Assembly: GCA_028280715.1 (NCBI GenBank)
Contig: JANQLG010000012.1
Span: 62,211-126,210 of the forward strand
Reading direction: 5' to 3'
DNA: 64,000 bases
Source: Spongiibacteraceae bacterium
GTDB lineage: Bacteria > Pseudomonadota > Gammaproteobacteria > Pseudomonadales > Dasaniaceae
Part shown: one piece after another, positions 1-64,000 of the stretch
Layout of the letters: each line of letters starts with the position of its first letter
Position numbering within the stretch: the stretch's first letter is position 1
Position numbers and translations under genes: made by a program
Notes under the pieces: generated by a model
The model's input: only the letters and a program-made list of their open reading frames with translations
The model's database searches: none
Told to the model about the DNA's origin: nothing

Positions 1-1
1 A

Positions 2-706
2 GGCGAAGCCTTCTACCCGGTTGCAGCACGCCTGCTTTCCGAATTAGAGGATGCAAAGGAAGAACTACACAATCTGTTTGCCCTTAAACGGGGAAAGCTG
101 GCTGTAGCAGCAATGCCCTCTTTCGCAGGACATCAATTACCCAGCATTATCAGCGAGTATCGGAAGCGCTTTCCGGCCATCAATATCACTGTTCATGATG
201 TGCTGGCTGAAAAGGTAGTGGAAATGGTTCGCTCCGGCCTGGTAGAGGTGGGTATCACCTTCGATCCAGATATTGCCTCTGATGACCTGCTCTTCGAACC
301 ACTGTTTGAGGACCAGTTTGTCATTGCACTACCGGACAAGCACCCGCTGCTAGAGCATAAAACTTTAAGCTGGAATCAAATCAAAGATCAACCCTTAATT
401 GCACTGCAACGTCCCTCCAGTATTCGAGAACTCATTGAAAGCCGCCTGGAGGAGAAAGGGAGAAAGCCCATCATTGAGCTGGAATCGCATCAACTGGTCA
501 CCATTATCCGCATGGTTGTATGCGGGCTTGGCATTAGTATCATGCCCTCTCTATGTAAACCCCAGATTGAACAGCTGGGCAGTCATTGGCGCCCTCTTAA
601 AAGCCCTACAATCAGTCGCAAAGTGGGCATGCTAGTAAGAAAACGCACCCCTTTATCGACAGCTGCCAAAGAAATGGTACATGCCTTAAAACAATACGTG
701 CATTAA
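2..706 (+). CDS. LysR-family transcriptional regulator, C-terminal substrate-binding part (5' truncated by window edge)
   Basis: Reading frame is open from position 2 (GEAFYPVAARLLSELEDAKEELHNLFALKRGKLAVAAMPSF...). This linker plus periplasmic-binding-like co-inducer domain is typical of LysR-type regulators. Confidence 0.7.
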   Translation, partial: GEAFYPVAARLLSELEDAKEELHNLFALKRGKLAVAAMPSFAGHQLPSIISEYRKRFPAINITVHDVLAEKVVEMVRSGLVEVGITFDPDIASDDLLFEPLFEDQFVIALPDKHPLLEHKTLSWNQIKDQPLIALQRPSSIRELIESRLEEKGRKPIIELESHQLVTIIRMVVCGLGISIMPSLCKPQIEQLGSHWRPLKSPTISRKVGMLVRKRTPLSTAAKEMVHALKQYVH

Positions 707-859
707 CCGAGAAACTGCCATTCATTTAAAACACTTTGGGCTTTGAAATAGCGCGCACTTCTGCCAAAAAATAATGGCAGCTATGTCACAGCTACCTATA
801 CTTGATATAAAAGGTGGGATTTTATCTTGTAATCTATAATACACAGGCATTTAGCCCTA

Positions 860-1861
860 TTGGGCACAAGAATTAATATGCAATCACCTAGCACTCCAGA
901 CAATGAGGCTCATCGCCTGGCCACTCTCAAATCCCTGAATATTTTAGATACTGAAGCAGAAGAACGCTTTGATCGTATTACGCGCATGGCGAGAAAATTG
1001 TTTCAGGTACCTATTGCGCTGGTAAGCCTGGTTGACGAAAACCGACAATGGTTTAAATCCTGTTTTGGTATTGATGCCACAGAAACACCGCGCGACATCT
1101 CATTTTGTGGACATGCCATATTAGGCAACGAAGTGTTTAACATACCCGATGCCTCGCAAGATACACGTTTTGCCGATAATCCATTAGTTACCGGTGCACC
1201 CAATGTTCGCTTTTACGCAGGCAGGCCATTAAAAGCGCCCAATGGAGACAAAATTGGTACACTCTGTATTATCGACCAGGAACCCAGAAACCTGGACGAT
1301 GAGGATCTGATAATACTTGACGACCTGGCCGCAATGGTCGAGCAAGAATTGTCTGCCGTGCAACAAGCATCGATCGATGAGCTTACCCAAATCAGTAACC
1401 GCAGGGGTTTTCATCAAATAGCCGAGCACAGCTTGCAGGTCTGCAAGCGTCAAAATATTCCTGCCTGCCTGGCATTTTTTGATCTAGATAGCTTTAAACC
1501 AATCAATGATCAATTCGGCCATAAAGAAGGCGATAATGCGCTGCGCTTTTTCGCTGAACAATTACAGCTGGCTTTTAGAGAAACTGATTTAGTAGCGCGT
1601 ATAGGTGGCGATGAATTTACAGTTTTTTTTATCAACACGTCGACAGACTTGGCAAATGCTTTTGTTGAACGATTCACTTCCCAACTGGAAGAGGCCACAC
1701 AAACAGACAAACGTCCCTATAAAATCTCTTTCTCCTATGGTTTGGTTGATTACGATAGCAAGCGTCACCATTCGATTAACGAGTTAATGATCGCCGCCGA
1801 TAAAATTATGTATCAACACAAACAGGAAAAAAATCAGCGAAAACACCTTTCATCGCTTTGA
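860..1861 (+). CDS. GAF domain-containing diguanylate cyclase (GGDEF)
   Basis: N-terminal GAF-like region. C-terminal GGDEF domain carries the RIGGDEFTVFF active-site motif. Confidence 0.8.
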   Translation: MGTRINMQSPSTPDNEAHRLATLKSLNILDTEAEERFDRITRMARKLFQVPIALVSLVDENRQWFKSCFGIDATETPRDISFCGHAILGNEVFNIPDASQDTRFADNPLVTGAPNVRFYAGRPLKAPNGDKIGTLCIIDQEPRNLDDEDLIILDDLAAMVEQELSAVQQASIDELTQISNRRGFHQIAEHSLQVCKRQNIPACLAFFDLDSFKPINDQFGHKEGDNALRFFAEQLQLAFRETDLVARIGGDEFTVFFINTSTDLANAFVERFTSQLEEATQTDKRPYKISFSYGLVDYDSKRHHSINELMIAADKIMYQHKQEKNQRKHLSSL

Positions 1862-1964
1862 ATATATAGTTATTTCATCACCTACTGCTAAACCCTTTTC
1901 ATTCTAAAGTTCATCCAACTCGCCTCCTATACTTAACAAGAAGACCAGCGAAGGAGGTATCACC

Positions 1965-2726
1965 ATGAGCACAATTACTCAACACACTCCCTCTTATCCT
2001 ATTCGTACTGTTCCCATGACTCGCCCTTTTGTTTGGTTAGCACGGGGATGGGAGGATTTAATGCATCACTTCCAGGCCAGCTTTACTTATGGCGCAATGG
2101 TAACCTTTATGGGAGCTTTAATTCTCGCCTACGAACGGCACCCACTGTTCATCGCCGCAGCCATGAGCTGCTTTATGATGGTGGCACCGATTTTAGCTGC
2201 AGGTTTAACAGAACTATCCCGCTGCAGCGATCTCAACGAAGAAGCCAATTTTGATAGTTCGTTAAAAGCCCTGCGACGCAACCACGACAACTTATTGAGC
2301 TTTGCCGGTTTTCTACTGGTAATCAGTGTTATCTGGTTTGCTGCTTCCTACTGGCTGATGGCCGCTATTATTGGTGAAGTAACACCGACCATTGCGCAAA
2401 CTGTTTGGGGCGATGTACTCCACAATATGACTGGCACTCAACTTACTGCCTATGCCATTTCCGGTGGTTTATTAATTGGCTTGGTGTTTGCGCTTTCAGT
2501 AGTCACGGTACCCATGATTATTGATCATCATGTCGATGCGCGCTCTGCTATGAAAACCAGTTTGCGGGTATTCGTTAAAGATCTACCTGCCATCGCCATG
2601 TGGGGCGTGATCATCCTTGCACTGATCGCCATTGCCTTTGCATCGTATCTGATCGGCATGTTGATTATTTTTCCGCTACTGGGGCATGCGACCTGGTATG
2701 CCTATCAGGATTTGGTAAAACACTAA
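1965..2726 (+). CDS. Polytopic integral membrane protein (DUF2189-like)
   Basis: 253 aa with 5-6 hydrophobic segments. An SD-like GAAGGAGG lies upstream. The family assignment is a recollection, not a verified match. Confidence 0.45.
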   Translation: MSTITQHTPSYPIRTVPMTRPFVWLARGWEDLMHHFQASFTYGAMVTFMGALILAYERHPLFIAAAMSCFMMVAPILAAGLTELSRCSDLNEEANFDSSLKALRRNHDNLLSFAGFLLVISVIWFAASYWLMAAIIGEVTPTIAQTVWGDVLHNMTGTQLTAYAISGGLLIGLVFALSVVTVPMIIDHHVDARSAMKTSLRVFVKDLPAIAMWGVIILALIAIAFASYLIGMLIIFPLLGHATWYAYQDLVKH

Positions 2727-2749
2727 TCTATCGGTAGTAGATAATCTGT

Positions 2750-3271
2750 TTACTCAGCAGGCTGATCTTCCAGCTTGGTGGTTTCACGGGTATCCATGAT
2801 CGCTGCGATTTTCCAGCCCTGATCGGTACGGATGACAAAATAGGCTTCCTTAAAGCTTTGACGTTTTTCAGTACCGATTAGGATACGGACAGAGTGAGTT
2901 TCAATATCGGCCCATATCGTCGCGATATCGCCTTCTACCCGGCTATCGATAATGTTAGCCGTGCGAGTATAGGATCTGGTCATTTTAAAAATAACGGGAA
3001 TGATGCCCGACCAGTACTCTGGTAAATTCTCAGTCAAGCCTTTAGGGTCGACACCCGCATGGGCACTCTTGATCGTAAACTGCACACCACCATCGACCAT
3101 AGTGTTGATCAATCCTTCCTCATCCTCATTGGCAAAGGCGGCATTAAAATCCAGTACGACTTGCTCATGGGGTGCAGCTGCATATGACAATGAAGCCACC
3201 AGTAACCCTGCAATCAAAACTCCAGCCATCAAGCCCCAACTACCTAACAAGCGATGAACATATTTAGTCAT
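2750..3271 (-). CDS. Secreted NTF2-like/DUF4440-like protein
   Basis: Signal peptide MTKYVHRLLGSWGLMAGVLIAGLLVASLSYAAA followed by an NTF2/SnoaL-like fold pattern. The ORF-track start at 3331 probably over-extends, so 3271 is used. Confidence 0.45.
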   Translation of the reverse strand: MTKYVHRLLGSWGLMAGVLIAGLLVASLSYAAAPHEQVVLDFNAAFANEDEEGLINTMVDGGVQFTIKSAHAGVDPKGLTENLPEYWSGIIPVIFKMTRSYTRTANIIDSRVEGDIATIWADIETHSVRILIGTEKRQSFKEAYFVIRTDQGWKIAAIMDTRETTKLEDQPAE

Positions 3272-3447
3272 TTCTTTGCCCTTTACTCTGCTTATATTCT
3301 CGTGTTTTAAAATGCTAACAGTCTTGCTCACAGGGTTCCAAGAGATTGCCTATAGCAATAGCCAATATCTTGATTTACAACAAATAAAAGCCGTGTAATA
3401 TTTTCGTTCTGTCATTGTTAAACCAATAAATACATAAAGGGCATTTT

Positions 3448-4965
3448 ATGGAAGCCAAACATTCGGCGGGTACACCCTCTGAAACCAATCATCTGGACAA
3501 CAGTAATACTACCCCTCGATATCGTCTGTTAGCTATTATGCTTGGGCCAGCTGTGTGCTTGTTATTGTCCTCTTTACCTGCGCCGGAAGCTCTTTCCATT
3601 GAATCCTGGAAACTCATTGCACTGACGTCCTGGATGGTATTGTGGTGGATGACAGAAGCTGCACCGGTTGCCGTCACCGCTTTATTGCCTATTCCTTTTA
3701 TGCCAATTTTAGGCATCAGTACCCAACCTGCTGTTACAGCCAGTTATGGCCACCCTTTAGTGTTTTTATTTTTAGGCGGTTTTTTAATTGCAGCAGCCAT
3801 GCAGAGATGGGGCCTGCATAAACGAATTGCACTTAGAATTGTCCAGTTAGCAGGCAATAGCAGTCGTGGCATTATCGGTGGTTTTATGGTTTCCACAGCA
3901 TTCCTTTCGATGTGGATTTCCAACACAGCAACATCACTGATGATGTTTACTGTCGGCATTTCCCTAATTGATTTTGTGTCATCAAAAGTTGAAGACCGTG
4001 CTCAAGTGAGAAATTTCGGCATAGCACTTATGTTAGGAATTGCTTACAGCGCCTCTATCGGTGGAGTTGCAACCTTAATCGGAACACCACCGAACACACT
4101 ATTGGCGGCATTTCTATCAGACAATTACAACATCACTATTGATTTCTCTACCTGGATGGCGGTTGGCGTACCGATTATGCTCATTATGCTTCCTATAGTC
4201 TGGATATTGTTATGTCGATGGATTTTTCCGGTCGGTGATTTACATATTGGGGAGGTTTCAGAATTGGTTTCAGGTGAACTGCATGAATTAGGCGCCATGT
4301 CCCGCGGTGAAAAAGTCGTCATGGTGGTGTTTTGTTTGACGGCTGTTGCCTGGATTACACGAAAGTGGCTGGTGGCTATGACAGGCCTAAATATTTCAGA
4401 TACCTCAATTGCGTTAATGGCAGCATGTGCACTGTTTGTTATTCCGGTATCTTTGCAGCGCAATCAATTTACCGTTGAATGGGAGGCAGCGCACAATGTG
4501 CCCTGGGGTATTTTGATTTTATTCGGTGGCGGCCTGGCGCTAGCTGGTGCTTTTAAAAGTACTGGCTTAGCTGCAACAATTGGTGAATATGTTGGCGGGT
4601 TAAATACCCTGGATATCACGATGATTGTTTTAGTGGCAATCGCAGCTATTATTTTTCTGACTGAAGTGACCTCCAACACGGCAACCACTGCAACGTTTCT
4701 ACCAATCTTAGGCGCTGTCTCTGTTGGTTTGGGCTACAGCCCAATGACATTAGCTATTCCTGCCGCATTAGCAGCGTCTATGGCCTTTATGATGCCCGTG
4801 GCCACGCCACCTAACGCCGTTGTATTTTCCTATGAAGAGATGCACATCAGTGACATGATGAAAGCGGGAATTTGGTTAAACCTAATAACTATCAGCTTGA
4901 TCTATTTGGCCATGATCACATTTATCCCCATACTTTTCGATCTCGGCTATAGCAGTATTTTTTAA
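3448..4965 (+). CDS. DASS/SLC13 family divalent anion:sodium symporter
   Basis: 505 aa polytopic protein. It has two TPPN-type re-entrant loop motifs (GTPPNTLL, ATPPNAVV) that are diagnostic of the DASS family. Confidence 0.8.
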   Translation: MEAKHSAGTPSETNHLDNSNTTPRYRLLAIMLGPAVCLLLSSLPAPEALSIESWKLIALTSWMVLWWMTEAAPVAVTALLPIPFMPILGISTQPAVTASYGHPLVFLFLGGFLIAAAMQRWGLHKRIALRIVQLAGNSSRGIIGGFMVSTAFLSMWISNTATSLMMFTVGISLIDFVSSKVEDRAQVRNFGIALMLGIAYSASIGGVATLIGTPPNTLLAAFLSDNYNITIDFSTWMAVGVPIMLIMLPIVWILLCRWIFPVGDLHIGEVSELVSGELHELGAMSRGEKVVMVVFCLTAVAWITRKWLVAMTGLNISDTSIALMAACALFVIPVSLQRNQFTVEWEAAHNVPWGILILFGGGLALAGAFKSTGLAATIGEYVGGLNTLDITMIVLVAIAAIIFLTEVTSNTATTATFLPILGAVSVGLGYSPMTLAIPAALAASMAFMMPVATPPNAVVFSYEEMHISDMMKAGIWLNLITISLIYLAMITFIPILFDLGYSSIF

Positions 4966-5029
4966 TCGCACACGTTACTGCTACCAAATCAGTACTGCTA
5001 TATCTGTCGAACTTTTCAATGCGAGCAAT

Positions 5030-7381
5030 TCAGAGCGATTCTTTTACAGATTTTCCGATACGCTCTTTTTGTTCATCGTCCAAACTTAATTCCACAGGTA
5101 ATTCCTCAAGCTCAACATCATTAATCATGTTATTACGATCTGTTGCTTCACTAATCACCTGTTGTGGCGACTGTTCAATGTCCTGCAATAATCTACTGCC
5201 CAGAAGTAAATCTGTGGGTTTGCCCATGTCACCTTTGCTGTAATCACAAACACCTTGGGGGAAAATTTTTTCCAGTATTTGTTGATAAGAAGACATATCA
5301 ATAGAGCCATAAACGCCTTTATCTAGTGCTGTTTTTACGGGCTGCAAATGACATTTGAAAATGTCACCAGCAACATCCGCGCCGGCCAATTGTCTGGAAA
5401 CAGAATAAGAGGGGTAAACATCCATACAGGCCCCTTTTTTCAAATCATTCCATGCACCATTCCAAACATCACTCCCAGCGGCAATAATTTTTCCTTCATT
5501 GTCAAAACAAGTATCAACCGCCTGTTTTGGTTTAGCTTTTTTAGTTAACCACTGATCCAGCACAGCAAAAGCTTCAGGCTCACCGGTATGGGGTTTTCGA
5601 GTCACCCATATCAAATGGTTTTCGCTATGGCCCTGCTCTCGCAACAACCGTTTTCGAGCTGAGAAAGAGGCAGATAAATGATGCATGTCCAATTCATCCT
5701 CTAAATAATGCCGTAAATCAATAAGAGGAATCGGCAAATGGCCTAAAAATACATGACCACTGCGATAAACAGCATGCATTGCTTTTATATGACCCTCACT
5801 GCGCACGGCGGGCTTTTCCAACGTTCCATGCCGCATATTTTTATGACTCCAAATGGAAATTCTGATGGGAAAAACATCGCCATTTAAAAACCAGAAATGT
5901 TCCTTACGTAAATCCTTTTGTGCTTTCCAGCCACCGATACTGGCATTGAGTTTTAAAAATTCATCAATGGTAATTTTATTGTCCAATAATGTTTTCAATC
6001 CGTATTGAACACCAACATTGTCCCAAGTGGTTCGGCCATAACCCTGTTCATCAGTACCATAAATTAATTTCAAATCATTCCAATGCGTCCAGTTAACGGA
6101 TTCCACCACATCCGGATGATAATATTTTGCTTTATGCGTAAACGTCGGGTTATTCACCAGAGCTGTTAAACCGCGCCAACCATTGGCGCACTCGGTCTCA
6201 CCATTTTCCATACTGGGAAAAACACCGCTCCTGATTTGTGATAACCGTTGAAACCAGCGAAAACGGCTGGTGATTTCGGCACTGGCATTCAGTCCTTCGA
6301 TATCACGACGATTCTCCCAATCCTGCCAGCGTGGATTATTTCTGTCAGTGACATCGAAAAAGTATTCCAACAACTCACAGTCCATCGCATAAGCTTTCTG
6401 CGTCACCATGTCTGGATAGGCATATTCGGCAATGGCTGCATCGAGAATATCGGGATTATTTTGCGCAAGGATATATTGTTGTACTGCGCCTCCTGATCCG
6501 CCAATGCCAACGGTATAAAGCGGCTCGCCATAAAGTGCAGTAAATTGTTTCTTAACCCTTAGAGCTACATCTTCCGAAGTCCATAAGTTGTAATGATTGG
6601 ATGTTTGGGTACCAGTGGAATAAATAACGGCATAACCCTGCACGAGTTGTTCATACCTGCGTTTAAAAATAATTCGAGGTGACAAACGTCCTTGTCGGTA
6701 GCCAATACCCACACCGCCGCGAAACTGATAAATTAATTTTTGATTCCAATTACTGCCATTGGGGTTATCTAACGTTTCATTGTCGCCACGTAAAGCGACA
6801 ATCATATAGAGAAAGCGATTTATCGTGCCTATCTCTACTCTAACAACAAAATCAATCTCTTTACCGTTTACCACAATTTTTTCAATATCATCATTCGCCT
6901 GTGATAGAGGATAAAAGCTATCTTCGGTATCAACACGTTTGTAATAGTAATTGGCTTGAGTGGGCAGCAGACAATCTTTACTGTAACCCATAACCTGATC
7001 GGTAACAGTGCCCTGCTTATTCAATTTATAAACAGGCACCCCCCAACCCTGATAATTATCAATCAAGGGTTGCCCAAGCCCGGATCGTCTTATCCCACAC
7101 AGAAAAGGATATTGTGGTTCACCCGCAAACAAAGGCTCAACCGGACCTACTTCACCGATATGTATGGGAAAGGTAAAAGTCTCTTCAGGTCGACTGATAA
7201 CCGAAGGATGTAAACCCTGATAGGAAGGCAGCGATATATCCTTTTCAACCGGAGGCATTCCCACAACATATACGGGAGGAATTGATTTAGAATCAGGATG
7301 TAAATAAAAACCTGCGCAGGATATTAATAACAGCGCAAAAAACATCCAGGCAAAATGCAATTTCTTTTTTACAAGCAACAT
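5030..7381 (-). CDS. Large secreted hypothetical protein, possible alpha/beta-hydrolase
   Basis: 783 aa with an N-terminal signal/TM segment (MFFALLLISCAGFY). Contains a GIGGSGGA motif that fits a GxSxG nucleophile elbow. No other motif recognised. Confidence 0.4.
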   Translation of the reverse strand: MLLVKKKLHFAWMFFALLLISCAGFYLHPDSKSIPPVYVVGMPPVEKDISLPSYQGLHPSVISRPEETFTFPIHIGEVGPVEPLFAGEPQYPFLCGIRRSGLGQPLIDNYQGWGVPVYKLNKQGTVTDQVMGYSKDCLLPTQANYYYKRVDTEDSFYPLSQANDDIEKIVVNGKEIDFVVRVEIGTINRFLYMIVALRGDNETLDNPNGSNWNQKLIYQFRGGVGIGYRQGRLSPRIIFKRRYEQLVQGYAVIYSTGTQTSNHYNLWTSEDVALRVKKQFTALYGEPLYTVGIGGSGGAVQQYILAQNNPDILDAAIAEYAYPDMVTQKAYAMDCELLEYFFDVTDRNNPRWQDWENRRDIEGLNASAEITSRFRWFQRLSQIRSGVFPSMENGETECANGWRGLTALVNNPTFTHKAKYYHPDVVESVNWTHWNDLKLIYGTDEQGYGRTTWDNVGVQYGLKTLLDNKITIDEFLKLNASIGGWKAQKDLRKEHFWFLNGDVFPIRISIWSHKNMRHGTLEKPAVRSEGHIKAMHAVYRSGHVFLGHLPIPLIDLRHYLEDELDMHHLSASFSARKRLLREQGHSENHLIWVTRKPHTGEPEAFAVLDQWLTKKAKPKQAVDTCFDNEGKIIAAGSDVWNGAWNDLKKGACMDVYPSYSVSRQLAGADVAGDIFKCHLQPVKTALDKGVYGSIDMSSYQQILEKIFPQGVCDYSKGDMGKPTDLLLGSRLLQDIEQSPQQVISEATDRNNMINDVELEELPVELSLDDEQKERIGKSVKESL

Positions 7382-7686
7382 AACAATGTCTCCTCTACAT
7401 CATTACTGTAGACATCACATGCAGCTCTTATTTTTAATAGTGCATATAGTATTTTTAGACTATTTAAAGCAGCGGGCTTGTAGTTAATTGCTATAAGAAC
7501 GGATTTAAAATCTGATCACTCTTAATCCATGACAAGATTTTTATTTAAGTTGGCAGTTATTAACAGGAAAGGCTTTGAATTAAGCAGGATAAAAAAATCA
7601 AATGAAATTTTAAGACTAAATCGAACTAAGTATTAGACAATAAAATTCTAAATCATTTTGTAGCTATTGATGACTATGAGTTATGT

Positions 7687-8322
7687 CTATGAACCGTAGG
7701 CTTTTAGAAAAAAATCAACTGACTGTTCAACTAATTGATCAATTTCAGCCTTTGAAACAGTATCAATACCAATCATCATTTTGGTTTTTTTCACTCCACA
7801 CAACAATGCAATAAATTGTAATGCAGCGAGTTCAGCATCGTCGGCATGGCAATGACCGGCGTCAATTTGTTTTTGTAAGTAACTGATAAAATTTTGTTGA
7901 ATCCAGACGGGGCCAGCTTCCCAAAACATTTGCGACACTTCAGGATGCGCCTGCGAGCCTGCCACACACAAACTTTCCAACCGAATAGCCTGCTCACTAA
8001 ATAGCAACTCGCAGAATTCGCACCCCATTTTGGTTAGGGTTTCTCTTAAGGAAAGACCCGACGGAGAAAGAATTTCAGCTGGAGTATGCTCTCTGCAGGC
8101 GCAATTAATGGCCTCCTTGAACAGGGCTTCTTTACTACCAAAATGGCTATATAGCGTCTGTTTGGATACACCCGCCATTTCAGCAATCTCAACCATACTG
8201 GCATTATCGAAACCGGCATGAAGAAATACATTGGCCGCAGCATCCACAATAGCCTGACGACGCTGCTCCTGCTGTTCAGCTCTGGTGGATTTCATAGTAT
8301 TTATTGACGCCGCTTTACTCAC
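7687..8322 (-). CDS. TetR/AcrR family transcriptional regulator
   Basis: N-terminal TetR-type HTH (ASMVEIAEMAGVSKQTLYSHFGSKEALF). Divergent from the MFP-RND efflux operon. Confidence 0.8.
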   Translation of the reverse strand: MSKAASINTMKSTRAEQQEQRRQAIVDAAANVFLHAGFDNASMVEIAEMAGVSKQTLYSHFGSKEALFKEAINCACREHTPAEILSPSGLSLRETLTKMGCEFCELLFSEQAIRLESLCVAGSQAHPEVSQMFWEAGPVWIQQNFISYLQKQIDAGHCHADDAELAALQFIALLCGVKKTKMMIGIDTVSKAEIDQLVEQSVDFFLKAYGS

Positions 8323-8476
8323 TAACTTTGCTCGCTATAAGTGCCTGAATGTAAAGAATTAATGCTCACTCTCTGTTATTGAACAGATGATGTGCACTTT
8401 TGAAGAGCCCTATAGGCTTGATCGCCCAGTGTATATTCATTAGACTAGACCGTCCAGTCCAGCCAGATAAAGATAT

Positions 8477-9727
8477 ATGTCCCATAGCTGGCTCGATGTA
8501 AAGACTGCCCATAACCATATTAAGGATAAAAGGGAGGATAATGCATTGAGAATTTATCTCTATTTAAAGCCCTACTTATGTTTAAAACCCTATTTATGGA
8601 AAGGCTTGTCGGTATTGCCCTTGGCATTAATCGCAGGTTGTGGCGCAGAAAACATCTCACCTTCGGACTTAGCAATTAACCATAAAACGGTTTCTGCCAA
8701 GCAAGTCACCATCCAACCTGATTACCAAGTAGCCCGCGAATTTATTGGTGCACTTAAAGCACCACAACGTATCGATTTAGGTTTTGATTCGGCGGGACCG
8801 ATTGTCTCTGTGTTGGTTGAAGAAGGTGATAACGTTAAAGCCGGGCAAGTACTGGCAGAATTGGATTCCTCCGTCTTGAATGCAGAACTAGAAGCGACTC
8901 AGGCACGAAAAAGAGAACTATTGGCAAGGCTTGATTTAAACAAACGCGATCTGGAACGCCAGAAAAAATTGCGGGAAAAAAGTTTTGCCTCCGAGAGTCG
9001 TAGCGACCAGCTCATTTCGCAACAACAATCACTGATTGCACAAATTGATCAAGTCACCGCATCAACGCTATCCTTAGAAAAACAGTTAGAGAAAAAAGTA
9101 TTGTATGCACCTTTTGATTCCAGTGTATCCAATCGTCTTCTAGATGAAGGCGCCGTCGTTAAAGAGGGAACTGCTGTCCTACAGTTGCTGGAGTCCGGTA
9201 GATTAGAAGCGCGTATTGGGGTTCCACTTCGCCTTGCTCGTAAACTGGAAGCAGGTGGCGAAGCCGAAGTTGTTATTGAACGACAGATACATCAAGCAAA
9301 ATTTTTATCTATCGGCACCTCAGTAAACTCGACTACCAAAACTATTCCCACTGAGTTAGAAGTTTTTGTAAATGATGGCGCTAAAAAATTGTACGACGGA
9401 CAAATCATTCGCCTCAAAGTGAACGAAACTCGCTCACAAAGTGGCGTATGGATTCCAGTGGATAGTTTGATCGCCGGTATTCGCGGCAGCTGGGATGTTT
9501 TTGTGCTGTCGCCCGTAGATGACAAAGAACCCAGTGATGACTCATTGCATATCATTGAACGCAGAAAAGTCAATGTCGATTATGTCGGCGGTGGACGCGC
9601 TTTTGTCAGCCATGGTCTTAACACAGGCGATTGGTTAGTCGATGCCGGCGCGCACAAAGTAGCTACCGGACTGCAGGTAAAAATTGCTCACCCCGTTGAA
9701 GTAGCTAGCGTACCAATAATTCACTAA
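8477..9727 (+). CDS. RND efflux periplasmic adaptor (membrane fusion protein)
   Basis: Lipobox (LALIAGCG), coiled-coil hairpin, and the beta-barrel/MP domains typical of HlyD/AcrA-family MFPs. Immediately upstream of the RND pump. Confidence 0.8.
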   Translation: MSHSWLDVKTAHNHIKDKREDNALRIYLYLKPYLCLKPYLWKGLSVLPLALIAGCGAENISPSDLAINHKTVSAKQVTIQPDYQVAREFIGALKAPQRIDLGFDSAGPIVSVLVEEGDNVKAGQVLAELDSSVLNAELEATQARKRELLARLDLNKRDLERQKKLREKSFASESRSDQLISQQQSLIAQIDQVTASTLSLEKQLEKKVLYAPFDSSVSNRLLDEGAVVKEGTAVLQLLESGRLEARIGVPLRLARKLEAGGEAEVVIERQIHQAKFLSIGTSVNSTTKTIPTELEVFVNDGAKKLYDGQIIRLKVNETRSQSGVWIPVDSLIAGIRGSWDVFVLSPVDDKEPSDDSLHIIERRKVNVDYVGGGRAFVSHGLNTGDWLVDAGAHKVATGLQVKIAHPVEVASVPIIH

Positions 9728-9769
9728 CGAATTCACTAACGCGTTTCCATTTAGTAACAGGATATTACC

Positions 9770-12700
9770 GTGATCTTCAAACTGCTGAGCAACGTCAGGG
9801 TAGTCGCTCTCTTCACTGCCTTAATTGTGGTCGCAGGTTTAGCTGCACTCAGTGAATTGCCTCGCACCGAAGACCCGGAACTGGCTATTCGCTTTGGCAC
9901 TATTCTCACCAACTTCCCTGGCGCTGATGCCGAACGAGTAGAATCTTTAATTACCGAACCCATTGAACATGAAATGCGTACCCTGCCCGAAGTTGGTAAT
10001 GTCGCTTCTTCATCTTCATTCGGATTATCCGTTGTAACCATTGAACTTGAGGACTCACTCAAGCCCTCTGAGTTGGATAGAGCATGGTCTGAAGTCCAGG
10101 AAGAATTGGATTTGGTAATCGGTAAATTGCCCTCTGATGCCTCCAAGCCATTTCTCGATAAAGACCGTTTTTCCGCGGTGACTATGGTGTTTGGATTGAC
10201 ACTCGAAGACACAGACAATCGAGAGTCGGAACATTATATTTCACAACTTAGCCGATACGCCGAAGATCTTGAAAGTGTTTTACTCTCGGTAAAAGGCACG
10301 GAATACGTCATCATCATTGGCGACCCCGGCGAAGAAATTATCGTAGAACTGGATATGGGCAAAGTGATATCCAGCGGTTTAAGTGTGACGGAAATTAGCA
10401 ACCGAGTTGCCCTCGCAGACACTAAAGTATCCGCAGGTTCAATCAACGGCGCAGGCCATCGCATTGCCATTGAAGTAGCCGGTAGCTTTGAAGACCTGGA
10501 ACGATTAAGACGCATTCCTTTAGTAGTCGGTAGCGAAGGTGTATTGATGCTCGGTGATATTGCCACCATACAACGCTTACCCGTCAACCCTGCTACCGGT
10601 TATGCGTTACTTTCAGGTCAGCGCGGTATCGCCGTGGGCGCACGCATGGACAGCAATATGCGTAGCGACATATGGCGAGAACGAATCTTGAAACGCGTAG
10701 ACAGTTATCAACAAACATTGCCTTCCAATGTGAAGGTTGAAATGATTTTCAATCAGGAAGAATACACAAATACCCGACTTCGTTCGCTGATCATTAATGT
10801 CATGATTGGCTTTTCACTGATCGTAGCCGTGCTGATGTTGTCACTAGGCTGGTGCTCCGCGCTGATTGTCGCCATCTCGTTACCACTCACTGCATTATTT
10901 GCCCTTGCTGCGTTGAATACCTTTGAACGCACAATCGATCAAATGACTGTCACCGGCTTAATTATTGCGTTAGGAATCATGGTAGATAACTCTATCGTCA
11001 TGGCAGATACCGTAGCACGATATCGAGCGACCGGTTTATCTATGTTCGAAGCACAGAAAAAAGCTGTTCAGCATTTGTGGATGCCACTACTAGGATCAAC
11101 ACTCACCACTATTTTTGCTTTTTTACCGATGATTCTTCAACCCGGTCCAGTTGGCGAATTTATTTCCGGTATTGGTGTTGCTGTGACCGCTTCACTAACC
11201 GGTTCATTCTTAATATCACAAATCTTCGTCGCGAGTTTAGCTGCACGCTTTTTAAACACGACTGCAGAGCGCAATGGCCATTGGTACACGGCAGGCATAA
11301 AAATTAAAAGCGCCGCTACTTTTTTACGCAATATAATTTTTAACGCCCTGTTAAAACCCTGGAAAACCAGCGCCATTATTTTTCTGGTTCCCATAACCGG
11401 TTTCTATACAGCAATGCAATTACCGACGGAGTTTTTCCCCGCTTCAGACCGGGACATGTTTAATCTGGAAATCAGATTGTCCGGCTCAAGCAATGCACAA
11501 GCAACACGTACACTGGTCGAACGCGTTGACGCAGTCATAGCCAATGATCCTGATATCGAATCACTGCATTGGTTTATAGGCAGTAACGCTCCCAAGGTGT
11601 ACTACAACCTGCCCTTTAATGCTGATGGTGCACAAAATTATGCACAGGCGATGATCAAAATGACGGATTTTAAAACCGCCAATCGCCGCGTACCGGAACT
11701 TCAAAAACAACTGGATCAATTATTCCCTGAAGCACAATTTATTATCAGGCGCTTTCAACAAGGACCGCCCTTTGCCCCTATCGAAGTGCGAGTAAAAGGC
11801 CCAGAGATTGAACAGCTCGCGCTTATCGGTGAAGACATTAAGCAACGTCTACTATCAATCAACGGTATTACCCAAAGTAGCGCCTCCATGTCTCAGGGTG
11901 TACCGAAAGCCACGATTATGGCTGATGAAGGCATTCTACGCAGCATTGGTTTAGCATTAGGCAATACTGCCACACAAACAGTCGCGGCTACCGATGGGCT
12001 GATTCAATCGCAAATACTAGAGGATACCCAATCCTTACCGATACGTGTTCGCGCCAGCGATTTTAAGCAGGATGATGGCGAACTATTAATGGACTTTCCC
12101 CTTATTGGCGCAAGGCAAGATTCCAGTGGGCTATACGGCACACCACTTTCATCATTAGCCAATGTGGTATATATCCCCGTGCGTAATTCCATAAGCCGCT
12201 GGAATGGACAACGCACGAATACGATAACAGCCTATTTGCAAGATGGATTACTGCCCAGCGAAATGTTGAGCATCTTTGTTGCGGATTTAGAAAAAAATCC
12301 ACTCACACTACCTCCGGGCTATACACTGGAATATGGTGGTGAAGCACAGGAAAGCGGTGACGCCATAGGTGGACTGTTAGGGAAAGTCGGGCTGATCATT
12401 ATTCTTATGATTATCTCTATTGTGATGGCATTTAATTCATTCCGCCTCACTAGTGTAATTATGCTGGTTGCCGTGATGGCAGCCGGATTAGGTATGCTGT
12501 CTCTAGGTATATCCGGTTATCCCTTTGGCTTTACCTCCATATTGGGCATCATGGCTATGATAGGGCTCGCAATTAACGCCGCTATCGTCATTATTGCTGA
12601 ATGTCGATCAAGTGCAGAAGCGAGTAAAGGAAATAAAGAAGCTATCGTTGATTCGGTCATGAATTGTTCAAGGCATATCACCTCCACCACCATCACCACT

Positions 12701-12901
12701 ATTATGGGTTTTATGCCGTTGTTAATTGCTGGCGGTGGTTTCTGGCCTCCCTTTGCTATCGTTGTCGCCGGCGGAACATTACTCACCACAATGTTATCGT
12801 TAATTTTAGTACCGATATTATTTTCAAAAATAGCCGCAAGACGTGCATTTCCAGCAGTAGATCACGAAGGGCAATCGTTATTGCTCGAAGATGGTGTTTA
12901 A
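9770..12901 (+). CDS. RND efflux transporter permease (AcrB/HAE1-like)
   Basis: 1043 aa with 12-TM architecture and two large periplasmic loops. Conserved AcrB-family stretches present (GLIIALGIMVDNSIVMAD, TTIMGFMPLLIAGGG). Confidence 0.9.
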   Translation: MIFKLLSNVRVVALFTALIVVAGLAALSELPRTEDPELAIRFGTILTNFPGADAERVESLITEPIEHEMRTLPEVGNVASSSSFGLSVVTIELEDSLKPSELDRAWSEVQEELDLVIGKLPSDASKPFLDKDRFSAVTMVFGLTLEDTDNRESEHYISQLSRYAEDLESVLLSVKGTEYVIIIGDPGEEIIVELDMGKVISSGLSVTEISNRVALADTKVSAGSINGAGHRIAIEVAGSFEDLERLRRIPLVVGSEGVLMLGDIATIQRLPVNPATGYALLSGQRGIAVGARMDSNMRSDIWRERILKRVDSYQQTLPSNVKVEMIFNQEEYTNTRLRSLIINVMIGFSLIVAVLMLSLGWCSALIVAISLPLTALFALAALNTFERTIDQMTVTGLIIALGIMVDNSIVMADTVARYRATGLSMFEAQKKAVQHLWMPLLGSTLTTIFAFLPMILQPGPVGEFISGIGVAVTASLTGSFLISQIFVASLAARFLNTTAERNGHWYTAGIKIKSAATFLRNIIFNALLKPWKTSAIIFLVPITGFYTAMQLPTEFFPASDRDMFNLEIRLSGSSNAQATRTLVERVDAVIANDPDIESLHWFIGSNAPKVYYNLPFNADGAQNYAQAMIKMTDFKTANRRVPELQKQLDQLFPEAQFIIRRFQQGPPFAPIEVRVKGPEIEQLALIGEDIKQRLLSINGITQSSASMSQGVPKATIMADEGILRSIGLALGNTATQTVAATDGLIQSQILEDTQSLPIRVRASDFKQDDGELLMDFPLIGARQDSSGLYGTPLSSLANVVYIPVRNSISRWNGQRTNTITAYLQDGLLPSEMLSIFVADLEKNPLTLPPGYTLEYGGEAQESGDAIGGLLGKVGLIIILMIISIVMAFNSFRLTSVIMLVAVMAAGLGMLSLGISGYPFGFTSILGIMAMIGLAINAAIVIIAECRSSAEASKGNKEAIVDSVMNCSRHITSTTITTIMGFMPLLIAGGGFWPPFAIVVAGGTLLTTMLSLILVPILFSKIAARRAFPAVDHEGQSLLLEDGV

Positions 12902-13675
12902 TCTTCCCGCCAGGCGAATACCTGCCTTCAGTAATTGCTGGTTAAGCGTATTAATATTGTTATCGCTATAGTTAAAGCCGAGATTTATAACTCCATTGCT
13001 CTGCTCATCAAAATCATAAACCTGCTTACGCAAAGCTTTGGACTCTTTGGCGTAATCGAGATAAGTCGCTAATTGCCATTTAATGATTTCTTCTTCATTA
13101 GCATGATCAATAAAATCAACATACTCGCTGTAGCTCAGTTGCTGCCCTTCAATTAACTGCGTATCCCATACACGATGCAGGTTTGACGGCTTGCCAAACC
13201 ATTTAACAGCAATATTATTCCCTCCCCTATCATCTCGCCGACCCACATGCAGAGGCTGATGAATATCGGCGATAAAATGCACATAAAAGGCCAAAGCTTG
13301 CCAGCGTTTTTCACCCTTCACTTCAGGATTTCGCAGTTGACTTTCAAAACGCTGCAGCGCGTCCAGCACATCACCTCTATTACTACGCTTAAAATTTTCT
13401 ATTGTTTCATGATCATCGATAGATATGTAATGCCAAGGCTTAGCTCTATCCCAGTTTTTATCTGATCGAATAGCATCAGGCCATGTAGATAACTGCGCTA
13501 GCGATCGACCATTAGTAATCAACATGATCTCCTGAAGCACTTTAGGTGTGAGATGATTTTCGGCAATTTGCGCAACGATGCGATGGCCATTTTTGCCAAA
13601 GCTGTAGACAGGAGAATGCCCAAAAAGTAAAAGACTAAAAAAGATACAGCTTATAATTAATCGTATCCGGAACAT
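12878..13675 (-). CDS. Secreted S1/P1-family zinc-dependent nuclease
   Basis: Signal peptide followed by the S1/P1 N-terminal signature (SFGKNGHRIVAQIAENHL...WHYISIDDH). The 3' end overlaps the RND gene end by 24 bp on the opposite strand. Confidence 0.75.
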   Translation of the reverse strand: MFRIRLIISCIFFSLLLFGHSPVYSFGKNGHRIVAQIAENHLTPKVLQEIMLITNGRSLAQLSTWPDAIRSDKNWDRAKPWHYISIDDHETIENFKRSNRGDVLDALQRFESQLRNPEVKGEKRWQALAFYVHFIADIHQPLHVGRRDDRGGNNIAVKWFGKPSNLHRVWDTQLIEGQQLSYSEYVDFIDHANEEEIIKWQLATYLDYAKESKALRKQVYDFDEQSNGVINLGFNYSDNNINTLNQQLLKAGIRLAGRLNTIFEQ

Positions 13676-13711
13676 AGAAAACCCTAGACCGGTGTATTTT
13701 CCAAATTCACA

Positions 13712-15082
13712 CTACCCTTTTACAGTTTGCCAAGGGCCTGTAATAGCTAACGTTTTCGCCGGAGAATAAATATTTACAAACATTGTATTTCCGTCTGCAG
13801 AAAAACATGCACCAGCAGTTTCAGTTCGTAGCTTCAGATGAGCAAATGGGTACACCTTTCCCTTTGGAGAAACTCCGCGCATATAATTGTTTATATCGCT
13901 ACCATATTGATCTTCACATACCAGCAAATGCCCTTGCGGCGTAACAGTTAAATTGTCACCAAAGTTGTATAAGGATTTATCAGTACTTTCCAAAAATAGC
14001 TGAATACGGCCAGGCTTATCCGTTTCCTCTGCTTTGCCCTCATAAACAGAAGGCTGGTAACGCATAATTTGGCCATATTTCGCAGCGCCGCCACTGGTAC
14101 AACAAAAATACAATTCGTTGTCTGCCCAGTGAATACCTTCTCCACGAGCGAAAACAGCAGCACCATCAGCAAACCCTCGTTGACGCAAATCATCTTCAGG
14201 GCTCTCTGGGTTCGATAAATCAATCCATTGTGTATTGAACCATTGATTAACTGACATATTGACTGACGACCAGTTACGGCTATCGAATTGTTTTTGCTGT
14301 GTTAACACCAACGCCTGCAATTTTCCACCTTTAGCCAGCTTGCCGTATTCATTCGGAATAAAACGATAAAACAGACTATCACTACGATCTTCCGTTAAAT
14401 ATACGATACCAGTTTTAGGATCAACTGCCGCCGCTTCGTGATTAAAACGCCCCATGGCTGTAAGAGGCAGTGGATCAATCAAGCCATTGGTATTTGCACT
14501 TACTTCAAATATATAGCCATGCGATTTACCGATACCAGATTCCGGGGTAGCCACTGATTCTTCGCAAGTCAACCAGCTGCCCCACGGCGTAATGCCACCA
14601 GCACAATTACGAATAGTACCGATCAAACTTAAAAATTCCTTCTCGGTCTGCCCAGTTTTGAGATTGTAAATAATATTACTGGTGCCACCAGGAAGTGCGA
14701 CACCATCTGCAAAACTGTCAAACGCTTTATCACTCTTAAAGTTTTTAAACATTGAGTCAGAATTTTTCAAATGCTTTGGATCGAGTTCATGATTACGAAT
14801 TAAAACCACTCGTTCAGAATCTAACTGAAAACACCCCATCCCATCAGCACGATTTGGCACGGGGAACCCATCCGACATTTTATCGCCTAACTGGGAGATG
14901 ATTTTATAGCTAAAGCCCGCAGGTAAATCGAGCAGCTTGCTAGGGTCTGGAATCAAAGGACCATACCCTTCAGCAGAGGCTAACTGGATTTCCGCTGTTG
15001 CGGTTTTACCCATAAAACTAGTAGCCAAACCAGTGAAGGCCATAGCACCGGCACCTAATGTAAATTGTCGCCTGGATAGCAT
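13712..15082 (-). CDS. Tat-secreted PhoX-like (DUF839) protein, putative phosphatase/beta-propeller
   Basis: Twin-arginine signal (MLSRRQFTLGAGAMAFTGLATSF). Repeated propeller-like segments. Family assignment by recollection only. Confidence 0.4.
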   Translation of the reverse strand: MLSRRQFTLGAGAMAFTGLATSFMGKTATAEIQLASAEGYGPLIPDPSKLLDLPAGFSYKIISQLGDKMSDGFPVPNRADGMGCFQLDSERVVLIRNHELDPKHLKNSDSMFKNFKSDKAFDSFADGVALPGGTSNIIYNLKTGQTEKEFLSLIGTIRNCAGGITPWGSWLTCEESVATPESGIGKSHGYIFEVSANTNGLIDPLPLTAMGRFNHEAAAVDPKTGIVYLTEDRSDSLFYRFIPNEYGKLAKGGKLQALVLTQQKQFDSRNWSSVNMSVNQWFNTQWIDLSNPESPEDDLRQRGFADGAAVFARGEGIHWADNELYFCCTSGGAAKYGQIMRYQPSVYEGKAEETDKPGRIQLFLESTDKSLYNFGDNLTVTPQGHLLVCEDQYGSDINNYMRGVSPKGKVYPFAHLKLRTETAGACFSADGNTMFVNIYSPAKTLAITGPWQTVKG

Positions 15083-15309
15083 TATTACTGCCCTCGGAAA
15101 TGATGGTGTAGAAATTAGCGAATGCTATATATTACTTTGACAATATTTCATTAAAAAGTCTCATTTTTATTAAAATAAAGACCTTACATTTAACAAAACT
15201 TTCAATGCCTGTAGCAAGTTTAAAATTGATATTTACTAGTATATGCATAAGCAAAGTGAGTATAAAAGATAACCCGCTATATATATCATTGATCACACTA
15301 TGATGTAAT

Positions 15310-15540
15310 TTATTTTTTGGCACGAAAAAAACCTGACTGGGAGATCAAAACAATACCTGTGCTTATACATAAAAAACCCAATAATATGGTGGTAGAAGAC
15401 GACGTTTCTGTCGACTTAAAATCAGCCCTGCTATGATTGTGCAAGGTTATTGACTCTCCGGAATTACCTTTTATACCCGCCCCAAAACCAATAATAATTA
15501 GAAAAATACCAGCAATAAATTTTGATAAATCTCTTCTCAT
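15310..15540 (-). CDS. Small two-TM membrane protein (hypothetical)
   Basis: 76 aa with two hydrophobic helices. Lies in a 660-bp AT-rich intergenic region. Weak call. Confidence 0.25.
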   Translation of the reverse strand: MRRDLSKFIAGIFLIIIGFGAGIKGNSGESITLHNHSRADFKSTETSSSTTILLGFLCISTGIVLISQSGFFRAKK

Positions 15541-15743
15541 AACAATTGACTTATTAAATATATTAGAAAGTTATGGCAATGGCAGCACCCGAGCCATCAT
15601 CCCCGCCTATAACACCGAAGCCCATAATCAATAAAATAGTTATGGTAAACCAGTTTCTCTGATTTTCCGCCAGGGCGTTTTTAAGAACTTACGCTTTTTT
15701 CTTTGCTCTTGCTTCCTGCTTATTTTCTAGCGCCAATTAACCA

Positions 15744-16712
15744 TCAAGTTAAAAAACGTAAAAAGACACAACGTTTTGGTATTCTTATTGAGCCTTTTTC
15801 TAGCCCATTGTTATTCAAACAGGTTAACTCCGGCCTATTAGGTAGGTCTTTCGGCAGTTTAACATTCCAGACCAAACCAATATTCATTAAACGGTTTAAA
15901 ACCCACCAACCCGGATCTGGTTGATGATGATAAATACCAAGAATTGCCGAACCAGGATACGCGTGATGATTATTATGCCAGGATTCTCCCATAGTTAAAT
16001 ACGCGGCAAATGGAACATTATGACCTTGAACTGCAGAGCCAATAATATGCCAATCTCTCTGACCCTGATTATGCGCAAAATAACCAATTAACCAATGCCC
16101 TGTGACAGAAACGGCTATTCTCGCCGAAACTCCCCATATGACCCAAGGCATACCGCCAAAGTAAAAAAATACGGCAACCCATGGAAGCTGCTGTAGCATC
16201 CAGGTTTTTTCCATAAAGTGATAAACCCCATCTTTCTCTATTCTTTTTTCTATAACAAATGTTGGAGGATGCCTGAGTTCTAAATCACAGTTTAATTGCC
16301 ACCATCCATCACGTAAAAAACCTTCACCGTGGCGCAGGTAACGATGACATTTGTTTTTTCGTTGCGCCCAGTCTCTTAAATCATGTTGTTGAACCATACC
16401 AAAGGGACCAGCCATTCCAACTAGCACGCCCAAATACACAAATAAATATTCCATCCATTTAGGGCATTCGTAACTGTTGTGAATCAGCCTTCTGTGCATT
16501 CCCAGTGAATGCCCCAGACACAATGTTAAAGCCGTCAATATGACAAAGACTAAAAATGCAGACCAGTTAAAAAATAGGCAACCACCTATAATAGCAACTA
16601 TTAAATGACCTAAATACCAAATGGATTTAACGGGAGACCATCTCACAACACCATCTTCGGCATTAGTCAGAATACTTTCTTGCATTCTGGGCGTTTCATT
16701 ATTTGTATCCAT
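15744..16712 (-). CDS. Acyl-CoA (delta-9) fatty-acid desaturase
   Basis: Three histidine boxes (HSLGMHRRLIH, HNQGQRDWH, WHNNHHAYP) and 4 TM segments, typical of membrane stearoyl-CoA desaturases. Confidence 0.85.
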   Translation of the reverse strand: MDTNNETPRMQESILTNAEDGVVRWSPVKSIWYLGHLIVAIIGGCLFFNWSAFLVFVILTALTLCLGHSLGMHRRLIHNSYECPKWMEYLFVYLGVLVGMAGPFGMVQQHDLRDWAQRKNKCHRYLRHGEGFLRDGWWQLNCDLELRHPPTFVIEKRIEKDGVYHFMEKTWMLQQLPWVAVFFYFGGMPWVIWGVSARIAVSVTGHWLIGYFAHNQGQRDWHIIGSAVQGHNVPFAAYLTMGESWHNNHHAYPGSAILGIYHHQPDPGWWVLNRLMNIGLVWNVKLPKDLPNRPELTCLNNNGLEKGSIRIPKRCVFLRFLT

Positions 16713-16795
16713 ACGCTCTCTAACTTAACGGGAATTAGCCGCAAATATTTAAATTCACATACTCAACCTGATGATACGATGTAACTGTCAATAAC

Positions 16796-17453
16796 TTACT
16801 CTATCTCTCTAAAAACACCGGACTGTTCAAACATTATTCCTAGAAGAGGATGCTCAACATCAAGATCAAAGCGAAATCTTTCATTATCTAAAGCCGTTTG
16901 TACAACTACCGTTTTTCCCGGAGTCAACCAATGCGGAATGGGCACCTTAAAGCCCAACACATTGCAAAAAAAAACGCTGGCTTTCAAAACAAATAGCACC
17001 ATCTTTTTCTGAAACCTTTAAATACATACCAAAACCAAAACCTACCAACTCAACCAGCCCTGATTGTTCTTGAATACACTTCGTAGATTTCACACGATTT
17101 GTTTTGCTATTGGAGAAACGATAAAAACGATCCCAGGTCATGCCGTGTAAGATGGGATCAGGGTATACCTTCACGGTAATTGGCACATGCTAACCTTGAT
17201 AAAACGCCAGAGGAGCGCCAATCAATCTACATAGTTGCGCCCAAATACGTCCAACAGCAGACATCGACACAACATCCATAATGCCTTCATAAGTAGTTTC
17301 TCGATGAGCATACTCCGTACTGAAACGCTTCTGGATATCAGGATGCAACCTTGCCCACGCATCACACCCTAACAATGTTTTATAGTTAGCATGTTCACTG
17401 GCGCGGTTTTTTATCAGTTTTTTGGGCAAACCTGGTGGTGGGTTTCTAGTCAT
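16796..17453 (-). pseudogene. Disrupted DUF4166 paralog (in-frame TAG plus frameshift at a T9/A9 homopolymer)
   Basis: Three ORF fragments (17190..17453, 16947..17186, 16796..17002) together align to the intact paralog at 18595..19119 (WGIPMP~LGFKVPIP, RYRFSVNV~RFRFDLDV). There is an amber codon at 17190-17192. The frame change falls inside an A9 run at 16966-16974. Confidence 0.55.
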
Positions 17454-18574
17454 GACAACCTCCTTTGCTCAATACCCCATCGTGCCGCGATGACAAAAAA
17501 TTCTTTCAGGGTAAACAATCCCATGCATGGCATGGCTCCTGTAACCACCCCGCCCTTGGCCATCTTATTAATGATAATTTCTGCTGAAATGGTAGGAACA
17601 TTGGGGCCAAAACCATCCTCTGCAATTAACTGCCATACCAAGGTTTTGTTTTTATCCTCTTCGCTCACGCCTTTAAGCACCACAAACATACCGCCAGCAT
17701 CGCTGCCCCAACGCAAAAACCACTCACTCATCACAAACAGCCAATCGGTGTAAAGCGACCAATTGTTGACCAAACCTGCACGACTCAACCATGAAAGCCC
17801 CCATAACCCTAGATGCATCAATGTGACTTCCAGGCCAGCCTGAAAAGAAACATTCTTAATCATTGGATAACGCACAGGTAGTAGTGCTAGGTCAGGAATA
17901 TCACAATTGCTCATCCAACGCTTACCTAATGGCCGACCAAAATCATAACGATTAATATCCTGCCAGCCATAAATGGTTTTTTGTTGTCCATTACATAATG
18001 TGGAAAAGGGCTTTCCGGTATACGACAAAATAGAGGCGACTGTGGCTTTTCCTCGTTCGGTTTTATTACCCGGAGAAATACCAAAACGAATAGTTTCCAG
18101 AGACACAAACTCATCAATATATTCATCAATCACCGCCGCGGTTAATCCTGGCACTGTGCTGGCGCCACTGACAACCATCACACCTTGAGATTGAGCCTTA
18201 TCATTTAGCTGAGATATATTGGCAACGAAGGCACGATCATCAGCCAAATCAACATAGTGACAACCTATTTCAATACAAGCATTCGCCACTTTATATGCCT
18301 GGTCGTCGTCTCGTTGTGCATGAAAGGGACCGGAAGCATTAACCACAATGCTTGGACTAACTTGAGTTAACAGCTGCGCCAGATCATCCTTCAACACATC
18401 AACGGCAAAGCACTCAACGGTTTTACCAAAATCATTGATTAATTGTTGCTGAAACATCTTGGCTTTAGTCAATGAACGGCCAGCAATGGCAACTTCGTAG
18501 TCATAGTGCTCCACCAAACTCAGTACGAGCCTTTTACCAAAGTTGCCATAACCACCGATCACCAGAATTTTCAT
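17450..18574 (-). CDS. Saccharopine dehydrogenase NADP-binding family oxidoreductase
   Basis: N-terminal Rossmann signature (MKILVIGGYGNFGKRLV). Co-occurs with DUF4166 genes on both sides. Confidence 0.7.
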   Translation of the reverse strand: MKILVIGGYGNFGKRLVLSLVEHYDYEVAIAGRSLTKAKMFQQQLINDFGKTVECFAVDVLKDDLAQLLTQVSPSIVVNASGPFHAQRDDDQAYKVANACIEIGCHYVDLADDRAFVANISQLNDKAQSQGVMVVSGASTVPGLTAAVIDEYIDEFVSLETIRFGISPGNKTERGKATVASILSYTGKPFSTLCNGQQKTIYGWQDINRYDFGRPLGKRWMSNCDIPDLALLPVRYPMIKNVSFQAGLEVTLMHLGLWGLSWLSRAGLVNNWSLYTDWLFVMSEWFLRWGSDAGGMFVVLKGVSEEDKNKTLVWQLIAEDGFGPNVPTISAEIIINKMAKGGVVTGAMPCMGLFTLKEFFVIAARWGIEQRRLS

Positions 18575-18594
18575 ACTTCATCCTTTATTGACAT

Positions 18595-19119
18595 TTATTC
18601 ACTATCAATGAGCTGCAATTCACCTCCATAACGAATGACACTGCCGATCAGGAACATCGTGACGTTGACACTAAAACGATAACGCCCTTCATATTCTTGC
18701 TCATAGGCTATCACTTGTGGGCTGAATACATTTGGCATGGGAATTCCCCACAACCGTGTTTTGATAAATTGATAATGCAATGCCCGATCCTTTTCGATTG
18801 CTTTAAAGGACAACGCCAACGGGCCTAAATACTCAATAAGAAAATCACCGTCCTGAGTGAAATGGGATTCCACCTTCAGTCCATCGAAATTGCGTTTCCA
18901 GTGCATAGTGTTTTCTGTATGTTCACAGTCCACCGATAATTGCGCCTGCGGATTGGCTTTAGGAAACTGAAATAGTCGGCAAATAATTCTTGCCGCCCAA
19001 TTACCCTGCTGCACATTGGCAATACCCTCAATGCGCTGTTTGCCGTCATGCACTTGCTGTAACAAGGGAGATAAACGTTGAAAGGATTCCCCCATATGAG
19101 CCATCAACACACTAGCCAT
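18595..19119 (-). CDS. DUF4166 domain protein
   Basis: 174 aa. Paralog of the disrupted gene downstream of the saccharopine-DH-like gene. Confidence 0.55.
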   Translation of the reverse strand: MASVLMAHMGESFQRLSPLLQQVHDGKQRIEGIANVQQGNWAARIICRLFQFPKANPQAQLSVDCEHTENTMHWKRNFDGLKVESHFTQDGDFLIEYLGPLALSFKAIEKDRALHYQFIKTRLWGIPMPNVFSPQVIAYEQEYEGRYRFSVNVTMFLIGSVIRYGGELQLIDSE

Positions 19120-19190
19120 TCAATAACTCCTTTTTAATTTCCAATACGGTTAATTGTCAGTAGCAAAAAATACCGCCGCCCTAAAGTCAG

Positions 19191-19634
19191 TTATGGCTTT
19201 TCACCACTGCTTTCCCCAATCAGAGGCTTTCCCTTTAGCCATAACAACAATCGCCTTAACCGAACGAAAAGGGGATACACCACTTTGGCAAGCTGGCGAT
19301 GACGCAGGATATTGCGATTAAGCCAACCCACAAAACCTTTGGCATCGCTGTGATTGGCAATCAAGCAAATGGCCTCATCACCAAAACAAAAACGGCCCTG
19401 GTAAAATACAATCGCACCCTGGTCGATATCCAGGCCATTAGCAGCGGCCGCTACCAATTCCTCAGGGTTGTGCCGACTATTGCGCACAGTGATATCGGAA
19501 TTATTCGTATCAATGGCACAAGCGAAGTGATTGCAAATAGGGCATTCTTTGTCGTACAAAACAACCATGGCCTCTCGCTTGTTCATCACTCTACTCACTT
19601 CATCCGTTTTAATTTCAGTCATTTCTGTCATCAC
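19191..19634 (-). CDS. DCC-family thiol-disulfide oxidoreductase (DUF393)
   Basis: Motif VVLYDKECPICNHF matches the DUF393/DCC1 pattern YDGxCxLC. Confidence 0.65.
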   Translation of the reverse strand: MMTEMTEIKTDEVSRVMNKREAMVVLYDKECPICNHFACAIDTNNSDITVRNSRHNPEELVAAAANGLDIDQGAIVFYQGRFCFGDEAICLIANHSDAKGFVGWLNRNILRHRQLAKVVYPLFVRLRRLLLWLKGKPLIGESSGEKP

Positions 19635-19642
19635 AGAAATGT
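19620..19642. promoter_or_regulatory. Inverted repeat CATTTCTGT-N4-ACAGAAATG (related half-site to the 20203 palindrome)
   Basis: Shares the TTTCTGT/ACAGAAA core with the 19-bp palindrome. Lies between the regulator gene and the DCC gene. Confidence 0.4.
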
Positions 19643-19660
19643 AATGGCAAATTTTTTTCG

Positions 19661-20203
19661 CTAGCTTTTTTTGCGCCCCGAACCAGGAATAAACTTAGCG
19701 ATCTTCGCCCCCATTTTCATCAGACTCACCAACGTCGGCTTGGGCAAAGCCTTCACTTGTTCATACCAATCCGTCAGCGTCGAGACGAAGGTCAGCATAT
19801 TAGCAATCTTGTCTTTTACTGCAGTTGGCGTTTCCTTATCACTTTCCATCTCCAGCACACACTGACGCAGCATCGTCAACGTCGGTTCCAACTCACGCTT
19901 CTTGCGCTCTTCCACAATGGTCATCAGCATTTCCCAAGTATCACCCTTCACCACGAAAAAATCCCGGCGATCTCCCAGTACATGCTCGATCTTAATTAAT
20001 CCCCAACTTTGTAGCTCCCGAATACTGGTGCTGACATTGGATCGCGCCACCCCCAGCAACGCTGAAATATCCTCAGCCGTTAACGGGTCAGGTGATAAAT
20101 ACAACAAAGCATGGATTTGGGATACCGTACGATTAACCCCCCACCGGGTGCCCATTTCGCCCCAGTGAAGAATGTATCGTTGCATTAGTGGTGTGATATT
20201 CAT
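19661..20203 (-). CDS. GbsR/MarR-like winged-helix transcriptional regulator
   Basis: N-terminal wHTH (WGVNRTVSQIHALLYLSPDPLTAEDISALLGVARSNVSTSIRELQSWGLI). A 19-bp perfect inverted repeat abuts its start codon. Confidence 0.6.
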   Translation of the reverse strand: MNITPLMQRYILHWGEMGTRWGVNRTVSQIHALLYLSPDPLTAEDISALLGVARSNVSTSIRELQSWGLIKIEHVLGDRRDFFVVKGDTWEMLMTIVEERKKRELEPTLTMLRQCVLEMESDKETPTAVKDKIANMLTFVSTLTDWYEQVKALPKPTLVSLMKMGAKIAKFIPGSGRKKS

Positions 20204-20246
20204 TGCATACAGTTATTTCTGTTATTACAGAAATAACTGTATGCAA
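20203..20246. promoter_or_regulatory. 19-bp perfect inverted repeat (TTGCATACAGTTATTTCTG-N6-CAGAAATAACTGTATGCAA)
   Basis: Read directly from the sequence. It lies between the rtcB2 stop and the GbsR-like regulator start. Candidate operator and/or bidirectional terminator. Confidence 0.5.
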
Positions 20247-20350
20247 GAACATTATCAAAGTCAACCCTATCTATAGATTTTTGGTAAAGATCCAACCTCC
20301 AACACATCGCTACTAAATAATAATCTTAGGCTTAATTCTTCTTACTATCG

Positions 20351-21562
20351 TTAACCCTTAACACACACCACCTGCTTTAACGTGTGAACCACTTCCACCA
20401 GATCAGATTGGTTGGCCATCACCTCATCAATATCTTTGTAAGCGCCAGGAATTTCATCAATAACCTTTGAATCCTTCCTACATTCCACGCCCTTTGTTTG
20501 CTCTAACAAATCAGCACGCTTAAAGACTTTGCGTGCAGCACTGCGACTCATCCTGCGCCCGGCACCGTGAGAGCAACTGCAAAACGCATCCGCATTGCCC
20601 TTGCCTCTGACAATGTAAGAACGTGCGCCCATACTGCCCGGTATAATACCCAACTCGCCTTCTCGTGCACTAATCGCCCCTTTGCGCGTAACAAAAACGT
20701 TCTCGCCAAAATGTGATTCTTTCTGCACATAATTATGGTGGCAATTAATGGCAGTGTTTGTGACACTAAATTTTGGCAATAGTGGCTGGATGGCTCGTAT
20801 CACCAAACCCATCATTTGCTCACGATTGATGCGTGCATATTCCTGAGCCCAATTAACCGCTTCTATATAGTCATCAAAATAATCAGCGCCCTCGGTAAAG
20901 TACGCCAGATCTTTATCGGGCAAATGATGCTGATGCCTGGAAATATCTTTCCGGGCCAGCTGGATAAAATGTCTGCCTATGGCATTGCCAATACCTCGGC
21001 TCCCCGAATGCAGCATGATCCAGACTTGATCACTTTGATCGATACATAATTCGATAAAGTGATTACCACTACCCAAGGTTCCCATTTGTTTAACCCAGGC
21101 TTGCTGAGGCTGCCTCAGCATTTTCAGCAATACCGGGTGTTTTTCAAATAGTCGATCAACACCAGGCGCCAACGTTTGGCACGCCTTGGTTCTGGCAGAA
21201 ACTAATTTATGCGCGCTACTGCCCACTGGTACTGCACGCTCAATAGCTTCGCGAATATTTTTCAAGTTATCCGGCAACTGTGAACTTTTCAACGACAAAC
21301 ACACAGCATTCATACCACAACCGATATCGACACCCACCGCAGCAGGAATAATGGCGGACTTGGTTGGAATCACCGAGCCTACCGTTGCGCCAATGCCAGC
21401 ATGCACATCGGGCATAGCTGCAATATGTGAATGCACGATGGGCAGCTGCGCAATATTTTTTAATTGCGTCAAAGCAAGATTATCAATATCACGAGTATAA
21501 ATCTTTACCGGCTTCACGCCATTTTTTGCATTTTTGTTTAATTCGATTTTAACTGTCATCAC
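20351..21562 (-). CDS. rtcB2: RtcB-family RNA ligase, second paralog (3'-phosphate/5'-OH ligase)
   Basis: 403 aa with RtcB metal/GMP-binding motifs (MPDVHAGIG, GSGNHFIE, CHHNY, SCSHGAGR). Same TLKQVVCVKG C-terminus as the rtcB at 31178. About 50% identical to that copy by eye. Confidence 0.9.
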   Translation of the reverse strand: MMTVKIELNKNAKNGVKPVKIYTRDIDNLALTQLKNIAQLPIVHSHIAAMPDVHAGIGATVGSVIPTKSAIIPAAVGVDIGCGMNAVCLSLKSSQLPDNLKNIREAIERAVPVGSSAHKLVSARTKACQTLAPGVDRLFEKHPVLLKMLRQPQQAWVKQMGTLGSGNHFIELCIDQSDQVWIMLHSGSRGIGNAIGRHFIQLARKDISRHQHHLPDKDLAYFTEGADYFDDYIEAVNWAQEYARINREQMMGLVIRAIQPLLPKFSVTNTAINCHHNYVQKESHFGENVFVTRKGAISAREGELGIIPGSMGARSYIVRGKGNADAFCSCSHGAGRRMSRSAARKVFKRADLLEQTKGVECRKDSKVIDEIPGAYKDIDEVMANQSDLVEVVHTLKQVVCVKG

Positions 21563-21744
21563 GATACCACTATCAAATATTGATTAATGATTTCATCAAG
21601 TGCGCCGCAGCGCGACTCGCTCATCAGTTTCCTGGTGGCGAGTTTTGCTGCTTTGCGCTTGGCTCCATTGGATTTCTCATGCACCCCACCCTTTCGCATA
21701 ATGGGATTGATGGCATGAGGGTTTCTCCGTTTTTGCTTAGCCAT
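21559..21744 (-). CDS. Small highly basic protein (61 aa), hypothetical RtcB2-associated
   Basis: MAKQKRRNPHAINPIMRKGGVHEKSNGAKRKAAKLATRK... Overlaps the rtcB2 start by 4 bp, suggesting translational coupling. No family recognised. Confidence 0.4.
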   Translation of the reverse strand: MAKQKRRNPHAINPIMRKGGVHEKSNGAKRKAAKLATRKLMSESRCGALDEIINQYLIVVS

Positions 21745-21756
21745 TTTCTTCCTCCT

Positions 21757-22701
21757 CTAGGCGGCCATACGAAACCATTGTTGTTTTTTCAATGTTTTTA
21801 ACCGACGCTTGGCCTGTTTATCGCCAGCAATAAAGGAAGGGCCTTCATTGACTGTTTCAAAACAAAACTGCCTTGGCAGTTTGGTATACAGGGAGCGAGG
21901 CGGTTTTGAATAATTAATATGCTTCAATGCCGCACCTGTCTCAAAGCTATGGTAGTAAATTGTATTAATCCCTATTTCTTCTACCAAAAACTTAATAGCT
22001 GCACTCAACATCGCCTCACTCCATAGTGCTTTGTGTCGGTTAATTTCAGATTGCAAATAGGTCATTGCCCTATCGACATAAATATCTAATCCGTAATAGC
22101 AAAAGGCTTTTTCCTTTTCTTTAATTGCCAACTTCATTTCATCGGCCAAATATTCGACTTCGCGCAACCAATCATTCTGAATTTCTTCAATCAGTGCTTC
22201 ACCTGTATTAAAGTCCAGATCAATCCTGGCCCAAGCCAAAGTACTACGCGTATCAGATATAGGATGGGCAAAGAATTTAAACAAATCCAAATCGTTACCA
22301 ATGCAATGACGATAGATCTGATCGTGGCGGTTACAGAAATTCATCTGCAATACCAAGTTAGTACCGGGGCGAGAGGTTTGATAATAGCGATAACGCTTTA
22401 CCCTTTCCCTCCCCCATGTTCCTAAAGTCAAAACATAGGATTCGTAATTTTGTGGCCATAATGTCTCAATATCCTCTGCTCTAAGAACACCACTACCGCA
22501 ACGAGCCAACAACGATGTAAATAAAGGCTTATTCATTAACTTGCCTAACTTACTTTTCTTTAAATCCGCCACCTGGCTAGGTCCATTACGTAGCAAATTG
22601 CGCTGTAATAAATAAGCCGCGTAATAATCCTTATAATAAGTAAATAAGGTCCTATCCTTTGGCAGGCAATCAATAATTTCCTGTGCTAATTTTGCTTGCA
22701 T
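21757..22701 (-). CDS. Hypothetical protein (314 aa), first gene of the rtcB2 operon
   Basis: No recognisable motif. Ends 13 bp before the small basic ORF. Confidence 0.45.
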   Translation of the reverse strand: MQAKLAQEIIDCLPKDRTLFTYYKDYYAAYLLQRNLLRNGPSQVADLKKSKLGKLMNKPLFTSLLARCGSGVLRAEDIETLWPQNYESYVLTLGTWGRERVKRYRYYQTSRPGTNLVLQMNFCNRHDQIYRHCIGNDLDLFKFFAHPISDTRSTLAWARIDLDFNTGEALIEEIQNDWLREVEYLADEMKLAIKEKEKAFCYYGLDIYVDRAMTYLQSEINRHKALWSEAMLSAAIKFLVEEIGINTIYYHSFETGAALKHINYSKPPRSLYTKLPRQFCFETVNEGPSFIAGDKQAKRRLKTLKKQQWFRMAA

Positions 22702-22785
22702 TTTTCACCCCTTATTGCCTTTTTTAAGGCATAAGCATCCCTTCATCGGCAGATAAAACTGCAGACGACAAAAACATTACTTAGA

Positions 22786-22807
22786 GAACTAAGTAATCAC
22801 TATCAGA
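22786..22807. promoter_or_regulatory. Palindrome ATTACTTAG-AGAA-CTAAGTAAT in the 368-bp gap upstream of the 314-aa gene
   Basis: Perfect 9-bp inverted repeat with a 4-bp spacer. Candidate operator. Confidence 0.3.
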
Positions 22808-23069
22808 AAAGTTGGGAGTTACAGGAAATCAGTATTAACTGAAAAATTGACCGGCAAGGCCCAACAATGTGACAGAATTTTTATTGATAAACATATCGAG
22901 CCTCCTTTTGATTAGGGTTAATGTGAATAAAAAATCAGCGACGCTGCTGATGGGCGCGAACTATAGTTAGATCACTATTTATTTTCAAGTAAAAATATAA
23001 ATTTTTTGAAAAAATTGTATTACTACCGAAAAATATCACTCTCAAAAACAATCGCTTGATCAAGGAGCA

Positions 23070-23837
23070 TTAATCAATCACCTTTCGAAAAACCTCATCG
23101 TATGCACTTAACTTTACAGCATCACCAACGGGGACCTGTTCAGCTCTGTTTTTAATCGCATCGTAGCAGGACAACATATAATCCTGAATCTCCGGATTGA
23201 TATTTACCTTTGCGCTTTCAGTGAGATGCTGTTTTTCCACTAATAGCTGATCTATTAGTAAACTTATAGAATGACCCTGAAAATATCTATCCTTAAGATA
23301 TTGGAACGGTACAGGAGGGTTGGTATTTTCATCGACAATCCATTGTGCACAAAGTAATGACCTTAACGCATAGAGACAACTCTTGGCGTTATTCCATACC
23401 TTATCATCCTCCAGCTTTTTCTTTGCCATGGACAAATAATGGTAAAAAACTGCCTTGGCATTAAAAGACTGAGCGGCCAACTCCTTGAGCAAGACAACCT
23501 TCGATGTGTCCTGACGATAGACAATGGGAGAATAAAGCCATTCGAACAGTGGCCCATTACCCTTTTTTAGCAAGCGCAAGGACTTACCAATATCCCATCC
23601 ACCCGCATCCAGATCGCCAATGAATACTGTATCGATCACATCGCGTTTTTCAAAGGGCGATAGATACCAATGAGCTGGATGGCAATAGATAAAACGTACA
23701 TCGTAATCGCTGTCTTTAGATGCAAAGCCCCAGGCTCGACTACCTGTCTCAACTGCTAGCAGTATAGTAACGTCATTACTGGTTTCTATTTTCGTCAGCA
23801 AGCTGAGTATTTCTTGTTGTTTATTCACTGGTGTCAA
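23070..23837 (-). CDS. Pol-beta superfamily nucleotidyltransferase (RNA-repair-associated, RlaP-like)
   Basis: GS-x9-DxD signature (VETGSRAWGFASKDSDYDVRF). Overlaps the upstream paralogous NTase by 4 bp. Lies in a cca/rtcB context. Confidence 0.6.
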   Translation of the reverse strand: MTPVNKQQEILSLLTKIETSNDVTILLAVETGSRAWGFASKDSDYDVRFIYCHPAHWYLSPFEKRDVIDTVFIGDLDAGGWDIGKSLRLLKKGNGPLFEWLYSPIVYRQDTSKVVLLKELAAQSFNAKAVFYHYLSMAKKKLEDDKVWNNAKSCLYALRSLLCAQWIVDENTNPPVPFQYLKDRYFQGHSISLLIDQLLVEKQHLTESAKVNINPEIQDYMLSCYDAIKNRAEQVPVGDAVKLSAYDEVFRKVID

Positions 23838-24739
23838 TCGCCTTTAGCACGCAACACTATGGACTCAATTTCTCGCAGGGCTGCAACGGCTTTATCCTCC
23901 GTGACAATGCATGCATCTAATGAACCATAATGCTGCTCTAAACACTCAAGCAATAATGCTTTGATCGCCTGTTTATCGGCTGCCAGCGGCAATTGGCTAT
24001 CCAGGTAAAGTTGTTCCAATTGTTTTTCCTTATCCGCAAAGTAGTCTTCGACTTGTTGCTGCGTCCAATCTCCTCTACGGATCGCTTTTAACTGTTCTTT
24101 GTTTCTTGCTAAATCCAAATCCTGCTCAACCAGGATTTGTTCTATTTCATTCAACAGACGAACAACGTGATAAGCAAATTTCACATCGTAACCAAATTGT
24201 TCAATGATCTTTTGGCGACCACCTTCCGGAACCTTGGTACGCATTTTATGTATTTGCGCATAGGCATAACCTTTAAATCGCGCCCAGCTACCTTTATGTA
24301 GAAAAATATGTCGCTTTTCACGGACACGCTCACCCACTGCCGTGCTATATAGCACGCAGTTTCTAGGTACAAATAATGAATCGATGATATTGGGGTTGTT
24401 ATCCATTAACAGTCGAAAGTATTTAATGACCGAATAGATGGTTAGATCATATTCACGCCCCTTCCCGCCCATGGCTGATTTATCGATCATATGATGTTGC
24501 TGGATTTGTTCAAACATCGGCTCAGTATCATCGAAACCAGGTATCTCTCCACGCAAGTGAGGAAACACCCAATCACGTGGGGGAATCGCAAAACCATAGA
24601 CATCCATATCTGAATGATCTCCAGCGACACCATAGGCTATCGAACCCATCACCACTTCATATTGAACCGCTGTATCCAAAAATTTGGGAGGTGATTTTAA
24701 CAACCCCATTTTTATTAAATGCTGAGTTTTACTGCTCAT
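23834..24739 (-). CDS. Pol-beta superfamily nucleotidyltransferase (second, RlaP-like)
   Basis: MGSIAYGVAGDHSDMDVYGF nucleotidyltransferase motif. Directly downstream of cca. Confidence 0.6.
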   Translation of the reverse strand: MSSKTQHLIKMGLLKSPPKFLDTAVQYEVVMGSIAYGVAGDHSDMDVYGFAIPPRDWVFPHLRGEIPGFDDTEPMFEQIQQHHMIDKSAMGGKGREYDLTIYSVIKYFRLLMDNNPNIIDSLFVPRNCVLYSTAVGERVREKRHIFLHKGSWARFKGYAYAQIHKMRTKVPEGGRQKIIEQFGYDVKFAYHVVRLLNEIEQILVEQDLDLARNKEQLKAIRRGDWTQQQVEDYFADKEKQLEQLYLDSQLPLAADKQAIKALLLECLEQHYGSLDACIVTEDKAVAALREIESIVLRAKGD

Positions 24740-24765
24740 TACATCCTTTCCTTTTAGTAGCCGTT

Positions 24766-26001
24766 TTATACGGCAGAGCGCACACTAGCCATATACTTAG
24801 CTATCGCTGTAATTCTTAAACGCCTTATTTGTTCGGCCAACTTTACACCTTCATAGCCTTGTTCAAGCAACGGTTTAACATCAACATTCTTTGCCTCATC
24901 ACCACAGCGAATCAAAAGCTCGCCATTGGGATAATCTCGATGCTCTAAACCTTTTCTACCTCTAGCATCGGCTTCACAGGCCTGTGCAAAGTAGCGCACT
25001 CTTTCTGGCCTTCGAATACCATCAAGCGATTCCAGCAGACGCATGATCGAGCGCGGTTGCATTTCTAGCATTTTATGACAGCGCAAGTGATTTTTAGTCA
25101 CCTGTATAGCGATATCACGAAAGTCATTAGGCACTTTGTATCGCTCACAAACATGTTCAACCAGGGGAACGCCATTGTCCTCATGCCGAATATGTTTCGG
25201 CCACTCGTCTTCAGGGGTTAACCCTTTACCGAGATCGTGAAGTAAACCTGCCCAGGTGACCACCAGCTCATTATATTTAGATCGCGCCAAATCGATAACG
25301 GCCATCACATGATCCCCGGTATCAATCTCCGGATGATATTGCTCAGGCTGAGGAACACCAAACAAACAATCCACCTCAGGCAACAAAACCTTGAGTGCAC
25401 CACATTGTCTAAGCACAAGAAAAAACTCACTGGGTTTTGGCTCAGTTAATGCCCGAGACATTTCTTTCCAAACACGCTCTGGTGTTAATTCCTCTAATTC
25501 TCCCTCATCGACAAGCTGCTTCATCAATGCCAATGTGTCATCATGAACGGAAAAACCTAACTCTCCATAGCGGGCTGCAAATCTGGCAACCCTTAACACC
25601 CTAAGCGGATCTTCGACAAATGCCTCAGAAACATGGCGCAGTAATTTATTGCCTAAATCATCTCGCCCACCATATGGATCAACATAGCTACCATCTTCTT
25701 TTTTTGCGATGGCATTGATTGTCAGATCCCGGCGGGATAAATCATCTTCTAAGGTCACCTCTGGACCGAAATCACACACAAAGCCCGTATGCCCTTTACC
25801 CGATTTTCTTTCTGTTCTGGCCAGCGCGTATTCATCTTTTGTTTCTGGGTGAAGAAAACAGGGAAAATCATTACCAATTTGTTGGTAACCTAGCGACAAT
25901 AACTCCTCTTGGGTAGAGCCAACAACCACCCAATCTCTATCCGCTACGGGGCGACCAAGCAATTCATCACGGACCGCACCTCCTACTAAATATTTTTCCA
26001 T
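24766..26001 (-). CDS. cca: Multifunctional CCA-adding tRNA nucleotidyltransferase with HD domain
   Basis: Near-collinear with E. coli Cca (YLVGGAVRDELLGRPVADRDWVV...RDLTINA...HD domain LHDLGKG). The ATG at 26001 (MEKYLVGG) is used rather than the ORF-track start at 26019. Confidence 0.9.
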   Translation of the reverse strand: MEKYLVGGAVRDELLGRPVADRDWVVVGSTQEELLSLGYQQIGNDFPCFLHPETKDEYALARTERKSGKGHTGFVCDFGPEVTLEDDLSRRDLTINAIAKKEDGSYVDPYGGRDDLGNKLLRHVSEAFVEDPLRVLRVARFAARYGELGFSVHDDTLALMKQLVDEGELEELTPERVWKEMSRALTEPKPSEFFLVLRQCGALKVLLPEVDCLFGVPQPEQYHPEIDTGDHVMAVIDLARSKYNELVVTWAGLLHDLGKGLTPEDEWPKHIRHEDNGVPLVEHVCERYKVPNDFRDIAIQVTKNHLRCHKMLEMQPRSIMRLLESLDGIRRPERVRYFAQACEADARGRKGLEHRDYPNGELLIRCGDEAKNVDVKPLLEQGYEGVKLAEQIRRLRITAIAKYMASVRSAV

Positions 26002-26016
26002 TAATTCCACCAGTAA

Positions 26017-26055
26017 CAAAAAAAGCGGCTATTTATCTACTAATAAACAGCCGCT
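26017..26055 (-). terminator. Rho-independent terminator after the SPFH gene
   Basis: On the minus strand, AGCGGCT...AGCCGCT forms a 7-bp GC stem plus an extended AU stem, followed by TTTTTTT. It sits between the SPFH stop and the cca start. Confidence 0.55.
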
Positions 26056-26060
26056 TAACT

Positions 26061-27206
26061 TTAATTTGGGGACAATTTAACCAAGTCATTCAAGACACCG
26101 TCAAGACCACCATACACAGAGATCTTGTCGATACGCTCAGTGACTCGCTCCAATGACTCCAACTCTTTAAGCCGCAATAGGGTTGGGTTGTTTTCCATCA
26201 TTTTTGCGGTGTTATGCAATGAACGCATCGCTTGAGTTTCTTCGCGACGCTTGATCAAGTTTGCTTCAGCTTCTTTTTGAGCTTCTACTACCTGATTCAA
26301 AATCACTTTCATATCACCAGGCAAAACGATGTCCTTCACACCCACGCTTTGCAGCACAATACCGTATTCCTTGAATTTATCGCGAACACTTTCCGCAATA
26401 ACAGTATTGAGAGAGTCTTTATCCTCCAATAACTGGTCCAAAGTTTTGGTACCAACCGCTTCTCGCAAACGCAACTGCAGCTCACGATAGATGAAACCTG
26501 CGTAATCACTCAGCTTCAGTGCCACGATTTCTGGGCTATCGATACGATAACTCGCAGATAGATTGATTCGCAAACTGACACGATCCTTAGTCAAAATTTC
26601 TTGACCATTGACCTCTGCTACTTGCAAACGCATATCCAGTAACTTAACAACCACTGAACGATTGTATTTCCAGAAACCATAGCTACCTGGCTCTAAGATT
26701 TTTTCAAGCTTACCATTTACCAATAACAAACCCACATGTTCATCTGGCACTTCGTTGTAGCTAATCGCACGAGCAACTTCTTTACTCGCGCCAATCTTTA
26801 AGCCACGACCCAATAAACCAATTAACTTTTCATCAATTTGGTAATTGGCATCAATATCAATAACGTCGACGCGGACATCTTCAACATCTTTCCAGAATAC
26901 ATATAAAGAGCCTGGTGCCAACACATCCACTAAGTGACGATCTCGATAGATCAAGCCTACTTGAGTATCAGTCAATTCAACACGATCCAAATAGTCTGAA
27001 AGCTTATCAGCATAAGTATTTAGCAAGAATTTGGTATTCTTGTGCTCAAATTCCACAGCAGTGACATCATAGGTTTCAAGTTTTATATCACCACTGATAA
27101 TTTCCACACGGTGACGACCTGGACCTAATACACCAACAAATCGATTACGGCGATACATCAATGCCTTTTGACTATCAGCGATATCAATTGTTTTCCATAG
27201 CAACAT
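26061..27206 (-). CDS. Cytoplasmic SPFH/band-7 (slipin-like) domain protein
   Basis: 381 aa with no N-terminal TM. SPFH core plus a C-terminal coiled coil (EAQKEAEANLIKRREE). Confidence 0.7.
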   Translation of the reverse strand: MLLWKTIDIADSQKALMYRRNRFVGVLGPGRHRVEIISGDIKLETYDVTAVEFEHKNTKFLLNTYADKLSDYLDRVELTDTQVGLIYRDRHLVDVLAPGSLYVFWKDVEDVRVDVIDIDANYQIDEKLIGLLGRGLKIGASKEVARAISYNEVPDEHVGLLLVNGKLEKILEPGSYGFWKYNRSVVVKLLDMRLQVAEVNGQEILTKDRVSLRINLSASYRIDSPEIVALKLSDYAGFIYRELQLRLREAVGTKTLDQLLEDKDSLNTVIAESVRDKFKEYGIVLQSVGVKDIVLPGDMKVILNQVVEAQKEAEANLIKRREETQAMRSLHNTAKMMENNPTLLRLKELESLERVTERIDKISVYGGLDGVLNDLVKLSPN

Positions 27207-27570
27207 AATATTACTCCTTCTATTACAAACTTAATAAGGCGAGGCTCACCCAGGATCAACGAGGTTATTGATTTGCATACTTTAGGCAAAGAACAACAGC
27301 GGCTTGCTGCGTAATGATTCAAAGCATTTCCTAAGTTAAAAACTCTTCCTTAAACCGAGCTTTTACAATCATTACGGGTCAAACATGTTGTCTCCGCGTA
27401 AAGCATGAACCCATCAACAACGGCGATGATGCCGGCGTTTCAAACGTTGATAAACCTCATCAACGATTAAAACTATGAGCCTCTAACAGATTTTTATGCA
27501 AGGACCTGAACCTTGTGGGGACTCGAACCCCTAGTCTCTCGACTATACCAAGAGTCGTTTTTCAGACGAC

Positions 27571-27646
27571 GGTTACTTTGACAGGAATCGAACCTGCGGC
27601 CTATCGATTATGAGTCGACTGCTCTACCCAACTGAGCTACAAAGTA
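27571..27646 (-). tRNA. tRNA-Met/Ile2 (anticodon CAT), AU-rich acceptor stem
   Basis: Cloverleaf read by eye: acceptor UACUUUG/CAAAGUA, D-arm GCUC-AGUUGGGUA-GAGC, anticodon loop CUCAUAA, T-arm GCAGG-UUCGAUU-CCUGU, discriminator A, followed by CC. Confidence 0.75.
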
Positions 27647-27772
27647 CGGGCTTTAAGGTTTTGATACAGATTGGTACACACGACACCAGAGATGCTTGTG
27701 CCAGGCCGACATTCAGAGACGACTCCGCTAACCTGCCAACAACGGCTTAAAGTCTTTTGCAACTTGCTACGA

Positions 27773-28336
27773 TTAAGCAGCAAGCCAACATCTTTGCCCA
27801 CTAAAACGGGCTTTTAAGTATTCCATCTGATCACCACGAATCTGGCGATTATCCAGATACATAAATTCAAAAATATTCGGCGCAAAAGGAATGGCTAATA
27901 ATTCCATACCTGCTTGTTCTGGAGTACGACCACCTTTATGGTGATTGCACCGTTCACATGCAGCGACAACATTGGTCCAACAATCCTTACCACCTTGTAC
28001 ACGTGGCACAATGTGATCACGCGTTAACTGCCTGTTATCGAATTCCATTCCACAATACATACAACGTTGACCATCACGCCGAAACAACATCCTGTTAGTT
28101 AGCAGTGGTTCGAAGTTTTGTTTTCCAACATCACCACTGCAGGCAATGATCGGAGCTAGTTGCAAACTTGACTGCAAGCCTTCGCGGTTTACTCCACCAA
28201 AGATCCATAATGACTCAGAACCAAGACTCCAAATCACTTGCTCTTTTACATACATAGTGGCCGCTTCTTGACGGGTTACCCAAGCTTGAGGAACCCCTGA
28301 CTTATTCAATTTCAAAATGCGAGTTTGCTCTTTCAT
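27773..28336 (-). CDS. HNH endonuclease
   Basis: C-terminal HNH motif (CMYCG...LTRDHIVPRVQGG...CERCNHHKG). Embedded between the tRNA array and tRNA-Met. Confidence 0.85.
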   Translation of the reverse strand: MKEQTRILKLNKSGVPQAWVTRQEAATMYVKEQVIWSLGSESLWIFGGVNREGLQSSLQLAPIIACSGDVGKQNFEPLLTNRMLFRRDGQRCMYCGMEFDNRQLTRDHIVPRVQGGKDCWTNVVAACERCNHHKGGRTPEQAGMELLAIPFAPNIFEFMYLDNRQIRGDQMEYLKARFSGQRCWLAA

Positions 28337-28414
28337 ACTCCTACCTCTACTTCATCACTTTCACTCTCACAAATAAAGATGCACTTCCCCTGTGCGACTT
28401 ATCATCCGTAAGCT

Positions 28415-28492
28415 GGTACCCAAGGTGAGAGTCGAACTCACAAAATCAACAGATTCTAAATCTGCACGCTTTGCCAATTTGCGTACCTGGGT
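28415..28492 (-). tRNA. Atypical class-I tRNA with anticodon TAG (Leu-like D-arm and anticodon loop, no long variable arm)
   Basis: ACCCAGG-UA-CGC-AAAUUGGCAAA-GCG-U-GCAGA-UUUAGAA-UCUGU-UGAUUUU-GUGAG-UUCGACU-CUCAC-CUUGGGU-A-CCA. D-arm and anticodon loop resemble tRNA-Leu(UAG), but the variable region is only 7 nt. Confidence 0.55.
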
Positions 28493-28539
28493 AAATTTTG
28501 TGTGCACACATCCCTTGTGCTTGTCTTTCATCCTTAAAC

Positions 28540-28614
28540 TGGTTGGGGCAATGGGAATCGAACCCACCTCCGCCGGATTAAAAGTCCGGTGCACAACCGC
28601 TATGCCATACCCCA
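28540..28614 (-). tRNA. tRNA-Lys (anticodon TTT) with Gln-like U1-A72 body
   Basis: UGGGGUA.../...UGCCCCA-A-CCA acceptor. Anticodon arm CCGGA-CUUUUAA-UCCGG. T-loop UUCGAUU. Confidence 0.65.
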
Positions 28615-28630
28615 TCTTTCGAAAATAAAT

Positions 28631-28708
28631 TGGTCAGAGTGGTAGGACTCGAACCTACGACCCCCTCCATCCAAAGGAGGTGCGCTAACCAGACTGCGCT
28701 ACACTCTG
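28631..28708 (-). tRNA. tRNA-Pro (anticodon TGG)
   Basis: CAGAGUG-UAGCGCAGUCUGGUUAGCGC-A-CCUCC-UUUGGAU-GGAGG...GGUUCGAGUCC...CACUCUG-A-CCA. Confidence 0.8.
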
Positions 28709-28723
28709 AAAATCTTTTTACTA

Positions 28724-28798
28724 TGGAGTGCGCAACTGGAATCGAACCAGTGAAAACGGAAGTTGCAGTTCCGCGCATTACCTCTCTGCCACACGCAC
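28724..28798 (-). tRNA. tRNA-Cys (anticodon GCA)
   Basis: Anticodon arm CGGAA-CUGCAAC-UUCCG. Discriminator U73 then CCA. T-loop UUCGAUU. Confidence 0.75.
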
Positions 28799-28817
28799 TT
28801 TTTGCTCATTGTAAAAG

Positions 28818-28891
28818 TGGCTACGGTGTCCGGACTCGAACCGGAATCCTCGGAGTCAAAGTCCAATGCGTTACCATTTCGCCACACCGCA
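28818..28891 (-). tRNA. tRNA-Gln (anticodon TTG)
   Basis: U1-A72 start, discriminator G73 and CCA encoded. Anticodon arm UUGGA-CUUUGAC-UCCGA. T-arm UCCGG-UUCGAGU-CCGGA. Confidence 0.75.
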
Positions 28892-28901
28892 AAAAATTTG
28901 G

Positions 28902-28972
28902 GGTGATGCCGGGAATTGAACCCTGGTCTCCTGGTCCACAGCCAGGCGCTCTACCACTGAGCTAACATCACC
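28902..28972 (-). tRNA. tRNA-His (anticodon GTG), CCA not encoded
   Basis: GGUGAUG acceptor. D-arm GCUC-AGUGGUA-GAGC. Anticodon arm CCUGG-CUGUGGA-CCAGG. One mismatch in the T-stem. C73 is followed by CAA. Confidence 0.7.
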
Positions 28973-28978
28973 ACAATT

Positions 28979-29062
28979 TGGTGGGGAGGGAGTCGAACCC
29001 CCAAAGCTTTCGCGACGCGTTTACAGCGCGCTAGAGTTGCCACATCTCTTCTGTGCCTCCCC
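28979..29062 (-). tRNA. tRNA-Tyr (anticodon GTA), class II with long variable arm
   Basis: Anticodon loop CUGUAAA is identical to E. coli tRNA-Tyr. 3' end is ...UUCGACU-CCCUCCCC-A-CCA. The T-arm/acceptor register could not be resolved cleanly by eye. Confidence 0.55.
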
Positions 29063-29068
29063 GCTATT

Positions 29069-29143
29069 TGGCTGGCCTGGTAGGGGTCGAACCTACGATT
29101 CTCCGGTTAACAGCCGGACGCTTTACCACTCAGCTACAGACCA
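29069..29143 (-). tRNA. tRNA-Asn (anticodon GTT)
   Basis: UGGUCUG.../CAGGCCA-G-CCA. Anticodon arm UCCGG-CUGUUAA-CCGGA. T-arm GUAGG-UUCGACC-CCUAC. U1-A72 is normal for tRNA-Asn. Confidence 0.8.
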
Positions 29144-29235
29144 ACAATTTTTAAGCGACCACATTGTTAAAAAACAGCTACCGTGTTGGCGGGTAGCGCA
29201 CCATGTCATTCAAAAAAATTCTACCGTAAAAAAAC

Positions 29236-29269
29236 AAAACCCCGGCTGGGTTCACCAACCGGGGTTTTT
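29236..29269. terminator. Bidirectional rho-independent terminator between rtcA and the tRNA array
   Basis: AAAACCCCGGCTGG-GTTCA-CCAACCGGGGTTTTT. GC-rich 9-10 bp stem flanked by A/T runs on both sides. Confidence 0.6.
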
Positions 29270-29506
29270 GATTACAAACTCCACTCCGGTTGGCACTAGC
29301 CTCCCGGAATTTCCAAAAGACTAGATTTTCGTTTTTTCACCTACAGACATCACTAGGTGACTTACATTTTTATTAGGCAGACTTTGCCCCTGCTTGCGAC
29401 ACTGCAAACATAAAAACCTTTCATTTATTGACAAATCTTTTGTCGTTTTCCTAAATAAATGGCATATCAAATTAACGATTACCTCTACGCAAAAATTTAC
29501 AGACAT

Positions 29507-29550
29507 AAAAAAACCCGATAGATATTTTTCAAAAATACCTACCGGGTTTT
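29507..29550. terminator. Second hairpin with flanking A/T runs (possible terminator)
   Basis: AAAAAAACCCGATAG...CTACCGGGTTTT. Imperfect stem with a large loop. Confidence 0.3.
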
Positions 29551-29859
29551 AAACTTGTTTAAAGCTATTCAACCTGGAAGGCATAAGTGCCTTCCAAAAA
29601 GAAAGACACTGCTACCGATTATTCTCCACATGCGTGAGTGGGTTAATAACCATACGAATGCTATAACAGCACTGCATTAGGTTTTGTTGACCAAAAAATT
29701 TACTCATTACTTTTACTATTCGTTTTGCTTTATTTAAATCTTAATGAAAAATTAAAAAATTATTTCCATCAATTTAGTTGCAGCAATAATAGTATTCAAA
29801 ATTTCAAAGTCAACAAATTATTTATGAAAATATATACTTTATTAAAAAATTTATATTTT

Positions 29860-30885
29860 CTAAACACAAACCTCCCATACACCTTTTTCAATTTCACTCA
29901 ATTGAATATCAATATTCATTAACTGACTTATAATACTAATGTTAGTTAACAGGTGTTGACTTGGTTTTAGCGTTCGAAAAATACCACCCACACCCAATAC
30001 CATTGGCAACAACAACTGATCTGCCAGATATTCTCCTACACTAACATCAACTTTAAGGTAGCGTTTTACTTCTCGAATCGCCTTTTTTGCCACTCGCTCA
30101 GCACTAACACCATGCTCACCTACAACTTCTACCACTTCACTGACGTTTTCACTACACAAACGCAGTGAGAGAATATTGCCAGGACCTTGAGAACGTACAA
30201 GCTGTTGCTTAAGTGTCGACGCTGGCCACAACCCAATACGCCTAACTTGATCAAGTTCTCGTTCAGTAATATGCTCTGGTAAACACGCCGAAGTCGCAAC
30301 GGCTAAACGTGAAACTTCACGGCCACGTTCAACCAAATTTAGCCTTGTGGTTTTCTGCACTGGATAAATTCTTACACGCCAGGCACCACCGCCAGCAGGA
30401 TAAAAACCATAACGTTGTAACTCGACATCAGCCCGATAGCCCATTTGTGCAATAGCTGGCAAAAAACACTCAGCAATAAAATCAAAGCTAGGCGCAAATC
30501 CGTTATGTGTGCCACCTTCGAGATAAATTTCACTCACCTCTTTAGCGAATAACAGTGGCATATATACTGTTTGGAAAACCAAACTGGTACTGCCAGCTGA
30601 ACCCACTGAGAATCGGTATTCTCCAGCTTTAATCATCCCTGGCCTAAAAGTAACTTCCCTAGAACCCAATTCATCACCGGTTATTTCTGCATCGCAAATC
30701 ATTTGCGCAGCTCGTAGGCAAGTTAAGTGCTGCCGCAGCAAACCAGGCTTGGAACGACCTGCACGAATATTTTGTATTCGCACCGATTTTCCTAAACACA
30801 TTGCCAGGGTCAATGACGTTCGAAATATCTGTCCGCCACCCTCTCCTAATGAACCATCTATTACAATCACACTATTTTTCCTCAT
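29860..30885 (-). CDS. rtcA: RNA 3'-terminal phosphate cyclase
   Basis: Collinear with E. coli RtcA (IDGSLGEGGGQIFRTSLTLA...RAGRSKPGLLRQHL...FYPAGGG...GEYLADQLLLPM). Start taken at the ATG at 30885 (MRKNSV). The ORF-track TTG extension translates the upstream tRNA-like element. Confidence 0.9.
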   Translation of the reverse strand: MRKNSVIVIDGSLGEGGGQIFRTSLTLAMCLGKSVRIQNIRAGRSKPGLLRQHLTCLRAAQMICDAEITGDELGSREVTFRPGMIKAGEYRFSVGSAGSTSLVFQTVYMPLLFAKEVSEIYLEGGTHNGFAPSFDFIAECFLPAIAQMGYRADVELQRYGFYPAGGGAWRVRIYPVQKTTRLNLVERGREVSRLAVATSACLPEHITERELDQVRRIGLWPASTLKQQLVRSQGPGNILSLRLCSENVSEVVEVVGEHGVSAERVAKKAIREVKRYLKVDVSVGEYLADQLLLPMVLGVGGIFRTLKPSQHLLTNISIISQLMNIDIQLSEIEKGVWEVCV

Positions 30886-31177
30886 GTTTATTTGGTGGAC
30901 GTGACGGGATTCGAACCCGCGTATAACAACAACCAAGGCATTACTCTTGGTCAGTCATAGACTTGGAAACGCGCGCCAGCTGACACCCGCATTAGAGCAT
31001 CGAGCCTGCATCCTCAACCGTACATCTATCACTGATTACGTTGCCACCAGTTTTACCCGGCTACCTTCATGCTAATCATTTTAGGTAGTGACACTCCCTA
31101 CGCATCAGCACACCCTATAATCTCAAACAAATAGTGCCGTCCCTTGGCACTATCCCTTGGTACAATGAAACATCCCT
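30886..31177 (-). ncRNA. Candidate structured ncRNA in the rtcB-rtcA spacer, ending in a tRNA-like T-arm/acceptor/ACCA module (Y-RNA/YrlA-like?)
   Basis: The 292 nt between rtcB stop and rtcA start has no convincing ORF. The minus-strand 3' end reads ...GCGGG-UUCGAAU-CCCGU-CACGUCC-A-CCA and sits immediately before the rtcA ATG. An anticodon-like hairpin ACCAAG-AGUAAUGC-CUUGGU lies just upstream. A distal GGGUGUG (about 230 nt upstream) could pair with the CACGUCC acceptor strand. Confidence 0.35.
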
Positions 31178-32404
31178 TTACCCTTTTACACACACCACTT
31201 GTTTTAAGGTGTACACGATTTCCACTAAATCCTGTTGCGCCTCCATCACTTTATCGATGGGCTTGTACGCAGCCGGTGTTTCATCAATCACACCTTTGTC
31301 TTTTCGGCACTCAACATCCGCTGTTGCCTGAAGGTGCTCTTCCAAAGACACCATTTTTTTTGCTTTAGTGCGCGACATCACGCGACCTGCACCATGGCTA
31401 CAACTACAGAAGCTTTCTTCGTTGCCAAGTCCGCGAACAATGTAAGACCGAGCTCCCATGCTTCCGGGGATAATACCCATTTCACCTTCGCGAGCGCGTA
31501 CCGCACCTTTGCGTGTAACCAACACATCTTTTCCATAGTGGTGCTCGCGAGACACATAATTATGATGACAGTTCACCGCTTCCATCCGCGCCTCAAAGAT
31601 CATCCCTAATTCTTCGGTAACCGCTGCGATAACACGAGCCATCATTACTTCTCGGTTAATACGTGCAAAATTTTGTGCCCATTCCACCGCTTCGACATAC
31701 TCATCAAAATGTTCAGTACCTTCTGGCAAGTAAGACAGGTCACTATCAGGCAAATGAATATGCCAACGCTCCATATCTTTCTTAGCCACTTCAATAAAGT
31801 GCGTACCAATGCAGTTACCAACACCACGTGAGCCGCTATGCAACATAAACCATACTCGACCATACTCATCCAAACACACTTCGATAAAGTGGTTGCCAGT
31901 ACCTAAAGTACCCAGATGGTTAATGTTGTTGGTATTTTTCAATACCGGATGTTTATCTACTAACACATCAAATTGTGCTGACAGCGGCATCCAGGCTTTC
32001 ATCACATCATCAGGGACATTACACCACGCACCTTTATCCCGCTTACCGCGCAAACGCCTTGAACGACCATGCGGTACTGCTTTTTCAATCGCATCACGAA
32101 TACCGGCCAAGCTATCAGGCAACTGCTCCGCGGTCAGGCTGGTTCGCACCGCCATCATCCCGCAGCCGATATCTACTCCAACGGCTGCAGGAATCACCGC
32201 ACCTAATGTAGGAACGACGCTGCCAATTGTTGCACCCTTGCCAAGGTGGACATCCGGCATTGCCGCCACCCATTGATGAATAAAGGGCATTCGCGAAATA
32301 TTCTTTAATTGCTCTTTAGCATCTTCTTCAAAAGGAACGCCTCGGGTCCAAGTTTTGATAGGTACACCACCGTCTTGCATTACTTCATAGCGCTCTTGAG
32401 TCAT
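31178..32404 (-). CDS. rtcB: RNA-splicing ligase RtcB
   Basis: 408 aa with canonical RtcB motifs (MPDVHLGKG, GTGNHFIE, CHHNY, SCSHGAGR). Divergent from rtcR. Confidence 0.95.
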   Translation of the reverse strand: MTQERYEVMQDGGVPIKTWTRGVPFEEDAKEQLKNISRMPFIHQWVAAMPDVHLGKGATIGSVVPTLGAVIPAAVGVDIGCGMMAVRTSLTAEQLPDSLAGIRDAIEKAVPHGRSRRLRGKRDKGAWCNVPDDVMKAWMPLSAQFDVLVDKHPVLKNTNNINHLGTLGTGNHFIEVCLDEYGRVWFMLHSGSRGVGNCIGTHFIEVAKKDMERWHIHLPDSDLSYLPEGTEHFDEYVEAVEWAQNFARINREVMMARVIAAVTEELGMIFEARMEAVNCHHNYVSREHHYGKDVLVTRKGAVRAREGEMGIIPGSMGARSYIVRGLGNEESFCSCSHGAGRVMSRTKAKKMVSLEEHLQATADVECRKDKGVIDETPAAYKPIDKVMEAQQDLVEIVYTLKQVVCVKG

Positions 32405-32469
32405 TGCCTTGTCCTTTAAGTACTGAGTACTTATTAATAATTTTTATCCCATCTCTTTGCCTATGAGTA

Positions 32470-32486
32470 TTGCGAAGGCAGTGCCA
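32470..32486 (-). promoter_or_regulatory. Sigma54-type promoter (-24 TGGCAC, -12 TCGCA) upstream of rtcB
   Basis: The minus strand reads TGGCAC-TGCCT-TCGCAA about 65 nt upstream of the rtcB start. Matches the GG-N10-GC consensus expected for RtcR-dependent rtcBA transcription. Confidence 0.5.
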
Positions 32487-32631
32487 ACATTCTTAAAAAG
32501 GTAGAAAATATTTTTATCTTATTGTTTTTAAAGGTTTTATTTTTAGCAGAGTAAAAATTCAAGAAGTTTATCATTCGATTGAATGTATATTTTTATATCT
32601 ATTTTGATATCTATATATTATATTTGATAGC

Positions 32632-34224
32632 ATGAAAACCGTAGCGATCAGCATTCTAGGTACCACTATGGACCGTCGTGGTAAGGGCGAAAAACGCTGG
32701 GACAAATGGCGCCCCACCATTTCCATGTGCCAACACGATGACCTATTGATTGATCGTCTGGAACTGCTATTCGACAACCACTCGCAGAGCCTGGCTGAGC
32801 AAGTCAAAGAGGATATCGCCCGCGTCTCTCCAGAAACCGAAGTGATTTATCACCACGTCAACTTTCATGACCCCTGGGATTTTGAAACGGTCTATGGCGA
32901 ATTGCTCGACTTTGCACGAGGCTATTCTTTTAAACCAAGTAAAGAGCGCTACCTAACACACATCACAACCGGCACCCACGTTGCTCAAATCTGCTTGTAT
33001 CTGTTGACCGAAGCTGGCTACCTGCCAGGCCAATTAATCCAAACATCCCCGGCACCTAGAAACAGTAATGTAGCAGGCCAATATCAAATTATTGATCTGG
33101 ACTTATCCAAGTACGATCAAATTGCGTCGCGCTTTAAAAAGGAGCACTTTGAAGGCACCACTTACTTAAAGGGAGGAATAAAAACCAATAACAAAGCCTT
33201 TAACCAAATGATCGAGCAATTGGAGCAGGTATCGATTCGCTCAAGTGAGCCGATTCTTTTAACTGGCCCCACCGGCGCCGGCAAATCACAACTGGCCCAA
33301 CGGATTTATTCACTAAAAAAACAGCGCGGCCTAATCAGCGGTAATTTGGTCGTCGTCAACTGTGCGACCTTAAAAGGTGAGAATGCCATGTCTGCGTTAT
33401 TTGGCCATAAGAAAGGCGCCTTTACCGGTGCAACAACCGATAGAGCAGGCCTGCTTCGCGAAGCCGATGGCGGCATGTTATTTCTGGATGAAATTGGAGA
33501 ACTTGGTACGGACGAGCAAGCCATGCTGCTACGCGCAATAGAAGATAAAAAATTTATGCCATTCGGCGCTGACAAAGAAACCACCAGCAATTTCTTATTA
33601 ATCGCTGGTACTAATCGCGATTTGAGCGGTCAAGCTCAACGGGGAGAATTCCGCGAGGATTTACACGCCCGCATTGATTTGTGGACCTATCGACTACCTT
33701 CACTTTCAGAAAGGATGGAGGACTTCGAACCAAATCTCGATTATGAACTGGAGAATTACTCCACCAAAACCGGTTATCTCATCAGCTTTAACAAAGATGC
33801 CAGAAAAAAATACCTGCAGTTCGCAACATCGACAGAAGCCACATGGTCAGCCAATTTTCGGGACCTCAATGCCAGCATTACACGCATGGCAACCCTGGCC
33901 AATGGCGGTAGGATTACTGTAAGCGTCGTTAATGAAGAAATTGACCGACTGCAACACAAGTGGCAATCGACAAGCAATAAAAGCCACACCAATGACACAA
34001 CATTACTCAAATCCATTCTCGGTGAAAACAAGATTAAGTCACTGGACTTATACGAGCAGATGACACTAGCACCGGTATTAAAAATTTGTCAAAGCGCCAA
34101 CTCTATGGCCGAAGCAGGAAGAATCCTCTTCAATGTGAGCCGGGAGCAGAAAAAATCCAATAACGACTCACATCGGATAAAACAGATCCTGGATAAACAC
34201 CAGATTAAGTTTGGCGACCTATGA
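32632..34224 (+). CDS. rtcR: Sigma54-dependent transcriptional activator RtcR (CARF-AAA+-HTH)
   Basis: N-terminus collinear with E. coli RtcR (KTVAISILGTTMDRRGKGEKRWDKWRPT...HITTGTHVAQICLYLL). Central AAA+ sigma54-interaction domain (LLTGPTGAGKS...GAFTGA...LFLDEIGEL). Confidence 0.9.
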   Translation: MKTVAISILGTTMDRRGKGEKRWDKWRPTISMCQHDDLLIDRLELLFDNHSQSLAEQVKEDIARVSPETEVIYHHVNFHDPWDFETVYGELLDFARGYSFKPSKERYLTHITTGTHVAQICLYLLTEAGYLPGQLIQTSPAPRNSNVAGQYQIIDLDLSKYDQIASRFKKEHFEGTTYLKGGIKTNNKAFNQMIEQLEQVSIRSSEPILLTGPTGAGKSQLAQRIYSLKKQRGLISGNLVVVNCATLKGENAMSALFGHKKGAFTGATTDRAGLLREADGGMLFLDEIGELGTDEQAMLLRAIEDKKFMPFGADKETTSNFLLIAGTNRDLSGQAQRGEFREDLHARIDLWTYRLPSLSERMEDFEPNLDYELENYSTKTGYLISFNKDARKKYLQFATSTEATWSANFRDLNASITRMATLANGGRITVSVVNEEIDRLQHKWQSTSNKSHTNDTTLLKSILGENKIKSLDLYEQMTLAPVLKICQSANSMAEAGRILFNVSREQKKSNNDSHRIKQILDKHQIKFGDL

Positions 34225-34980
34225 AGCACCAAAACCTTCCACGACAGACTTCCATAACACTTCAAACTCCATAGTGAACGCCTTGTAGCTGGCCGTTTCA
34301 GATTTTAAACGCGCCTCCTCTATAGCGTCATTAGAATTCCATATGGTGTGACGCTGCTCTTCTTTTTCAGTTATTTCCGCTACTCCGTAAACAAACCCTG
34401 TTCGAACATCAATCAAAGCACCAGAAGTTGTTGAAGAAACGTAGGCTTTTTGGTTGGGAATAAAACCCAGGCTCACCAGTGACAATGGACCAAGCGGCGT
34501 TCCCTCCACATGAAATACCGTTTCAACGGAATAGATCAGCAAAAGATCCGTCTTAAGCCTTGCAGCCGAACGCCTTAGATCTTTCAAAGATGTAAGTTCT
34601 GCGGGCAGCAATAAACGACTCATCGGCGCAATAGCCGAAATCATAGGCAGCCTTGCAAGGCGCGACAAATCCTCATCACTTTCTATATCCCGATTAGTAA
34701 TCACACTATAGCGCCCTGAACCATAACCATGATTGGTCTTAGTGAAATACCCCGACGCCTGAACCCGAATAACCGCAAGCCTGGCCGGAAAACCACTGGC
34801 AGGCTCAACATTCATAAGGTCTGCAATATCCTCATCGGTTAATGCTGTAATATTGACTCCACCAGCAGGCGTTGTGTAGGTAGCCGCACAGCCCTGAAGA
34901 ACTAATAGGAGAATTACAACACCAATACTCTTACTCTTGGCAAACCTGAATACAGATAAATAAATTGCTATACAATTCAT
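34219..34980 (-). CDS. Lipoprotein, hypothetical
   Basis: Lipobox LLLVLQGC. No family recognised. Confidence 0.45.
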   Translation of the reverse strand: MNCIAIYLSVFRFAKSKSIGVVILLLVLQGCAATYTTPAGGVNITALTDEDIADLMNVEPASGFPARLAVIRVQASGYFTKTNHGYGSGRYSVITNRDIESDEDLSRLARLPMISAIAPMSRLLLPAELTSLKDLRRSAARLKTDLLLIYSVETVFHVEGTPLGPLSLVSLGFIPNQKAYVSSTTSGALIDVRTGFVYGVAEITEKEEQRHTIWNSNDAIEEARLKSETASYKAFTMEFEVLWKSVVEGFGAS

Positions 34981-35061
34981 GACTAACTCCCTGGAATGGT
35001 TAAATATACTGTCAGTCTAGAGTTAGCATGATTTTGGCAATAGCGTCAGTTAAGCCGTAAA

Positions 35062-35991
35062 ATGGTCTTCACAGATAAAAATAATTGTGTTATGGCAAAC
35101 CTATACAGCAAAATTCATCGTTTAAAAGCTCAAGGGTGGACATGGGATAAATTTCTTCAGGAAATTGAAAAACACTACCCAGCCGGGTTAGAAGAAAAAA
35201 CACTTAAAGCTCATTTTAAACAGCCGCACCGAAAAGCGTCTAACCATGTAACCCAAGCTATAGAAACGGTCCACAATATATATTTTCCTTCACCCTTCCC
35301 TGAAGATATTGAAGCTTTAGTGCGAATCTATAATCGATTGTTAAAAAATACCTCTCACGCGCCCACCGATGAAAACATTAATGATCTATCTCTGTTTATA
35401 TCCGGCGAACTAAAACAATCGCGAAACCAAAATTTACTTCGCGATGTTCGTTTACATTGGTTAAAGGCTAATATTTATTTCGACCAGCTACCCAACTTGC
35501 GCCAATCAGGCAACAAGGCATTATTACTGGAAACTAAAAACACCGCTATTAAACACTACTATCTCGCGATAGAATTGATCAACCATCACAACGCTACTCA
35601 AAACCCTCCTAGCGTAAGTGAGTTTGTTTTATATAAACTGCAACAGAATATCTTAGCTTGTCATCTGAACTCAGTAGTGCCAGACAAACGCCTTACAGAT
35701 AAAGCTGTTTTAAACCATTTAAAGGAATCTGATTTTTTCCTACAGAGTAAAACCGTTCTAGAACAGGAACCGTTTCAGTGGGTGGTCGCAAGAAATGGAT
35801 TGCGCTTTAGCTCTATCACTAAAAATAAGGATGATTGCCAGTGGTTCTTTAACGCGCTTATCAAATCCAATAAACATTTTGAAGATTTAAACTATAGTCC
35901 TGTAGGCTATCCAGCAATCATTAACAGCATGGAATTTGATTGGGCTATTGAACATATTTTAAATGATAAAAATAGAATCCAAGACGAGTAA
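35062..35991 (+). CDS. Hypothetical protein (309 aa)
   Basis: Long ORF with helical-repeat-like composition. No motif recognised. Confidence 0.4.
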   Translation: MVFTDKNNCVMANLYSKIHRLKAQGWTWDKFLQEIEKHYPAGLEEKTLKAHFKQPHRKASNHVTQAIETVHNIYFPSPFPEDIEALVRIYNRLLKNTSHAPTDENINDLSLFISGELKQSRNQNLLRDVRLHWLKANIYFDQLPNLRQSGNKALLLETKNTAIKHYYLAIELINHHNATQNPPSVSEFVLYKLQQNILACHLNSVVPDKRLTDKAVLNHLKESDFFLQSKTVLEQEPFQWVVARNGLRFSSITKNKDDCQWFFNALIKSNKHFEDLNYSPVGYPAIINSMEFDWAIEHILNDKNRIQDE

Positions 35992-36008
35992 ATATATGGG
36001 AGATAACA

Positions 36009-36194
36009 ATGACATATAAGTTAAAGCGAACACTTTTAGCCCTATCAATCATCGCTTTACTCATATCAGGCTGCTCGACAAGTAATTATCATATTGATTG
36101 TGATATATCCTCAACGCCAGAGAATAATGAACTGTGCTCACCCGCTTCAGAGCAGAAAAAAAATGATGAAGATGATATGGAGAGAATGGATTAA
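36009..36194 (+). CDS. Small lipoprotein (61 aa)
   Basis: Signal plus lipobox LLISGCS, acidic C-terminus. Confidence 0.35.
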   Translation: MTYKLKRTLLALSIIALLISGCSTSNYHIDCDISSTPENNELCSPASEQKKNDEDDMERMD

Positions 36195-36199
36195 GCAAC

Positions 36200-36868
36200 T
36201 CATATCCAGGTTATACCATCAGGCAAGACATAATCACTGTACTCAACATGCAAGACTCTTCTATATGAAGCATCATTAGACTTACTCGATGCATGCAACA
36301 GATGCGGTCGCATCGCTAAAGCGGAACCGGCTCTTCCTGTAATATGATCTGCCTTATGAGACTGCACATAACGATTAATGCGCTCTTGCGTCATTTTCTC
36401 ATCTTGATGACTACCGGGAATAACCTTTAAACACCCGTTTTCTTTTGTTACCTCATCAAGATGAATTCTAAAGGTCACCATGCGATTAAGTACATCAATG
36501 GTTGGCTGCACATGATGAATACCATCCTTAACACTCCATGGCCCCCAGCCAGTCATTTCAAACTGATCAGATACAGCGATGGTTTTATCCTGATGCCAAG
36601 TTACAAGCCAATTATTGTCAGGGGATTTTATAAAGAGTATTGCTCTAACCAGATTCGGAGTTCCCGACAAATAATAACCCACCTTCTTAAGGACACAATC
36701 CGAATATACTAATTCCTTAACAGACTCGAGTTTCTTTTCAGCATTTCGTAACCCACCCACTCGTCCGGGCTCTATTGCCAATTCATCTAATTCGGATAAA
36801 ACCTTATCTATAGATTTAGCAGTTAGAAAACCATCAATTAATTCAAAACCCACTTCTGAAAAAGACAT
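36200..36868 (-). CDS. Phytanoyl-CoA dioxygenase (PhyH)-family Fe(II)/2OG oxygenase
   Basis: 222 aa with an HxD...H-like arrangement typical of the PhyH family. Assignment by recollection. Confidence 0.5.
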   Translation of the reverse strand: MSFSEVGFELIDGFLTAKSIDKVLSELDELAIEPGRVGGLRNAEKKLESVKELVYSDCVLKKVGYYLSGTPNLVRAILFIKSPDNNWLVTWHQDKTIAVSDQFEMTGWGPWSVKDGIHHVQPTIDVLNRMVTFRIHLDEVTKENGCLKVIPGSHQDEKMTQERINRYVQSHKADHITGRAGSALAMRPHLLHASSKSNDASYRRVLHVEYSDYVLPDGITWI

Positions 36869-37450
36869 CTATTGATACCTATAATGCCCTGTGATCCGAT
36901 AGCTAAACAACATATCCTCCAATTTAGGGCCTGCACCAATATTATGAACAATCATAGGATTACCTGAATCAGGATGGAATTTATCTGTCACAATACCTAT
37001 GTGTGGCAAATTACCCGGCAACATCCAGGTAACAATATCGCCTGCCTTATAGTCAGAAGACTTTGAAGAAACTGGCAGCGCAACACCCTTTCTTGAAAAA
37101 AATGTTTGTAAATTTGGCACTCTGCGATGATCGATATTTTTATCCGGTTTAGATAAGCCCCAGATTCTTTTTGATGGATATTGATCGAAGCTTTCTGCAA
37201 TATCTTCATGAACTAGTTTTTGAAGATCTATATTGAGCGCCCGATAGCTGCGAATCACAACATCTGTACAGACTCCGATATTCTCTGGCACATCACCACC
37301 AGGATAGCCTATGGAATAATAAGCTCCGTTATATTCAATGTCATATTTAGTACGCTCCAAAGCGGCAAGCACAAGACTATCTTCAAAAGTTTCAGCCTGA
37401 GCTTTGGAAGTCACTATCAATAAAAACAATATTAAACGGACTAAACTCAT
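36869..37450 (-). CDS. Secreted DUF1287-like protein
   Basis: Signal peptide (LILFLLIVTSKAQA). Stop/start overlap with the PhyH-like gene. Confidence 0.45.
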   Translation of the reverse strand: MSLVRLILFLLIVTSKAQAETFEDSLVLAALERTKYDIEYNGAYYSIGYPGGDVPENIGVCTDVVIRSYRALNIDLQKLVHEDIAESFDQYPSKRIWGLSKPDKNIDHRRVPNLQTFFSRKGVALPVSSKSSDYKAGDIVTWMLPGNLPHIGIVTDKFHPDSGNPMIVHNIGAGPKLEDMLFSYRITGHYRYQ

Positions 37451-37521
37451 ATCATTTATTCTTTAAACACGTCTAGTATCAATTCCTTGAAATTAGTAAC
37501 TCAACCGGTCGCATAAGATAA

Positions 37522-37764
37522 CTAATCAATATTGACATCCGTATTTCGGGCCACTATACCCACTGACCTTAATAAAAAGGCAATGCTTTTATAAGGCAGA
37601 TCAATGACCAACTCAATCATGTCATACCATACATCATTACCCCGATGATGCTTGGGCCACAGATAATGAATAAAGAGGTATCCACTAATACAAGCAAAGA
37701 ACACAATCCAGTCAAAGCCATTGACAATCAAATCATAGACTAGATATGAACTGATAAAAAACAA
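37522..37764 (-). CDS. Small membrane protein (80 aa)
   Basis: Two hydrophobic helices. Weak call. Confidence 0.3.
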   Translation of the reverse strand: MFFISSYLVYDLIVNGFDWIVFFACISGYLFIHYLWPKHHRGNDVWYDMIELVIDLPYKSIAFLLRSVGIVARNTDVNID

Positions 37765-37823
37765 TAAAATTGAAATAATTGCCCTGAATGTATCGATGAT
37801 ATACCTTCCTTATTAGCAGCTAA

Positions 37824-38063
37824 TTATATACTAAACTCCATTCTTAACTGGTCGACTCTATCTGACAGCTCCCCCTGAAGCTCATCACGGTTTAACCTGC
37901 CAATTATATTTCTCAAAACACGTTTTTCATCTTCATCAACCACACCATCGCGTAATGCAATATCGACGATCTTATTTAGCTCATCGACATCCAGCTTACC
38001 ATCATCAGCAAAGCAGTTAATCGAATGAAAGCTCATTTCTAAATAATCGGTGGTATCACTCAT
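37824..38063 (-). CDS. TerB-like small acidic protein
   Basis: DGKLDVDELNKIVDIALRDGVVDEDEKRVLRNII resembles the TerB/DjlA-N fold pattern. Confidence 0.4.
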   Translation of the reverse strand: MSDTTDYLEMSFHSINCFADDGKLDVDELNKIVDIALRDGVVDEDEKRVLRNIIGRLNRDELQGELSDRVDQLRMEFSI

Positions 38064-38095
38064 TCCTGTATCTCCTTTTTAATCGTTAGATCAGT

Positions 38096-38629
38096 TTATT
38101 CAAAATTAGTAATAAGATATTGCCTTAACTGGTGTTTATTCGGATGTTGATCAAGCCACTCTTTAAAGACATCGAGCTTATCAAAATCATCCGGACTCAA
38201 TTGCTGCCTATAATGCTCTTTTAAATTTTCTTTCTGCTTCTCAATACGAATGTTTCGTTGCCAAGCATCCGTAAAAATGGAAGGCAGTTTAGTGTGATTA
38301 TCCTGCGACTTAAGTAACTGCCACTCACCCTTATCGAGCCATACTTCATCACAATAACTACAGAGTTCAATTTTATTATTAGATTCAGCACCTATTTGAA
38401 ACTTTGTCATCAGGCGGGAACATTTGGGGCATAGTTTGGCTTTACCAACATCTTCAACGACTACGTCGTCTAAGTCTCCTTTATCAACATCAATATTTTG
38501 ATCAATCCAGTAACGGTAATTGATTAATGGTAACAATACACCTTCGCACTTCGGGCAAGCAGCAGCAACCAAACCTTCATCTATAGATACTGGAGCCAAT
38601 CGATAACCCTTACATTGCGTACAATTCAT
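38096..38629 (-). CDS. Zinc-ribbon (TFIIB-type) domain protein
   Basis: Three CxxC pairs (CTQCKG...CPKCEG; CPKCSR...CSYCDE). Confidence 0.5.
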   Translation of the reverse strand: MNCTQCKGYRLAPVSIDEGLVAAACPKCEGVLLPLINYRYWIDQNIDVDKGDLDDVVVEDVGKAKLCPKCSRLMTKFQIGAESNNKIELCSYCDEVWLDKGEWQLLKSQDNHTKLPSIFTDAWQRNIRIEKQKENLKEHYRQQLSPDDFDKLDVFKEWLDQHPNKHQLRQYLITNFE

Positions 38630-38672
38630 AAATAATCCCCTACTCTATTAGTTATTTCCGCACCGATCTAAA

Positions 38673-39515
38673 CTAGGACCGCGGCATACAGCAACGCTTA
38701 TAACGTTTGCCACTACCACAGGGACAGGGTGCTTTTTTTCTGGGCTTGATATCTTCAGCAATGGCCAACACCTCTTGCTGGTAAAATTCTGTTAATGATT
38801 CATACAAATGTGGATGCTTATTTTTTAATAACTGCGGCCTTTCAAAAAAGTACTCCGATGCCACTGCAAAAAACTCTGCACGATTACTAGCACCATAATC
38901 GCGAATATTGCTACGCCTGCTATCAATTTCTTTAATTTTCTTTTCTATCAGATCAAACCAGGGTATCGAAAATCTAAATGCCTGTAGTCTTTCAGGAAAA
39001 CCATCACAGTCGCCATCAGCCATATCCACTAGATGGGCGAATTCATGGATACCAACATTTTTTTTATCCCTACTATTTTCAAACCCTGAATAGAGATGAG
39101 GCCGACTTAGTGCCATTTTGCCAGTCATAGGCCCTGTGCCCACCATACCACTTATGGTTGAATCTGGCTGCCCACACTCAAAGTTTTCATTAAAAACTCC
39201 TGGAAATAGATAGACTGCTCTTAAATTGAAGTAATGCCACTTAGGAAAGCCCCATACAGGAATGATTGCACTGGCAGCCACTAGCAAACAGTCTTCATCA
39301 GACACTTCAATTTGACCTGCCTCTACAGCTGTAGTTTGTAAAAAAAGCAGTGATCGCTGTTGAAAAAGTATTTTATCTTTATCATTTAATGTGCGGTAAA
39401 AAACTACCTTATCATTAAGGAAGTCTGACCAAGACTGTTGCCAAGTTATTACTTGTTTGGATTTATTAAACCCAAACAACTGACGTAACCATTGCTTTAG
39501 CTGACTAAACATCAA
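38673..39515 (-). CDS. MtfA/M90-family zinc peptidase fused to a C-terminal SEC-C motif
   Basis: HEFAHLVD zinc site. Collinear with E. coli MtfA (AEFFAVASEYFFERPQLL vs ECFAVLSEYFFSAPELF; FYQQ). The C-terminus carries CPCGSGKRYKRCC (SEC-C). Confidence 0.75.
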   Translation of the reverse strand: MMFSQLKQWLRQLFGFNKSKQVITWQQSWSDFLNDKVVFYRTLNDKDKILFQQRSLLFLQTTAVEAGQIEVSDEDCLLVAASAIIPVWGFPKWHYFNLRAVYLFPGVFNENFECGQPDSTISGMVGTGPMTGKMALSRPHLYSGFENSRDKKNVGIHEFAHLVDMADGDCDGFPERLQAFRFSIPWFDLIEKKIKEIDSRRSNIRDYGASNRAEFFAVASEYFFERPQLLKNKHPHLYESLTEFYQQEVLAIAEDIKPRKKAPCPCGSGKRYKRCCMPRS

Positions 39516-39545
39516 TCTATTTTTCGTAAATAGTGAAACAAAATA

Positions 39546-40121
39546 TTATAGGCGCCCATAACTTCTCCTTAGCAAAGTGGTCTTGGTGGCAATGGCACCA
39601 CATACCACACCTGCCACCACACCGAATAGATGTGACTCAAAGGACACGCCAGTTTGTATTGGCAAAATCCCATAAATCATTCCGCCATAAAAGAAGATGA
39701 CAAATAGGGCAATGGCAATATTTTTAAAACTGCGATCAAACCAGGCGATAGTAATGGATAAACTCCATAGACCAAATATCCATCCGCTAGCACCAATATG
39801 ACTGGCTTCTCTGCCAAATAACCAGACCAGTATGCCGGTTACTAAGATAATGATCAGACTGCTGATAAGGTAGAAGCTGACCGGCCGCACTAAACAGATA
39901 GCACTAAAAATACTTAAGCCAATGATGTTATTGATTAAGTGCCAATAGCTGCCATGGATAAATGGCGCAGTAATGATGTGGTACCAGTTTTCCGGTGAAC
40001 GAGGAATAATGCCGTATTGATTAAATTGTCCATCCAGTATGATATTGAAAATGTGGATAATACTGATCAACATTACCACACAGGTAATAACTCGTACTCT
40101 TAACCACAAAGAGCTCGTCAT
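39546..40121 (-). CDS. Rhomboid-family intramembrane serine protease
   Basis: 6-TM core with the GASGWIFGL (GxSG) catalytic motif and a downstream His. Start overlaps the stop of the giant AAA gene. Confidence 0.8.
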   Translation of the reverse strand: MTSSLWLRVRVITCVVMLISIIHIFNIILDGQFNQYGIIPRSPENWYHIITAPFIHGSYWHLINNIIGLSIFSAICLVRPVSFYLISSLIIILVTGILVWLFGREASHIGASGWIFGLWSLSITIAWFDRSFKNIAIALFVIFFYGGMIYGILPIQTGVSFESHLFGVVAGVVCGAIATKTTLLRRSYGRL

Positions 40122-43100
40122 TACTCATCTCTCTTAGGTGACTTCTTTGATGACCGTTTTGGAGAGCTTTCTATAACTTGGGCTTCAGCCACGTGGGTTT
40201 CGAGATTACGCAACTGCTCAGAAATATCTTTCATTTTATTATGCGTACGAAGATCAATTTCCAGTTTTTTATCCATACTTCGCACTAAAGGAAAAATACT
40301 ATGCTCAATGGTTTCTGCCAGAACAGTCAGCACTTTATCAATTCCGGGTACAGGTTCATTAACGACTTTTACTGATGGTTTACTCTGCTTAACAACATCT
40401 GCCAGCTTATCGACAACATTCGCTAATTCCTGTGAAGATCTATCACTGCCACTCACTGATGACGTACTTACCTGAGTGGCTACATCTTTTAATTCTTGAA
40501 CACCATTGACCAAATCCACTAACTGGGCAACCACTTTTCCACCCACATCCGCATCATCACCACCCATGGCTTTATTACGCAGAAAATCCTTTTTAATTTG
40601 CTGCCAACGTCGCCCCTCTTCCGCCGTAATATTGCCTCGAAGTTCTACTAATTTGAGCAAATTGTCTTCTGCCCCCGTGGTGAGCAATTGCGCTTCACCC
40701 AAATAATGATCTGCAATCATCTGCATTAATTCTTCTTCATTCATTACTGCAGAAATTTTTTCCGTCATTTTATTCATGTTGCGATAACTGCCCTGTAGTT
40801 TAAAGGCAGGTTCGGTGCGATATTTATCATCCTGCGCTGCTGATGCGATATACTGCTGGTTAATTTTTAGGACGACATCCTGGACAACAAACATTTTTTT
40901 CAGGATTTCGGTGATTTCATTAATTTCTGCACCACTGTATGAATGGCTCAAATCAGTAGTAGCAACATTCGCTCCTTTGGCCATATTAATCAGTTTGTAG
41001 ACATCATCCATTTCACGCACTGCTAGTGGAGCTAATACGGAATTAGAGGTCAGCGCATTCTCGACATAACTCAAAGCAAACTGCTCATCCATGCCACCTA
41101 AAATATCACCCAAGTTATAAATATCGGCACGGTTAGCCAGCATATCCGGTATTTTGAAAGCTTCACCGGATTCGGTATAAGGATTACCGGCCATTACCAC
41201 ACAGAATTTTCGACCGCGCATATCATAGGTTTTGGTGGCACCTTTCCAAACACCTTCAATACGGCGCGTACCATCACACAGCGAAATAAATTTTTGCAGA
41301 AATTCGGGATGGGTATGTTGTATATCGTCTAAATACAACATTACATTGTTACCCATCTCCAGCGCTAAATTTAACTTGCCGAGCTCTTGCCTTGCAGTAG
41401 CATTGGGTGCCTGCTCTGGGTCCAGTGATAAAACATCATGACCTAGGGAAGGGCAATTGATCTTCATAAAGATCAAGCCCAAGCGATTAGCCACATATTC
41501 CATCAAGGTGGTTTTACCGTAGCCTGGCGGAGAGATCATCATCAACAAACCCATGAGGTCGGTACGCTTGTTTTCACCAACAGTGCCCATTTGCTTGGCC
41601 AGATTGTCACCAATTAACGGCAAGTAGGATTCATTGATTAATCGATTACGCACAAAGGAGCTGAGCGGCCTTGGCTTGAATTCTTCTAACCGCAGTTTTT
41701 CTCGCTGTTCTTTTATGGTGTTTTGGCGCAACTCTAAATAATGATGATAGGAAGGCACCACTTCGAAGCGATGTTTTTCCATACGCTGCAAATAAGAATC
41801 CAACGAAAATTGTAGCTGTCGATTTTCTATTGTCGGGTGATCGCCTAATAGCCCTTCTATTGTTAGTTCCAGATCCACCTCGGTTAAACGGCGCTCTAAA
41901 CGTTCATCGGCATTAATGAGAGCCACTGCTTCTGGGATATACCCTTCCATGCCTTCGAGGTTTTTTTCTTTGATTAGTGCATCCAACCAAGCCGTCGATA
42001 AGTTCCAACGCTCTGCTGGCCATCCCATCATTTTATCCAAGGCCATTTGATAACGCCGCCAGGTACTATCATCCATGGAGCGTTTTAATTCCTCGACCAA
42101 ATAGGTGGCATATTTGCTGCCGATAAATTCGACCCTTTCTCGACCCAATTCAGCCACTAAATAATCGGCCGCTCGGCGAATATCCAACTCATTAACAGGA
42201 ATCGGATGCAACTCAACAAAAACAGTCAGCGCCTCGCGCACTTCACTTGCTAATAACTCAATAGCTTCTGAACTAGCAAAAACCGATTGCATTTGGGCGG
42301 CAGACTGTGCTCGTTCTGGCCAAGTGGTGAAAGATAGCGCCTCACGCTCCGCTTCACTGGGTTTGTTTTTGGCTAAATTTTTTATATTGGCCCAGAATAC
42401 TTGTGCCAATCCGCGACTTAATGGATCATAGCGCAACAAGTCAGCACGATCGATAGCAGGTATTAAAGCTTTTAATAACAACACCGCATCGTGATCGTGA
42501 ACACCCTTCTCATATCCCTCTTTATAGCGGGGCGCAGCAAAATCTCTCACTAAGGCGTTAATCAATTCATCATCCAATAAACTCTGCTGTAGTTTATCCG
42601 CCGTCAATTCATTCTGTTGGTGCTTGGCCGCTTCAATGATTAAAGATGCCAGATACTCTGACCGATAGACCTCTGGTGTCTCAGACTCCAGTGACATATC
42701 CCAATAATCACGCATTGCTTGTAAATCGGAGTGAGTAATAGGCTCATAAAAATCGGTACCCGTTAAATGCAAATTTAATGCGCCACTACGAGGGATAATG
42801 GTTAAATCCAGCTCCTGAGTATTAACTGAAAACTTATGGCGAGGCCCTAGTTTTATAATATTACCGCCATCTTCAAAGATATCTGTTTTATCACGCAACG
42901 AACGTAACGCTTGTTCTTTAATTGCTTTAAAGCGAGCCTCAACGTCATCGGCTTTTACCGCGCTATCCAACTCACGCAATTGTTCAATCAGCTCACGAGC
43001 TTTCAGCACTAAAGCGTCGGAGGCAAAATACGTATTTAATTCATCCGCCTCTGTAAATTTAAGCGAGCGTTTTTCTATACTAGCAAGAATACGATCGGCA

Positions 43101-45448
43101 GCATCGGTAATCGATTGCGCTTTTCGCTGACGCTCATCGAGTAATTGCTGTTTATGGCTTTCAAAGGATTCATATATTTCCTCACGCTTATCCATTATAT
43201 CTGCAAGGAATTGATCAAAATTTGTGAACTGGCTTTCCAACTCTTCCAATTGCACTAGCAAGCGGGACAGTTGTTCGTCACATTTTTCCGGCGTTGTTGC
43301 CAAGCCTAATGCGTTGGTAATACTTTGAGAAAATAATTTAAACTGTGCACCGAACTGAGCAACGGCTTCTTCTGAACCGAGATTTTTCTGTTTATGCTTG
43401 GCATTAGCTTTGCTCTGATTCAGTTTTGAATAAACCTGGGAAATGGCATCAATGATACAGGTACGAACAGTGGCATCTTCGACCTTTAAGGTTCCCATTA
43501 ATTCTGATAATAAATCCAAGCCTGATGCTGTTGTTTCAATAGTATCTATTAATGGCTGCAGAGCAGCATTGGTCTCAGCCTGATCGACTTCTTTATTAAG
43601 CGTATCAATTTTTATCAGGTATGGCTCAAGTGCTTTTTCATCGGAGAGGAAAACCACCGTCTGTTCACTGAGAGACTCTTCTGTACGCTGTAGCTCCTGA
43701 TCCAACTCTTCAATGCGAGCAACATCGATATATCGATTGTCTTTAATGGTGGTGAGGTGGCCACGCTGGCGCCGCAGCTTTCCCAATGCATCGACAAACT
43801 CTTCAGCTGTTTCCCAGTTTTCTGAGCGAATAACCTGCAGCAATTCTTCCTGATCACGTTCAGCCTCCAGCATAGTTTTCGCCGATTGCTGGCGAATACT
43901 TTCGACTTTTTCAAATTCATCAATGACCAATTCTGAAGTCGATGAGATCTCTTTAAGAGTCACTGCTATATCTTGGGTTTCGGTATCTTCAACCCAATAG
44001 TGATCATCAAAAACCTTTTTCGCTGCCTTGCTCAGCTCTTCATACAAACGTAGCGACACTGACTGATTGTCAATCCTTCGACAAATACTATATAAGTCGG
44101 ATACACCTCGCACCAACTCAGCATTACCGATCCTGCCAAAAAATGTTTGGCTGGCAGGTGCTTTACTGGCAAATTCTGTGCTCTGGTAGGGCGTTTGCCA
44201 AATTTGCATAGGATGTACACGTATGGGTTCTTCTTCGGCGGAAAAAATAACCAGCTGACCATTTTCTGCCAGAGCATAACCATGGCTATAAATAGGATTT
44301 TGTAATTGTTTTTCGATCAGGTTGTAGGCAAATAATCCAACATTGCCCTCTTCTTGTTCATAGAAAACATAGAGAACATCTTCTCCATTGGGTGAACGAA
44401 TAGATCGCTTAAACTTTAAGCCTGCAACCTCTTCATCAAAGGCCTTGTATTCGCCCGTTTGTAAGTAGTAACCACCGGGAAATATCAATCCATGATCTTC
44501 AGGCAGCTGCACACAGGACTGCCCAATGGCATCAACACGTAATACTTTTTGGATTAAGGTGTTATAGATATAATAACGCCAGCGCTCTTCTTGGTAAGGT
44601 CTGATTTTTAACAGTATTAAGCTACCAACTGCAGCATAAGCTATTTGCGCATCATCCAGTGATTGAGTTTTATCTTCGACTGACTCCCGATAAACCCCTA
44701 ATCCATCTTCAGTATTATTTTCGATTTTGATGGTAAGGTCACCGCCCAAGGTTTCAACGAACACGGTGTCAAGCACATTAATGTGAGGATGACGGCCATG
44801 AATGGCGTCTTCTCGTGTCGTATCAATCCATTCAAAATCGTACTCGGGAGGCAGTTGAATATCGCGCTCGCCACGATTATCGATATAGCGCAATTCCTTT
44901 TCATCAGCCGAAACTGACCAGCGAAAGACGCGAATATCTTCAAGTCGCTCACCAATTTGAAAACCTGCCAACAACTTACCATCTTTAATAGTAAGCTCAA
45001 CCAGCTTGGTATGTTTGTAGTAACGATATAACTCTTCAAAATCACTAACAAAACTACTCTGGGTTAAAAAAGTACCCGCCAGCGATACTGGCTCCATTTC
45101 ATAGTTGCCGTCTGTCTGCTTAATATCAAACAACGCAAACACATCTTCAATTTTGGTTTCTTTTTTAAGACCAATAAAGACGTTGTAACCAAAGAGTAGA
45201 TGATCACCTACCTGGACGATATCTCTGGCAATGCAGTTATTTTCTGTGCGCACTCGAACTCGAGCGAGTACATCCATATCCAAACTACCAAATTCTTCTA
45301 AGCGAGACTCATTAAGCGCCTGTACTTTTTGGCTGAGCGTTTGCCCCTGGCTTACCAGGCGCTTGCGAATAATGTCGTAAGCACCGCCTTCGGCTACTGC
45401 GCTGTCGACTATATCGTTAGCTTCCACAGCCTGCTCTTGCTGTTCCAT
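40121..45448 (-). CDS. Giant (1775 aa) coiled-coil protein with a single C-terminal AAA_5-type (MoxR/dynein/midasin-like) ATPase domain
   Basis: Walker A ISPPGYGKTT. Walker B VMLYLDDIQ. AAA_5-like sensor stretch KFCVVMAGNPYTESGEAFKIPDMLANRADIYNL. The 1200-aa N-terminal region and the C-terminal tail are rich in heptad-like E/K/L/Q segments. Directly downstream of yqiJK-like flotillin genes. Confidence 0.8.
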   Translation of the reverse strand: MEQQEQAVEANDIVDSAVAEGGAYDIIRKRLVSQGQTLSQKVQALNESRLEEFGSLDMDVLARVRVRTENNCIARDIVQVGDHLLFGYNVFIGLKKETKIEDVFALFDIKQTDGNYEMEPVSLAGTFLTQSSFVSDFEELYRYYKHTKLVELTIKDGKLLAGFQIGERLEDIRVFRWSVSADEKELRYIDNRGERDIQLPPEYDFEWIDTTREDAIHGRHPHINVLDTVFVETLGGDLTIKIENNTEDGLGVYRESVEDKTQSLDDAQIAYAAVGSLILLKIRPYQEERWRYYIYNTLIQKVLRVDAIGQSCVQLPEDHGLIFPGGYYLQTGEYKAFDEEVAGLKFKRSIRSPNGEDVLYVFYEQEEGNVGLFAYNLIEKQLQNPIYSHGYALAENGQLVIFSAEEEPIRVHPMQIWQTPYQSTEFASKAPASQTFFGRIGNAELVRGVSDLYSICRRIDNQSVSLRLYEELSKAAKKVFDDHYWVEDTETQDIAVTLKEISSTSELVIDEFEKVESIRQQSAKTMLEAERDQEELLQVIRSENWETAEEFVDALGKLRRQRGHLTTIKDNRYIDVARIEELDQELQRTEESLSEQTVVFLSDEKALEPYLIKIDTLNKEVDQAETNAALQPLIDTIETTASGLDLLSELMGTLKVEDATVRTCIIDAISQVYSKLNQSKANAKHKQKNLGSEEAVAQFGAQFKLFSQSITNALGLATTPEKCDEQLSRLLVQLEELESQFTNFDQFLADIMDKREEIYESFESHKQQLLDERQRKAQSITDAADRILASIEKRSLKFTEADELNTYFASDALVLKARELIEQLRELDSAVKADDVEARFKAIKEQALRSLRDKTDIFEDGGNIIKLGPRHKFSVNTQELDLTIIPRSGALNLHLTGTDFYEPITHSDLQAMRDYWDMSLESETPEVYRSEYLASLIIEAAKHQQNELTADKLQQSLLDDELINALVRDFAAPRYKEGYEKGVHDHDAVLLLKALIPAIDRADLLRYDPLSRGLAQVFWANIKNLAKNKPSEAEREALSFTTWPERAQSAAQMQSVFASSEAIELLASEVREALTVFVELHPIPVNELDIRRAADYLVAELGRERVEFIGSKYATYLVEELKRSMDDSTWRRYQMALDKMMGWPAERWNLSTAWLDALIKEKNLEGMEGYIPEAVALINADERLERRLTEVDLELTIEGLLGDHPTIENRQLQFSLDSYLQRMEKHRFEVVPSYHHYLELRQNTIKEQREKLRLEEFKPRPLSSFVRNRLINESYLPLIGDNLAKQMGTVGENKRTDLMGLLMMISPPGYGKTTLMEYVANRLGLIFMKINCPSLGHDVLSLDPEQAPNATARQELGKLNLALEMGNNVMLYLDDIQHTHPEFLQKFISLCDGTRRIEGVWKGATKTYDMRGRKFCVVMAGNPYTESGEAFKIPDMLANRADIYNLGDILGGMDEQFALSYVENALTSNSVLAPLAVREMDDVYKLINMAKGANVATTDLSHSYSGAEINEITEILKKMFVVQDVVLKINQQYIASAAQDDKYRTEPAFKLQGSYRNMNKMTEKISAVMNEEELMQMIADHYLGEAQLLTTGAEDNLLKLVELRGNITAEEGRRWQQIKKDFLRNKAMGGDDADVGGKVVAQLVDLVNGVQELKDVATQVSTSSVSGSDRSSQELANVVDKLADVVKQSKPSVKVVNEPVPGIDKVLTVLAETIEHSIFPLVRSMDKKLEIDLRTHNKMKDISEQLRNLETHVAEAQVIESSPKRSSKKSPKRDE

Positions 45449-45521
45449 ATCACTTTCCTTAAGCTCAAACAGTGGTTAATAAAAGAGGCAGAGACATTTC
45501 ACCCCTGCTATGAAAACCTGA

Positions 45522-47471
45522 TCAGGCCTTCTCTTGCTCTTCATTAACGGCTGTTGGCTTGCCGTCGATGATGCGGCCAATCAGCGCTGCAATGGTATCG
45601 CTCTTATCAGCCAAACCGTCTACAGCTTTACCAATTGACAAGGACTTGGCGAAATTATTAAAGAAGTGATCTTCTCCACCCACGATATCAATTTTGGCTT
45701 TCTGTAGGGCAACAGCCAGCACTTCAGCATTTTCTCTGGCGATATCCTTACCCGCATCAATTGAAGCCAATGCTTCTTTCAGCGCGGTTTCTAGCCCCAT
45801 GCGATATTCCTCGTGCTCTCGCGCATCAGCACTCATACTGTTCATGGCTTCGAATTTATCTACTAAGCCGTCTGCTTCCGCCTTAAATTGCTCACGAGTC
45901 ACATCGGCACCGGCCATACCTATTTCTTTAGCTGCCTGCGCTTCTGAATTACCTTTGGCGGCTATGACTTCAGCCTCAGCTTTACCCGTTTCACGTTGTG
46001 CGCTAGCTTCCGCATCGCCTTTAGCCTTAACAACAGTAGCTTCTGCCAAACCTTCTTTTTCCTGCGCATCGGCTTTCGCTTCCTGAACTTTGGCATCAGC
46101 CAAACCAGGTGCCGCACGCTCAGCCTGAACACCTTCGGCCAGTTTTTTCTTAGCATCGGCTTCTTTGGCCGCAGCTTCCAGTTCTGCTTGCGCAATGGTC
46201 GTTATTTCAATCGCTTTATGTTTTGCAGAAAGCTCTTCAGCCTCAGCCGCTTTGACTTGCTTAACCTTTTCCTCATCAGCCTGAGCTTCAGCTGCTAACA
46301 CTTGCGTTTGTTTCGCACGGTCAGCTTCAGAGACTTCACGAACTTCCTTAATACGTTCCTCTTCTATAGCAACGGTCTTATCAACGGCAACACGTTCACG
46401 AATAACATTAGCAATTTCTTTTTTCTCAACTTCCACCGCTTTCTCAGCTTCAATTCTTTGCAACTCCACCTCACGTTCTCTGGCAACAATTTCCAAATCA
46501 CGTGCACGTGTTACTTTTTCTTCTTCTATCGCTACAGCACGCTGACGATTTTGCTCTGCTACTTCAATTTCACGCTTTTGATTTTCAGTTTGTACTGATA
46601 GATCTTGTTCAACTTGAATAGTAGTTGCCTCTGCTTTGCGCCGTTCTTCTTCCTGAACTTTCTTGGTTTCTGCTTCTTCACGAGCACGGATAGTGGCAAT
46701 TTCACGCTCTTGTTTCGCTTCTGCATCTGACTGTTGACGCTCTAATTCAAGCATCGCCTCAACTGTTTCGACATTTTTCTTCTTAATGGCTAACTCTTCG
46801 TCGCGCTCAAGAATATTGGTCCGAATATTTTGCTCAGCAGTTAATTCCGTAATTTTCTTAATACCTTCAGCATCAAGGATATTAGAGGGATCAAGTGAAG
46901 CCTTTGGTGTCTGCTCTAAATAATCAATGGCCACATCTTCTAATACATAACCGTTCAGGTCATCACCGATAACCCGAATAATTTTTTCACGGAATTCCTG
47001 GCGATTTTCAAACAACTTAACAAAATCGATTTGTTTACCCACTGTTTTTAAGGCTTCAGAAAACTTTGCATTGAATAACTGATTAACAGCTTCTTTATCC
47101 GACGCTCTTCCCGCCCCAATGGATTTAGCAACCTTTAACACATCATCGGCTGTTTCATTCACTCTTAGATAGAATGCAACGGTTATATCCGCCCTCATAT
47201 TATCCGCACAAATCAAACCATCCTGGCCTCGGCGATCAACCTCAAGGGTGATTAATGAAATTTTCATTAATTCCTTTTTATAAATAATGGGATACACCAA
47301 AGCACCGGTAAAATGGACCTTTGGTTTAGCACTCATATCATTAACAATTAATGCTGTACCCTGCTCAACCTTTACATAGAACGACTTAAATAATGCGGCA
47401 AACCCCATAAGAATGACAAAAAAGATGCCGACTCCCATAATGATGGGCATAAGAACTGATAGATCAGCCAT
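45522..47471 (-). CDS. yqiK: Flotillin-family SPFH protein (YqiK-like)
   Basis: N-terminal TM, SPFH domain, then a long EA-rich flotillin repeat region. Architecture and N-terminus resemble E. coli YqiK. Confidence 0.85.
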   Translation of the reverse strand: MADLSVLMPIIMGVGIFFVILMGFAALFKSFYVKVEQGTALIVNDMSAKPKVHFTGALVYPIIYKKELMKISLITLEVDRRGQDGLICADNMRADITVAFYLRVNETADDVLKVAKSIGAGRASDKEAVNQLFNAKFSEALKTVGKQIDFVKLFENRQEFREKIIRVIGDDLNGYVLEDVAIDYLEQTPKASLDPSNILDAEGIKKITELTAEQNIRTNILERDEELAIKKKNVETVEAMLELERQQSDAEAKQEREIATIRAREEAETKKVQEEERRKAEATTIQVEQDLSVQTENQKREIEVAEQNRQRAVAIEEEKVTRARDLEIVAREREVELQRIEAEKAVEVEKKEIANVIRERVAVDKTVAIEEERIKEVREVSEADRAKQTQVLAAEAQADEEKVKQVKAAEAEELSAKHKAIEITTIAQAELEAAAKEADAKKKLAEGVQAERAAPGLADAKVQEAKADAQEKEGLAEATVVKAKGDAEASAQRETGKAEAEVIAAKGNSEAQAAKEIGMAGADVTREQFKAEADGLVDKFEAMNSMSADAREHEEYRMGLETALKEALASIDAGKDIARENAEVLAVALQKAKIDIVGGEDHFFNNFAKSLSIGKAVDGLADKSDTIAALIGRIIDGKPTAVNEEQEKA

Positions 47472-47518
47472 AGTGGTTACTCCATTTCCTAATAGTTAAA
47501 TAACAATATTTTTAATAG

Positions 47519-48214
47519 TTAGCTTCCAGAAAATTCTTGCTCAGAAACAACGCGGTATACGTTTTCTTCTTTTAAATGCTCCAACAGCACAACGCGATCT
47601 CCTTTTACGAATTCATCATCACCTGTTGCTCTCACTTTGAGAATAAGCCCCGCCCCACCATCTTCTAACATAGCCTCACCAAAACCCTGATCAACTCGAG
47701 AGGTTCTGACAATCGCCGTCTGGCCTAATATATGTTTTACGGTTTGTTGTTGTGCTTTTTTGAATAACGGCCTTAATGGCTTAATAACAACGGCGGTTAT
47801 CATAACCGCTACGTATAGCGACCCGAATAAAATGGGGATTCCGACTAAAAACTCTAAAAAAGCACCTGGAACTAGGCCAAATAGAAAATGAACGGCATAG
47901 TAGGATAACAGCCATCCAAACAAAGATATAAACGAGATAATGACGGTGACGGGAACGCCATGCAGACCAAACCTCAACATCAGCCCGGCCAACACATCGG
48001 GATTTGATAACCCATCTGCATCAACAGCAAATGCACCGTCAGTTTCAGGAAGATCAAAATCGAGAATGTCAATTTCTACAAATCCCAAAACAGCAACCAA
48101 CCAATACAGAACGGTAATAGCTAAGAAAAACGTAAAGAAAACGGTCGGGAATGAAGCAATATTTTGGTAAAACGGATCCATTCCCTCCGTTAAAAAAATT
48201 GCAAACATTCCCAC
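47519..48214 (-). CDS. yqiJ: YqiJ/NfeD-like membrane protein
   Basis: Multi-TM N-terminal half plus a soluble OB-like C-terminus. Positioned upstream of the flotillin as in the E. coli yqiJK operon. Confidence 0.6.
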   Translation of the reverse strand: MGMFAIFLTEGMDPFYQNIASFPTVFFTFFLAITVLYWLVAVLGFVEIDILDFDLPETDGAFAVDADGLSNPDVLAGLMLRFGLHGVPVTVIISFISLFGWLLSYYAVHFLFGLVPGAFLEFLVGIPILFGSLYVAVMITAVVIKPLRPLFKKAQQQTVKHILGQTAIVRTSRVDQGFGEAMLEDGGAGLILKVRATGDDEFVKGDRVVLLEHLKEENVYRVVSEQEFSGS

Positions 48215-48281
48215 CTCCTTTTTTGATTGTGTTTATTCCTAAGACACTGATACTTAACAATACGTATCAGTTAAGAATTAA

Positions 48282-48968
48282 CTATTTTTTGTTTTTCAAT
48301 CTTTCCAAGATATCATCCGCGCTCTTACCACTAGGGGCAATTCCAGCTTCCTCCAGTTTAGTCTGTAAAGAGGTATCAGATGTTTCCTCAGCAAGCTCAC
48401 TGGCTGCAGACATTTGTGCTGACTTCAACGCCTGCTTTTCTTTGATACGCTCCAATGAATCCATTGCAGTACGCATTTTTGAATGTGAGCCGCTATGCCT
48501 TTCAGCCACTGCAGTCTGCGCTCGCTGTACATTTTCTGTCGCTTTTACCGTATCCACCTGCTGCTTAATACGTTTTAAATTGCGCTCTGTTTGCTTAATC
48601 GCCGTGCGAAGATTGTTGGCGCTAGACTCAAAACCGACAGTAGATTCTTTTTCCTGAGCTAATTGGTTTTCAAAATCGGCAATTTTTTCAGCCACTTCGT
48701 GCGCCAAAGCATTATCATCCTTTTCTAATGCTTTAATCGCATAGCCCTCATGCTCTTCTATCTGCTTTTTAAGATTGGCACACTTTTCTTCGGATAATTT
48801 TTGCCTCGCCATAATCTCAGCGAGACTATCTTTAGACTGCTTTAGCTCCTCAGAAGCATCACGAACTTCCTGATCCAGTATCCGCAACGCCTGACTATCA
48901 ACAATTGCTTCACCAGCCTCATTCACACCACCACGTAAAGCGGTCATCATTTTTGCCCAAATATTCAT
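48282..48968 (-). CDS. PspA/IM30 (Vipp1/YjfJ-like) family protein
   Basis: 228 aa, all helical coiled coil, with a PspA-type N-terminus (MNIWAKMMTALRGGVNEAGEAIVDSQALRILDQEVRD). Confidence 0.8.
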   Translation of the reverse strand: MNIWAKMMTALRGGVNEAGEAIVDSQALRILDQEVRDASEELKQSKDSLAEIMARQKLSEEKCANLKKQIEEHEGYAIKALEKDDNALAHEVAEKIADFENQLAQEKESTVGFESSANNLRTAIKQTERNLKRIKQQVDTVKATENVQRAQTAVAERHSGSHSKMRTAMDSLERIKEKQALKSAQMSAASELAEETSDTSLQTKLEEAGIAPSGKSADDILERLKNKK

Positions 48969-48988
48969 TGATCTGCTCCTATCATCAA

Positions 48989-49617
48989 CTAGCTGGCTTC
49001 TACGGAAAGGTTTAAGAATTCGCTATAGGCTTCCGTCGCCTGTATAACGTTACTTGCCAAAACTTCTATCTCGAAAATCACATTCGACAAAATAGATGTT
49101 GAACTCAGCGCACCAAACATGTGGTAGTAATCACCATTTTTTCCAAGACTATCGAGACTAATGGTGGAAAGAGGGAAATACTTATGAGTTCTTAAGATCG
49201 TTTCATTAAAACGATTAACATCAACCACTTCATCAACTGACCACAGTACCGCTTCAACAATAATCTGTTCACCAGATACCGTTAGGAAAACCGGCAAATC
49301 CCCATACTCCCCCATAACAACATGCAGGGCAGGCTCCACACCATCAATCAATTCAATGGTTGCTCGGCCACTAGAAAACAAATCAGACTCCTTTAGCGAC
49401 TCAAACAAGCTACTGGTCGTCCAACTATTGGTATTCTCAGTCATGCTTCTTTCTCCTTTTACTGTATTTAACTCACCAGGCATACGCAGTTGCTTTTCCA
49501 ACTCAGTCAACCTCCCAGCGTTCTCCGGAAGAATCCAAACCTCCTTCTTCACCAACCCCTGCTCACGCAAGCGGCGTCGGTATTCACGCTGATAATATGC
49601 TGATGACTTTGCTTTCA
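48989..49617 (-). CDS. YjfI-like DUF2170 protein with basic N-terminal extension
   Basis: The C-terminal ~130 aa align with E. coli YjfI (EYGDL..., HMFGALSSTSIL, EAYSEF). The MKAKSS ATG at 49617 is preferred over the ORF-track start at 49672. Confidence 0.55.
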
Positions 49618-49632
49618 TGGCCAAACTATAAT

Positions 49633-49671
49633 TTGTTACATGTGATATTGCAAATAATTTTACATGTAACA
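49633..49671. promoter_or_regulatory. Inverted repeat TTGTTACATGT-N17-ACATGTAACAA upstream of the yjfI-pspA-yqiJK operon
   Basis: 11-bp perfect arms, 16-54 nt upstream of the proposed start codon. Candidate operator. Confidence 0.35.
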
Positions 49672-50080
49672 AAAAATAAACTCCTATCTATTTGATTTTA
49701 TTAATATAAATAAAAACCAAAAACACTCACCACCCCAAAAAGATGGAAGTTTTAATCAGCAGAAAGGAGAAAATAGAGAGAAGACCGCAACATTTTCCTA
49801 TGCATTATTATGTTTATTGGTTGCTATTATCTTGAAGCATTGCAGCTTATATCATTACAAAATTATTTTTATAAAGCGACACCCAATAAATCACAGCTTT
49901 ATTACAGGAGCAATAATTAGGAATTGTAATTACTAAACAAAAAAACAGCTCAATCAAAACTGAAGCTTTGCAGTTATAGCCTAGATTAGCCTCTTAAACG
50001 GACGTTTAATAGCACGCATGAGTTCCGCCAAACATGCTTCAGCTGCCTTCAACTCCTTAGAAAACTGAAGACCATTCATT

Positions 50081-50109
50081 AAAAAAGCCACCCGATGGGT
50101 GGCTTTTTT
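50081..50109. terminator. Bidirectional rho-independent terminator
   Basis: AAAAAAGCCACCC-GAT-GGGTGGCTTTTTT. Perfect 8-bp GC-rich stem flanked by A6/T6. Confidence 0.8.
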
Positions 50110-50115
50110 AATGAA

Positions 50116-50191
50116 TGGTCGGGACGGCAGGATTTGAACCTACGACCACCACACCCCCAGTGTGGTGCGCTACCAGACTGCGCTACGCCCC
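50116..50191 (-). tRNA. tRNA-Pro (anticodon GGG)
   Basis: CGGGGCG-UA-GCGC-AGUCUGGUA-GCGC-A-CCACA-CUGGGGG-UGUGG...GGUUCAAAUCC...CGUCCCG-A-CCA. Canonical cloverleaf. Confidence 0.85.
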
Positions 50192-50309
50192 GTGAGAGGG
50201 TGGCCATTATACCGAAACGGACTTGGGTAACAAGCCAATTCTGATGGCTCAAGGCATAAAAAAACCGGGCTGTTTTGCCCGGTTTTTAAAAGGAGAAACT
50301 ATTCGCAAA

Positions 50310-50666
50310 TCAAATGGTTAGTACTTTTAGTACATCTTCCAGTTCATCGATCATTTGGCGAATCATTACTTTGAATTCGCTGTTTTCTTCACCTTCACCC
50401 TCACCTGACATACGCTGACGAGCACCGCCAATGGTGTAGCCCTGATCATACAGTAAGCTGCGAATTTGGCGAATCAGGATCACGTCTTCACGCTGGTAGT
50501 AACGGCGGTTACCACGGCGTTTAACCGGTTTCAGGTTTGGAAACTCCTGCTCCCAGTAGCGCAGTACATGTGGTTTTACTGCACATAATTCACTGACCTC
50601 ACCGATGGTGAAATAGCGCTTGCCCGGAATTACCGGTAATTCATCATTGTGGCTCGGTTCCAGCAT
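50310..50666 (-). CDS. MerR-family transcriptional regulator
   Basis: N-terminal MerR-type HTH ([25 protein letters not shown]). Overlaps the ihfA 3' end. Confidence 0.55.
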
Positions 50667-50949
50667 AGGCCTCTACTCGTGCTTTCAACTTCTGCCCAGG
50701 TCTGAAGGTCACTACACGGCGTGCAGAGATGGGTATTTCTTCACCCGTTTTCGGGTTACGTCCCGGACGCTGACTTTTGTCTCTCAGATCAAAATTGCCG
50801 AACCCGGATAATTTGACCTGTTCGTTATCTTCCAAGGAGTGGCGAATCTCTTCAAAAAAGTGTTCAACCACTTCTTTGGCTTCGCGTTTATTCAGGCCAA
50901 GCTCTTCATATAGCTTTTCGGCCATTTCCGACTTGGTAAGCGCTGTCAT
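50644..50949 (-). CDS. ihfA: Integration host factor subunit alpha
   Basis: 101 aa, strong match to the IHF-alpha consensus ([41 protein letters not shown]). Confidence 0.9.
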
Positions 50950-50996
50950 CCACTCGGTTCCTTAACTCGTTAACCAAAGTGACTCATTCAAGAGTC

Positions 50997-53387
50997 CTAG
51001 TTTCTGAGCATGGCACCGAATCTGTTTTCCAGTTCTTTAACCACACTCTCAACGGAGGCATTAACCTCATTTTCATTAAGAGTGCGCGAAGAATGCTGAT
51101 ACGTCAAGCCGATGGCCAGACTTTTTTCTTTAAGATCAATACCTTTACCCTCATAGATGTCAAACAGCCTGAGGTTTTTCAGGTCATCACCAGCGGCTTC
51201 TCGCACGGTTTCGAGGACAGTTTTTGCCTCGATTTCACGATTTATCAGAATAGCTAAATCACGGCGAACTTCCGGGAATTTGGACAGTTCTGTGAACTTC
51301 GGCAGGTCAGAATCGGTAATAGCCGACAGTTTTACCTCAAAAAGGTAAATTGTTTGGTTGAATCCGAGCTCTTTTTGCAGCTGCGGGTGAATCGCGCCGA
51401 TATAGCCTACTAATTTACTATCCCTCATCAGCTGGGCGGTCTGACCGGGGTGCAAAGCCGGGTGCTTACCCTTCTCAAAGGTGAAATCGGTACTATTACC
51501 ACCCAAACCTAAAATGGACTCCAAATCCCCCTTTAGGTCATAGAAATCGACCATTTCACCGTTTTCCGACCAGGATTCAGGCTCTCGGCGGCCAGTAATG
51601 GCCGCTGCCAGCATCACATCCTGTACAGGTAGGCCATTACCATCGGGAATAAAACGCTGACCTGACTCGAACAGACGCAAGCGGTATTGCTGGCGGTTAA
51701 GATTATGCTGCAAGGTTTGTAACAGGCCCGGCCACAGGCTGGTTCTCATCACCGACATATCCGCCGATATGGGGTTCTTTAATGGAACACTGGCGCCCCC
51801 AGGACATACCAGTTGCTGCAATTTAGGTTCAACGAAGCTGTAAGTGATCGCCTCCTGATAGCCTCTGGCAACCAATTGGCGCCTAATAGCTGTCACCGGT
51901 AGTTCGGTATCAGATTTAGGCTTGAGGTGCATATCAGCATGGATCGGGGTCACTGGCATGTTGTTATAGCCGTACACCCGGGCCAATTCTTCTAATAAGT
52001 CCGCTTCAATCTCAATATCGAAACGCCAGGAGGGTGAATCAGCACGCCAACCGGCATCGGTTTCAGTCACGTTCATACCCAAGCGTTGAAGAATCTCAGT
52101 GACTTCTGCACGTGGGATTTCCAGGCCCAGCAAACGCTCGATGCGCGCTGCACGTAACTCAACCGCAACTGCCTTCGGCATTTGCTTTTCCTTACGCACT
52201 TCAATCAAAGGGCCAGCCTGGCCGCCGACAATCTCAAGAATCAATTGCGTTGCTCGCTCAGCAGCAATAGCCTGCAGCTCGTAATCAACACCACGCTCAA
52301 AGCGCAGTGACGAGTCAGTATGCAAACCGTAAGAACGAGCACGGCCGGAAATGTTTACCGGTGCGAAAAATGCCGACTCTAAAAAGATATGCTTGGTATT
52401 GTCGTTAACCGCCGTGGCTTCACCACCCATAATCCCCGCAAGCGCTACCGCTTTGTCGTGATCAGCAATCACCAGCGCACCTTCATTCAGCTCTATTTCC
52501 TGGCCATCAAGCAAGGTGATTTTTTCTTTGTCAGCCGCCTGTCGAACAACGATACCACCGGACAATAAATTCAAATCAAAGGCATGCAGTGGCTGACCTA
52601 ATTCCAGCAATACGTAGTTGGTAATATCAACAATCGCATCAATTGAGCGAATACCACTGCGGCGCAGTTTTTCCACCATCCAAAGCGGTGTTGGAATCGA
52701 CACATCAACGTCACGAATAACACGGCCAACATAACGCGGACAATCTTCTGCCGCCTGAATGTCAACAGGCAACGTTTCATCTATCGTAGGTGCTACAGCA
52801 TCAACCGCAACTTCGGTCACCACCTCTTTATTTAATACGCCGACATCACGGGCAATACCTCGAATCGAAAAACAATCGGCGCGATTTGGGGTTAAATCAA
52901 CTTCAATGATGCTGTCATCAAGACCAAGATAGTCACGAATATCGGTGCCAACAGGTGCATCATCGGCCAGCTCCATCAGGCCATCACTGCTTTGTGCCAT
53001 ACCCAGCTCTTGCTCAGCACACAACATGCCAAAGGATTCTACGCCGCGCAGCTTGGCTTTTTTAATTTTCAGCGTATCGCCGTTTGGCATTGGCAGTGCA
53101 GCACCCACCGTAGCAAAGGGTACTTTTAAACCTTCGGTAGCGTTGGGGGCACCACAAACCACCTGTACAGATTCACTACCGTTATTGACTTGGCAAATGC
53201 GCAGCTTGTCAGCATCCGGATGCTGTTCAACAGAGAGAATTTCACCGACGATAACACCACTAAAGGCACTGGCTACAGATTCCATACCATCGACTTCAAG
53301 ACCGGCCATCGTCAATTGTTCAACGAGGTCCGCTGTCGGCAGGTTTGGGTTAACCCATTCACGTAGCCATTGTTCGCTTATTTTCAT
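50997..53387 (-). CDS. pheT: Phenylalanine--tRNA ligase beta subunit
   Basis: 796 aa with tRNA-binding, B3/B4, B5 and FDX-ACB domains. Conserved position after pheS. Confidence 0.95.
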   Translation of the reverse strand: MKISEQWLREWVNPNLPTADLVEQLTMAGLEVDGMESVASAFSGVIVGEILSVEQHPDADKLRICQVNNGSESVQVVCGAPNATEGLKVPFATVGAALPMPNGDTLKIKKAKLRGVESFGMLCAEQELGMAQSSDGLMELADDAPVGTDIRDYLGLDDSIIEVDLTPNRADCFSIRGIARDVGVLNKEVVTEVAVDAVAPTIDETLPVDIQAAEDCPRYVGRVIRDVDVSIPTPLWMVEKLRRSGIRSIDAIVDITNYVLLELGQPLHAFDLNLLSGGIVVRQAADKEKITLLDGQEIELNEGALVIADHDKAVALAGIMGGEATAVNDNTKHIFLESAFFAPVNISGRARSYGLHTDSSLRFERGVDYELQAIAAERATQLILEIVGGQAGPLIEVRKEKQMPKAVAVELRAARIERLLGLEIPRAEVTEILQRLGMNVTETDAGWRADSPSWRFDIEIEADLLEELARVYGYNNMPVTPIHADMHLKPKSDTELPVTAIRRQLVARGYQEAITYSFVEPKLQQLVCPGGASVPLKNPISADMSVMRTSLWPGLLQTLQHNLNRQQYRLRLFESGQRFIPDGNGLPVQDVMLAAAITGRREPESWSENGEMVDFYDLKGDLESILGLGGNSTDFTFEKGKHPALHPGQTAQLMRDSKLVGYIGAIHPQLQKELGFNQTIYLFEVKLSAITDSDLPKFTELSKFPEVRRDLAILINREIEAKTVLETVREAAGDDLKNLRLFDIYEGKGIDLKEKSLAIGLTYQHSSRTLNENEVNASVESVVKELENRFGAMLRN

Positions 53388-53476
53388 TTTCTATCCCAAA
53401 ACTCTTTATGAAGGCTGTAGGGTGGAACTCGCTCCACCTTTCTGGAGGATTAAAATCCACCCTACTGGCTTAAGCT

Positions 53477-54481
<1,005 letters not shown>

Positions 54482-54545
54482 TTATGTACGTTGTCTCTAT
54501 TTATGTTTGTTTCGATTCAGGTGAACCGTAAAAAAACCATTGTCT

Positions 54546-54587
54546 AAAACGACAAATAGGGAAAGAGCGGCAGCCCTTTCCCTATTT
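54546..54587 (-). terminator. Hairpin plus U-tract between rplT and pheS (operon terminator/attenuator)
   Basis: AAATAGGGAAAG-N10-CTTTCCCTATTT perfect 12-bp stem, followed by GTCGTTTT on the minus strand. Confidence 0.55.
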
Positions 54588-54638
54588 AAGTGTTTTGTAA
54601 AATCAGAATCTAATCTCTTAGATCCCAAAATTCAAACA

Positions 54639-54995
54639 TTAAGCCAAGGCTGCTTTAGCTTTCTCAACTACAACAGCAAAAGCAGCTTTATCGTGTACAG
54701 CCAGATCAGCCAGTACGCGACGATCCAAACCGATCTCTGCTTTTTTCAGGCCAGCAATCAAACGGCTGTAGGACAAACCGTTAGCACGGGACTGCGCATT
54801 AATACGAGTGATCCACAGTGCACGGAACTGACGCTTACGCTGACGACGGTCACGGTAGGCGTATTGGCCGGCTTTGATAACCGCTTGTTTGGCAACACGG
54901 AAGATACGCGAGCGCGCTCCGTAGTAACCTTTGGCTTGCTTTAAAATCTTTTTGTGACGACGGTGTGCTGTCACACCACGTTTTACGCGAGGCAT
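54639..54995 (-). CDS. rplT: 50S ribosomal protein L20
   Basis: [30 protein letters not shown]... canonical L20. Confidence 0.95.
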
Positions 54996-55041
54996 AGTAG
55001 TCTTCTCCTATCTAGGACTCTTGAACAATGAGTGACAGCGC

Positions 55042-55236
55042 TTACTTAGCGCGTAACATACGATCGACCAGTACTTTGTCTGAAGCGTGAACTTCTGAAG
55101 TACCGCGCAGCTGACGCTTACGCTTGGTAGTCATTTTGGTCAAGATGTGACTCTTGTGAGCGCTTTTACGTTTGTAACCGGAACCGGTTTTTTTGAAACG
55201 TTTAGCTGCCCCGCTATGTACTTTAGCTTTTGGCAT
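55042..55236 (-). CDS. rpmI: 50S ribosomal protein L35
   Basis: [30 protein letters not shown]... canonical L35. Confidence 0.95.
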
Positions 55237-55342
55237 CGTTAGATACTCCGCATTTGAGGCTTATTACAGCCTAATCATTAATAAAACAAAAAAGTGTGCG
55301 GCCCTTTTTACCTATATAGATAAAAAATATGAGCTCACGCAG

Positions 55343-55870
55343 TTACTTTTTCTTACTTTTTGGGGCAATCACCATCGTCAATTGACGACCTTCCATTTTC
55401 GGAAACTGTTCTACAGTACCCAGCTCTTCGAGATCTTTCTCGACGCGCTTGAGCAACTCCATCCCAATTTCCTGGTGGGCCATCTCACGACCGCGGTAAC
55501 GCAAGGTCACCTTGGCTTTATCCCCATGTTCAAGGAAACGTATCAGGTTGCGTAGTTTTACCTGATAATCCCCTTCTTCCGTCCCAGGACGAAACTTCAT
55601 TTCCTTAACCTGTGTACGAACCTGCTTTTTACGCTGAGCAGCTTGCTGCTTCTTGGCCTCGAACACATGTTTGCCGTAGTCCATAATTTTACAGACTATC
55701 GGATCGGAATCCGTTATTTGCACTAAATCCAGAGCCGCTTCAGCTGCTGCTGCACGCGCTTCTTCGATAGGTACTATGCCGACCTGTTCCCCATCGGCTC
55801 CAATTAGGCGAACTTCACTGGCCTGTATGTCGTCGTTTATATTCGCCCGCTTACTATTACCTTTCTTAAT
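55343..55870 (-). CDS. infC: Translation initiation factor IF-3 (non-canonical ATT start)
   Basis: The frame extends upstream of the ORF-track ATG. ATT AAG AAA GGT... ([33 protein letters not shown]...) is preceded by GGAGAGA. An AUU start is the established autoregulatory feature of infC. Confidence 0.85.
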
Positions 55871-55921
55871 CGTTATCTCTCCGTTGGTTACTCTCTATAT
55901 ACAACTACTCTTACTCTGGAA

Positions 55922-57865
55922 TCATTCAGTTGGTTCAGTTTCAGAAACAACACGGCCGCGTCGGGCTACGTCTTCAGCGAGGCGCTGCTCAAAGGCTTCC
56001 AGAGACATGGAGCCGAGGTCCTCACCGCTACGCGCACGCACGGCCACGGTTTGATTTTCCACTTCCTTACCGCCAACTACCAATAGATAAGGAACTTTCT
56101 GAATTGTGTGCTCGCGGATTTTAAAGCCGATTTTCTCGTTTCTCAAGTCTGCTTCGACCCTAATACCCTTATTTTTCAAGGATTCTTCCACTTTTCGGAC
56201 ATAATCGGCGTGTTTATCGGTAATATTGGCGATTACAACCTGAGTTGGCGCCAGCCAAGCTGGGAAGGCGCCAGCATAATGTTCGGTCAAAATACCGATA
56301 AAACGCTCCAGCGAACCCAATATCGCCCGGTGAATCATCACTGGTGTCTGACGGTCGCCATGCTCATCAATGTACTGGGCACCCAAACGCCCAGGCATAG
56401 AGAAATCCAACTGAATAGTGCCGCATTGCCATGCACGCTGTAGACAATCATACAAAGTGAACTCGATCTTAGGGCCATAAAAAGCGCCCTCACCTTCTTG
56501 AATCTCATACTCAAGATCATTGGCCTTCAGGGCGTCGGCTAACCCTTGCTCCGCCTTATCCCAGATTTCATCAGAGCCTATACGCTGCTCTGGCCGGGTC
56601 GATAACTTAACGTCAATGGAGTCTTCAAAGCCAAAGTCACGATACACGTCGTAAACCATGCGAATACAACTGGTCAGCTCCTCCAGTATCTGGCTTTCTG
56701 TACAAAAAACATGAGCGTCATCCTGGGTGAAAGAGCGAACACGCATTAGGCCATGCAGGGAACCCGATGGCTCATTACGGTGGACAATACCAAACTCAGC
56801 CATGCGATATGGCAAATCACGATAGCTCTTCAAGCCCTGGTTATAAATCTGTAGATGGCCGGGGCAGTTCATCGGTTTTACCGCATAAGTACGTTTCTCG
56901 GATTCAGTGGCAAAAATATTGTCGTGGTATTTATCCCAGTGACCGGACTTCTCCCACATCGACACATCCATAATCATCGGCGCGCGTACTTCTTCGTAGT
57001 CATACTCAGTCAACTTGGCACGCATATAATTTTCTAGTGACGTGTAGATACTCCAGCCCTTGGCGTGCCAAAACACCATGCCAGGTGCTTCTTCCTGCCA
57101 GTGAAATAAATCCAGCGTTTTGCCCAACTTTCTGTGGTCACGCTTTGCCGCTTCTTCAATTCGGGTAATATGAGCCTTCAAATCCTTCTTGTTCGCCCAA
57201 GCAGTACCATAAATACGCTGCAGCTGGGTATTGGCAGAGTCGCCACGCCAATAGGCACCCGAAACTCTCATCAACTTGAAGTAATGACAAAAACGCATAT
57301 TGGGTACATGCGGGCCGCGGCACATATCAATATACTCTTCGTGATGATAAAGACCAGGCTGGTCATCGCGAGCAATATCCCGTTCTAAAATTTCCATTTT
57401 GTAGGTTTCGCCGCGCGCAGCAAAAGTATCATAAGCCTCCTGCCAACTGACCTTTTTCTTAACTACATCGTAATCAGTCTTCGCTAACTCCAACATGCGT
57501 TTCTCTAATGCAGCCATGTCTTCATCGGTCAGGGTTTTGTCGATATCAACATCGTAGTAAAAACCATTGTCGATGGTTGGGCCAATGGCCATTTTGGCAT
57601 CGGGCCATAATTGTTTAATAGCATGACCTAACAAGTGCGCGCAGGAGTGGCGGATAATCTCCAGGCCATCTTCATCCTTCGCCGTAAAAATCACCAAGTC
57701 GGCATCTTCTTCAATCATGTCGACGGCATCGACTCGCACACCGTTAACCCGACCACCCAATGTGGCCTTAGCCAGACCAGGGCCTATGTCATTGGCAACA
57801 TCGAGGACAGAAACGGGATTATCAAAGGAGCGCTGACTTCCGTCAGGGAGAGTAACAACAGGCAT
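55922..57865 (-). CDS. thrS: Threonine--tRNA ligase
   Basis: 647 aa with TGS, second-additional and class II catalytic plus anticodon-binding domains. Begins [14 protein letters not shown]. Confidence 0.95.
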
Positions 57866-58045
57866 TGCTTTTTCCTATATCAGTGGTGAACCCTACCAAA
57901 GCCCACGTGAAAATAACTACAAAAACTAAAAATCAATAAGCGGTAAGTTTTAAGGGCGACCACTCTACCACAGCCCAGATTCATGTAAAGCCAGAATCAT
58001 GTAAAGCCAAATTCATTTAAAAAAGGCACATACAAAATTGTAGTT

Positions 58046-59113
58046 TTATGACGCCGACAAAATCCGCTTAACTGCTGCAATAAACTGCTGCATTTCTTCA
58101 TCGGAGCCAATACTCACTCGCAGATATTCATCGATACGCGCCTTGCTGAAATAGCGCACAATGATATTTTCTTCGCGCAGAGCTTTGAACATTGCCTCAG
58201 CCGACATCTGCGGAGGTTTAGCCATTACAAAATTGGTTTTGGACGGAATCACTTCAAAACCCAACACCTCTAATTGCGCAGTGGTCCACTCACGCGTTGC
58301 AATGATCTTATTACAGCAATCATTAAAATATTCCCTATCCTCAATCGCCACCGTCGCCGCCAGTTCAGCAACACGATCCAATGAATAGGGGTTAAAGGAA
58401 TTTTTGACTCGCTCCATACCTTCAATTAATTCTGCACTGCCGACAGCAAAACCGACACGCGCTCCGGCCAAAGAACGGGATTTGGATAAGGTTTGAATCA
58501 CTAACACATTGGGATAACGATCAATCAAGGCTGTCGCCGACTCACTGCCAAAATCCACATAGGCTTCATCGACAATCACCACGGTTTCGGTATTGCTCTT
58601 CAGTAACTCTTCGATGACTGACAGCTCCATGCCGATGCCCGTCGGTGCATTGGGGTTAGGAAAAATAATTCCGCCGTTGGGCTGCAGGTAATCATCCAGA
58701 TTGATGGAGAAATCGTCAGCAAGTGGCAACTCGACATAGTCAATATCAAACAAACCGCAATAGACGGTATAAAAGCCATAGGTGATATCGGGAAACAGCA
58801 GCGGTTTGTCTTGTTTAAAAAACGCCTGAAAAGCAAAAGCCAGCACTTCATCGGAGCCATTACCGACAATCACCTGTTGCTCACTGATATCGTAGTGCTT
58901 GGCAATGGCCTGCTTGAGTTGCGCGTTAGCCGGATCAGGGTACAGTCTCAGGTTATCGATGGCATCCTTCGACAATGCCTCTAACACCTTGGGTGAAGGC
59001 GGATAAGGATTCTCATTGGTGTTAAGCTTGATCAGATCAAGCTGTTTAGGTTGCTCGCCGGGTACGTAGGGATCTAACTGATCGACTAAACCGCTCCAGT
59101 ATTTTGAGGGCAT
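58046..59113 (-). CDS. hisC: Histidinol-phosphate aminotransferase-like class I/II PLP aminotransferase
   Basis: NPNAPTG and [18 protein letters not shown] align with HisC motifs (SPNNPTG; TLSKAFALAGLRCGF). Start taken at MPSKYWSG. Confidence 0.6.
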
Positions 59114-59266
59114 GGGTTTAAGGGTTCCACAATCTACTAAATGCCGGAAAGTATACACCAAGAAATGTAGCGACAATATTTACGACAAAATTTAAAACAA
59201 CATTCGAGCCATTATCCTTGCCGCTACCAAACCCAATCCCTCAACCTCAAGAATAGATTAAAGGGA

Positions 59267-60412
59267 CTATTTCATTACGTAAGTATTGATGGTTTCTTTA
59301 GCAAAGGACTTTCCCGTACTTGAGTCATACTTACCCTCTTCCATGACTTGCTGAGCATATTGAAATAAGGGCATAAAAATCGGTTGGCCGTTGACTTTCT
59401 CATGTAACCTTAAGGAGTCATGGCTTTCAAAAACCTGCAGCCATTCCTCTCGTACATCTGCCCAGAATTGTCCAGCTAAGGACATATATTGATCCCCTGC
59501 AGAGAAATCAAAGTCAGTAATTCTCTGATAACGAGCCAGACCTTCCTCCTTTGATAAATAAGGCTCTTCTACAGCAGGCTCACCAGTTTCATCAACCACC
59601 AATTTCCAATTCTCTTCCTCCTGCACCCAACCGTTACGGGTTATGGTATGGCGGTTAAAACCTTCGAGTACTTGATAATCGCTTCTTATACTGTGTTCTC
59701 TACGTGGCAATGGACGCCGAGTCGTATCGCTAATCCAACTGGAAAAACTGGTATTGTGTTGCCAGCGACCTATCGATTCATAACGTGGCGAATCATCAAC
59801 TTGAAACACCGCCTGGCTCCATTTGCCGGAACGCTCTTTACGGGAAACCCGCTGTTTGGACCACTGATTCCTGTGATCAAAAACCAGCAATTCATCATCC
59901 TCATAGGTCCAATCCTGACGCCAGTGCTTCATCACCATCGGTGCTGAGACCGATCCGTCTTCCTGCTCAAAATACATCACCATCAGATGCTGTAAGCTGA
60001 TGAAATCCTCACGTTCTTCTAGCACATAAACATATTCGGTACCCCAGGATTGATAAGGGCGATCACGTTTAAATTGCTTGCTAAAGCCAACGGTTTCCAA
60101 AAAATCAAAGCTGACTTTATAGGGCCCCGCCATCGCCAGAATTGCCCTGCGGTCCTTTTCAAAACTGGACAGGCCTTGTTGCTGAATTGCCAACCAACCA
60201 GAATGCGGTTCAGTATCTAAAGTGACTGACGCACCCCGACTACTACCACCGCGGGGAGCATTATTACATTCACTACCGATAGCCCAGCTAAACACGTAAC
60301 GTTGATGGTCGCTACTACAGTTTTTTTCCTGCTCCGCTGAATAGGCCAATACACTGTTAGTAAAAGCGAAGACCAAAACTGCTATAACCCATTTCGTTAG
60401 TTGAAAAGTCAT
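59267..60412 (-). CDS. Secreted hypothetical protein (381 aa)
   Basis: Signal peptide (VIAVLVFAFTNSVLAYSA). No family recognised. Confidence 0.45.
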   Translation of the reverse strand: MTFQLTKWVIAVLVFAFTNSVLAYSAEQEKNCSSDHQRYVFSWAIGSECNNAPRGGSSRGASVTLDTEPHSGWLAIQQQGLSSFEKDRRAILAMAGPYKVSFDFLETVGFSKQFKRDRPYQSWGTEYVYVLEEREDFISLQHLMVMYFEQEDGSVSAPMVMKHWRQDWTYEDDELLVFDHRNQWSKQRVSRKERSGKWSQAVFQVDDSPRYESIGRWQHNTSFSSWISDTTRRPLPRREHSIRSDYQVLEGFNRHTITRNGWVQEEENWKLVVDETGEPAVEEPYLSKEEGLARYQRITDFDFSAGDQYMSLAGQFWADVREEWLQVFESHDSLRLHEKVNGQPIFMPLFQYAQQVMEEGKYDSSTGKSFAKETINTYVMK

Positions 60413-60755
60413 CTTTCACCTATGTTTAAAAAAATTATTCATATCTTTCCAAAAGCAAAACTAACACATTAATTATGCTGCACACTCTATACCTATCTAT
60501 ACCTAGCAGTAACCAGCAAACCTCTGCTTTTCTATCTGTCTTAGGAAGATAAACAACTAGACAACAGATATTAATGATAATGATAACTATTTTCAATAAG
60601 ATATTTTATTTAGTGTAGTGCTGATTTAATCTGTACAAGGAGCTGAGCATGGGAGACCGTGATTTTGTTTCTAAAGCGCTCTCCAGGGAGGCTATTTGGC
60701 AGCAATGCACTATCCTAGATAGACAGTTTTATTCACTATCGACATCGAGGCTGAT

Positions 60756-61079
60756 ATGGAAGAGCAGGAAAAAAATCGTTTGATGTTGCAGTTTGAACAC
60801 TTGCTGCGCAAAACCAATAAAGACAATATCAATCCGGTTATAGACTCATTAAGTATTGATGACCTGGAGCCGATCATTAGCTTGGTGGCAAGATGCCGGG
60901 CACGCTATCTCGCTTATGTTCATGACATCAGCAAAAAGTATGAAGGTACAGACGATTTCCCCAATGCAGAGGAGATGGAAAAGCTTAGGAAGTTACGTGT
61001 GGCTTTTGATGAGCTGACTAGTGGGTCTCAGGCGTTTGAGACGTCTATTTTGAGGGGGTATTTGGATGTGAAGGGGTGA
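60756..61079 (+). CDS. Hypothetical protein (107 aa)
   Basis: ORF only, no motif. Confidence 0.3.
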   Translation: MEEQEKNRLMLQFEHLLRKTNKDNINPVIDSLSIDDLEPIISLVARCRARYLAYVHDISKKYEGTDDFPNAEEMEKLRKLRVAFDELTSGSQAFETSILRGYLDVKG

Positions 61080-61259
61080 GAGAAATTAAGGTTCAGTGTT
61101 GTTATCTCATAACGCACAACAAGGGTGAACAAAAGCACGGCTAGACAATACCGTGAAGCAGTACTCTGCTCCAAACACCTCGCCATTGCGCAGTTCCTGC
61201 AGTCCAACTACAATCCAGCGCTATAAAATCTAATAAAGTTCAAGAAGGAGAACTTAGCA

Positions 61260-61697
61260 ATGTCAGCCAATCCAATCCAAGCGATTTCAACTTCTGACAA
61301 CGCAGAAGACTATTTAAACGCGTACTTTGATGCGTGGCGCAGAGGCGATATAGATGAAGTAATGGCTTATTTCACTGACGACGTGGAAATGGTGACGCCT
61401 ATCGGCACACTCCAAGGCAAAGATGCCGTTAGAAACGAATTCGTTGCACCCTTTTGTGTTGCGTTTCCAGGCAATGTACACGAGCCTCAGTGCGTCGTAT
61501 ACAAAGAAGGTGTCGCTTCTGTGGAATGGCGTTTCAAAGCCGAACACCTAGGAGAACTCAACGGAATCCCTGCCAGCGGCCTCAAGACAGATCTACCAGG
61601 GTGCTCGTTCTACTTCCTTGAAGGAAACCTTATCAAAAGCGGACATATCTATTACAACTTACCTACATTTCTTGCACAGATAGGGGTTGAGTCGTAA
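61260..61697 (+). CDS. SnoaL-like/ester cyclase (NTF2 superfamily) protein
   Basis: DYLNAYFDAWRRGDIDEVMAYFTDDVEM... matches the SnoaL-like polyketide cyclase family pattern. Confidence 0.55.
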   Translation: MSANPIQAISTSDNAEDYLNAYFDAWRRGDIDEVMAYFTDDVEMVTPIGTLQGKDAVRNEFVAPFCVAFPGNVHEPQCVVYKEGVASVEWRFKAEHLGELNGIPASGLKTDLPGCSFYFLEGNLIKSGHIYYNLPTFLAQIGVES

Positions 61698-61946
61698 GTT
61701 AGCTAAGGCATTATGTGAAGAGGCGATAACAGAAAACTGTTATCGCCTTTTTTGTTTTTGGAAGAAAAAAATTATTAGGTTGGTTTGGGAATTTAGCGCC
61801 ATAATCGGAATTACTTAAATTATTGGGGAAAGATTTATTTTTGGAATTAAAATGATTCATTTAAATAATTCTGTCCCTATTATTTATTTAACACCCCAAA
61901 AAAGCAGGCCCAAAGCGAAGGTATGGGGTCAGTTTTGCTTACCTTT

Positions 61947-62363
61947 TCAAGTTTTGCTTACCTTCCTTTGAACAAGCTTGATCATATCGTCGATAGTTTT
62001 TGCGTTTTCAGCTTCTGCATCTTCAATGCTTATATTAAACGTATTTTCCAATGCCACAATAATTGCCACATCGACCATAGAATCTGACTTTAGAAGAAAA
62101 GATAAGTCACTTGAGAAATCATCTTCTTTGTGAAGTCTTGATAGATCTACATCTAGCTGTTCTTCCAGTATCCCTATCACGCCACTTACGATTTCAATTG
62201 GCATATCTTCATGTGAATAATATTTATTGTAAAACTCGTTAACCGTTAGTGACTTCCTGCCAAAAAATATTTCATCGAGTTTTTCTTGGTGCTTTCTTTT
62301 ATCTCTTTTTATTGAGAAGTATATGCCTAAGATTAGGATGATTATTAGGGTGATGGTTTCCAT
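61947..62363 (-). CDS. N-terminal TM helix plus acyl-carrier-protein-like domain
   Basis: N-terminal hydrophobic helix (ITLIIILILGIYF). C-terminal DSMVDVAIIVALENTFNISIEDAEAENAKTIDDMIKLV resembles the ACP helix II region with a serine at the phosphopantetheine position (DSM). Confidence 0.4.
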   Translation of the reverse strand: METITLIIILILGIYFSIKRDKRKHQEKLDEIFFGRKSLTVNEFYNKYYSHEDMPIEIVSGVIGILEEQLDVDLSRLHKEDDFSSDLSFLLKSDSMVDVAIIVALENTFNISIEDAEAENAKTIDDMIKLVQRKVSKT

Positions 62364-62457
62364 GAGAGATTAACGCCTAGGAATGTTCAGCTTTGTGGCG
62401 CAGCCGTGCTTAAAACTGTCCAGCCGCAGGCGTTCATTGCGCGTTTTGTTATATGTT

Positions 62458-62811
62458 TTACTTTGGCTCTATTTGCCATGTAGCTTTACCACGCCCATCT
62501 GTTTCTAAAATTGAGTAAATAAACTCAAACTCGAATCCAATTTTTTCATTAGCTAGATATCTTCCAGAGGCCGACATATATTCCTTTAAAAGCTTATCCT
62601 TAACTGAGCTCTCTGAAAAATATACTCGTTTTATAGAGCCCTCGAGCATCCGGCAGCTGTATCCTTTGCACTGGGAGCCTCCACTTATTCTTAGATCTAT
62701 ATAGTCAGTCCCTTTTGAAAATACAGACGCCTTCCCCACGCAAACGCAACTTGAATTAGCAGCCACCTCAAAAGATGCTATTAAAAATATTAAGGCCGTA
62801 TATCTGATCAT
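62458..62811 (-). CDS. Small secreted Cys-containing protein
   Basis: Signal peptide followed by a SSCVCVGK motif. Weak paralog of 63627..63995 (FSCVGK). Confidence 0.35.
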   Translation of the reverse strand: MIRYTALIFLIASFEVAANSSCVCVGKASVFSKGTDYIDLRISGGSQCKGYSCRMLEGSIKRVYFSESSVKDKLLKEYMSASGRYLANEKIGFEFEFIYSILETDGRGKATWQIEPK

Positions 62812-62839
62812 TGGTGCATTGTTTTGTTATGCATTAAAC

Positions 62840-63580
62840 CTATTTTCTCTTAAATTCCTTGACACTTCGCTTATTTCTTTCCATGTATTCTTCCACTAAA
62901 TCTCGAGCTGACTTATGGTCTTGAGACATAAGGTCAACCAACTGTTGTGCGCTTTGAGCCTCTTCTGGAACCACTCTCTTCTCCCATTCAGAGTTAGCGA
63001 CTTCACTTAGATACTTTTGAGCTTCCTCATACCTTTCTAACAGCACTAGCGCCAAACCATAGTCATACGCAATTCGAGTATTTCGATACAATGTGTCTTT
63101 TTCTATCCTTTCGACAAAATATTGCAAAGAATCTTTCTGAACGATCTCACCTATGTAAGGTGACACCTTTGATATAAAGTCTTCCGCAACAATAGAAGAT
63201 TTTCGTTTGATATCAATCTCTCTATCACCTCTAGGTAGATAGTCAGAATAACTGAGTTTCAAACTTAGCTCATTTGCAAATAATGGCTGCAAGAACATTG
63301 ATATTACAGTCCCGCTTGGTTTGTGATCCATTATAAATCCACGCAAAAAATGCTCAGCTCCTGGAACACAAAAATAGCCATCAATCTCGTACCAATCGGG
63401 CTTTCGTTTTAGAATCGGTTTCAAAAACTTCCACCTAATTGCCTTCACATACCAAACTTCAAAAATTGATGTTACCGGCATTTCTACCTCATGCTGATAG
63501 ATTGAGCAGATGCATAACGCCGCCATATGGGGCAGCTTTGTAGTTGATTTATTTTGTGCTAGCGTAGAGACAAAGCACAT
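62840..63580 (-). CDS. Hypothetical cytoplasmic protein
   Basis: ORF in the AT-rich terminal patch. True start possibly internal (MPVTSIF). Confidence 0.35.
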   Translation of the reverse strand: MCFVSTLAQNKSTTKLPHMAALCICSIYQHEVEMPVTSIFEVWYVKAIRWKFLKPILKRKPDWYEIDGYFCVPGAEHFLRGFIMDHKPSGTVISMFLQPLFANELSLKLSYSDYLPRGDREIDIKRKSSIVAEDFISKVSPYIGEIVQKDSLQYFVERIEKDTLYRNTRIAYDYGLALVLLERYEEAQKYLSEVANSEWEKRVVPEEAQSAQQLVDLMSQDHKSARDLVEEYMERNKRSVKEFKRK

Positions 63581-63626
63581 TATGAAGCAACGGAGAAGCT
63601 GTCCCTCATGATGGCTTTGTTAGCTT

Positions 63627-63995
63627 TTATCTTTTGCTACGATCTAAGGAAACAAACCTAGCTGTTGCTAACTCCCAAGGAGCGAAATTGCTACAGTTAG
63701 TACCGGTTGCAACGTTATCAAAAAAAACACTCATTTCCATATCCATTGCAAAAGCTGATAGCAATGTACTGTAAGCCAACTTACATTGCTCTGGTGAAAC
63801 AGGGTACACGCTGCCACGACTATCTTCCGGACTGCAAATATTTACAACAGTATTCATTGATGTAAGTTTGAGGATAACTCTATTAGTACCGTGAATCCCC
63901 ACTTTATCGATTTTACCAACACACGAAAAACTATTGGCGGCATATGCAGTATTAATATTTATAAATAAAATAATTGGAACTAGAAATTTTGACAT
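63627..63995 (-). CDS. Small secreted Cys-containing protein (paralog)
   Basis: Signal peptide, FSCVGK motif, 5 cysteines. Confidence 0.35.
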   Translation of the reverse strand: MSKFLVPIILFININTAYAANSFSCVGKIDKVGIHGTNRVILKLTSMNTVVNICSPEDSRGSVYPVSPEQCKLAYSTLLSAFAMDMEMSVFFDNVATGTNCSNFAPWELATARFVSLDRSKR

Positions 63996-64000
63996 TTTTT

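Follow-up and report, generated by a model that had tools for sequence, protein, structure and literature searches.

Gene content and borders of the island

The window, the whole stretch of DNA analysed here, spans 64,000 nucleotides of a contig from a Spongiibacteraceae bacterium. Within it lies a 14-kb chromosomal stretch of this marine gammaproteobacterium (20351-34224) that combines RNA-repair genes, tRNA genes and several tRNA-mimicking RNAs, and that holds most of the known bacterial tools for cut-tRNA repair in one place. All genes are on the minus strand apart from the divergent, plus-strand rtcR, as an earlier note on this DNA had said, and the same strand carries every other feature described below. 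Pfam and NCBIfam upheld that note's assignments of RtcR, two RtcB proteins, RtcA, Cca, two nucleotidyltransferases, an SPFH protein and an HNH protein. Its "short gaps" were not found throughout: four gaps measure 292 nt (rtcB-rtcA), 716 nt (rtcA-array), 566 nt (HNH-SPFH) and 368 nt (RlaP-p314), and at least two of them contain structured RNAs. Flanking genes encode MarR, DCC1-like, DUF4166 and saccharopine dehydrogenase proteins on one side and two ORFs without a family on the other. The borders first given for the island are correct. These flanking genes never recur in 67 related loci. GC content is the same in the island and its flanks. PADLOC returned only generic HNH matches and no defence system for the region, and no nuclease toxin gene was identified within the cluster.

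The rtc genes and a long tRNA-like RNA

The plus-strand rtcR (32632-34224) encodes a CARF-type RtcR N-domain (PF06956, 7.4e-85) joined to a sigma-54 AAA+ activator (PF00158, 1.2e-46), and in most related loci its orthologue is likewise transcribed divergently from rtcB. Opposite to it, rtcB (RtcB1, 31178-32404; PF01139, 1.6e-133) encodes a 3'-phosphate/2',3'-cyclic-phosphate RNA ligase whose orthologues adjoining RtcR are 82-89% identical. A sigma-54 promoter-like site, TGGCACTGCCTTCGCA (32471-32486), lies 67 nt upstream of rtcB and departs from TGGCAC-N5-TTGCW by one mismatch; its TTCGC variant also heads the operon in loci L008 and L015. The RNA 3'-phosphate cyclase gene rtcA (29860-30885; PF01137, RTC, 4e-76) was listed as an ORF opening with TTG at 30936, the 5' part of which overlaps the RNA described next. 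Its tblastn matches elsewhere begin at residues 16-27 of that long ORF (three of the four checked loci give 16-18), and its start is likely the ATG at 30885.

Between rtcB and rtcA we found a 223-nt tRNA-like RNA (30893-31115), an addition to the earlier note, for whose structure covariation is strong evidence. Its features are a 7-bp acceptor stem with an invariant G3·U70, A73, an encoded CCA, a D-arm and a T-arm, together with an insert of about 150 nt containing a near-invariant core. By nhmmer the RNA occurs in 16 loci, confined to rtc operons or tRNA arrays and mostly as their first element; in L008 and L015 it follows immediately on the sigma-54 promoter. In an alignment of 14 sequences the pairing holds in 96.5% of cells, compared with 35-50% for slid controls, with compensatory changes at 32 of 61 pairs, and none of 500 shuffles reached the observed values. 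No described family was matched in the sources searched: Rfam has none for this RNA and gives only a partial tmRNA match of 20 bits, where the gathering score is 47, and ARAGORN makes no tmRNA call. Nor does the alignment contain a conserved tag reading frame, since the sixth codon after GCA GGC UCG AUG CUC varies between stop and sense among the sequences.

The tRNA array, the HNH gene and the Band-7 gene with its tRNA mimic

Between rtcA and the array, a promoter and terminator scan resolved a spacer (29236-29813) into two small units bounded by terminators. Along them lie a sigma-70-like promoter (29813-29786), a conserved hairpin (29595-29576), a first terminator (29550-29510), a possible 61-aa ORF (29506-29321) and a second terminator (29268-29236). 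In Porticoccus (L073) the promoter, the hairpin and both terminators are arranged in the same way. Next comes a conserved array-leader element (29153-29202), made up of a covarying hairpin, a T-run and AACAATGTGGTCGCTT, which L003, L004 and L005 also keep 5' of their tRNA arrays.

The array itself (28414-29143) was reported as part of a set of nine tRNA genes. Seven ordinary genes stand: Asn(GTT) at 29069-29143, His(GTG) at 28900-28972, Gln(TTG) at 28818-28891, Cys(GCA) at 28724-28798, Pro(TGG) at 28631-28708, Lys(TTT) at 28540-28614 and Leu(TAG) at 28414-28492. So does a Tyr(GTA)-like gene at 28979-29064, so degenerate that it escapes calling in the window but identified by orthology to the called tRNA-Tyr of L026 (83% identity over 70 nt). 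The remaining one, "tRNA-Met(CAT)", is a tRNA mimic. ARAGORN and Rfam make eight tRNA calls in the region (50-68 bits for the called array genes), one of them being this mimic; the Tyr-like gene makes up the reported nine. The Lys, Asn and Gln genes have near-identical copies in the arrays of L002, L073 and L076, and array size varies among loci from 4 to 16 tRNAs. Several array tRNAs have D-arms that look atypical by eye, judged without a reference tRNA set.

Downstream, an HNH-domain protein of 187 aa (27773-28336; PF14279, 1.7e-17; PF01844, 4.9e-13) bears out the reported HNH gene alongside the array. In 13 other loci too, the gene sits immediately 5' of the mimic; the family, 57-76% identical across genera, is also found alone with no tRNA genes nearby.

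The mimic (27571-27646), called tRNA-Met(CAT) by ARAGORN, is the band-7-associated tRNA mimic, or b7a-tRNA. In 57 of 62 loci a co-oriented tRNA-like gene lies 167-589 nt 5' of the SPFH gene. Its D-stem and T-loop are invariant and its acceptor, anticodon and T stems covary; the set shows some 20 "anticodons" and includes 10 loops whose length is non-standard. It is thus no ordinary tRNA gene, and its anticodon loop reads as unconstrained. Upstream, a structured leader forms a three-way junction (27667-27735): over 33 sequences and 25 pairs, 95.8% of positions pair, against 31-39% in slid controls, with compensatory change at 16 pairs. A trailer conserved in about 40 loci (27473-27570) comprises a first hairpin (27570-27554), a GNRA-type hairpin with a second T-arm, GGGGTTCGAGTCCCC (27545-27517), a last hairpin (27515-27499) and the motif AGAGGCUCAUAG (27484-27473). 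The second T-stem is compensatory, its second pair having changed on both sides in 13 of 41 sequences.

The SPFH/Band-7 protein (26061-27206; PF01145, 2e-30), represented by 67 orthologous loci, is soluble, in keeping with the cytoplasmic location first proposed: it has no transmembrane segment, the maximum Kyte-Doolittle 19-residue average being 0.95. Directly 3' of its gene is an intrinsic terminator-like hairpin of 15 bp with a T-run (26023-26056).

End-repair genes and a second RtcB module

The cca gene (24766-26001), which probably starts at Met7 of the listed ORF, encodes a multifunctional CCA-adding/repair enzyme with PolyA_pol, RNA-binding and HD domains, scoring 621 bits against the NCBIfam equivalog PRK10885 (cutoff 451). 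Two RlaP-family nucleotidyltransferases follow, a divergent RlaP2 (23834-24739; PF10127, 1.5e-16) and RlaP1 (23070-23837; PF10127, 2.7e-66), which are only 22% identical to each other. RlaP adds nucleotides to damaged tRNA halves ahead of ligation (PMC12776372). The proposed link between these genes and cca is real: Cca comes after Band-7 in six related loci and an RlaP is next in five of them (L002, L004, L005, L008 and L015, with RlaP2 orthologues 81-84% identical), none being detected in the sixth, L026.

The last three genes encode p314 (21757-22701), a conserved RtcB-associated protein of 314 aa with a GNAT-like fold; p61 (21559-21744), a small basic protein of 61 aa with the motif P-[IL]-[ML]-RKGGVHEKS; and RtcB2 (20351-21562; PF01139, 5e-130). 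Neither p314 nor p61 matches a Pfam, NCBIfam or PADLOC family. RtcB2 is 57% identical to RtcB1 and 60-63% identical to RtcB proteins encoded inside the tRNA arrays of L003-L005 and L026. The pairing of rtcB2 with its own partners holds, as RtcB, p314 and a small basic protein recur together in two unrelated loci, and the p61 motif is shared by small ORFs 3' of p314 in L068 and L069; its tie to rtcRBA does not, the module occurring without RtcR or RtcA. In L004, p314 follows a release-type RtcB with PrfH, and by gene order the same is probably true of L002, L008, L015 and L026. Release-type RtcB with PrfH has been shown to rescue and repair damaged ribosomes (PNAS 2022, as reported in a citing paper).

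Transcription units

The terminator scan gave strong intrinsic terminator-like hairpins at 29550 and 29268, after the rtcA region, and at 26056, after SPFH. Given these hairpins and the structured RNAs in the gaps, the cluster reads as roughly four transcription units and not as one operon. Nor is a single RtcR-controlled cassette supported: the promoter scan of the island found a good sigma-54 site only upstream of rtcB. Direct control by RtcR of genes beyond rtcBA is argued against, because strong terminators intervene and there are no further sigma-54 sites.

Recurrence and precedents

The combination is no one-off. Cellvibrionaceae, Porticoccus and Burkholderiales share the association of RtcR/RtcB(A) with a tRNA array, HNH, b7a-tRNA and Band-7, a synteny that spans Gamma- and Betaproteobacteria among the 67 Band-7 loci, L073 and metagenome loci L074-L087. 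The order RtcR|RtcB-RtcA, array, HNH, mimic, Band-7 is shared by L002/L076, Porticoccus sp. W117 (L073) and Aquabacterium (L041). In L003, L004, L005 and L026 an array with RtcB2 inside precedes HNH-mimic-Band-7, and in L038 and L062 an array does so, RtcB coming after Band-7 in L038 only. Because L003-L005 and L026 lack both RtcR and RtcA, the array/HNH/b7a/Band-7 cassette is independent of these two genes; because the long tRNA-like RNA occurs in both settings, the rtc module is physically tied to the array module.

Every pairwise association in the island has already been published, and "not a described architecture" was overstated. According to works that cite it (bioRxiv 10.1101/312249, PMC12776372, PMC7824862), the study of Burroughs & Aravind 2016 described RtcB with Band-7 and b7a-tRNA, naming the mimic and predicting it to be an RtcB/Band-7 partner, and placed RlaP within RtcB operons; a jumbo-phage survey from the same lab counts the CCA-adding enzyme as one of the RNA-repair functions of phages. 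The P. aeruginosa rtc locus also has an SPFH protein embedded (PMC13086221). In cyanobacteria, long tRNA arrays (L-arrays) carry a conserved HNH gene, spread by horizontal transfer and, in Anabaena, are co-regulated with HNH and rtcB under translational stress (PMC8421152). What is new is the conserved combination of known parts, a variation on an established kind of architecture, along with the long tRNA-like RNA as far as the searched sources go.

Proposed function

The reading of the locus as one of RNA repair is supported, and we think it likely that this is an RNA-damage-response island assembled from modules already linked to RtcB-type repair. The identities of its genes, the structures of its RNAs, its synteny and the motifs of promoters and terminators are observed; we infer the functional steps, any co-regulation of modules and what kind of agent does the damage. 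RtcR CARF binds tRNA 5' halves bearing a cyclic phosphate (PMC7790460). By analogy with Salmonella and E. coli, 2',3'-cyclic-phosphate halves would switch on the divergent sigma-54 operon of rtcB, long tRNA-like RNA and rtcA, whereupon RtcA would make or maintain cyclic ends and RtcB would reseal breaks. In a second module, the seven or eight putative spare tRNAs may replenish or buffer the species being cut, accompanied by HNH, b7a-tRNA with its leader and trailer, and the soluble Band-7 protein; the mimics and the Band-7 protein may serve the repair enzymes as cofactor, scaffold or decoy. Cca and the two RlaP proteins would restore nucleotides of broken ends and the CCA tail prior to ligation. 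The fourth module, p314 with its GNAT-like fold, p61 and RtcB2, would be a second, independently mobile ligase unit, whose substrate may differ and is possibly the ribosome. A role against anticodon nucleases, as first suggested, is plausible.

That last possibility can be taken further: some of the island, p314-p61-RtcB2 in particular and the long tRNA-like RNA perhaps as well, could serve ribosome or rRNA rescue and repair instead of tRNA repair, in a tmRNA- or PrfH-like pathway where damaged ribosomes that have stalled are the target of an RtcB and of a tRNA-like RNA charged with alanine. The association of p314 with release-type RtcB and PrfH elsewhere points this way, as do the very basic p61 and the acceptor end of the RNA, G3·U70 with A73-CCA being the alanine identity set common to tRNA-Ala and tmRNA. 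We nevertheless regard it as unlikely, as the window has no PrfH, there is no adjacent smpB gene, and neither the tmRNA searches nor the alignment for a tag frame was positive.

The array and HNH gene might otherwise be a horizontally spreading, selfish or phage-derived cassette of the L-array type beside an rtc/Band-7 locus, outside the repair system, with a codon-supply or counter-defence role and HNH as a homing endonuclease maintaining the array. The variable array content, the mobility of HNH-bearing L-arrays, the degenerate Tyr-like gene and the by-eye D-arm irregularities would suit such an origin, which we consider quite unlikely: a search of 2.9 million viral contigs gave no close relative of HNH or SPFH and no long tRNA-like RNA core, over two proteobacterial classes the order array, HNH, b7a-tRNA, Band-7 is fixed, and HNH adjoins b7a-tRNA even where the array is missing (L018, L019, L021). 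The conservation of HNH across genera is unlike that of typical homing endonucleases, and the RtcB2 inside arrays and the long tRNA-like RNA common to arrays and rtc operons also speak against this reading. Fortuitous juxtaposition, with a functionally unlinked housekeeping tRNA operon and cca caught between rtcRBA and a second rtcB, is very improbable. Bacteria commonly have tRNA operons of 4-8 genes, Cca scores as a standard equivalog, terminators separate the units and GC content does not set the island apart; against this, one of the "tRNAs" is a mimic whose anticodon is unconstrained, cca and RlaP repeatedly follow Band-7, and the same gene order is found in a dozen loci or more that belong to different families and to two classes, with flanking genes never in common.

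Gene content and conservation of the island

The RNA-repair island at 20351-34224 follows a known kind of RtcB repair architecture in a new, conserved form. The ORF map and profile searches upheld every protein assignment of the earlier note and placed all genes but rtcR on the minus strand, as that note had stated, and its borders are right, since the flanking genes are never shared with related loci. The gaps between genes, short according to that note, are not all so: four measure 292, 716, 566 and 368 nt.

RtcR (32632-34224, +) carries an RtcR/CARF domain (PF06956, 7.4e-85) and a sigma-54 AAA+ domain (PF00158, 1.2e-46), and its gene is divergent from rtcB across a spacer of 227 nt. RtcB1 (31178-32404, -; PF01139) and RtcA (-; PF01137) are encoded on either side of a 292-nt spacer that holds a tRNA-like RNA and in which a terminator scan found no terminator consensus. 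The listed rtcA ORF overlaps structured RNA, so that its start is likely the ATG at 30885. Profile searches also identified the HNH protein (27773-28336, -) and the SPFH/Band-7 protein (26061-27206, -; PF01145, 2e-30), which has no hydrophobic segment and is therefore soluble. The CCA-adding/repair enzyme Cca (-) is of class II with an HD domain; it matches the equivalog NF008137 with 621 bits against a cutoff of 451 across the head, RNA-binding and HD domains, and the Pfam families PolyA_pol, PolyA_pol_RNAbd and HD. The two RlaP nucleotidyltransferases (PF10127; 224 and 61 bits against a curated cutoff of 23) are 22% identical to each other, and RtcB2 (20351-21562, -) is 57% identical to RtcB1. 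For the 314-aa and 61-aa ORFs, profile searches returned no family.

A scan with the SPFH protein, restricted to one genome per species, yielded 67 loci, which we annotated with the window's proteins and ARAGORN. They span Cellvibrionaceae, Microbulbifer, Halieaceae, Marinobacterium, Hahella, Alteromonas, Shewanella, Endozoicomonas, Kangiellaceae and Burkholderiales. The window's nearest relatives are Cellvibrionaceae MAGs (SPFH identity 84%) and Porticoccus. In the commonest core, RtcR stands divergent from RtcB(-RtcA), after which come a tRNA-like gene and Band-7; RlaP often comes next, and in some loci a further RtcB. Most of the 67 loci have an RtcB no more than 10 kb from Band-7, and in five (L042, L044, L049, L053, L058) the tRNA-like gene directly follows RtcR as the first element. 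An array of tRNA genes with an HNH gene sits immediately 5' of the tRNA-like gene in the window and in L002-L005, L026, L038, L041, L062, L073 (Porticoccus sp. W117) and L076, and in these ten related loci the HNH gene is directly 3' of the array. Two metagenome loci, L074 and L087, have an array with HNH nearby in a different order. RtcB is embedded in or adjacent to the array in the array/HNH loci, and an RtcB2 orthologue (60-63% identical) lies inside the array in L003-L005 and L026. Band-7 is followed by Cca in six loci, together with RlaP2 (and RlaP1) in L002, L004, L005, L008 and L015; in L026, Cca follows Band-7 and RlaP was not detected. Because the array/rtc order recurs in related loci, the possibility raised in the earlier note that the two are juxtaposed in this genome only fails, and the linkage extends across two proteobacterial classes.

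PADLOC, searched for defence systems, matched generic HNH only. A phage origin was considered and set aside: when viral_contigs was scanned with HNH, SPFH and the RNA core, the sole match was a weak one to HNH (28% identity).

A long tRNA-like RNA in both rtc operons and tRNA arrays

The rtcB-rtcA spacer encodes a 223-nt long tRNA-like RNA (31115-30893, -) with a D-arm, a T-arm, a 7-bp acceptor stem followed by an encoded ACCA, and a ~150-nt insert with a near-invariant core (GAGGAUGCAGGCUCGAUGCUC...GCGGGUGUCAGCUGGCGCGC). Copies occur in the window and in the related loci L002, L003, L008, L010, L015, L074-L078, L080, L081, L083, L085 and L087; a scan of metagenomes with the 19-nt core added 10 true copies and 4 chance matches, and no copy of this core was found in viral contigs. 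Across 14 sequences, 96.5% of cells are paired (slid controls: 35-50%) and compensatory changes occur in 32 of 61 pairs (controls: 4-11); none of 500 shuffles matched these figures. All 13 distinct sequences have G·U as pair 3:70, pairs 4-7 covary and the ACCA end is invariant. G3·U70, A73 and CCA together form the set of alanine identity elements common to tRNA-Ala and tmRNA.

With tmRNA (SsrA), the long RNA shares this G3·U70, A73 and CCA acceptor stem, a T-arm, and a long helix that connects the tRNA-like part with an internal domain. It differs from tmRNA in its length of 223 nt, in the presence of a genuine D-stem and additional hairpins, and in lacking a conserved tag frame, recognition by ARAGORN or Rfam, and an adjacent smpB. 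ARAGORN -m called no tmRNA in the window or in the 87 loci, and Rfam tmRNA RF00023 gave a partial match of 20 bits, below its gathering score of 47; tmRNA, YrlA and all other Rfam families stayed within noise for the three structured RNAs of the locus. A candidate tag ORF was rejected: after GCA GGC UCG AUG CUC, part of the sequences have a stop and the rest a sense codon, and the bases of this frame fall in conserved helices.

The long tRNA-like RNA is found only in rtcR-rtcB operons or tRNA arrays, mostly as the first element of the array. It directly follows a sigma-54 promoter in L008 and L015, heads the array in L074, L077, L080, L083 and L087, and is second in L003; its presence in both contexts physically links the two modules. 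We tentatively propose, as a reading that is possible but rather doubtful, that the 223-nt RNA is an undescribed class of alanine-accepting, tmRNA-like mimic which marks and functionally couples RtcR/RtcB operons and supernumerary arrays, two systems hitherto studied separately, and which, with the ~260-nt b7a-tRNA RNA and a soluble Band-7 cage, would organise a dedicated 'tRNA pool insurance' machinery for sensing cleaved tRNAs, mending them, restoring their tails and replacing them.

The b7a-tRNA lies within a larger conserved RNA

The gene at 27571-27646 (-), called tRNA-Met(CAT) by ARAGORN and taken for an ordinary tRNA-Met in the earlier note, is instead the band-7-associated tRNA mimic, or b7a-tRNA: a co-oriented tRNA-like gene stands 167-589 nt upstream of Band-7 in 57 of 62 loci. 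An alignment of 41 sequences shows no variation in the D-stem (GCUC/GAGC) or the T-loop; compensatory changes abound in the acceptor, anticodon and T stems, and the 'anticodon' takes ~20 values; in 10 loci its loop is of non-standard length. Invariant D-stem and T-loop, covarying stems, and a variable anticodon and loop together point to a structural mimic and not a decoding tRNA. The b7a-tRNA was predicted by Burroughs and Aravind in 2016, as relayed by Wang et al. (bioRxiv 10.1101/312249), who state that it had never been validated experimentally; within the literature searched, the term occurs in that preprint only.

Conservation extends to both sides of the mimic. Upstream lies a 69-nt three-way-junction leader (27735-27667, -), in which, over 33 sequences, 95.8% of cells are paired (slid controls: 31-39%) and compensatory changes affect 16 of 25 pairs. 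Downstream, a trailer (27473-27570, -) present in ~40 loci comprises a hairpin, a GNRA-type hairpin with a second T-arm, a further hairpin and the motif AGAGGCYCAUGG; the second T-arm (GGGGUUCGAGUCCCC, 27545-27517) is fused to the GNRA-type hairpin and its stem covaries. With leader and trailer both conserved, the conserved RNA upstream of SPFH measures ~260 nt, not 76. Within the trailer, CAAGG can pair with either an upstream CUUG or a downstream CCUUG, so that alternative structures are possible. A sigma-54 promoter upstream of the b7a-tRNA was considered and rejected, as its TGGCAC at 27703 belongs to a conserved hairpin of the structured leader and the -12 element is missing in nearly all loci.

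The tRNA array and the HNH family

The array (28414-29143, -) runs from Asn to Leu(TAG) upstream of the HNH gene and holds seven called tRNA genes and one degenerate gene in 730 nt. Nine tRNAs had been counted at the locus; eight are called by ARAGORN and Rfam, and the ninth is an uncalled tRNA-Tyr(GTA)-like gene (28979-29064), orthologous to the called tRNA-Tyr of L026 and too degenerate for calling in the window. In PMC4758250 a tRNA array unit is defined as at least 20 tRNA genes at a density of at least 2 per kb; the window's array reaches this density and falls short of this number, and the arrays of L003-L005 hold 12-15 tRNAs. No second gene for any array anticodon was found within the 64-kb window, whose sole tRNA gene outside the island is tRNA-Pro(GGG) at 50116-50192.

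The array isoacceptors (Asn, Tyr-like, His, Gln, Cys, Pro, Lys and Leu) overlap the usual targets of anticodon nucleases. Colicin E5 targets Tyr/His/Asn/Asp, PrrC and RloC target Lys, gamma-toxin-like enzymes target Gln/Lys/Glu, and VapC or MazF toxins target Cys/Leu/Pro. This overlap may be meaningless, since the larger arrays of the relatives cover most isotypes.

The 187-aa family to which the HNH protein belongs is tightly conserved, with 57-76% identity across genera. Homologues that are 69-72% identical stand alone in L071 (Spartinivicinus marinus) and L072 (Gynuella sp.), with no tRNA, RtcB or Band-7 gene within 9 kb, so the family is not restricted to RNA-repair loci.

The RtcB2 module

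The 314-aa protein, p314 (21757-22701), is a candidate GNAT-like protein that falls in no family despite more than 820 homologues. AlphaFold gives a confident model of it (pLDDT 91.4); no PDB match was found at the sequence level, and inspection of the conserved columns by eye showed no acyl-CoA binding motif R/Q-x-x-G-x-G/A. Genes for p314, RtcB and a small basic ORF also occur together in two unrelated loci, L068 (Candidatus Albibeggiatoa) and L069 (a metagenome contig). The window's small basic protein, p61 (21559-21744, -), has the motif P-[IL]-[ML]-RKGGVHEKS in common with the small ORFs that come after the p314 homologues in L068 (9000-9140) and L069 (9012-9221). This peptide, p314 and RtcB make up a recurring three-gene module.

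A different arrangement is seen in L004 (Cellvibrionaceae OZ245996.1, 13871-16865), where a release-type RtcB, PrfH (RF-1 domain) and, after them, a p314 homologue replace p314-p61-rtcB2; this arrangement links the putatively GNAT-like p314 to the PrfH/RtcB pair of ribosome rescue and repair. The window holds no PrfH-like sequence, and no remnant of PrfH or of a release-type RtcB was found in the 368-nt gap at 22702-23069.

Comparison with known systems

The earlier note held that the locus is not a described architecture. This is overstated, since every pairwise association in it has been published. RtcB/Band-7/b7a-tRNA RNA-repair operons were described by Burroughs and Aravind (NAR 2016), a paper taken here as cited in 10.1101/312249, PMC12776372 and PMC7824862; a P. 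aeruginosa locus has the order rtcR-PaFlo8-rtcB-rlaP-rtcA (PMC13086221, PMC12776372), and a jumbo-phage RNA-repair survey lists a CCA-adding enzyme (PMC7824862). Like the operons so cited, the window's locus has an RtcR-linked RtcB, a soluble Band-7/SPFH protein after a tRNA-like gene, and RlaP. Unlike the Band-7/b7a-tRNA operons as cited, it has an array of 7-8 genes with HNH between rtcBA and the b7a-tRNA, two RlaP paralogues, a second RtcB accompanied by a putatively GNAT-like and a small basic protein, a b7a-tRNA inside a ~260-nt conserved RNA, and the 223-nt long tRNA-like RNA between rtcB and rtcA.

The rsr-yrlBA-rtcBA operon of Salmonella and rtcBA of E. coli are controlled by RtcR and sigma-54 (PMC7790460, PMC4201824, PMC9650030). 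The window shares with these systems a divergent CARF RtcR, a sigma-54 promoter, RtcB and RtcA, and non-coding RNAs that mimic tRNA and are encoded within the operon. It differs in lacking Ro60/Rsr, in whose place it has Band-7; no cluster ORF searched matched a Ro/TROVE family. The window's RNAs are neither YrlA nor YrlB and have no Rfam match (none to Y-RNA at E<=1), and their acceptor stem is formed from the RNA ends with an encoded CCA, whereas the acceptor-like stem of YrlA is closed by a loop.

Cyanobacterial L-arrays are extra arrays, as the window's may be, and likewise have an adjoining HNH gene (All8564), RtcB nearby and some degenerate tRNA genes. Against up to 43 genes in L-arrays, the window's array is short, with 8 genes, and it is physically within the rtcR/rtcBA-Band-7 locus; the proteobacterial arrays also differ in carrying the b7a-tRNA, often with the long tRNA-like RNA at the head.

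Within the literature searched, which includes the 2016 paper through its citing papers, four features appear to be new: the array and HNH nested between RtcR-controlled rtcBA and b7a-tRNA/Band-7; RtcB with a putatively GNAT-like and a small basic protein as a separate recurring unit; the b7a-tRNA embedded in a ~260-nt multi-domain RNA; and a long G3·U70 tRNA-like RNA common to rtc operons and arrays.

Proposed working and significance

RtcB systems are widespread in bacteria. In the model we propose, RtcR would be switched on by tRNA fragments with 2',3'-cyclic phosphate ends, a response known for Salmonella (PMC7790460), after which RtcA and RtcB would heal and seal the breaks, the RlaP enzymes would restore nucleotides removed by 'smart' ribotoxins (PMC12776372; PMC7824862), and Cca would rebuild 3' ends. 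The presumed extra tRNAs may refill or buffer the tRNA pool. The same has been suggested for the L-arrays of cyanobacteria, whose regulation under translational stress is shared with rtcB and an HNH gene (PMC8421152). Band-7 and the tRNA mimics could act as cofactor, scaffold or decoy; SPFH proteins such as flotillin are known to build large cages. RtcB2, p314 and p61 might act on another substrate, possibly ribosomes.

The locus and its relatives bring together a sensor of damage, two ligases, enzymes that heal ends or restore nucleotides, presumed spare tRNAs and three structured mimics of tRNA, and they occur in culturable marine bacteria, e.g., Porticoccus and Microbulbifer. They thus offer a compact genetic system in which to ask whether extra arrays serve to repair or buffer the damage done by anticodon nucleases and what role the mimics play, and the long tRNA-like RNA, with its invariant alanine identity pair, is a testable lead connecting rtc operons and arrays.

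Promoters, terminators and transcription units

Within the cluster, a single good sigma-54 site was found (TGGCACTGCCTTCGCA, 32486-32471); it has one mismatch and lies 67 nt upstream of rtcB, and the same variant stands at the operon head in L008 and L015. Since the number of sigma-54 matches in the window is that expected by chance, the argument rests on position and on conservation in these two loci. Judged from the sequence, direct control by RtcR is likely to cover only rtcB, the long RNA and rtcA.

After rtcA come a sigma-70-like promoter, kept in Porticoccus, and a conserved hairpin (CCUGGAAGGC...GCCUUCCAGG), then a strong terminator (29550-29510), a possible 61-aa ORF (29506-29321) and a second strong terminator (29268-29236). 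Just upstream of the array, an array-leader element (29202-29153, -) consists of a hairpin with compensatory changes, a T-run and AACAATGTGGTCGCTT, and counterparts precede the arrays of L003 (4398-4447), L004 (5005-5056) and L005 (4947-4998); it may terminate the unit before it, or act on the array as a site of regulation or processing. A 15-bp terminator follows SPFH (26056-26023), and a promoter-like site and a weak terminator lie upstream of p314 in the 368-nt gap. On sequence grounds, this layout divides what the earlier note termed a supercluster into four or more units.

The rtcA-array spacer (29236-29859, -) holds two small terminator-bounded units, a layout also seen in L073 (7679-8349) with poorly conserved sequence. 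Matches to His_leader, trpB and rnk at 29228-29621 are below threshold and were dismissed as terminator look-alikes. In the rlaP1-p314 gap, the promoter-like site and weak terminator are followed by a 19-codon ORF (MFINKNSVTLLGLAGQFFS, 22835-22894, -) with a strong Shine-Dalgarno sequence (AAAGGAGG).

Follow-up and report, generated by a model that had tools for sequence, protein, structure and literature searches.

Our analysis points to a compact array of tRNA genes and an adjoining HNH endonuclease gene as a horizontally acquired, phage-type cassette in an RNA-repair super-operon, where it would serve as a source of reserve tRNAs; we place the probability of this reading at about 0.55. In the window, by which we mean the whole 64,000-nucleotide stretch of Spongiibacteraceae DNA analyzed here, seven tRNA genes with intact cloverleaves accompany an HNH gene that has kin in phages, and orthologous cassettes are present in some related loci and absent from others. 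Such cassettes are already known, and their repeated linkage to a repair locus suggests a spare-tRNA role upon tRNA damage.

ARAGORN and the Rfam tRNA model (RF00005) concordantly called seven minus-strand tRNA genes in 28414-29143, with Rfam E-values of 1e-7 to 1e-12 when the whole 64-kb window was searched, far past chance. The initial annotation had listed eight tRNA genes on one strand with spacers of 6-47 nt; the strand and spacing agree with the gene coordinates, and seven of the eight genes are intact, the Tyr-GTA gene being decayed. The 730-bp span thus contains the following elements, in transcriptional order:

29069-29143, minus strand: tRNA-Asn(GUU), the first gene of the array (Rfam 68.1 bits, ARAGORN; U1-A72, G73 and CCA encoded)
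28979-29062, minus strand: tRNA-Tyr(GUA)-like element, a probable pseudogene (4 nt absent from the 3′ acceptor strand)
28899-28972, minus strand: tRNA-His(GUG) (called by Rfam, 55.4 bits, and ARAGORN at 28900-28972; G-1, C73 and CCA encoded)
28818-28891, minus strand: tRNA-Gln(UUG) (Rfam 62.7 bits, ARAGORN)
28724-28798, minus strand: tRNA-Cys(GCA) (Rfam 57.0 bits, ARAGORN; U73)
28631-28708, minus strand: tRNA-Pro(UGG) (Rfam 66.6 bits, ARAGORN)
28540-28614, minus strand: tRNA-Lys(UUU) (Rfam 62.9 bits, ARAGORN; U1-A72, A73)
28414-28492, minus strand: tRNA-Leu(UAG), class-I-like, without a long variable arm (Rfam 50.1 bits, ARAGORN)

The Rfam scores of the array (50-68 bits) are comparable with that of the housekeeping Pro-GGG gene in the window (62.9 bits), and the acceptor stems of the array tRNAs are richer in A/U than the Pro-GGG stem. 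CCA is encoded in the array tRNA genes, as expected for gammaproteobacterial tRNA genes. Canonical 7-nt anticodon loops and the anticodons are kept, together with A73 in Lys and Leu, U73 in Cys and G-1:C73 in His, which we take to be identity elements.

Several of these genes depart from the ordinary form. The Tyr-GTA element was called neither by ARAGORN at default settings nor by the Rfam tRNA model; its sole Rfam match was to tRNA-Sec (19.6 bits, E = 1.5), and relaxed ARAGORN placed it out of register, as 'Pyl-cta'. When aligned with the intact Tyr-GTA tRNA of a related locus (L035; 78% identity), it showed a 4-nt gap in the 3′ acceptor strand, and therefore pairing of its T-stem is incompatible with pairing of its acceptor stem. 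The T-loop and the anticodon arm are intact, as is the short variable hairpin; the minimum-free-energy fold is not a cloverleaf, and the element is probably a pseudogene. The tRNA-Leu(UAG) has a variable region of 7-8 nt, a Leu-type 3-bp D-stem and A73. Both the Rfam alignment and the fold upheld its earlier description as a class I species with no long arm. It is, however, not the singular oddity it had been taken for, since short tRNA-Leu is common in such cassettes (43 of the 105 Leu tRNAs in viral arrays), has been described before (PMC6582537), and occurs in similar form in loci L001 and L029. Locus L042 has a class II Leu-CAA of normal appearance, 87 nt long, at a distance of 9 kb from band7.

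The T-stem mismatch noticed in tRNA-His was confirmed as A50:G64; nt 66 is missing besides (one deletion in the Rfam alignment), and the mismatch is shared with the 97% identical ortholog of L008. This gene had also been said to lack CCA. With the register set by the U8-A9-G10 landmarks, the gene encodes G-1 and finishes, on the 3′ side, in ...CAC-C(73)-CCA. For tRNA-Lys, the U1-A72 pair is present as described, but the proposed Gln-like origin was rejected because the closest similarity is to the Lys tRNAs of other arrays and of phage arrays, not to Gln. Pairing among the eight array tRNA-Lys orthologs reached 98.2%, 14 of the 21 pairs showed compensatory changes, and the anticodon loop, CUUUUAA, is near-invariant (7/8), a pattern consistent with a functional tRNA. 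The remaining tRNAs have counterparts as well: Asn in the arrays of L003 and L008 (93% identical), Gln in L003 (89%) and Cys in L010 (83%). The tRNA-Pro shares 85% identity with a viral-array Pro-TGG and 87% with the tRNA-Pro of Ralstonia phage RSL1. In the L003 array, the His gene is apparently split.

Pfam searches of the neighboring genes corroborated the view that the array is embedded in an RNA-repair locus near cca. The order is rtcB-rtcA, array-HNH, b7a-tRNA-band7-cca-rlaP-rlaP-orf-rtcB2, and the features are as follows:

32632-34224, plus strand: RtcR regulator gene, divergent from rtcB (Pfam RtcR 7.4e-85, Sigma54_activat 1.2e-46)
32472-32486, minus strand: sigma-54-type promoter-like element TGGCACTGCCTTCGC, upstream of rtcB (1 mismatch to TGGCAC-N5-TTGC)
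31178-32404, minus strand: RtcB1 RNA ligase gene (Pfam RtcB 1.6e-133)
29860-30936, minus strand: RtcA RNA 3′-phosphate cyclase gene (Pfam RTC 4e-76)
29510-29550, minus strand: predicted strong intrinsic terminator between rtcA and the array
29228-29330, minus strand: predicted hairpin and intrinsic terminator (stem 29236-29268), immediately upstream of tRNA-Asn
27773-28336, minus strand: HNH (HNH_5) endonuclease gene, downstream of the array and 77 nt from its last tRNA (Pfam E = 1.7e-17, PHROGs)
27571-27646, minus strand: b7a-tRNA, the 'tRNA-Met' of the initial annotation (ARAGORN, Rfam 71.4 bits; CCA not fully encoded)
27237-27570, minus strand: conserved structured region between b7a-tRNA and band7
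26061-27206, minus strand: SPFH/Band-7 protein gene (Pfam; 66 homologous loci)
24766-26019, minus strand: CCA-adding enzyme gene cca, with an HD domain (Pfam, PHROGs)
23834-24739 and 23070-23837, minus strand: two RlaP nucleotidyltransferase genes (Pfam)
20351-21562, minus strand: RtcB2 ligase gene (Pfam)

RtcR combines an RtcR/CARF N-domain with a sigma-54 AAA+ domain. Orthologs of RtcB2 (60-63% identical) occur in the array/Band-7 loci L001, L010, L035, L048 and others. The window is chromosomal, as thrS and pheT are present.

Sequence prediction gave promoter-like and terminator-like sites for the array. The position of TGGCACTGCCTTCGC suggests a function, although such sequence matches are frequent by chance. 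The interval from rtcA to the array holds two strong intrinsic terminators, and thus RtcR-dependent co-transcription is not assured. Moreover, several relatives have the cassette after rtcR instead of after rtcBA, which means that regulatory coupling, if any, is not conserved. The hairpin-terminator leader next to tRNA-Asn (29228-29330; z = -5.85) is alike in sequence in the window, in L003 and, for its upstream part, in L008, and possibly acts as an attenuator or leader of the array. Upstream of the array, a 9-codon ORF in the window shares its terminal TAG with an ATG-TAG in L003 and L008. No convincing Shine-Dalgarno sequence was found among these three sequences, and a leader-peptide attenuator upstream of the array is speculation.

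The tRNA-like gene on the other side of the HNH gene belongs to a different category. It had been annotated as a tRNA-Met with an all-A/U acceptor stem. The stem (TACTTTG/CAAAGTA) has A/U pairs at five of seven positions, and the gene is the known, separately conserved b7a-tRNA, neither an odd methionine tRNA nor a member of the array. The name comes from bioRxiv 10.1101/312249, which cites Burroughs & Aravind 2016. The Band-7/SPFH gene has a tRNA-like gene ahead of it on the same strand in nearly all of the 66 Band-7 loci, as it does in the window; in that comparison, the b7a cloverleaf was 95.7% paired, with both-sided changes at 18 of 21 pairs. Its anticodon loop, unlike those of the array tRNAs, is hypervariable and frequently not 7 nt long, so it is clearly no decoder. 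The b7a-tRNA is a conserved core element of the repair operon and lies outside the cassette. The adjacent structured region (27237-27570) comprises a hairpin, a GNRA-capped hairpin together with a second T-arm mimic (about 27517-27545), and a further hairpin, as well as a long-range helix between GAGGCUCA (27476-27483) and UGAGCCUC (about 27242-27249). This region had no Rfam match. A Y RNA (YrlA) was considered and rejected, since the Rfam YrlA matches, at 20.2 and 16 bits, stayed below the gathering score of 69.

Alignment of the Band-7 protein gathered 66 homologous loci, 59 of them distinct (individual loci carry the prefix L). The closest relative, L006 (Band-7 84% identical), has rtcA-b7a-band7 without array or HNH gene; the cassette was therefore probably inserted between rtcA and the b7a-tRNA/Band-7 module. 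In other gammaproteobacteria, rtc/Band-7 loci carry orthologous cassettes at three distinct sites, with the HNH gene invariably following the array; their hosts include Cellvibrionaceae, Microbulbifer, Agarilytica, Ketobacter and Ca. Endobugula. In L029, L030, L032, L039 and probably L024, the cassette lies downstream of rtcR, several kilobases from b7a, and in three Halieaceae loci (L025, L026 and L028) an HNH gene without an array sits directly upstream of b7a. Most loci lack the cassette. An array was found within 10 kb in about 10 of the 59 distinct Band-7 loci; by our own estimate, arrays scattered at random over genomes of some 4.5 Mb would give about 0.4% per array. The content differs among the window, L003, L008, L001, L029 and others, with 1-15 tRNA genes in the relatives' arrays. 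Relative to the viral-array pool, the rtc-linked arrays are enriched in Lys-UUU (9/10), Asn (8/10), His (6/10) and Gln (5/10), in a test that counts related arrays as independent, and they lack Asp, Ile and Val.

The adjoining HNH gene, its viral homologs and the array-less closest relative all support the initial impression of a compact, mixed-identity array of phage or mobile type. Homologs of the HNH protein, presumably the homing endonuclease of the cassette, sit inside the tRNA arrays of Salicola jumbo phage SCTP-2 and within arrays on 65 of 80 IMG/VR viral contigs. At least three tRNAs are present in 59 of these 65 arrays, which hold up to 36 tRNA genes, all on the strand of the HNH gene. 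The Leu, Lys, Pro, Cys and His tRNAs of the window are closest to viral-array tRNAs of the same isotype (73-85%), and for Gln and Asn the best viral-array match was tied between their own and other isotypes. The HNH family is broad: a metagenome scan centered on the HNH gene returned only 45-56% identical relatives, almost never beside tRNAs or repair genes. In a megablast of the region against phage records, one tRNA-Pro match and nothing else was found.

We weighed four other explanations for the array. It might be an ordinary housekeeping tRNA operon that stands beside the rtc genes by chance, as its encoded CCA and its Rfam scores, which are near that of a housekeeping tRNA, would allow. 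However, no array stands at this position in the closest relative or in the majority of related loci, the array comes with an HNH gene, one gene is defective, the Leu lacks the variable arm seen in the 87-nt class II Leu-CAA of L042, and the acceptor stems are richer in A/U than that of Pro-GGG. We therefore rejected this explanation as extremely improbable. An integrated-prophage remnant, of which the tRNA region and the HNH gene would be the last surviving part, accounts for the phage-like character of both but is very unlikely, and it was rejected too: the flanks are rtcA and b7a/band7 in a chromosomal window with thrS and pheT, phage genes for structural proteins, integrase or replication are absent from the vicinity, the phage megablast matches stop at one tRNA, and the same small cassette occurs in the same operon in other genera. 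We also consider it improbable that the array tRNAs are not primarily decoders and instead act as toxin sponges or as a source of 2′,3′-cyclic-phosphate halves that activate the RtcR CARF domain. Damaged tRNA halves are reported as RtcR activators (PMC7790460; PMC10159003), a sponge role has been proposed for the operonic tRNAs of Anabaena (PMC8421152), and the b7a-tRNA next door indicates that non-decoding tRNA-shaped RNAs function in this locus. Nevertheless, the array keeps its 7-nt loops, anticodons, identity elements and encoded CCA, which points to selection for decoding, and a sponge would not need a diverse isotype set.

More serious, if still rather unlikely in our judgment, is a purely selfish origin, in which the HNH gene repeatedly lands near b7a or other tRNA-like DNA and drags decaying phage tRNA genes with it, with no gain for the host. 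The homing endonuclease SegB of phage T4 cuts tRNA genes and promotes transfer of the neighboring array (cited in PMC8421152). The cassette is patchy, its content varies from locus to locus, and solitary HNH genes stand directly upstream of b7a in the three Halieaceae loci. The Tyr pseudogene, the apparently split His gene of L003 and the absence from most Band-7 loci, L006 included, likewise fit a dispensable or selfish element. On the other hand, homing to b7a is not general, given the five loci (one of them probable) with a cassette downstream of rtcR, and the metagenome relatives of the HNH gene are mostly away from tRNAs, so the enzyme has no obligatory tRNA target. In addition, the retained isotype subset is non-random in comparison with viral arrays, and despite numerous compensatory changes the orthologous tRNAs retain perfect cloverleaves as well as their anticodon loops. 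Selection on the tRNAs could act in a phage reservoir and not in the present host.

Several known systems resemble the one in the window. HNH-linked tRNA arrays of mycobacteria and of their plasmids and phages (PMC5966550, PMC6582537) are likewise dense, same-strand and of mixed isotype, with the HNH gene inside or beside them, and are likewise patchy, suggesting horizontal transfer. Their tRNAs are structurally unlike the housekeeping copies and, as in the window, include a tRNA-Leu(TAG) with a short variable loop and an irregular tRNA-His; some of the arrays carry translation-rescue genes, e.g. for an RF-1-domain protein. These clusters belong to another phylum and hold 11-37 genes compared with the 8 of the window, and an RtcR/RtcBA/Band-7 operon setting is not described there. 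Cyanobacterial L-arrays (PMC8421152) also combine accessory tRNAs and a linked HNH gene with neighborhoods rich in RNA-processing genes, including rtcB, but they are long (up to 43 genes) and have the HNH gene upstream, whereas ours is downstream. Translational stress induces the trn operon of Anabaena PCC 7120 along with rtcB and the HNH gene; of the 26 tRNAs in the operon, 23 are aminoacylated, some are pseudogenes, and a backup or sponge role during tRNA cleavage has been proposed (PMC8421152). Regulation there involves direct repeats overlapping the promoter and a repressor later named TrcR (PMC10272220), in contrast to the RtcR/sigma-54 setting of the window; rtcB is unlinked to the trn operon, and Band-7 and b7a-tRNA are absent.

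Between them, the Rtc operons with Band-7 and b7a-tRNA (Burroughs & Aravind 2016, via 10.1101/312249) and Salmonella rsr-yrlBA-rtcBA (PMC7790460) share with the window an RtcR gene divergent from rtcB-rtcA, a tRNA-like gene ahead of Band-7, RlaP nucleotidyltransferases and a non-coding, tRNA-shaped RNA as presumed cofactor. In the accessible portions of these sources, the operons contain a single tRNA-like RNA (b7a-tRNA or YrlA), to which the window adds a multi-tRNA decoding array and an HNH gene. Among phage clusters (T4 SegB, T5), the HNH family of the window is likewise found in jumbo-phage and viral-contig arrays. Phage tRNA-Lys and tRNA-Tyr reportedly rescue infection from tRNA-cleaving defences (PMC10264068, PMC11464382, PMC11555353), and the tRNAs of T5 carry loop mutations that evade nucleases (PMC10264068). 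By contrast, the cassette of the window is chromosomal, within a cellular repair operon, and its beneficiary would be the cell, not a phage. Reading the array tRNAs by eye, we found no evident anticodon-loop escape mutations, the loops being ordinary for their isoacceptors; this difference from T5 argues for an extra supply rather than resistant versions.

We favor the following putative mechanism for a horizontally acquired reserve. The HNH endonuclease would spread or maintain the cassette through homing. The array would be transcribed as a single precursor, from its own promoter or by read-through of the hairpin-terminator leader, after which RNase P and 3′ processing would free the tRNAs and host synthetases would charge them. 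As regards Leu-UAG, identity studies in E. coli reportedly found the long variable arm dispensable for LeuRS. Lys, Asn, His, Gln and Tyr isoacceptors are preferred targets of anticodon nucleases, and the extra Lys, Asn, His, Gln (and Tyr) acceptors would sustain translation during tRNA repair. Meanwhile, RtcB, RtcA, RlaP and the CCA-adding enzyme would mend the damaged tRNAs, so that a 'replace' arm would operate alongside the 'repair' arm.

A more specific proposal, which we advance tentatively and consider doubtful, is that tRNA cassettes were repeatedly and selectively recruited to Rtc/Band-7 loci as a dedicated, leader-gated 'replace' module. Ligase repair would then be coupled with an induced reserve set biased to the nuclease-hit isoacceptors Lys-UUU, Asn, His, Gln and Tyr, and the conserved hairpin-terminator leader would gate array expression upon translational distress. 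If true, such recruitment would be the cellular counterpart of the spare tRNAs that phages carry against tRNA-cleaving defences.

Overall, the locus is a compact natural system that unites RtcR, two RtcB ligases, RtcA, two RlaP proteins, a CCA enzyme, Band-7, b7a-tRNA and a tRNA array, and the widespread array tRNA-Leu without a variable arm offers a natural experiment on LeuRS recognition. If the reserve supply is real, RNA-repair islands would pair tRNA repair with tRNA replacement, bacteria would have co-opted phage-derived arrays to defend the cell against ribotoxins, and the long-puzzling accessory tRNA arrays of bacteria would gain a testable function.

The tRNA array lies, as the initial annotation had placed it, inside an RNA-repair locus with cca: rtcB and rtcA are found upstream, and the genes for a Band-7 protein, the CCA-adding enzyme, RlaP and the second RtcB ligase (RtcB2) follow downstream. 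The features are listed below in window coordinates.

32632-34224, divergent from rtcB: RtcR
68-82 nt upstream of rtcB: sigma-54-like element TGGCACTGCCTTCGC
31178-32404, minus: RtcB
29860-30936, minus: RtcA
Between RtcA and the array: about 700 nt of non-coding DNA
29505-29621 and 29228-29330, minus: two hairpin and terminator units, between rtcA and the array
28414-29143, minus: seven array tRNAs, Asn-gtt, His-gtg, Gln-ttg, Cys-gca, Pro-tgg, Lys-ttt and Leu-tag (ARAGORN and Rfam)
27773-28336, minus: HNH endonuclease gene, directly after the array in gene order
27571-27646, minus: 'Met-cat', the Band-7-associated tRNA-like RNA (b7a-tRNA; ARAGORN and Rfam)
27237-27570, minus: conserved structured region between b7a-tRNA and band7
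26061-27206, minus: SPFH/Band-7 protein, after b7a-tRNA
24766-26019, minus: CCA-adding enzyme
23070-24739, minus: two RlaP nucleotidyltransferases
21757-22701, minus: 314-aa ORF without known family, adjoining RtcB2
20351-21562, minus: RtcB2
50116-50192: tRNA Pro-ggg (ARAGORN and Rfam)

The presence of thrS and pheT marks the window as chromosomal, and a prophage remnant is an unlikely reading of the locus; homologs point to a Cellvibrionaceae-like gammaproteobacterium. The cca gene belongs to the ordinary 'multifunctional CCA addition/repair protein' type, and relatives carry cca in the same repair locus. The ORF at 21757-22701 had no match in Pfam, NCBIfam or PHROG. In three related Band-7 loci (L001-L003), at about positions 12.6-16 kb of each, the repair locus is extended by a conserved family-less ORF (about 236-320 aa), a divergent RtcB sharing 27% identity with RtcB2 of the window, and an RF-1-domain gene, in our view PrfH, the release-factor homolog of a ribosome-repair pair (PMC9304027). 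In the window, the RF-1-domain gene and its RtcB are missing, and the 314-aa ORF is retained beside the different RtcB2. In L003 (16349-21242), the repair locus including cca adjoins rpoD-dnaG-yqeY-rpsU. This setting presumably resembles the cca neighbourhood in Pseudomonas; if that likeness holds, repair genes may have accreted around a housekeeping cca in the L003 lineage. Elsewhere in the window, a 1775-aa protein with DUF3686 ('ATPase involved in DNA repair'), DUF7902 and AAA domains (40121-45448, minus) and a neighbouring 649-aa ORF without family match appear unrelated to the array.

Overall, the array proved real and its earlier interpretation right in outline, although several details were wrong. 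The same nine tRNA genes were called in the window by ARAGORN and by the Rfam tRNA model (50-71 bits; E 1e-7 to 1e-13, whole window). Seven of the eight array members first described were recovered by both, with spacers of 6-47 nt as reported, but the eighth, Tyr-GTA at about 28979-29062, was called neither by ARAGORN at default settings nor by the Rfam tRNA model. The best Rfam match to this element was tRNA-Sec (19.6 bits, E=1.5), and ARAGORN at a relaxed threshold mis-registered it as 'Pyl-cta'. An intact Tyr-gta at L035 (Candidatus Endobugula sertula) matches it at 78% identity and has the same unusual D region, and the alignment leaves a 4-nt gap in the 3' acceptor strand of the window copy: the 3' end reads CCCTC-CCC-ACCA, and pairing with the 5' GGGGAGG needs a full CCTCCCC strand. 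Its minimum-free-energy fold is not a cloverleaf. We read it as a probable pseudogene, produced by a slippage deletion or a sequencing error.

The array was also described as phage- or mobile-element-like, which agrees with the absence of the cassette from L006 and with HNH kin in phage tRNA arrays. L006, the closest Band-7 relative (84%), runs rtcB-rtcA-b7a-band7 with nothing intervening, and its similarity to the window restarts 42 nt past the HNH stop codon. In homologous cassettes the HNH gene always marks, or lies close to, the downstream end of the array. These cassettes occupy three positions: between rtcA and b7a (window, L003, L008); downstream of rtcR (L029, L030, L032, L039 and probably L024, where no HNH gene turned up within the stretch covered); and, in enlarged form, around an RtcB2-type ligase (L001, L010, L035). 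In three Halieaceae loci the HNH gene stands alone in front of b7a. Orthologs of the window tRNAs in other cassettes reach 93% identity for Asn, 97% for His, 89% for Gln, 91% for Lys, 83% for Cys and 78% for Pro. The array and HNH gene are probably a mobile cassette, and a housekeeping operon is an unlikely alternative description of it. An array lies within 10 kb in about 10 of 59 distinct Band-7 loci, in three architectures; by our own estimate, the frequency expected of such proximity under random placement in a genome of ~4.5 Mb is about 0.4%.

Jumbo phages encode homologs with 42% identity to the HNH protein, and in Salicola phage SCTP-2 the homolog sits within an unannotated nine-tRNA array. 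Relatives were found in at least 565 IMG/VR viral stretches. Among the best 80 of these, 65 had tRNAs within 5 kb of the HNH gene, 59 had three or more (maximum 36, all on the HNH strand) and 48 had a tRNA no more than 400 nt away. The best 80 metagenomic relatives (L154-L233; 45-56% identity) had tRNA neighbours in 6 cases and repair genes in 1. Judged by homology, the HNH family is broad and its tie to tRNA arrays limited to some branches, because metagenomic relatives almost never adjoin tRNAs or repair genes.

Leu-TAG, 79 nt long, combines a 3-bp D-stem of class II/Leu type, A73 and an encoded CCA with a variable region of only 7-8 nt, so the fold had been registered correctly. It is closest to Leu tRNAs of viral arrays (76%; best 80 of at least 565 loci). 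In the HNH-linked arrays of these best 80 loci (L074-L153), 43 of 105 Leu tRNAs lack a long variable arm; lengths are bimodal, with 43 at 76-79 nt and 62 at 81-89 nt, and the short forms carry UAG, UAA, CAA, AAG or GAG anticodons. With this many short forms and so clean a split in length, phage arrays seem to carry class-I-like tRNA-Leu widely. L001 (three isoacceptors) and L029 likewise contain short Leu tRNAs that have a Leu-type D-arm; L042 has an ordinary-looking 87-nt Leu-CAA 9 kb from band7.

The U1-A72 pair noticed in Lys-TTT is present, as is A73. A Gln origin is unsupported because the nearest relatives are array Lys tRNAs (91% L003, 81% L001) and phage-array Lys tRNAs (79%), none of them Gln. 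Across eight array tRNA-Lys genes pairing reaches 98.2%, 14 of 21 pairs show compensatory changes, and seven of the eight share the loop CUUUUAA; such covariation around a kept loop would be the pattern expected of functional decoders under purifying selection. For His-GTG, the T-stem mismatch is real (A50:G64 in the Rfam alignment) and nucleotide 66 is missing, and both features are shared by the 97%-identical L008 ortholog. The CCA said to be lacking is encoded: the U8-A9-G10 landmarks put the first G at G-1, leaving a 3' end of CAC-C73-CCA. In L003, tRNA-His is apparently split (4863-4906 and 5000-5024; no ARAGORN call): its 5' 44 nt are 97.7% identical to the window, and the 3' 25 nt lie about 93 nt away rather than 13, reflecting either a decaying gene or an inserted element.

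In sharp contrast to the loop conservation of array tRNA-Lys stands the b7a-tRNA, which had been taken for an odd tRNA-Met with an all-A/U acceptor stem. The stem, TACTTTG/CAAAGTA, has five A/U pairs of seven, and the gene instead encodes a conserved tRNA-shaped RNA that belongs to the repair operon, does not decode and lies outside the array. A Band-7 alignment scan with one genome per species gave 66 loci, nearly all with a single same-strand tRNA-like gene 180-470 nt (in one, 593 nt) upstream of band7. Over 58 distinct sequences, pairing in the cloverleaf amounts to 95.7% and 18 of 21 pairs change on both sides, values reached by 0 of 500 shuffles, while the anticodon loop varies freely: it is 4-9 nt long (20 of 58 not 7 nt) and shows 16 different 'anticodons', many beginning with A. 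Three Microbulbifer species (L020, L022, L023) have identical bodies with the loops TAGTT, TCGTT and AGGTT, and CCA is mostly not encoded across the Band-7 loci. This covariation with a free loop suggests a non-decoding tRNA mimic whose loop may be unconstrained or diversifying, for example as anticodon-nuclease bait. A later preprint that cites Burroughs and Aravind (2016) for this RNA says that experimental validation was still lacking (bioRxiv 10.1101/312249).

The structured region 3' of b7a is present in 43 of 59 Band-7 loci, and the window copy (27237-27570) had no Rfam match. It comprises a hairpin GTCGT...ACGAC, TGGnAA with a GNRA-capped hairpin for which 20 different stem sequences occur, a second mimic of a T-arm (GGGG/CCCC, GAGG/CCTC, CAGG/CCTG and others) and another hairpin. 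An 8-nt long-range helix, GAGGCCCA/TGGGCCTC with covarying variants (GAGGCUCA/UGAGCCUC in the window), encloses about 230-250 nt and ends just 5' of the band7 ribosome-binding site. The region may belong to a larger b7a RNA or form a structured 5' UTR.

Two strong intrinsic terminators (29510-29550 and 29236-29268) separate rtcA from the array. Each hairpin-terminator unit has a sigma-70-like promoter upstream (29786-29813, 29407-29434) and weak Rfam 'leader' matches (His_leader, E=0.01 and 0.04). The proximal unit and the segment TAGTC..GGAAAT..CCGG.AGGCT before it are similar in L003 (4648-4768), where the unit ends about 20 nt before tRNA-Asn, and in L008 (about 8300-8420). The fold of the window copy is very stable (z = -5.85), and the same TAG before the hairpin ends an ATG-TAG start-stop in L003 and L008 and a 9-codon ORF in the window. 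From these three sequences only, the proximal unit looks like an attenuator or leader; the hairpin-terminator units could possibly be an attenuator or small RNAs.

The cassette is probably mobilised by the HNH enzyme, and its tRNAs, expressed and charged, would serve as a reserve during tRNA damage; to a 'repair plus replace' response we tentatively give a probability of about 0.3. The rtc-linked arrays are small and biased (Lys-UUU in 9/10, Asn 8/10, His 6/10, Gln 5/10), with Asp, Ile and Val in 0/10 though as common as Lys or Asn in viral arrays; the simulated P values (Lys <5e-5, Asn about 5e-4) are too optimistic because the arrays are not independent. This bias supports the reserve step. 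tRNA-Lys is a target of PrrC/RloC and PARIS; colicin E5 targets Tyr, His, Asn and Asp, and gamma-toxin-type nucleases target Gln, Lys and Glu. By our reading the array anticodon loops look ordinary, which would make these tRNAs an extra supply and not cleavage-resistant versions. Canonical loops and identity elements are a poor fit to a decoy or signal role, which we consider improbable. A purely selfish cassette is a plausible, though not the favoured, reading, to which the patchy distribution, the decay of the window Tyr gene and apparently of the split L003 His gene, and the HNH gene sometimes alone beside b7a all point. Counted against a simple RtcR-driven model are the two terminators, the leader-like unit, the ordinary loops and the cassette lying after rtcR in other genomes, which implies that regulation differs between lineages.

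HNH-linked, horizontally transferred tRNA clusters are known from mycobacteria, their plasmids and phages, where HNH is the most widespread protein gene of the arrays and some carry an RF-1-domain gene (PMC5966550). A tRNA-Leu(TAG) whose variable loop is short has been reported from such mycobacterial clusters, along with an irregular tRNA-His (PMC6582537). Cyanobacteria have long accessory arrays linked to an HNH gene, with rtcB among the neighbourhood genes. Translational stress induces the Anabaena tRNA operon along with rtcB and the HNH gene; 23 of the 26 tRNAs in this operon are aminoacylated, and they were proposed to act as a backup or sponge (PMC8421152). Phage tRNAs counter tRNA-cleaving defences (PMC10264068, PMC11464382, PMC11555353). 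The window element is an HNH-linked, phage-type accessory tRNA array, and both this kind of element and its most striking oddity were already known. We found no published description of an HNH-tRNA cassette inside the RtcR/RtcBA/Band-7 operons of gammaproteobacteria. Recurrent Rtc/Band-7 embedding and biased isotypes together give the idea of 'repair plus replace' a case that can be tested.

What the first reader, a model, noticed from the sequence alone, without database searches (positions are those of the whole stretch)
30886..31177. The 292-nt spacer between rtcB and rtcA ends in a perfect tRNA-like T-arm/acceptor/ACCA module: a candidate Y-RNA/YrlA-like or tRNA-like ncRNA
In E. coli, rtcB and rtcA are adjacent. 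Here they are separated by 292 nt that has no credible ORF. The transcribed strand ends ...GCGGG-UUCGAAU-CCCGU-CACGUCC-A-CCA immediately before the rtcA ATG. That is a canonical 5-bp T-stem, a UUCGAAU loop, a 7-nt acceptor 3' strand, discriminator A and an encoded CCA. It is preceded by an anticodon-arm-like hairpin, ACCAAG-AGUAAUGC-CUUGGU. No matching 5' acceptor strand lies nearby, but a GGGUGUG about 230 nt upstream can pair with it. That would give a long closing stem with a large insert, which is the layout of bacterial Y RNAs (YrlA) encoded in rsr-yrlA-rtcBA operons. No Rsr gene is present in this window. Alternatives are a tRNA gene interrupted by a large insertion or intron, or a tRNA remnant.
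Basis: seen in the sequence. Interest (0 to 1): 0.7.

Follow-up and report, generated by a model that had tools for sequence, protein, structure and literature searches.

The report
Large alanine-type tRNA-like RNA in RNA-repair operons
The gap between the RNA-repair genes rtcB and rtcA holds a 223-base folded RNA gene that looks like a transfer RNA with a huge extra arm and the marks of an alanine acceptor; it belongs to a widespread family that no database or paper I could search describes.

Summary
On the minus strand, 31115-30893, lies a 223-nt RNA. Its ends form a 7-bp acceptor stem (GGGUGUG/CACGUCC) followed by A-CCA. It also has a D-arm, a T-arm (GCGGG-UUCGAAU-CCCGU) and a ~134-nt conserved domain where a tRNA variable arm would sit.

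I found more than 65 homologues in beta- and gammaproteobacterial genomes and metagenomes. On 21 representatives below 92% identity, 95% of cells in 52 pairs are paired and 34 pairs show compensatory changes. Controls with partners slid by 1-3 columns give 36-46% paired and 14-20 such pairs. G3:U70 is kept in 58 of 62 distinct sequences, A73 in 61 and CCA in 61.

The element always lies on the strand of the RNA-repair genes, usually beside rtcR, but its position in the operon varies. In some loci it has its own promoter and heads a tRNA array.

It is not YrlA, tmRNA, an ordinary tRNA or an intron-containing tRNA: Rfam 15 and ARAGORN do not call it, and canonical YrlA genes sit beside it in some loci.

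Most likely it is a processed, trans-acting, probably alanine-accepting tRNA mimic of the tRNA-damage response. Its molecular function is inferred, not shown.

The parts
30893..31115 (-). The whole element: a 223-nt tRNA-like non-coding RNA, from G1 at 31115 to the terminal CCA at 30895-30893
   Evidence: Boundaries come from the covarying acceptor stem. The covariance model R1, built from 21 family representatives, scores it 207.8 bits, and it is the only full-length copy in the window.
31109..31115 (-). Acceptor stem, 5' strand GGGUGUG (G1-G7)
   Evidence: Pairs 7/7 with 30897-30903. Five of the 7 pairs show compensatory changes across the family and 99.3% of cells are paired.
31090..31106 (-). 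D-arm-like hairpin: 3-bp stem (G10-C26, A11-U25, U12-G24) and an 11-nt loop GCGUAGGGAGU with GG at positions 18-19
   Evidence: Alignment A1 columns 11-13/26-28 are 100% paired and 2 of 3 pairs covary. G19 is invariant and A17, G20 and G22 are nearly invariant. The spacing from the acceptor stem is that of a tRNA.
31061..31088 (-). Arm at the anticodon-arm position: 5-bp stem CUACC/GGUAG with an 18-nt loop that starts UAAAAUG
   Evidence: The stem changes in step in homologues (CCACC/GGUGG, CUGCC/GGCAG, CACCC/GGGUG). MAFFT misaligns it, so it is not in the RNAalifold structure.
31047..31060 (-). Hairpin CCGG-GUAAAA-CUGG with a conserved hexaloop (U61, A62 and A65 invariant)
   Evidence: A1 columns 61-64/71-74: all 4 pairs covary.
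30927..31043 (-). Giant 'variable-arm' domain, closed by the long-range helix CAAC (31043-31040) / GUUG (30930-30927)
   Evidence: A1 columns 78-81/218-221: all 4 pairs show compensatory changes.
30953..31033 (-). 10-bp helix (31033-31024 / 30962-30953) that encloses the conserved core
   Evidence: A1 columns 106-115/182-191: 9 of 10 pairs show compensatory changes.
30970..31016 (-). Conserved core: UUGAGGAUGCAGG (invariant nt 99-111) and CUGGCGCGC (invariant nt 137-145, nearly invariant through nt 149), forming an interrupted helix with a small apical hairpin
   Evidence: Invariant columns in 21 representatives at 48-83% identity to the window. The two outer pairs covary (UA/CG/GC) and the rest never vary.
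30931..30952 (-).
   Evidence: A1 columns 192-197/212-217: all 6 pairs show compensatory changes. The loop sequence differs in beta-type members.
30904..30920 (-). T-arm GCGGG-UUCGAAU-CCCGU
   Evidence: The T-loop is UUCGAAU in 50 of 62 distinct family sequences and the stem is 100% paired.
30893..30903 (-). Acceptor 3' strand CACGUCC (U70 at 30899), discriminator A73 (30896) and encoded CCA (30895-30893)
   Evidence: G3:U70 in 58/62, A73 in 61/62 and CCA in 61/62 distinct family sequences.
31130..31155 (-). 10-bp hairpin in the 62-nt linker between the rtcB stop codon and the element; a possible processing site or partial terminator
   Evidence: Fold of 31116-31177: -16.6 kcal/mol, z = -2.64. 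Not checked for conservation.
31178..32404 (-). rtcB (RNA 3'-phosphate/5'-OH ligase), upstream gene on the same strand
   Evidence: PF01139, E 1.6e-133.
29860..30885 (-). rtcA (RNA 3'-phosphate cyclase); its ATG lies 7 nt after the element's CCA
   Evidence: PF01137, E 3.4e-76; sequence.
32472..32486 (-). Sigma-54-type promoter TGGCACTGCCTTCGC upstream of rtcB; likely start of the rtcB-element-rtcA transcript
   Evidence: One mismatch to TGGCAC-N5-TTGC. Budvicia has the same form, TGGCACGCTTATCGC, 50 nt before its element, and L082 has a perfect match 31 nt before. Matches at this stringency are no more frequent in the window than in shuffles (7 found, 5.5 expected), so position and context carry the argument.
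32632..34224 (+). rtcR (CARF plus sigma-54 activator), divergent regulator
   Evidence: PF06956, E 7.4e-85; PF00158, E 1.2e-46.

Best explanation
The spacer holds a gene for a 223-nt structured RNA. It is a member of a family, undescribed as far as I could search, of about 210-250-nt tRNA mimics that ride in RtcR-controlled RNA-repair operons and tRNA-array islands of beta- and gammaproteobacteria.

Shown:
- The fold is a tRNA-like core: a 7-bp acceptor stem, a D-arm with the GG of a D-loop, a T-arm with a UUCGAAU loop, discriminator A and an encoded CCA.
- The anticodon loop is replaced by a loop of about 14-20 nt.
- The variable arm is replaced by a ~134-nt domain with a nearly invariant internal core.
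- The RNA is read from the strand of the rtc genes.
- Its place in the operon is free.

Inferred:
1. It is co-transcribed with rtcB and rtcA from the RtcR/sigma-54 promoter when tRNAs are damaged. It is then cut out like a tRNA, with RNase P at G1 and 3' trimming back to CCA.
2. Because G1:C72, G2:C71, G3:U70 and A73 are kept while neighbouring pairs covary freely, alanyl-tRNA synthetase recognises it and probably charges it.
3. It acts in trans and is modular, as a Y RNA is. The tRNA-like end engages tRNA-handling machinery: AlaRS, EF-Tu, the CCA-adding enzyme, RNase P or tRNA-directed nucleases. The invariant core docks a second partner that belongs to, or is needed by, the repair response.

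Which partner, and what the complex does, is not known.
For: Structure:
- RNAalifold on a MAFFT alignment of 21 representatives below 92% identity gives 52 pairs, 34 of them with compensatory changes.
- 95.3% of cells are paired, against 36-46% when partners are slid by 1-3 columns.
- The covariation score is 0.518, against 0.08-0.15 for slid partners; 0 of 500 shuffles reach the observed value on any measure.
- Strand: 18.7% of cells are G-U pairs. Pairing falls from 95% to 77% if the other strand is read.

tRNA likeness:
- Spacing of the acceptor stem, two linker bases and the D-stem, and GG at positions 18-19.
- The family model R1 picks up ordinary tRNAs at 17-34 bits.
- Rfam's tmRNA model aligns the acceptor and T-arm.

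Alanine marks: G3:U70 58/62, A73 61/62, CCA 61/62. These sequences were found through an internal motif that does not include the acceptor stem.

Context:
- Always co-oriented with the repair genes.
- Arrangements seen: SPFH-element-rtcB; rsr-(YrlA)-element-rtcB; rtcB-element-rtcA (window, L005, L126, L168); rtcA-element-terminator (L004); promoter-element-rsr (Budvicia, with a sigma-54-type promoter).
- Its own terminator/promoter context at the head of a tRNA array (L094, L131, L162).
- Next to a polynucleotide kinase/T4-Rnl1-type ligase fusion instead of RtcB (L082, L140, L199).

Established knowledge used:
- G3:U70 in an acceptor helix is sufficient for AlaRS charging of minihelices and tmRNA.
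- A 7-bp acceptor stem with a T-arm is the RNase P substrate determinant.
- M. smegmatis YrlA is cut by RNase P and receives CCA in vivo (PMC4201824).
- RtcR is activated by damaged tRNAs (PMC7790460, PMC10159003).
Against: - There are no expression, end-mapping or charging data for any member.
- Four of 62 sequences have G3:C70. One of those (L074) also has A2:U71 and ends CCG, so charging with alanine cannot be essential in every member.
- Two members carry about 60-nt insertions in the T-arm (L078 Budvicia, L107). These might disrupt the tRNA elbow.
- The element is absent from most close RtcB operons. Only 4 of the 80 best genome loci have it. Scleromatobacter humisilvae lacks it although its RtcB is 89% identical to that of an element-bearing locus. 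It is therefore an accessory, not a core part of Rtc repair.
- The metagenome search required the core motif, so the core's invariance is partly built in. The four genome-derived members were found by sequence profile instead, and two of them (Budvicia L078 and L074) also carry the pattern.
Confidence: 0.6

Rival explanations
1. It is a tag-less relative of tmRNA. After charging with alanine it enters stalled ribosomes, for example ribosomes idling because tRNAs were cleaved, and takes part in rescue. It would be co-induced with the ligase that mends the tRNAs.
For: It has the same identity set as tmRNA and tRNA-Ala (G1-G3, G3:U70, A73, CCA) in 58-61 of 62 sequences. The only Rfam family that touches it is tmRNA. 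It sits in operons induced by tRNA damage or translational stress (PMC7790460, PMC8421152). A ribosome-rescue factor paired with RtcB has a precedent in PrfH-RtcB (PMC9304027).
Against: - There is no conserved reading frame. The frame that ends ...AGSML* in the window runs on without a nearby stop in beta-type members (by eye from the sequences).
- The tmRNA model scores 20 bits against a gathering score of 47, and only on the acceptor and T-arm.
- ARAGORN finds no tmRNA.
- Unlike tmRNA, it has a D-stem and an arm where SmpB would sit.
- Four members lack G3:U70.
Confidence: 0.12
2. It is a decoy or sensor for the tRNA-damage response. As a tRNA look-alike it soaks up tRNA-directed nucleases. 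Alternatively, once nicked, it supplies 2',3'-cyclic-phosphate fragments that bind the RtcR CARF domain and tune the operon.
For: It is tightly linked to RtcR. RtcR is activated by nicked tRNAs (PMC10159003). [quoted passage not shown]
Against: A decoy for anticodon nucleases should mimic an anticodon loop, and this RNA has none. The one loop that looks like one varies between subfamilies. This idea explains neither the kept G3:U70 nor the invariant core. L094, L131 and L162 carry the element with no RtcR hit on the contig stretch examined.
Confidence: 0.15
3. It is a cis-acting element of the operon mRNA: a tRNA-like RNase P processing signal or leader that uncouples or regulates expression of the downstream gene. 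Here that gene is rtcA, whose ATG lies 7 nt after the CCA.
For: In the window, the region where a ribosome-binding site for rtcA would lie overlaps the acceptor 3' strand. The element always lies inside or at the edge of operons and on the same strand.
Against: - The downstream neighbour differs between loci: rtcB, rtcA, rsr, SPFH, tRNAs, or a terminator in L004.
- Some copies are separate units placed after a terminator.
- A processing signal needs no 134-nt domain with an invariant core.
Confidence: 0.08
4. It is a member of the YrlA/Y RNA family that binds Rsr (Ro60).
For: It has the same operon neighbourhood as YrlA. In part of the family an rsr gene is adjacent. Its T-arm resembles that of YrlA (blastn and nhmmer hits to YrlA T-arms).
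Against: - There is no YrlA or YrlB model hit at E<=10.
- By eye I see no GNCGAA motif near the 5' end.
- The topology is opposite: here the ends form the acceptor stem.
- It coexists with true YrlA genes.
- About half of the loci, including the window as far as it was scanned, show no rsr nearby.
Confidence: 0.04
5. It is a tRNA gene broken by an insertion or intron, a decayed tRNA, or the duplicated 3' end of a tRNA or tmRNA gene left by an integrating element.
For: The island contains an HNH endonuclease gene and many extra tRNA genes. Two members carry insertions in the T-arm.
Against: The whole 223 nt is conserved with compensatory changes across two proteobacterial classes. The 'insert' is the most conserved part. 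No intron family matches. No 7-nt anticodon loop can be recovered.
Confidence: 0.02

Closest known systems
YrlA (Rfam RF02553), the tRNA-like bacterial Y RNA of rsr-yrlBA-rtcBA operons
   Same: A non-coding RNA encoded inside RtcR-controlled RNA-repair operons. It carries a tRNA-like module with a UUCGA-type T-arm and a D-arm, and has a modular design of tRNA mimic plus a second domain. M. smegmatis YrlA is even cut by RNase P and receives CCA (PMC4201824).
   Different: - YrlA is about 110 nt; this RNA is 210-250 nt.
- YrlA's ends form the Rsr-binding stem, with the GNCGAA motif, and the tRNA-like part is internal. Here the ends are the acceptor stem with an encoded CCA and alanine identity marks.
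- There is no YrlA model match, and both RNAs occur side by side in some loci.
- Many element-bearing loci have no rsr.
tmRNA (SsrA; Rfam RF00023)
   Same: A large RNA whose 5' and 3' ends form an acceptor stem with G3:U70, A73 and CCA next to a T-arm, with a big domain in between. tmRNA is the only Rfam family with any match (20 bits).
   Different: There is no conserved tag reading frame or resume codon. Pseudoknots were not examined. It has a D-stem and an extra arm where tmRNA has a single-stranded D-loop analogue bound by SmpB. It scores below the gathering score of 47 and ARAGORN does not detect it. It is an accessory, operon-borne gene rather than a universal housekeeping gene.
Class II tRNAs (long variable arm) and tRNA-Ala
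   Same: Acceptor stem, D-arm and T-arm in tRNA order and spacing. The extra domain emerges exactly where the variable arm of tRNA-Leu, tRNA-Ser and tRNA-Tyr emerges. The acceptor identity elements are those of tRNA-Ala.
   Different: The variable arm is about 134 nt rather than 10-20 nt and holds the most conserved sequence. The loop at the anticodon position is 14-20 nt, so there is no anticodon. The tRNA models of Rfam and ARAGORN do not call it.
Long tRNA arrays ('L-arrays') with HNH and rtcB neighbours, induced by translational stress (PMC8421152)
   Same: The same kind of island. In the window, rtcBA is followed by 8 tRNA genes, HNH, SPFH, a CCA-adding-type enzyme and RlaP. In L094 and L150 the element lies in or at the head of arrays of 17-25 tRNA genes.
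   Different: That work describes ordinary tRNA genes in cyanobacteria. Searching its text for 'tRNA-like' found nothing.

Membership tests
YrlA / bacterial Y RNA (RF02553) | Match to the Rfam covariance model at or above the gathering score (69 bits) | tested here: not met
   No YrlA hit on 30850-31220 even at E<=10. The model finds YrlA at 69-82 bits in related loci.
YrlA / bacterial Y RNA (RF02553) | 5' and 3' ends pair to form the Ro/Rsr-binding stem with a GNCGAA(N)G motif near the 5' end (PMC4201824) | tested here: not met
   The ends form a tRNA acceptor stem followed by ACCA. By eye I see no GNCGAA motif near the 5' end in the sequence printed.
YrlA / bacterial Y RNA (RF02553) | Encoded next to an rsr (Ro60) gene and bound by Rsr | tested here: inconclusive
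   No Ro60/TROVE domain among the ten ORFs scanned around the window element, 23834-36868. About a third of the family loci have rsr adjacent; the others have an SPFH gene instead. Binding cannot be tested with these tools.
YrlA / bacterial Y RNA (RF02553) | Internal tRNA-like module with T-arm and D-arm | tested here: met
   T-arm and D-arm are present and covary. They sit at the termini together with a true acceptor end, not internally.
tmRNA (RF00023 and clan CL00001) | tRNA-like domain: acceptor stem with G3:U70, A73-CCA, T-arm | tested here: met
   G3:U70 58/62, A73 61/62, CCA 61/62.
tmRNA (RF00023 and clan CL00001) | Internal tag reading frame with a resume codon and an in-frame stop, conserved as coding | tested here: not met
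   No frame is conserved between gamma- and beta-type members (by eye from the sequences). ARAGORN reports no tmRNA or tag peptide.
tmRNA (RF00023 and clan CL00001) | Match to a tmRNA covariance model at the gathering score (47 bits) | tested here: not met
   20.0 bits, local, acceptor and T-arm only. The permuted-tmRNA model scores 14-18 bits.
tmRNA (RF00023 and clan CL00001) | Charged by AlaRS; binds SmpB and EF-Tu; acts on stalled ribosomes | not testable with these tools
   Needs biochemistry.
tRNA (RF00005) | Cloverleaf with a 7-nt anticodon loop, recognised by tRNA models | tested here: not met
   ARAGORN and Rfam and 8 tRNAs respectively elsewhere in the window but nothing here. The loop at the anticodon position is 18 nt.
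tRNA gene with a group I or group II intron | Insert matches an intron model, and removing it restores a tRNA | tested here: not met
   No intron family at E<=10. The remainder has no anticodon loop.
New family proposed here (model R1) | Acceptor/D/T tRNA-like core, plus the core motifs UUGAGGAUGCAGG and CUGGCGCGC inside a covarying 10-bp helix, on the strand of RNA-repair genes | tested here: met
   The window scores 207.8 bits with R1, though it was one of the 21 training sequences. More than 50 metagenome members score 139-230 bits and Eleftheria terrae scores 225.5 bits. About 20 representatives among these were in the training set; the rest, such as L107, L158 and L201, were not.

The most novel reading that the evidence does not exclude
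This is a second class of alanine-charged, tmRNA-like RNA: a stress-induced 'giant tRNA-Ala mimic'. It would be aminoacylated and would deliver alanine, or itself, to stalled ribosomes or to another acceptor while the co-induced ligase repairs cleaved tRNAs. The invariant core in the giant variable arm would be the handle for a dedicated protein partner.
Probability: 0.12. Interest if true: 0.95.

Novelty: new variant of a known kind. Interest (0 to 1): 0.8.

Why it matters
Bacterial Rtc operons are a model for RNA repair, but their physiological substrates and cofactors are still debated. YrlA/YrlB Y RNAs are the non-coding RNAs the papers I read describe in these operons.

This element would add a second RNA component that is larger and more conserved in sequence. 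It combines a true tRNA acceptor end carrying the alanine identity set with a new conserved domain. It follows the repair system even where RtcB is replaced by a kinase/Rnl1-type ligase, and where the island is mainly a tRNA array.

That makes several questions directly testable:
- Is a repair-operon RNA aminoacylated?
- What binds its invariant core?
- Does RNA repair after tRNA damage use an RNA cofactor?

At least two cultured strains carry it: Eleftheria terrae P9846-PB and Budvicia aquatica DSM 5075, the latter with an insertion in its T-arm.

It also fills an annotation gap. ARAGORN and Rfam 15 both miss the element, so gene tables show it as an unexplained 200-300-bp gap in rtc operons.

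Tried and rejected
- Rfam 15 at E<=10 on the spacer and on 10 kb around it gave only a sub-threshold tmRNA match. ARAGORN found no gene there.
- The single-sequence fold of the 292-nt spacer is unremarkable (z = -1.3). The case rests on comparison, not on thermodynamics.
- Viral contig scans with two core motifs gave 0 hits. blastn against INPHARED phages gave no match, as did blastn against 5,426 complete E. coli genomes. PLSDB plasmids gave one hit, in Eleftheria terrae.
- Tag peptide idea: the frame ...VEDAGSML* is open in the window, in L004 and through the 75-nt insert of L005, but is not kept in beta-type members. Rejected.
- The nearer 5' strand GGGUGUC (30988), which would give a 96-nt RNA, was rejected. 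It is part of the invariant core and does not covary with the 3' strand.
- Searching for the element in the 80 genomes with the closest RtcB found only 4 carriers. Long rtcB-rtcA gaps in L009 and L010 are unrelated sequence.
The beta-type RtcBs I sampled are from Burkholderiales, not Pseudomonas. Scleromatobacter humisilvae, fetched as a possible cultured carrier, lacks it.
- Eight full-text searches and ten papers gave no description of this RNA. Burroughs and Aravind 2016 (NAR) is not in the library and was not read.
Full report
**1. What is in the window**

The finding lies in an RNA-repair locus on the minus strand.
- rtcR is at 32632-34224 (+; RtcR/CARF plus sigma-54 activator domains).
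- rtcB is at 31178-32404 (-) and rtcA at 29860-30885 (-).
- A sigma-54-type promoter, TGGCACTGCCTTCGC, sits at 32486-32472 (-), upstream of rtcB.
- Downstream of rtcA come two terminator-ended short units and then eight tRNA genes. After those come an HNH endonuclease, an SPFH/Band-7 protein, a CCA-adding-type nucleotidyltransferase and an RlaP nucleotidyltransferase.

This is the kind of tRNA-array and RNA-repair island described for translational stress in PMC8421152. RlaP has been tied biochemically to tRNA repair (PMC12776372).

**2.

The minus strand ends ...ACGCGGGUUCGAAUCCCGUCACGUCCACCA, with the rtcA ATG 7 nt after the CCA. GGGUGUG pairs 7/7 with CACGUCC, with a G:U at the third pair.

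ARAGORN calls nine tRNAs in the window but nothing here. Rfam 15 at E<=10 gives only a local, sub-threshold tmRNA match: 20 bits against a gathering score of 47, covering just the acceptor and T-arm. That match used a nearer GGGUGUC, which later proved to be an invariant part of the internal core rather than the true 5' strand.

**3. Homologues**

I fetched the 80 genome loci with the closest RtcB. blastn, nhmmer and later a covariance model found the element in four of them:

| Locus | Organism | Position of the element |
|---|---|---|
| L005 | Agarilytica MAG | between rtcB and rtcA |
| L004 | gammaproteobacterial MAG | after rtcA, followed by a terminator |
| L078 | Budvicia aquatica | between a sigma-54-type promoter and rsr |
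| L074 | gammaproteobacterial MAG | after rsr and one YrlA, before another YrlA |

In many other loci the only similarity was the T-arm of canonical YrlA genes upstream of rtcB, which Rfam recognises at 69-82 bits.

Two internal blocks were invariant in the first five sequences. About half are chance matches in coding sequence. The rest are full-length elements. One plasmid of the cultured betaproteobacterium Eleftheria terrae also carries it directly upstream of rtcB. Phage, viral-contig and E. coli collections have none.

**4. Structure**

Twenty-one representatives below 92% mutual identity (48-83% identical to the window) were aligned with MAFFT. RNAalifold predicts 52 pairs, 34 of them with compensatory double changes.

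Counting that structure on the same alignment:

| Measure | Structure | Partners slid 1-3 columns |
|---|---|---|
| Cells paired | 95.3% | 36-46% |
| Pairs with compensatory changes | 34 | 14-20 |
| Covariation score | 0.518 | 0.08-0.15 |

No shuffle out of 500 reached the observed value on any measure. G-U pairs make up 18.7% of cells, and reading the opposite strand drops pairing to 77%. The RNA is therefore read from the strand of the rtc genes.

The helices, in window numbering:

| Helix | Positions (nt) | Support |
|---|---|---|
| Acceptor stem | 1-7 / 213-219 | 5 of 7 pairs covary |
| D-arm | 10-12 / 24-26 | loop carries the conserved AGGGA, GG at positions 18-19 |
| Arm at the anticodon-arm position | 28-32 / 51-55 | stem CUACC/GGUAG varies as CCACC/GGUGG, CUGCC/GGCAG, CACCC/GGGUG; 18-nt loop |
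| Hairpin with conserved GUAAAA loop | 56-59 / 66-69 | 4 of 4 pairs covary |
| Long-range helix closing a large domain | 73-76 / 186-189 | 4 of 4 pairs covary |
| 10-bp helix inside that domain | 83-92 / 154-163 | 9 of 10 pairs covary |
| Invariant core | 99-111 and 137-149 | UUGAGGAUGCAGG / CUGGCGCGC; mostly never varies |
| T-arm | 196-200 / 208-212 | 100% paired |

After the T-arm come A220 and CCA.

In tRNA terms, this is a tRNA whose anticodon loop is blown up and whose variable arm has become a 134-nt domain. The family model R1 also picks up ordinary tRNAs at 17-34 bits. That confirms the tRNA likeness of the core, D-arm included.

**5. Alanine identity marks**

Among 62 distinct sequences, G3:U70 is present in 58, A73 in 61 and CCA in 61. 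G1:C72 and G2:C71 are each kept in 20 of the 21 representatives. Pairs 5, 6 and 7 of the same stem switch freely between G-C, A-U and G-U.

The sequences were found through an internal motif, so this conservation does not come from the search method. By established knowledge (AlaRS minihelix and tmRNA work), this set is sufficient for recognition by alanyl-tRNA synthetase.

The exceptions are a small subfamily (L074, L126, L161) plus L133. In them the G:U is G:C, or the stem is otherwise altered.

**6. Context**

tblastn with the window's proteins and Budvicia Rsr, tRNA scans and Pfam show that the element is always co-oriented with RNA-repair genes. Wherever the contig reaches far enough, rtcR is usually divergent upstream.

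The element's position is free. The arrangements seen are:
- SPFH-element-rtcB, the commonest. Its RtcB is of Burkholderiales type.
- rsr-(YrlA)-element-rtcB.
- rtcB-element-rtcA.
- rtcB-element-SPFH.
- rtcA-element-terminator.
- promoter-element-rsr.
- HNH-element within a 25-tRNA array (L150).

In L094, L131 and L162 it follows a strong terminator and an AT-rich stretch that could be a promoter, and it heads a tRNA array. L094 also has KptA/Tpt1 upstream. In three loci (L082, L140, L199) RtcB is replaced by a fusion of a polynucleotide kinase and a T4-Rnl1-type ligase (the fusion was domain-scanned only in L199).

A cis-regulatory leader would not behave like this. A gene for a trans-acting RNA would. 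The RNA goes with RNA repair and tRNA back-up in general, not with RtcB as such. It is also dispensable: most close RtcB operons lack it.

**7. What it is not**

- *YrlA.* The model does not match and I see no GNCGAA motif. The topology is opposite, and true YrlA genes sit beside the element in several loci.
- *tmRNA.* There is no conserved frame or resume codon. A D-stem and an extra arm sit where SmpB would bind. The model score is sub-threshold.
- *An intron-bearing or decayed tRNA, or an attachment-site remnant.* The 'insert' is the best-conserved part and the whole RNA covaries.
- *A protein-coding gene.* There is no minus-strand ORF of 40 aa or more.

**8. How it most likely works**

Shown: a conserved, strand-specific fold with a tRNA-like core and alanine identity marks; linkage to RtcR-type operons; freedom of position.

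Inferred from established tRNA biology: after induction by damaged tRNAs, the operon transcript is cut by RNase P at G1 and trimmed to CCA. M. smegmatis YrlA, which has a 7-bp acceptor-like stem, is processed this way (PMC4201824). The free RNA is a substrate for AlaRS.

Inferred by analogy: like a Y RNA it is modular. The tRNA-like end engages tRNA-handling factors and the invariant core binds a second partner. What the complex does is open. It could be rescue of stalled ribosomes, delivery of alanine, protection from or titration of tRNA nucleases, or feedback on RtcR. I rank these in the rival explanations.

**9. Novelty**

Rfam 15 has no family for it and ARAGORN misses it. Eight full-text searches and ten papers on Rtc, Ro/Y RNA, RlaP, SPFH, tRNA arrays and large-scale ncRNA discovery do not mention it. 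I could not read Burroughs and Aravind 2016.

I class it as a new family: a new variant of the known kind 'tRNA-like ncRNA of RNA-repair operons', with tmRNA-like termini.

**10. Caveats**

- Most homologues are metagenomic and many are near-identical, which is why I used 21 representatives.
- The core motif was required by the metagenome search.
- The RNAalifold structure and the pair counts use the same MAFFT alignment. The slid-partner and shuffle controls address this only in part.
- There are no expression data.

Noticed in passing
window 23834-29143 (-): Downstream of rtcA lies a tRNA-array and RNA-repair island. It has 8 tRNA genes (Asn, His, Gln, Cys, Pro, Lys, Leu, Met), an HNH endonuclease (27773-28336), an SPFH/Band-7 protein (26061-27206), a CCA-adding-type PolyA_pol+HD enzyme (24766-26019) and RlaP (23834-24739). 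Some array tRNAs do not encode CCA: by eye from the sequence, tRNA-Met ends ...A-CCG. That fits the co-encoded nucleotidyltransferases.
   Followed up: partly
window 28978-29066 (-): An uncalled cloverleaf-like RNA lies between tRNA-Asn and tRNA-His. It has the acceptor GGGGAGG/CCUCCCC-A-CCA, an arm GCGCG-CUGUAAA-CGCGU (which would give anticodon GUA), a long extra arm and a T-arm. It looks like an aberrant class II tRNA-Tyr. There are only weak tRNA-Sec, YrlA and R1 hits, and ARAGORN misses it.
   Followed up: partly
window 27505-27560 (-): Just after tRNA-Met there is a small tRNA-like piece with a T-arm (AGGGG-UUCGAGU-CCCCA) enclosed by a 5-bp stem, preceded by a hairpin. No tool annotates it.
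   Followed up: no
window 29236-29830 (-): Between rtcA and the tRNA array there are two short units, each ending in a strong intrinsic terminator (29550-29510 and 29268-29236). A sigma-70-like promoter lies at 29813-29786. The only Rfam matches are weak His_leader and rnk-leader hits. These could be small RNAs or leader peptides.
   Followed up: no
window 31130-31155 (-): A 10-bp hairpin followed by UUUGUUUG lies in the 62-nt linker between the rtcB stop codon and the element (z = -2.6). It could be a partial terminator or a processing site.
   Followed up: no
L078 3560-3655 and L107 2400-2488: Two family members, Budvicia aquatica DSM 5075 and a metagenome relative of the window, carry insertions of about 60 nt inside the T-loop or T-arm. 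Both contain CCCGAAGGG-YGAGG. A near-identical Budvicia-type sequence (L108) lacks the insertion. This could be a small mobile insertion or a mini-intron.
   Followed up: partly
L004 7500-7800; L005 7430-7505: Other members have large insertions at helix tips: about 290 nt in L004 and 75 nt (three hairpins) in L005. This shows which parts of the RNA tolerate expansion.
   Followed up: partly
L199 1330-3576 (-), also L082 and L140: In these loci the element sits next to a 492-aa fusion of a P-loop polynucleotide kinase (AAA_33) and a T4 Rnl1-type RNA ligase, plus a DUF6988 protein, in place of RtcB. In L123 and L140 the sigma-54 promoter seen in L082 appears to be deleted.
   Followed up: partly
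L094 2207-3642 and 5283-9911; L150 3631-7794: The element occurs in or at the head of arrays of 17-25 tRNA genes. L094 has a LysR regulator and a KptA/Tpt1 RNA 2'-phosphotransferase just upstream.
   Followed up: partly
L078 5255-5945; L074 3305-4030; L202 4500-4980: There are tandem runs of two to four YrlA-like genes between rsr and rtcB. Some score below the Rfam gathering score, and one carries a tRNA-like 3' part that ends in CCA (L078 5380-5417).
   Followed up: no
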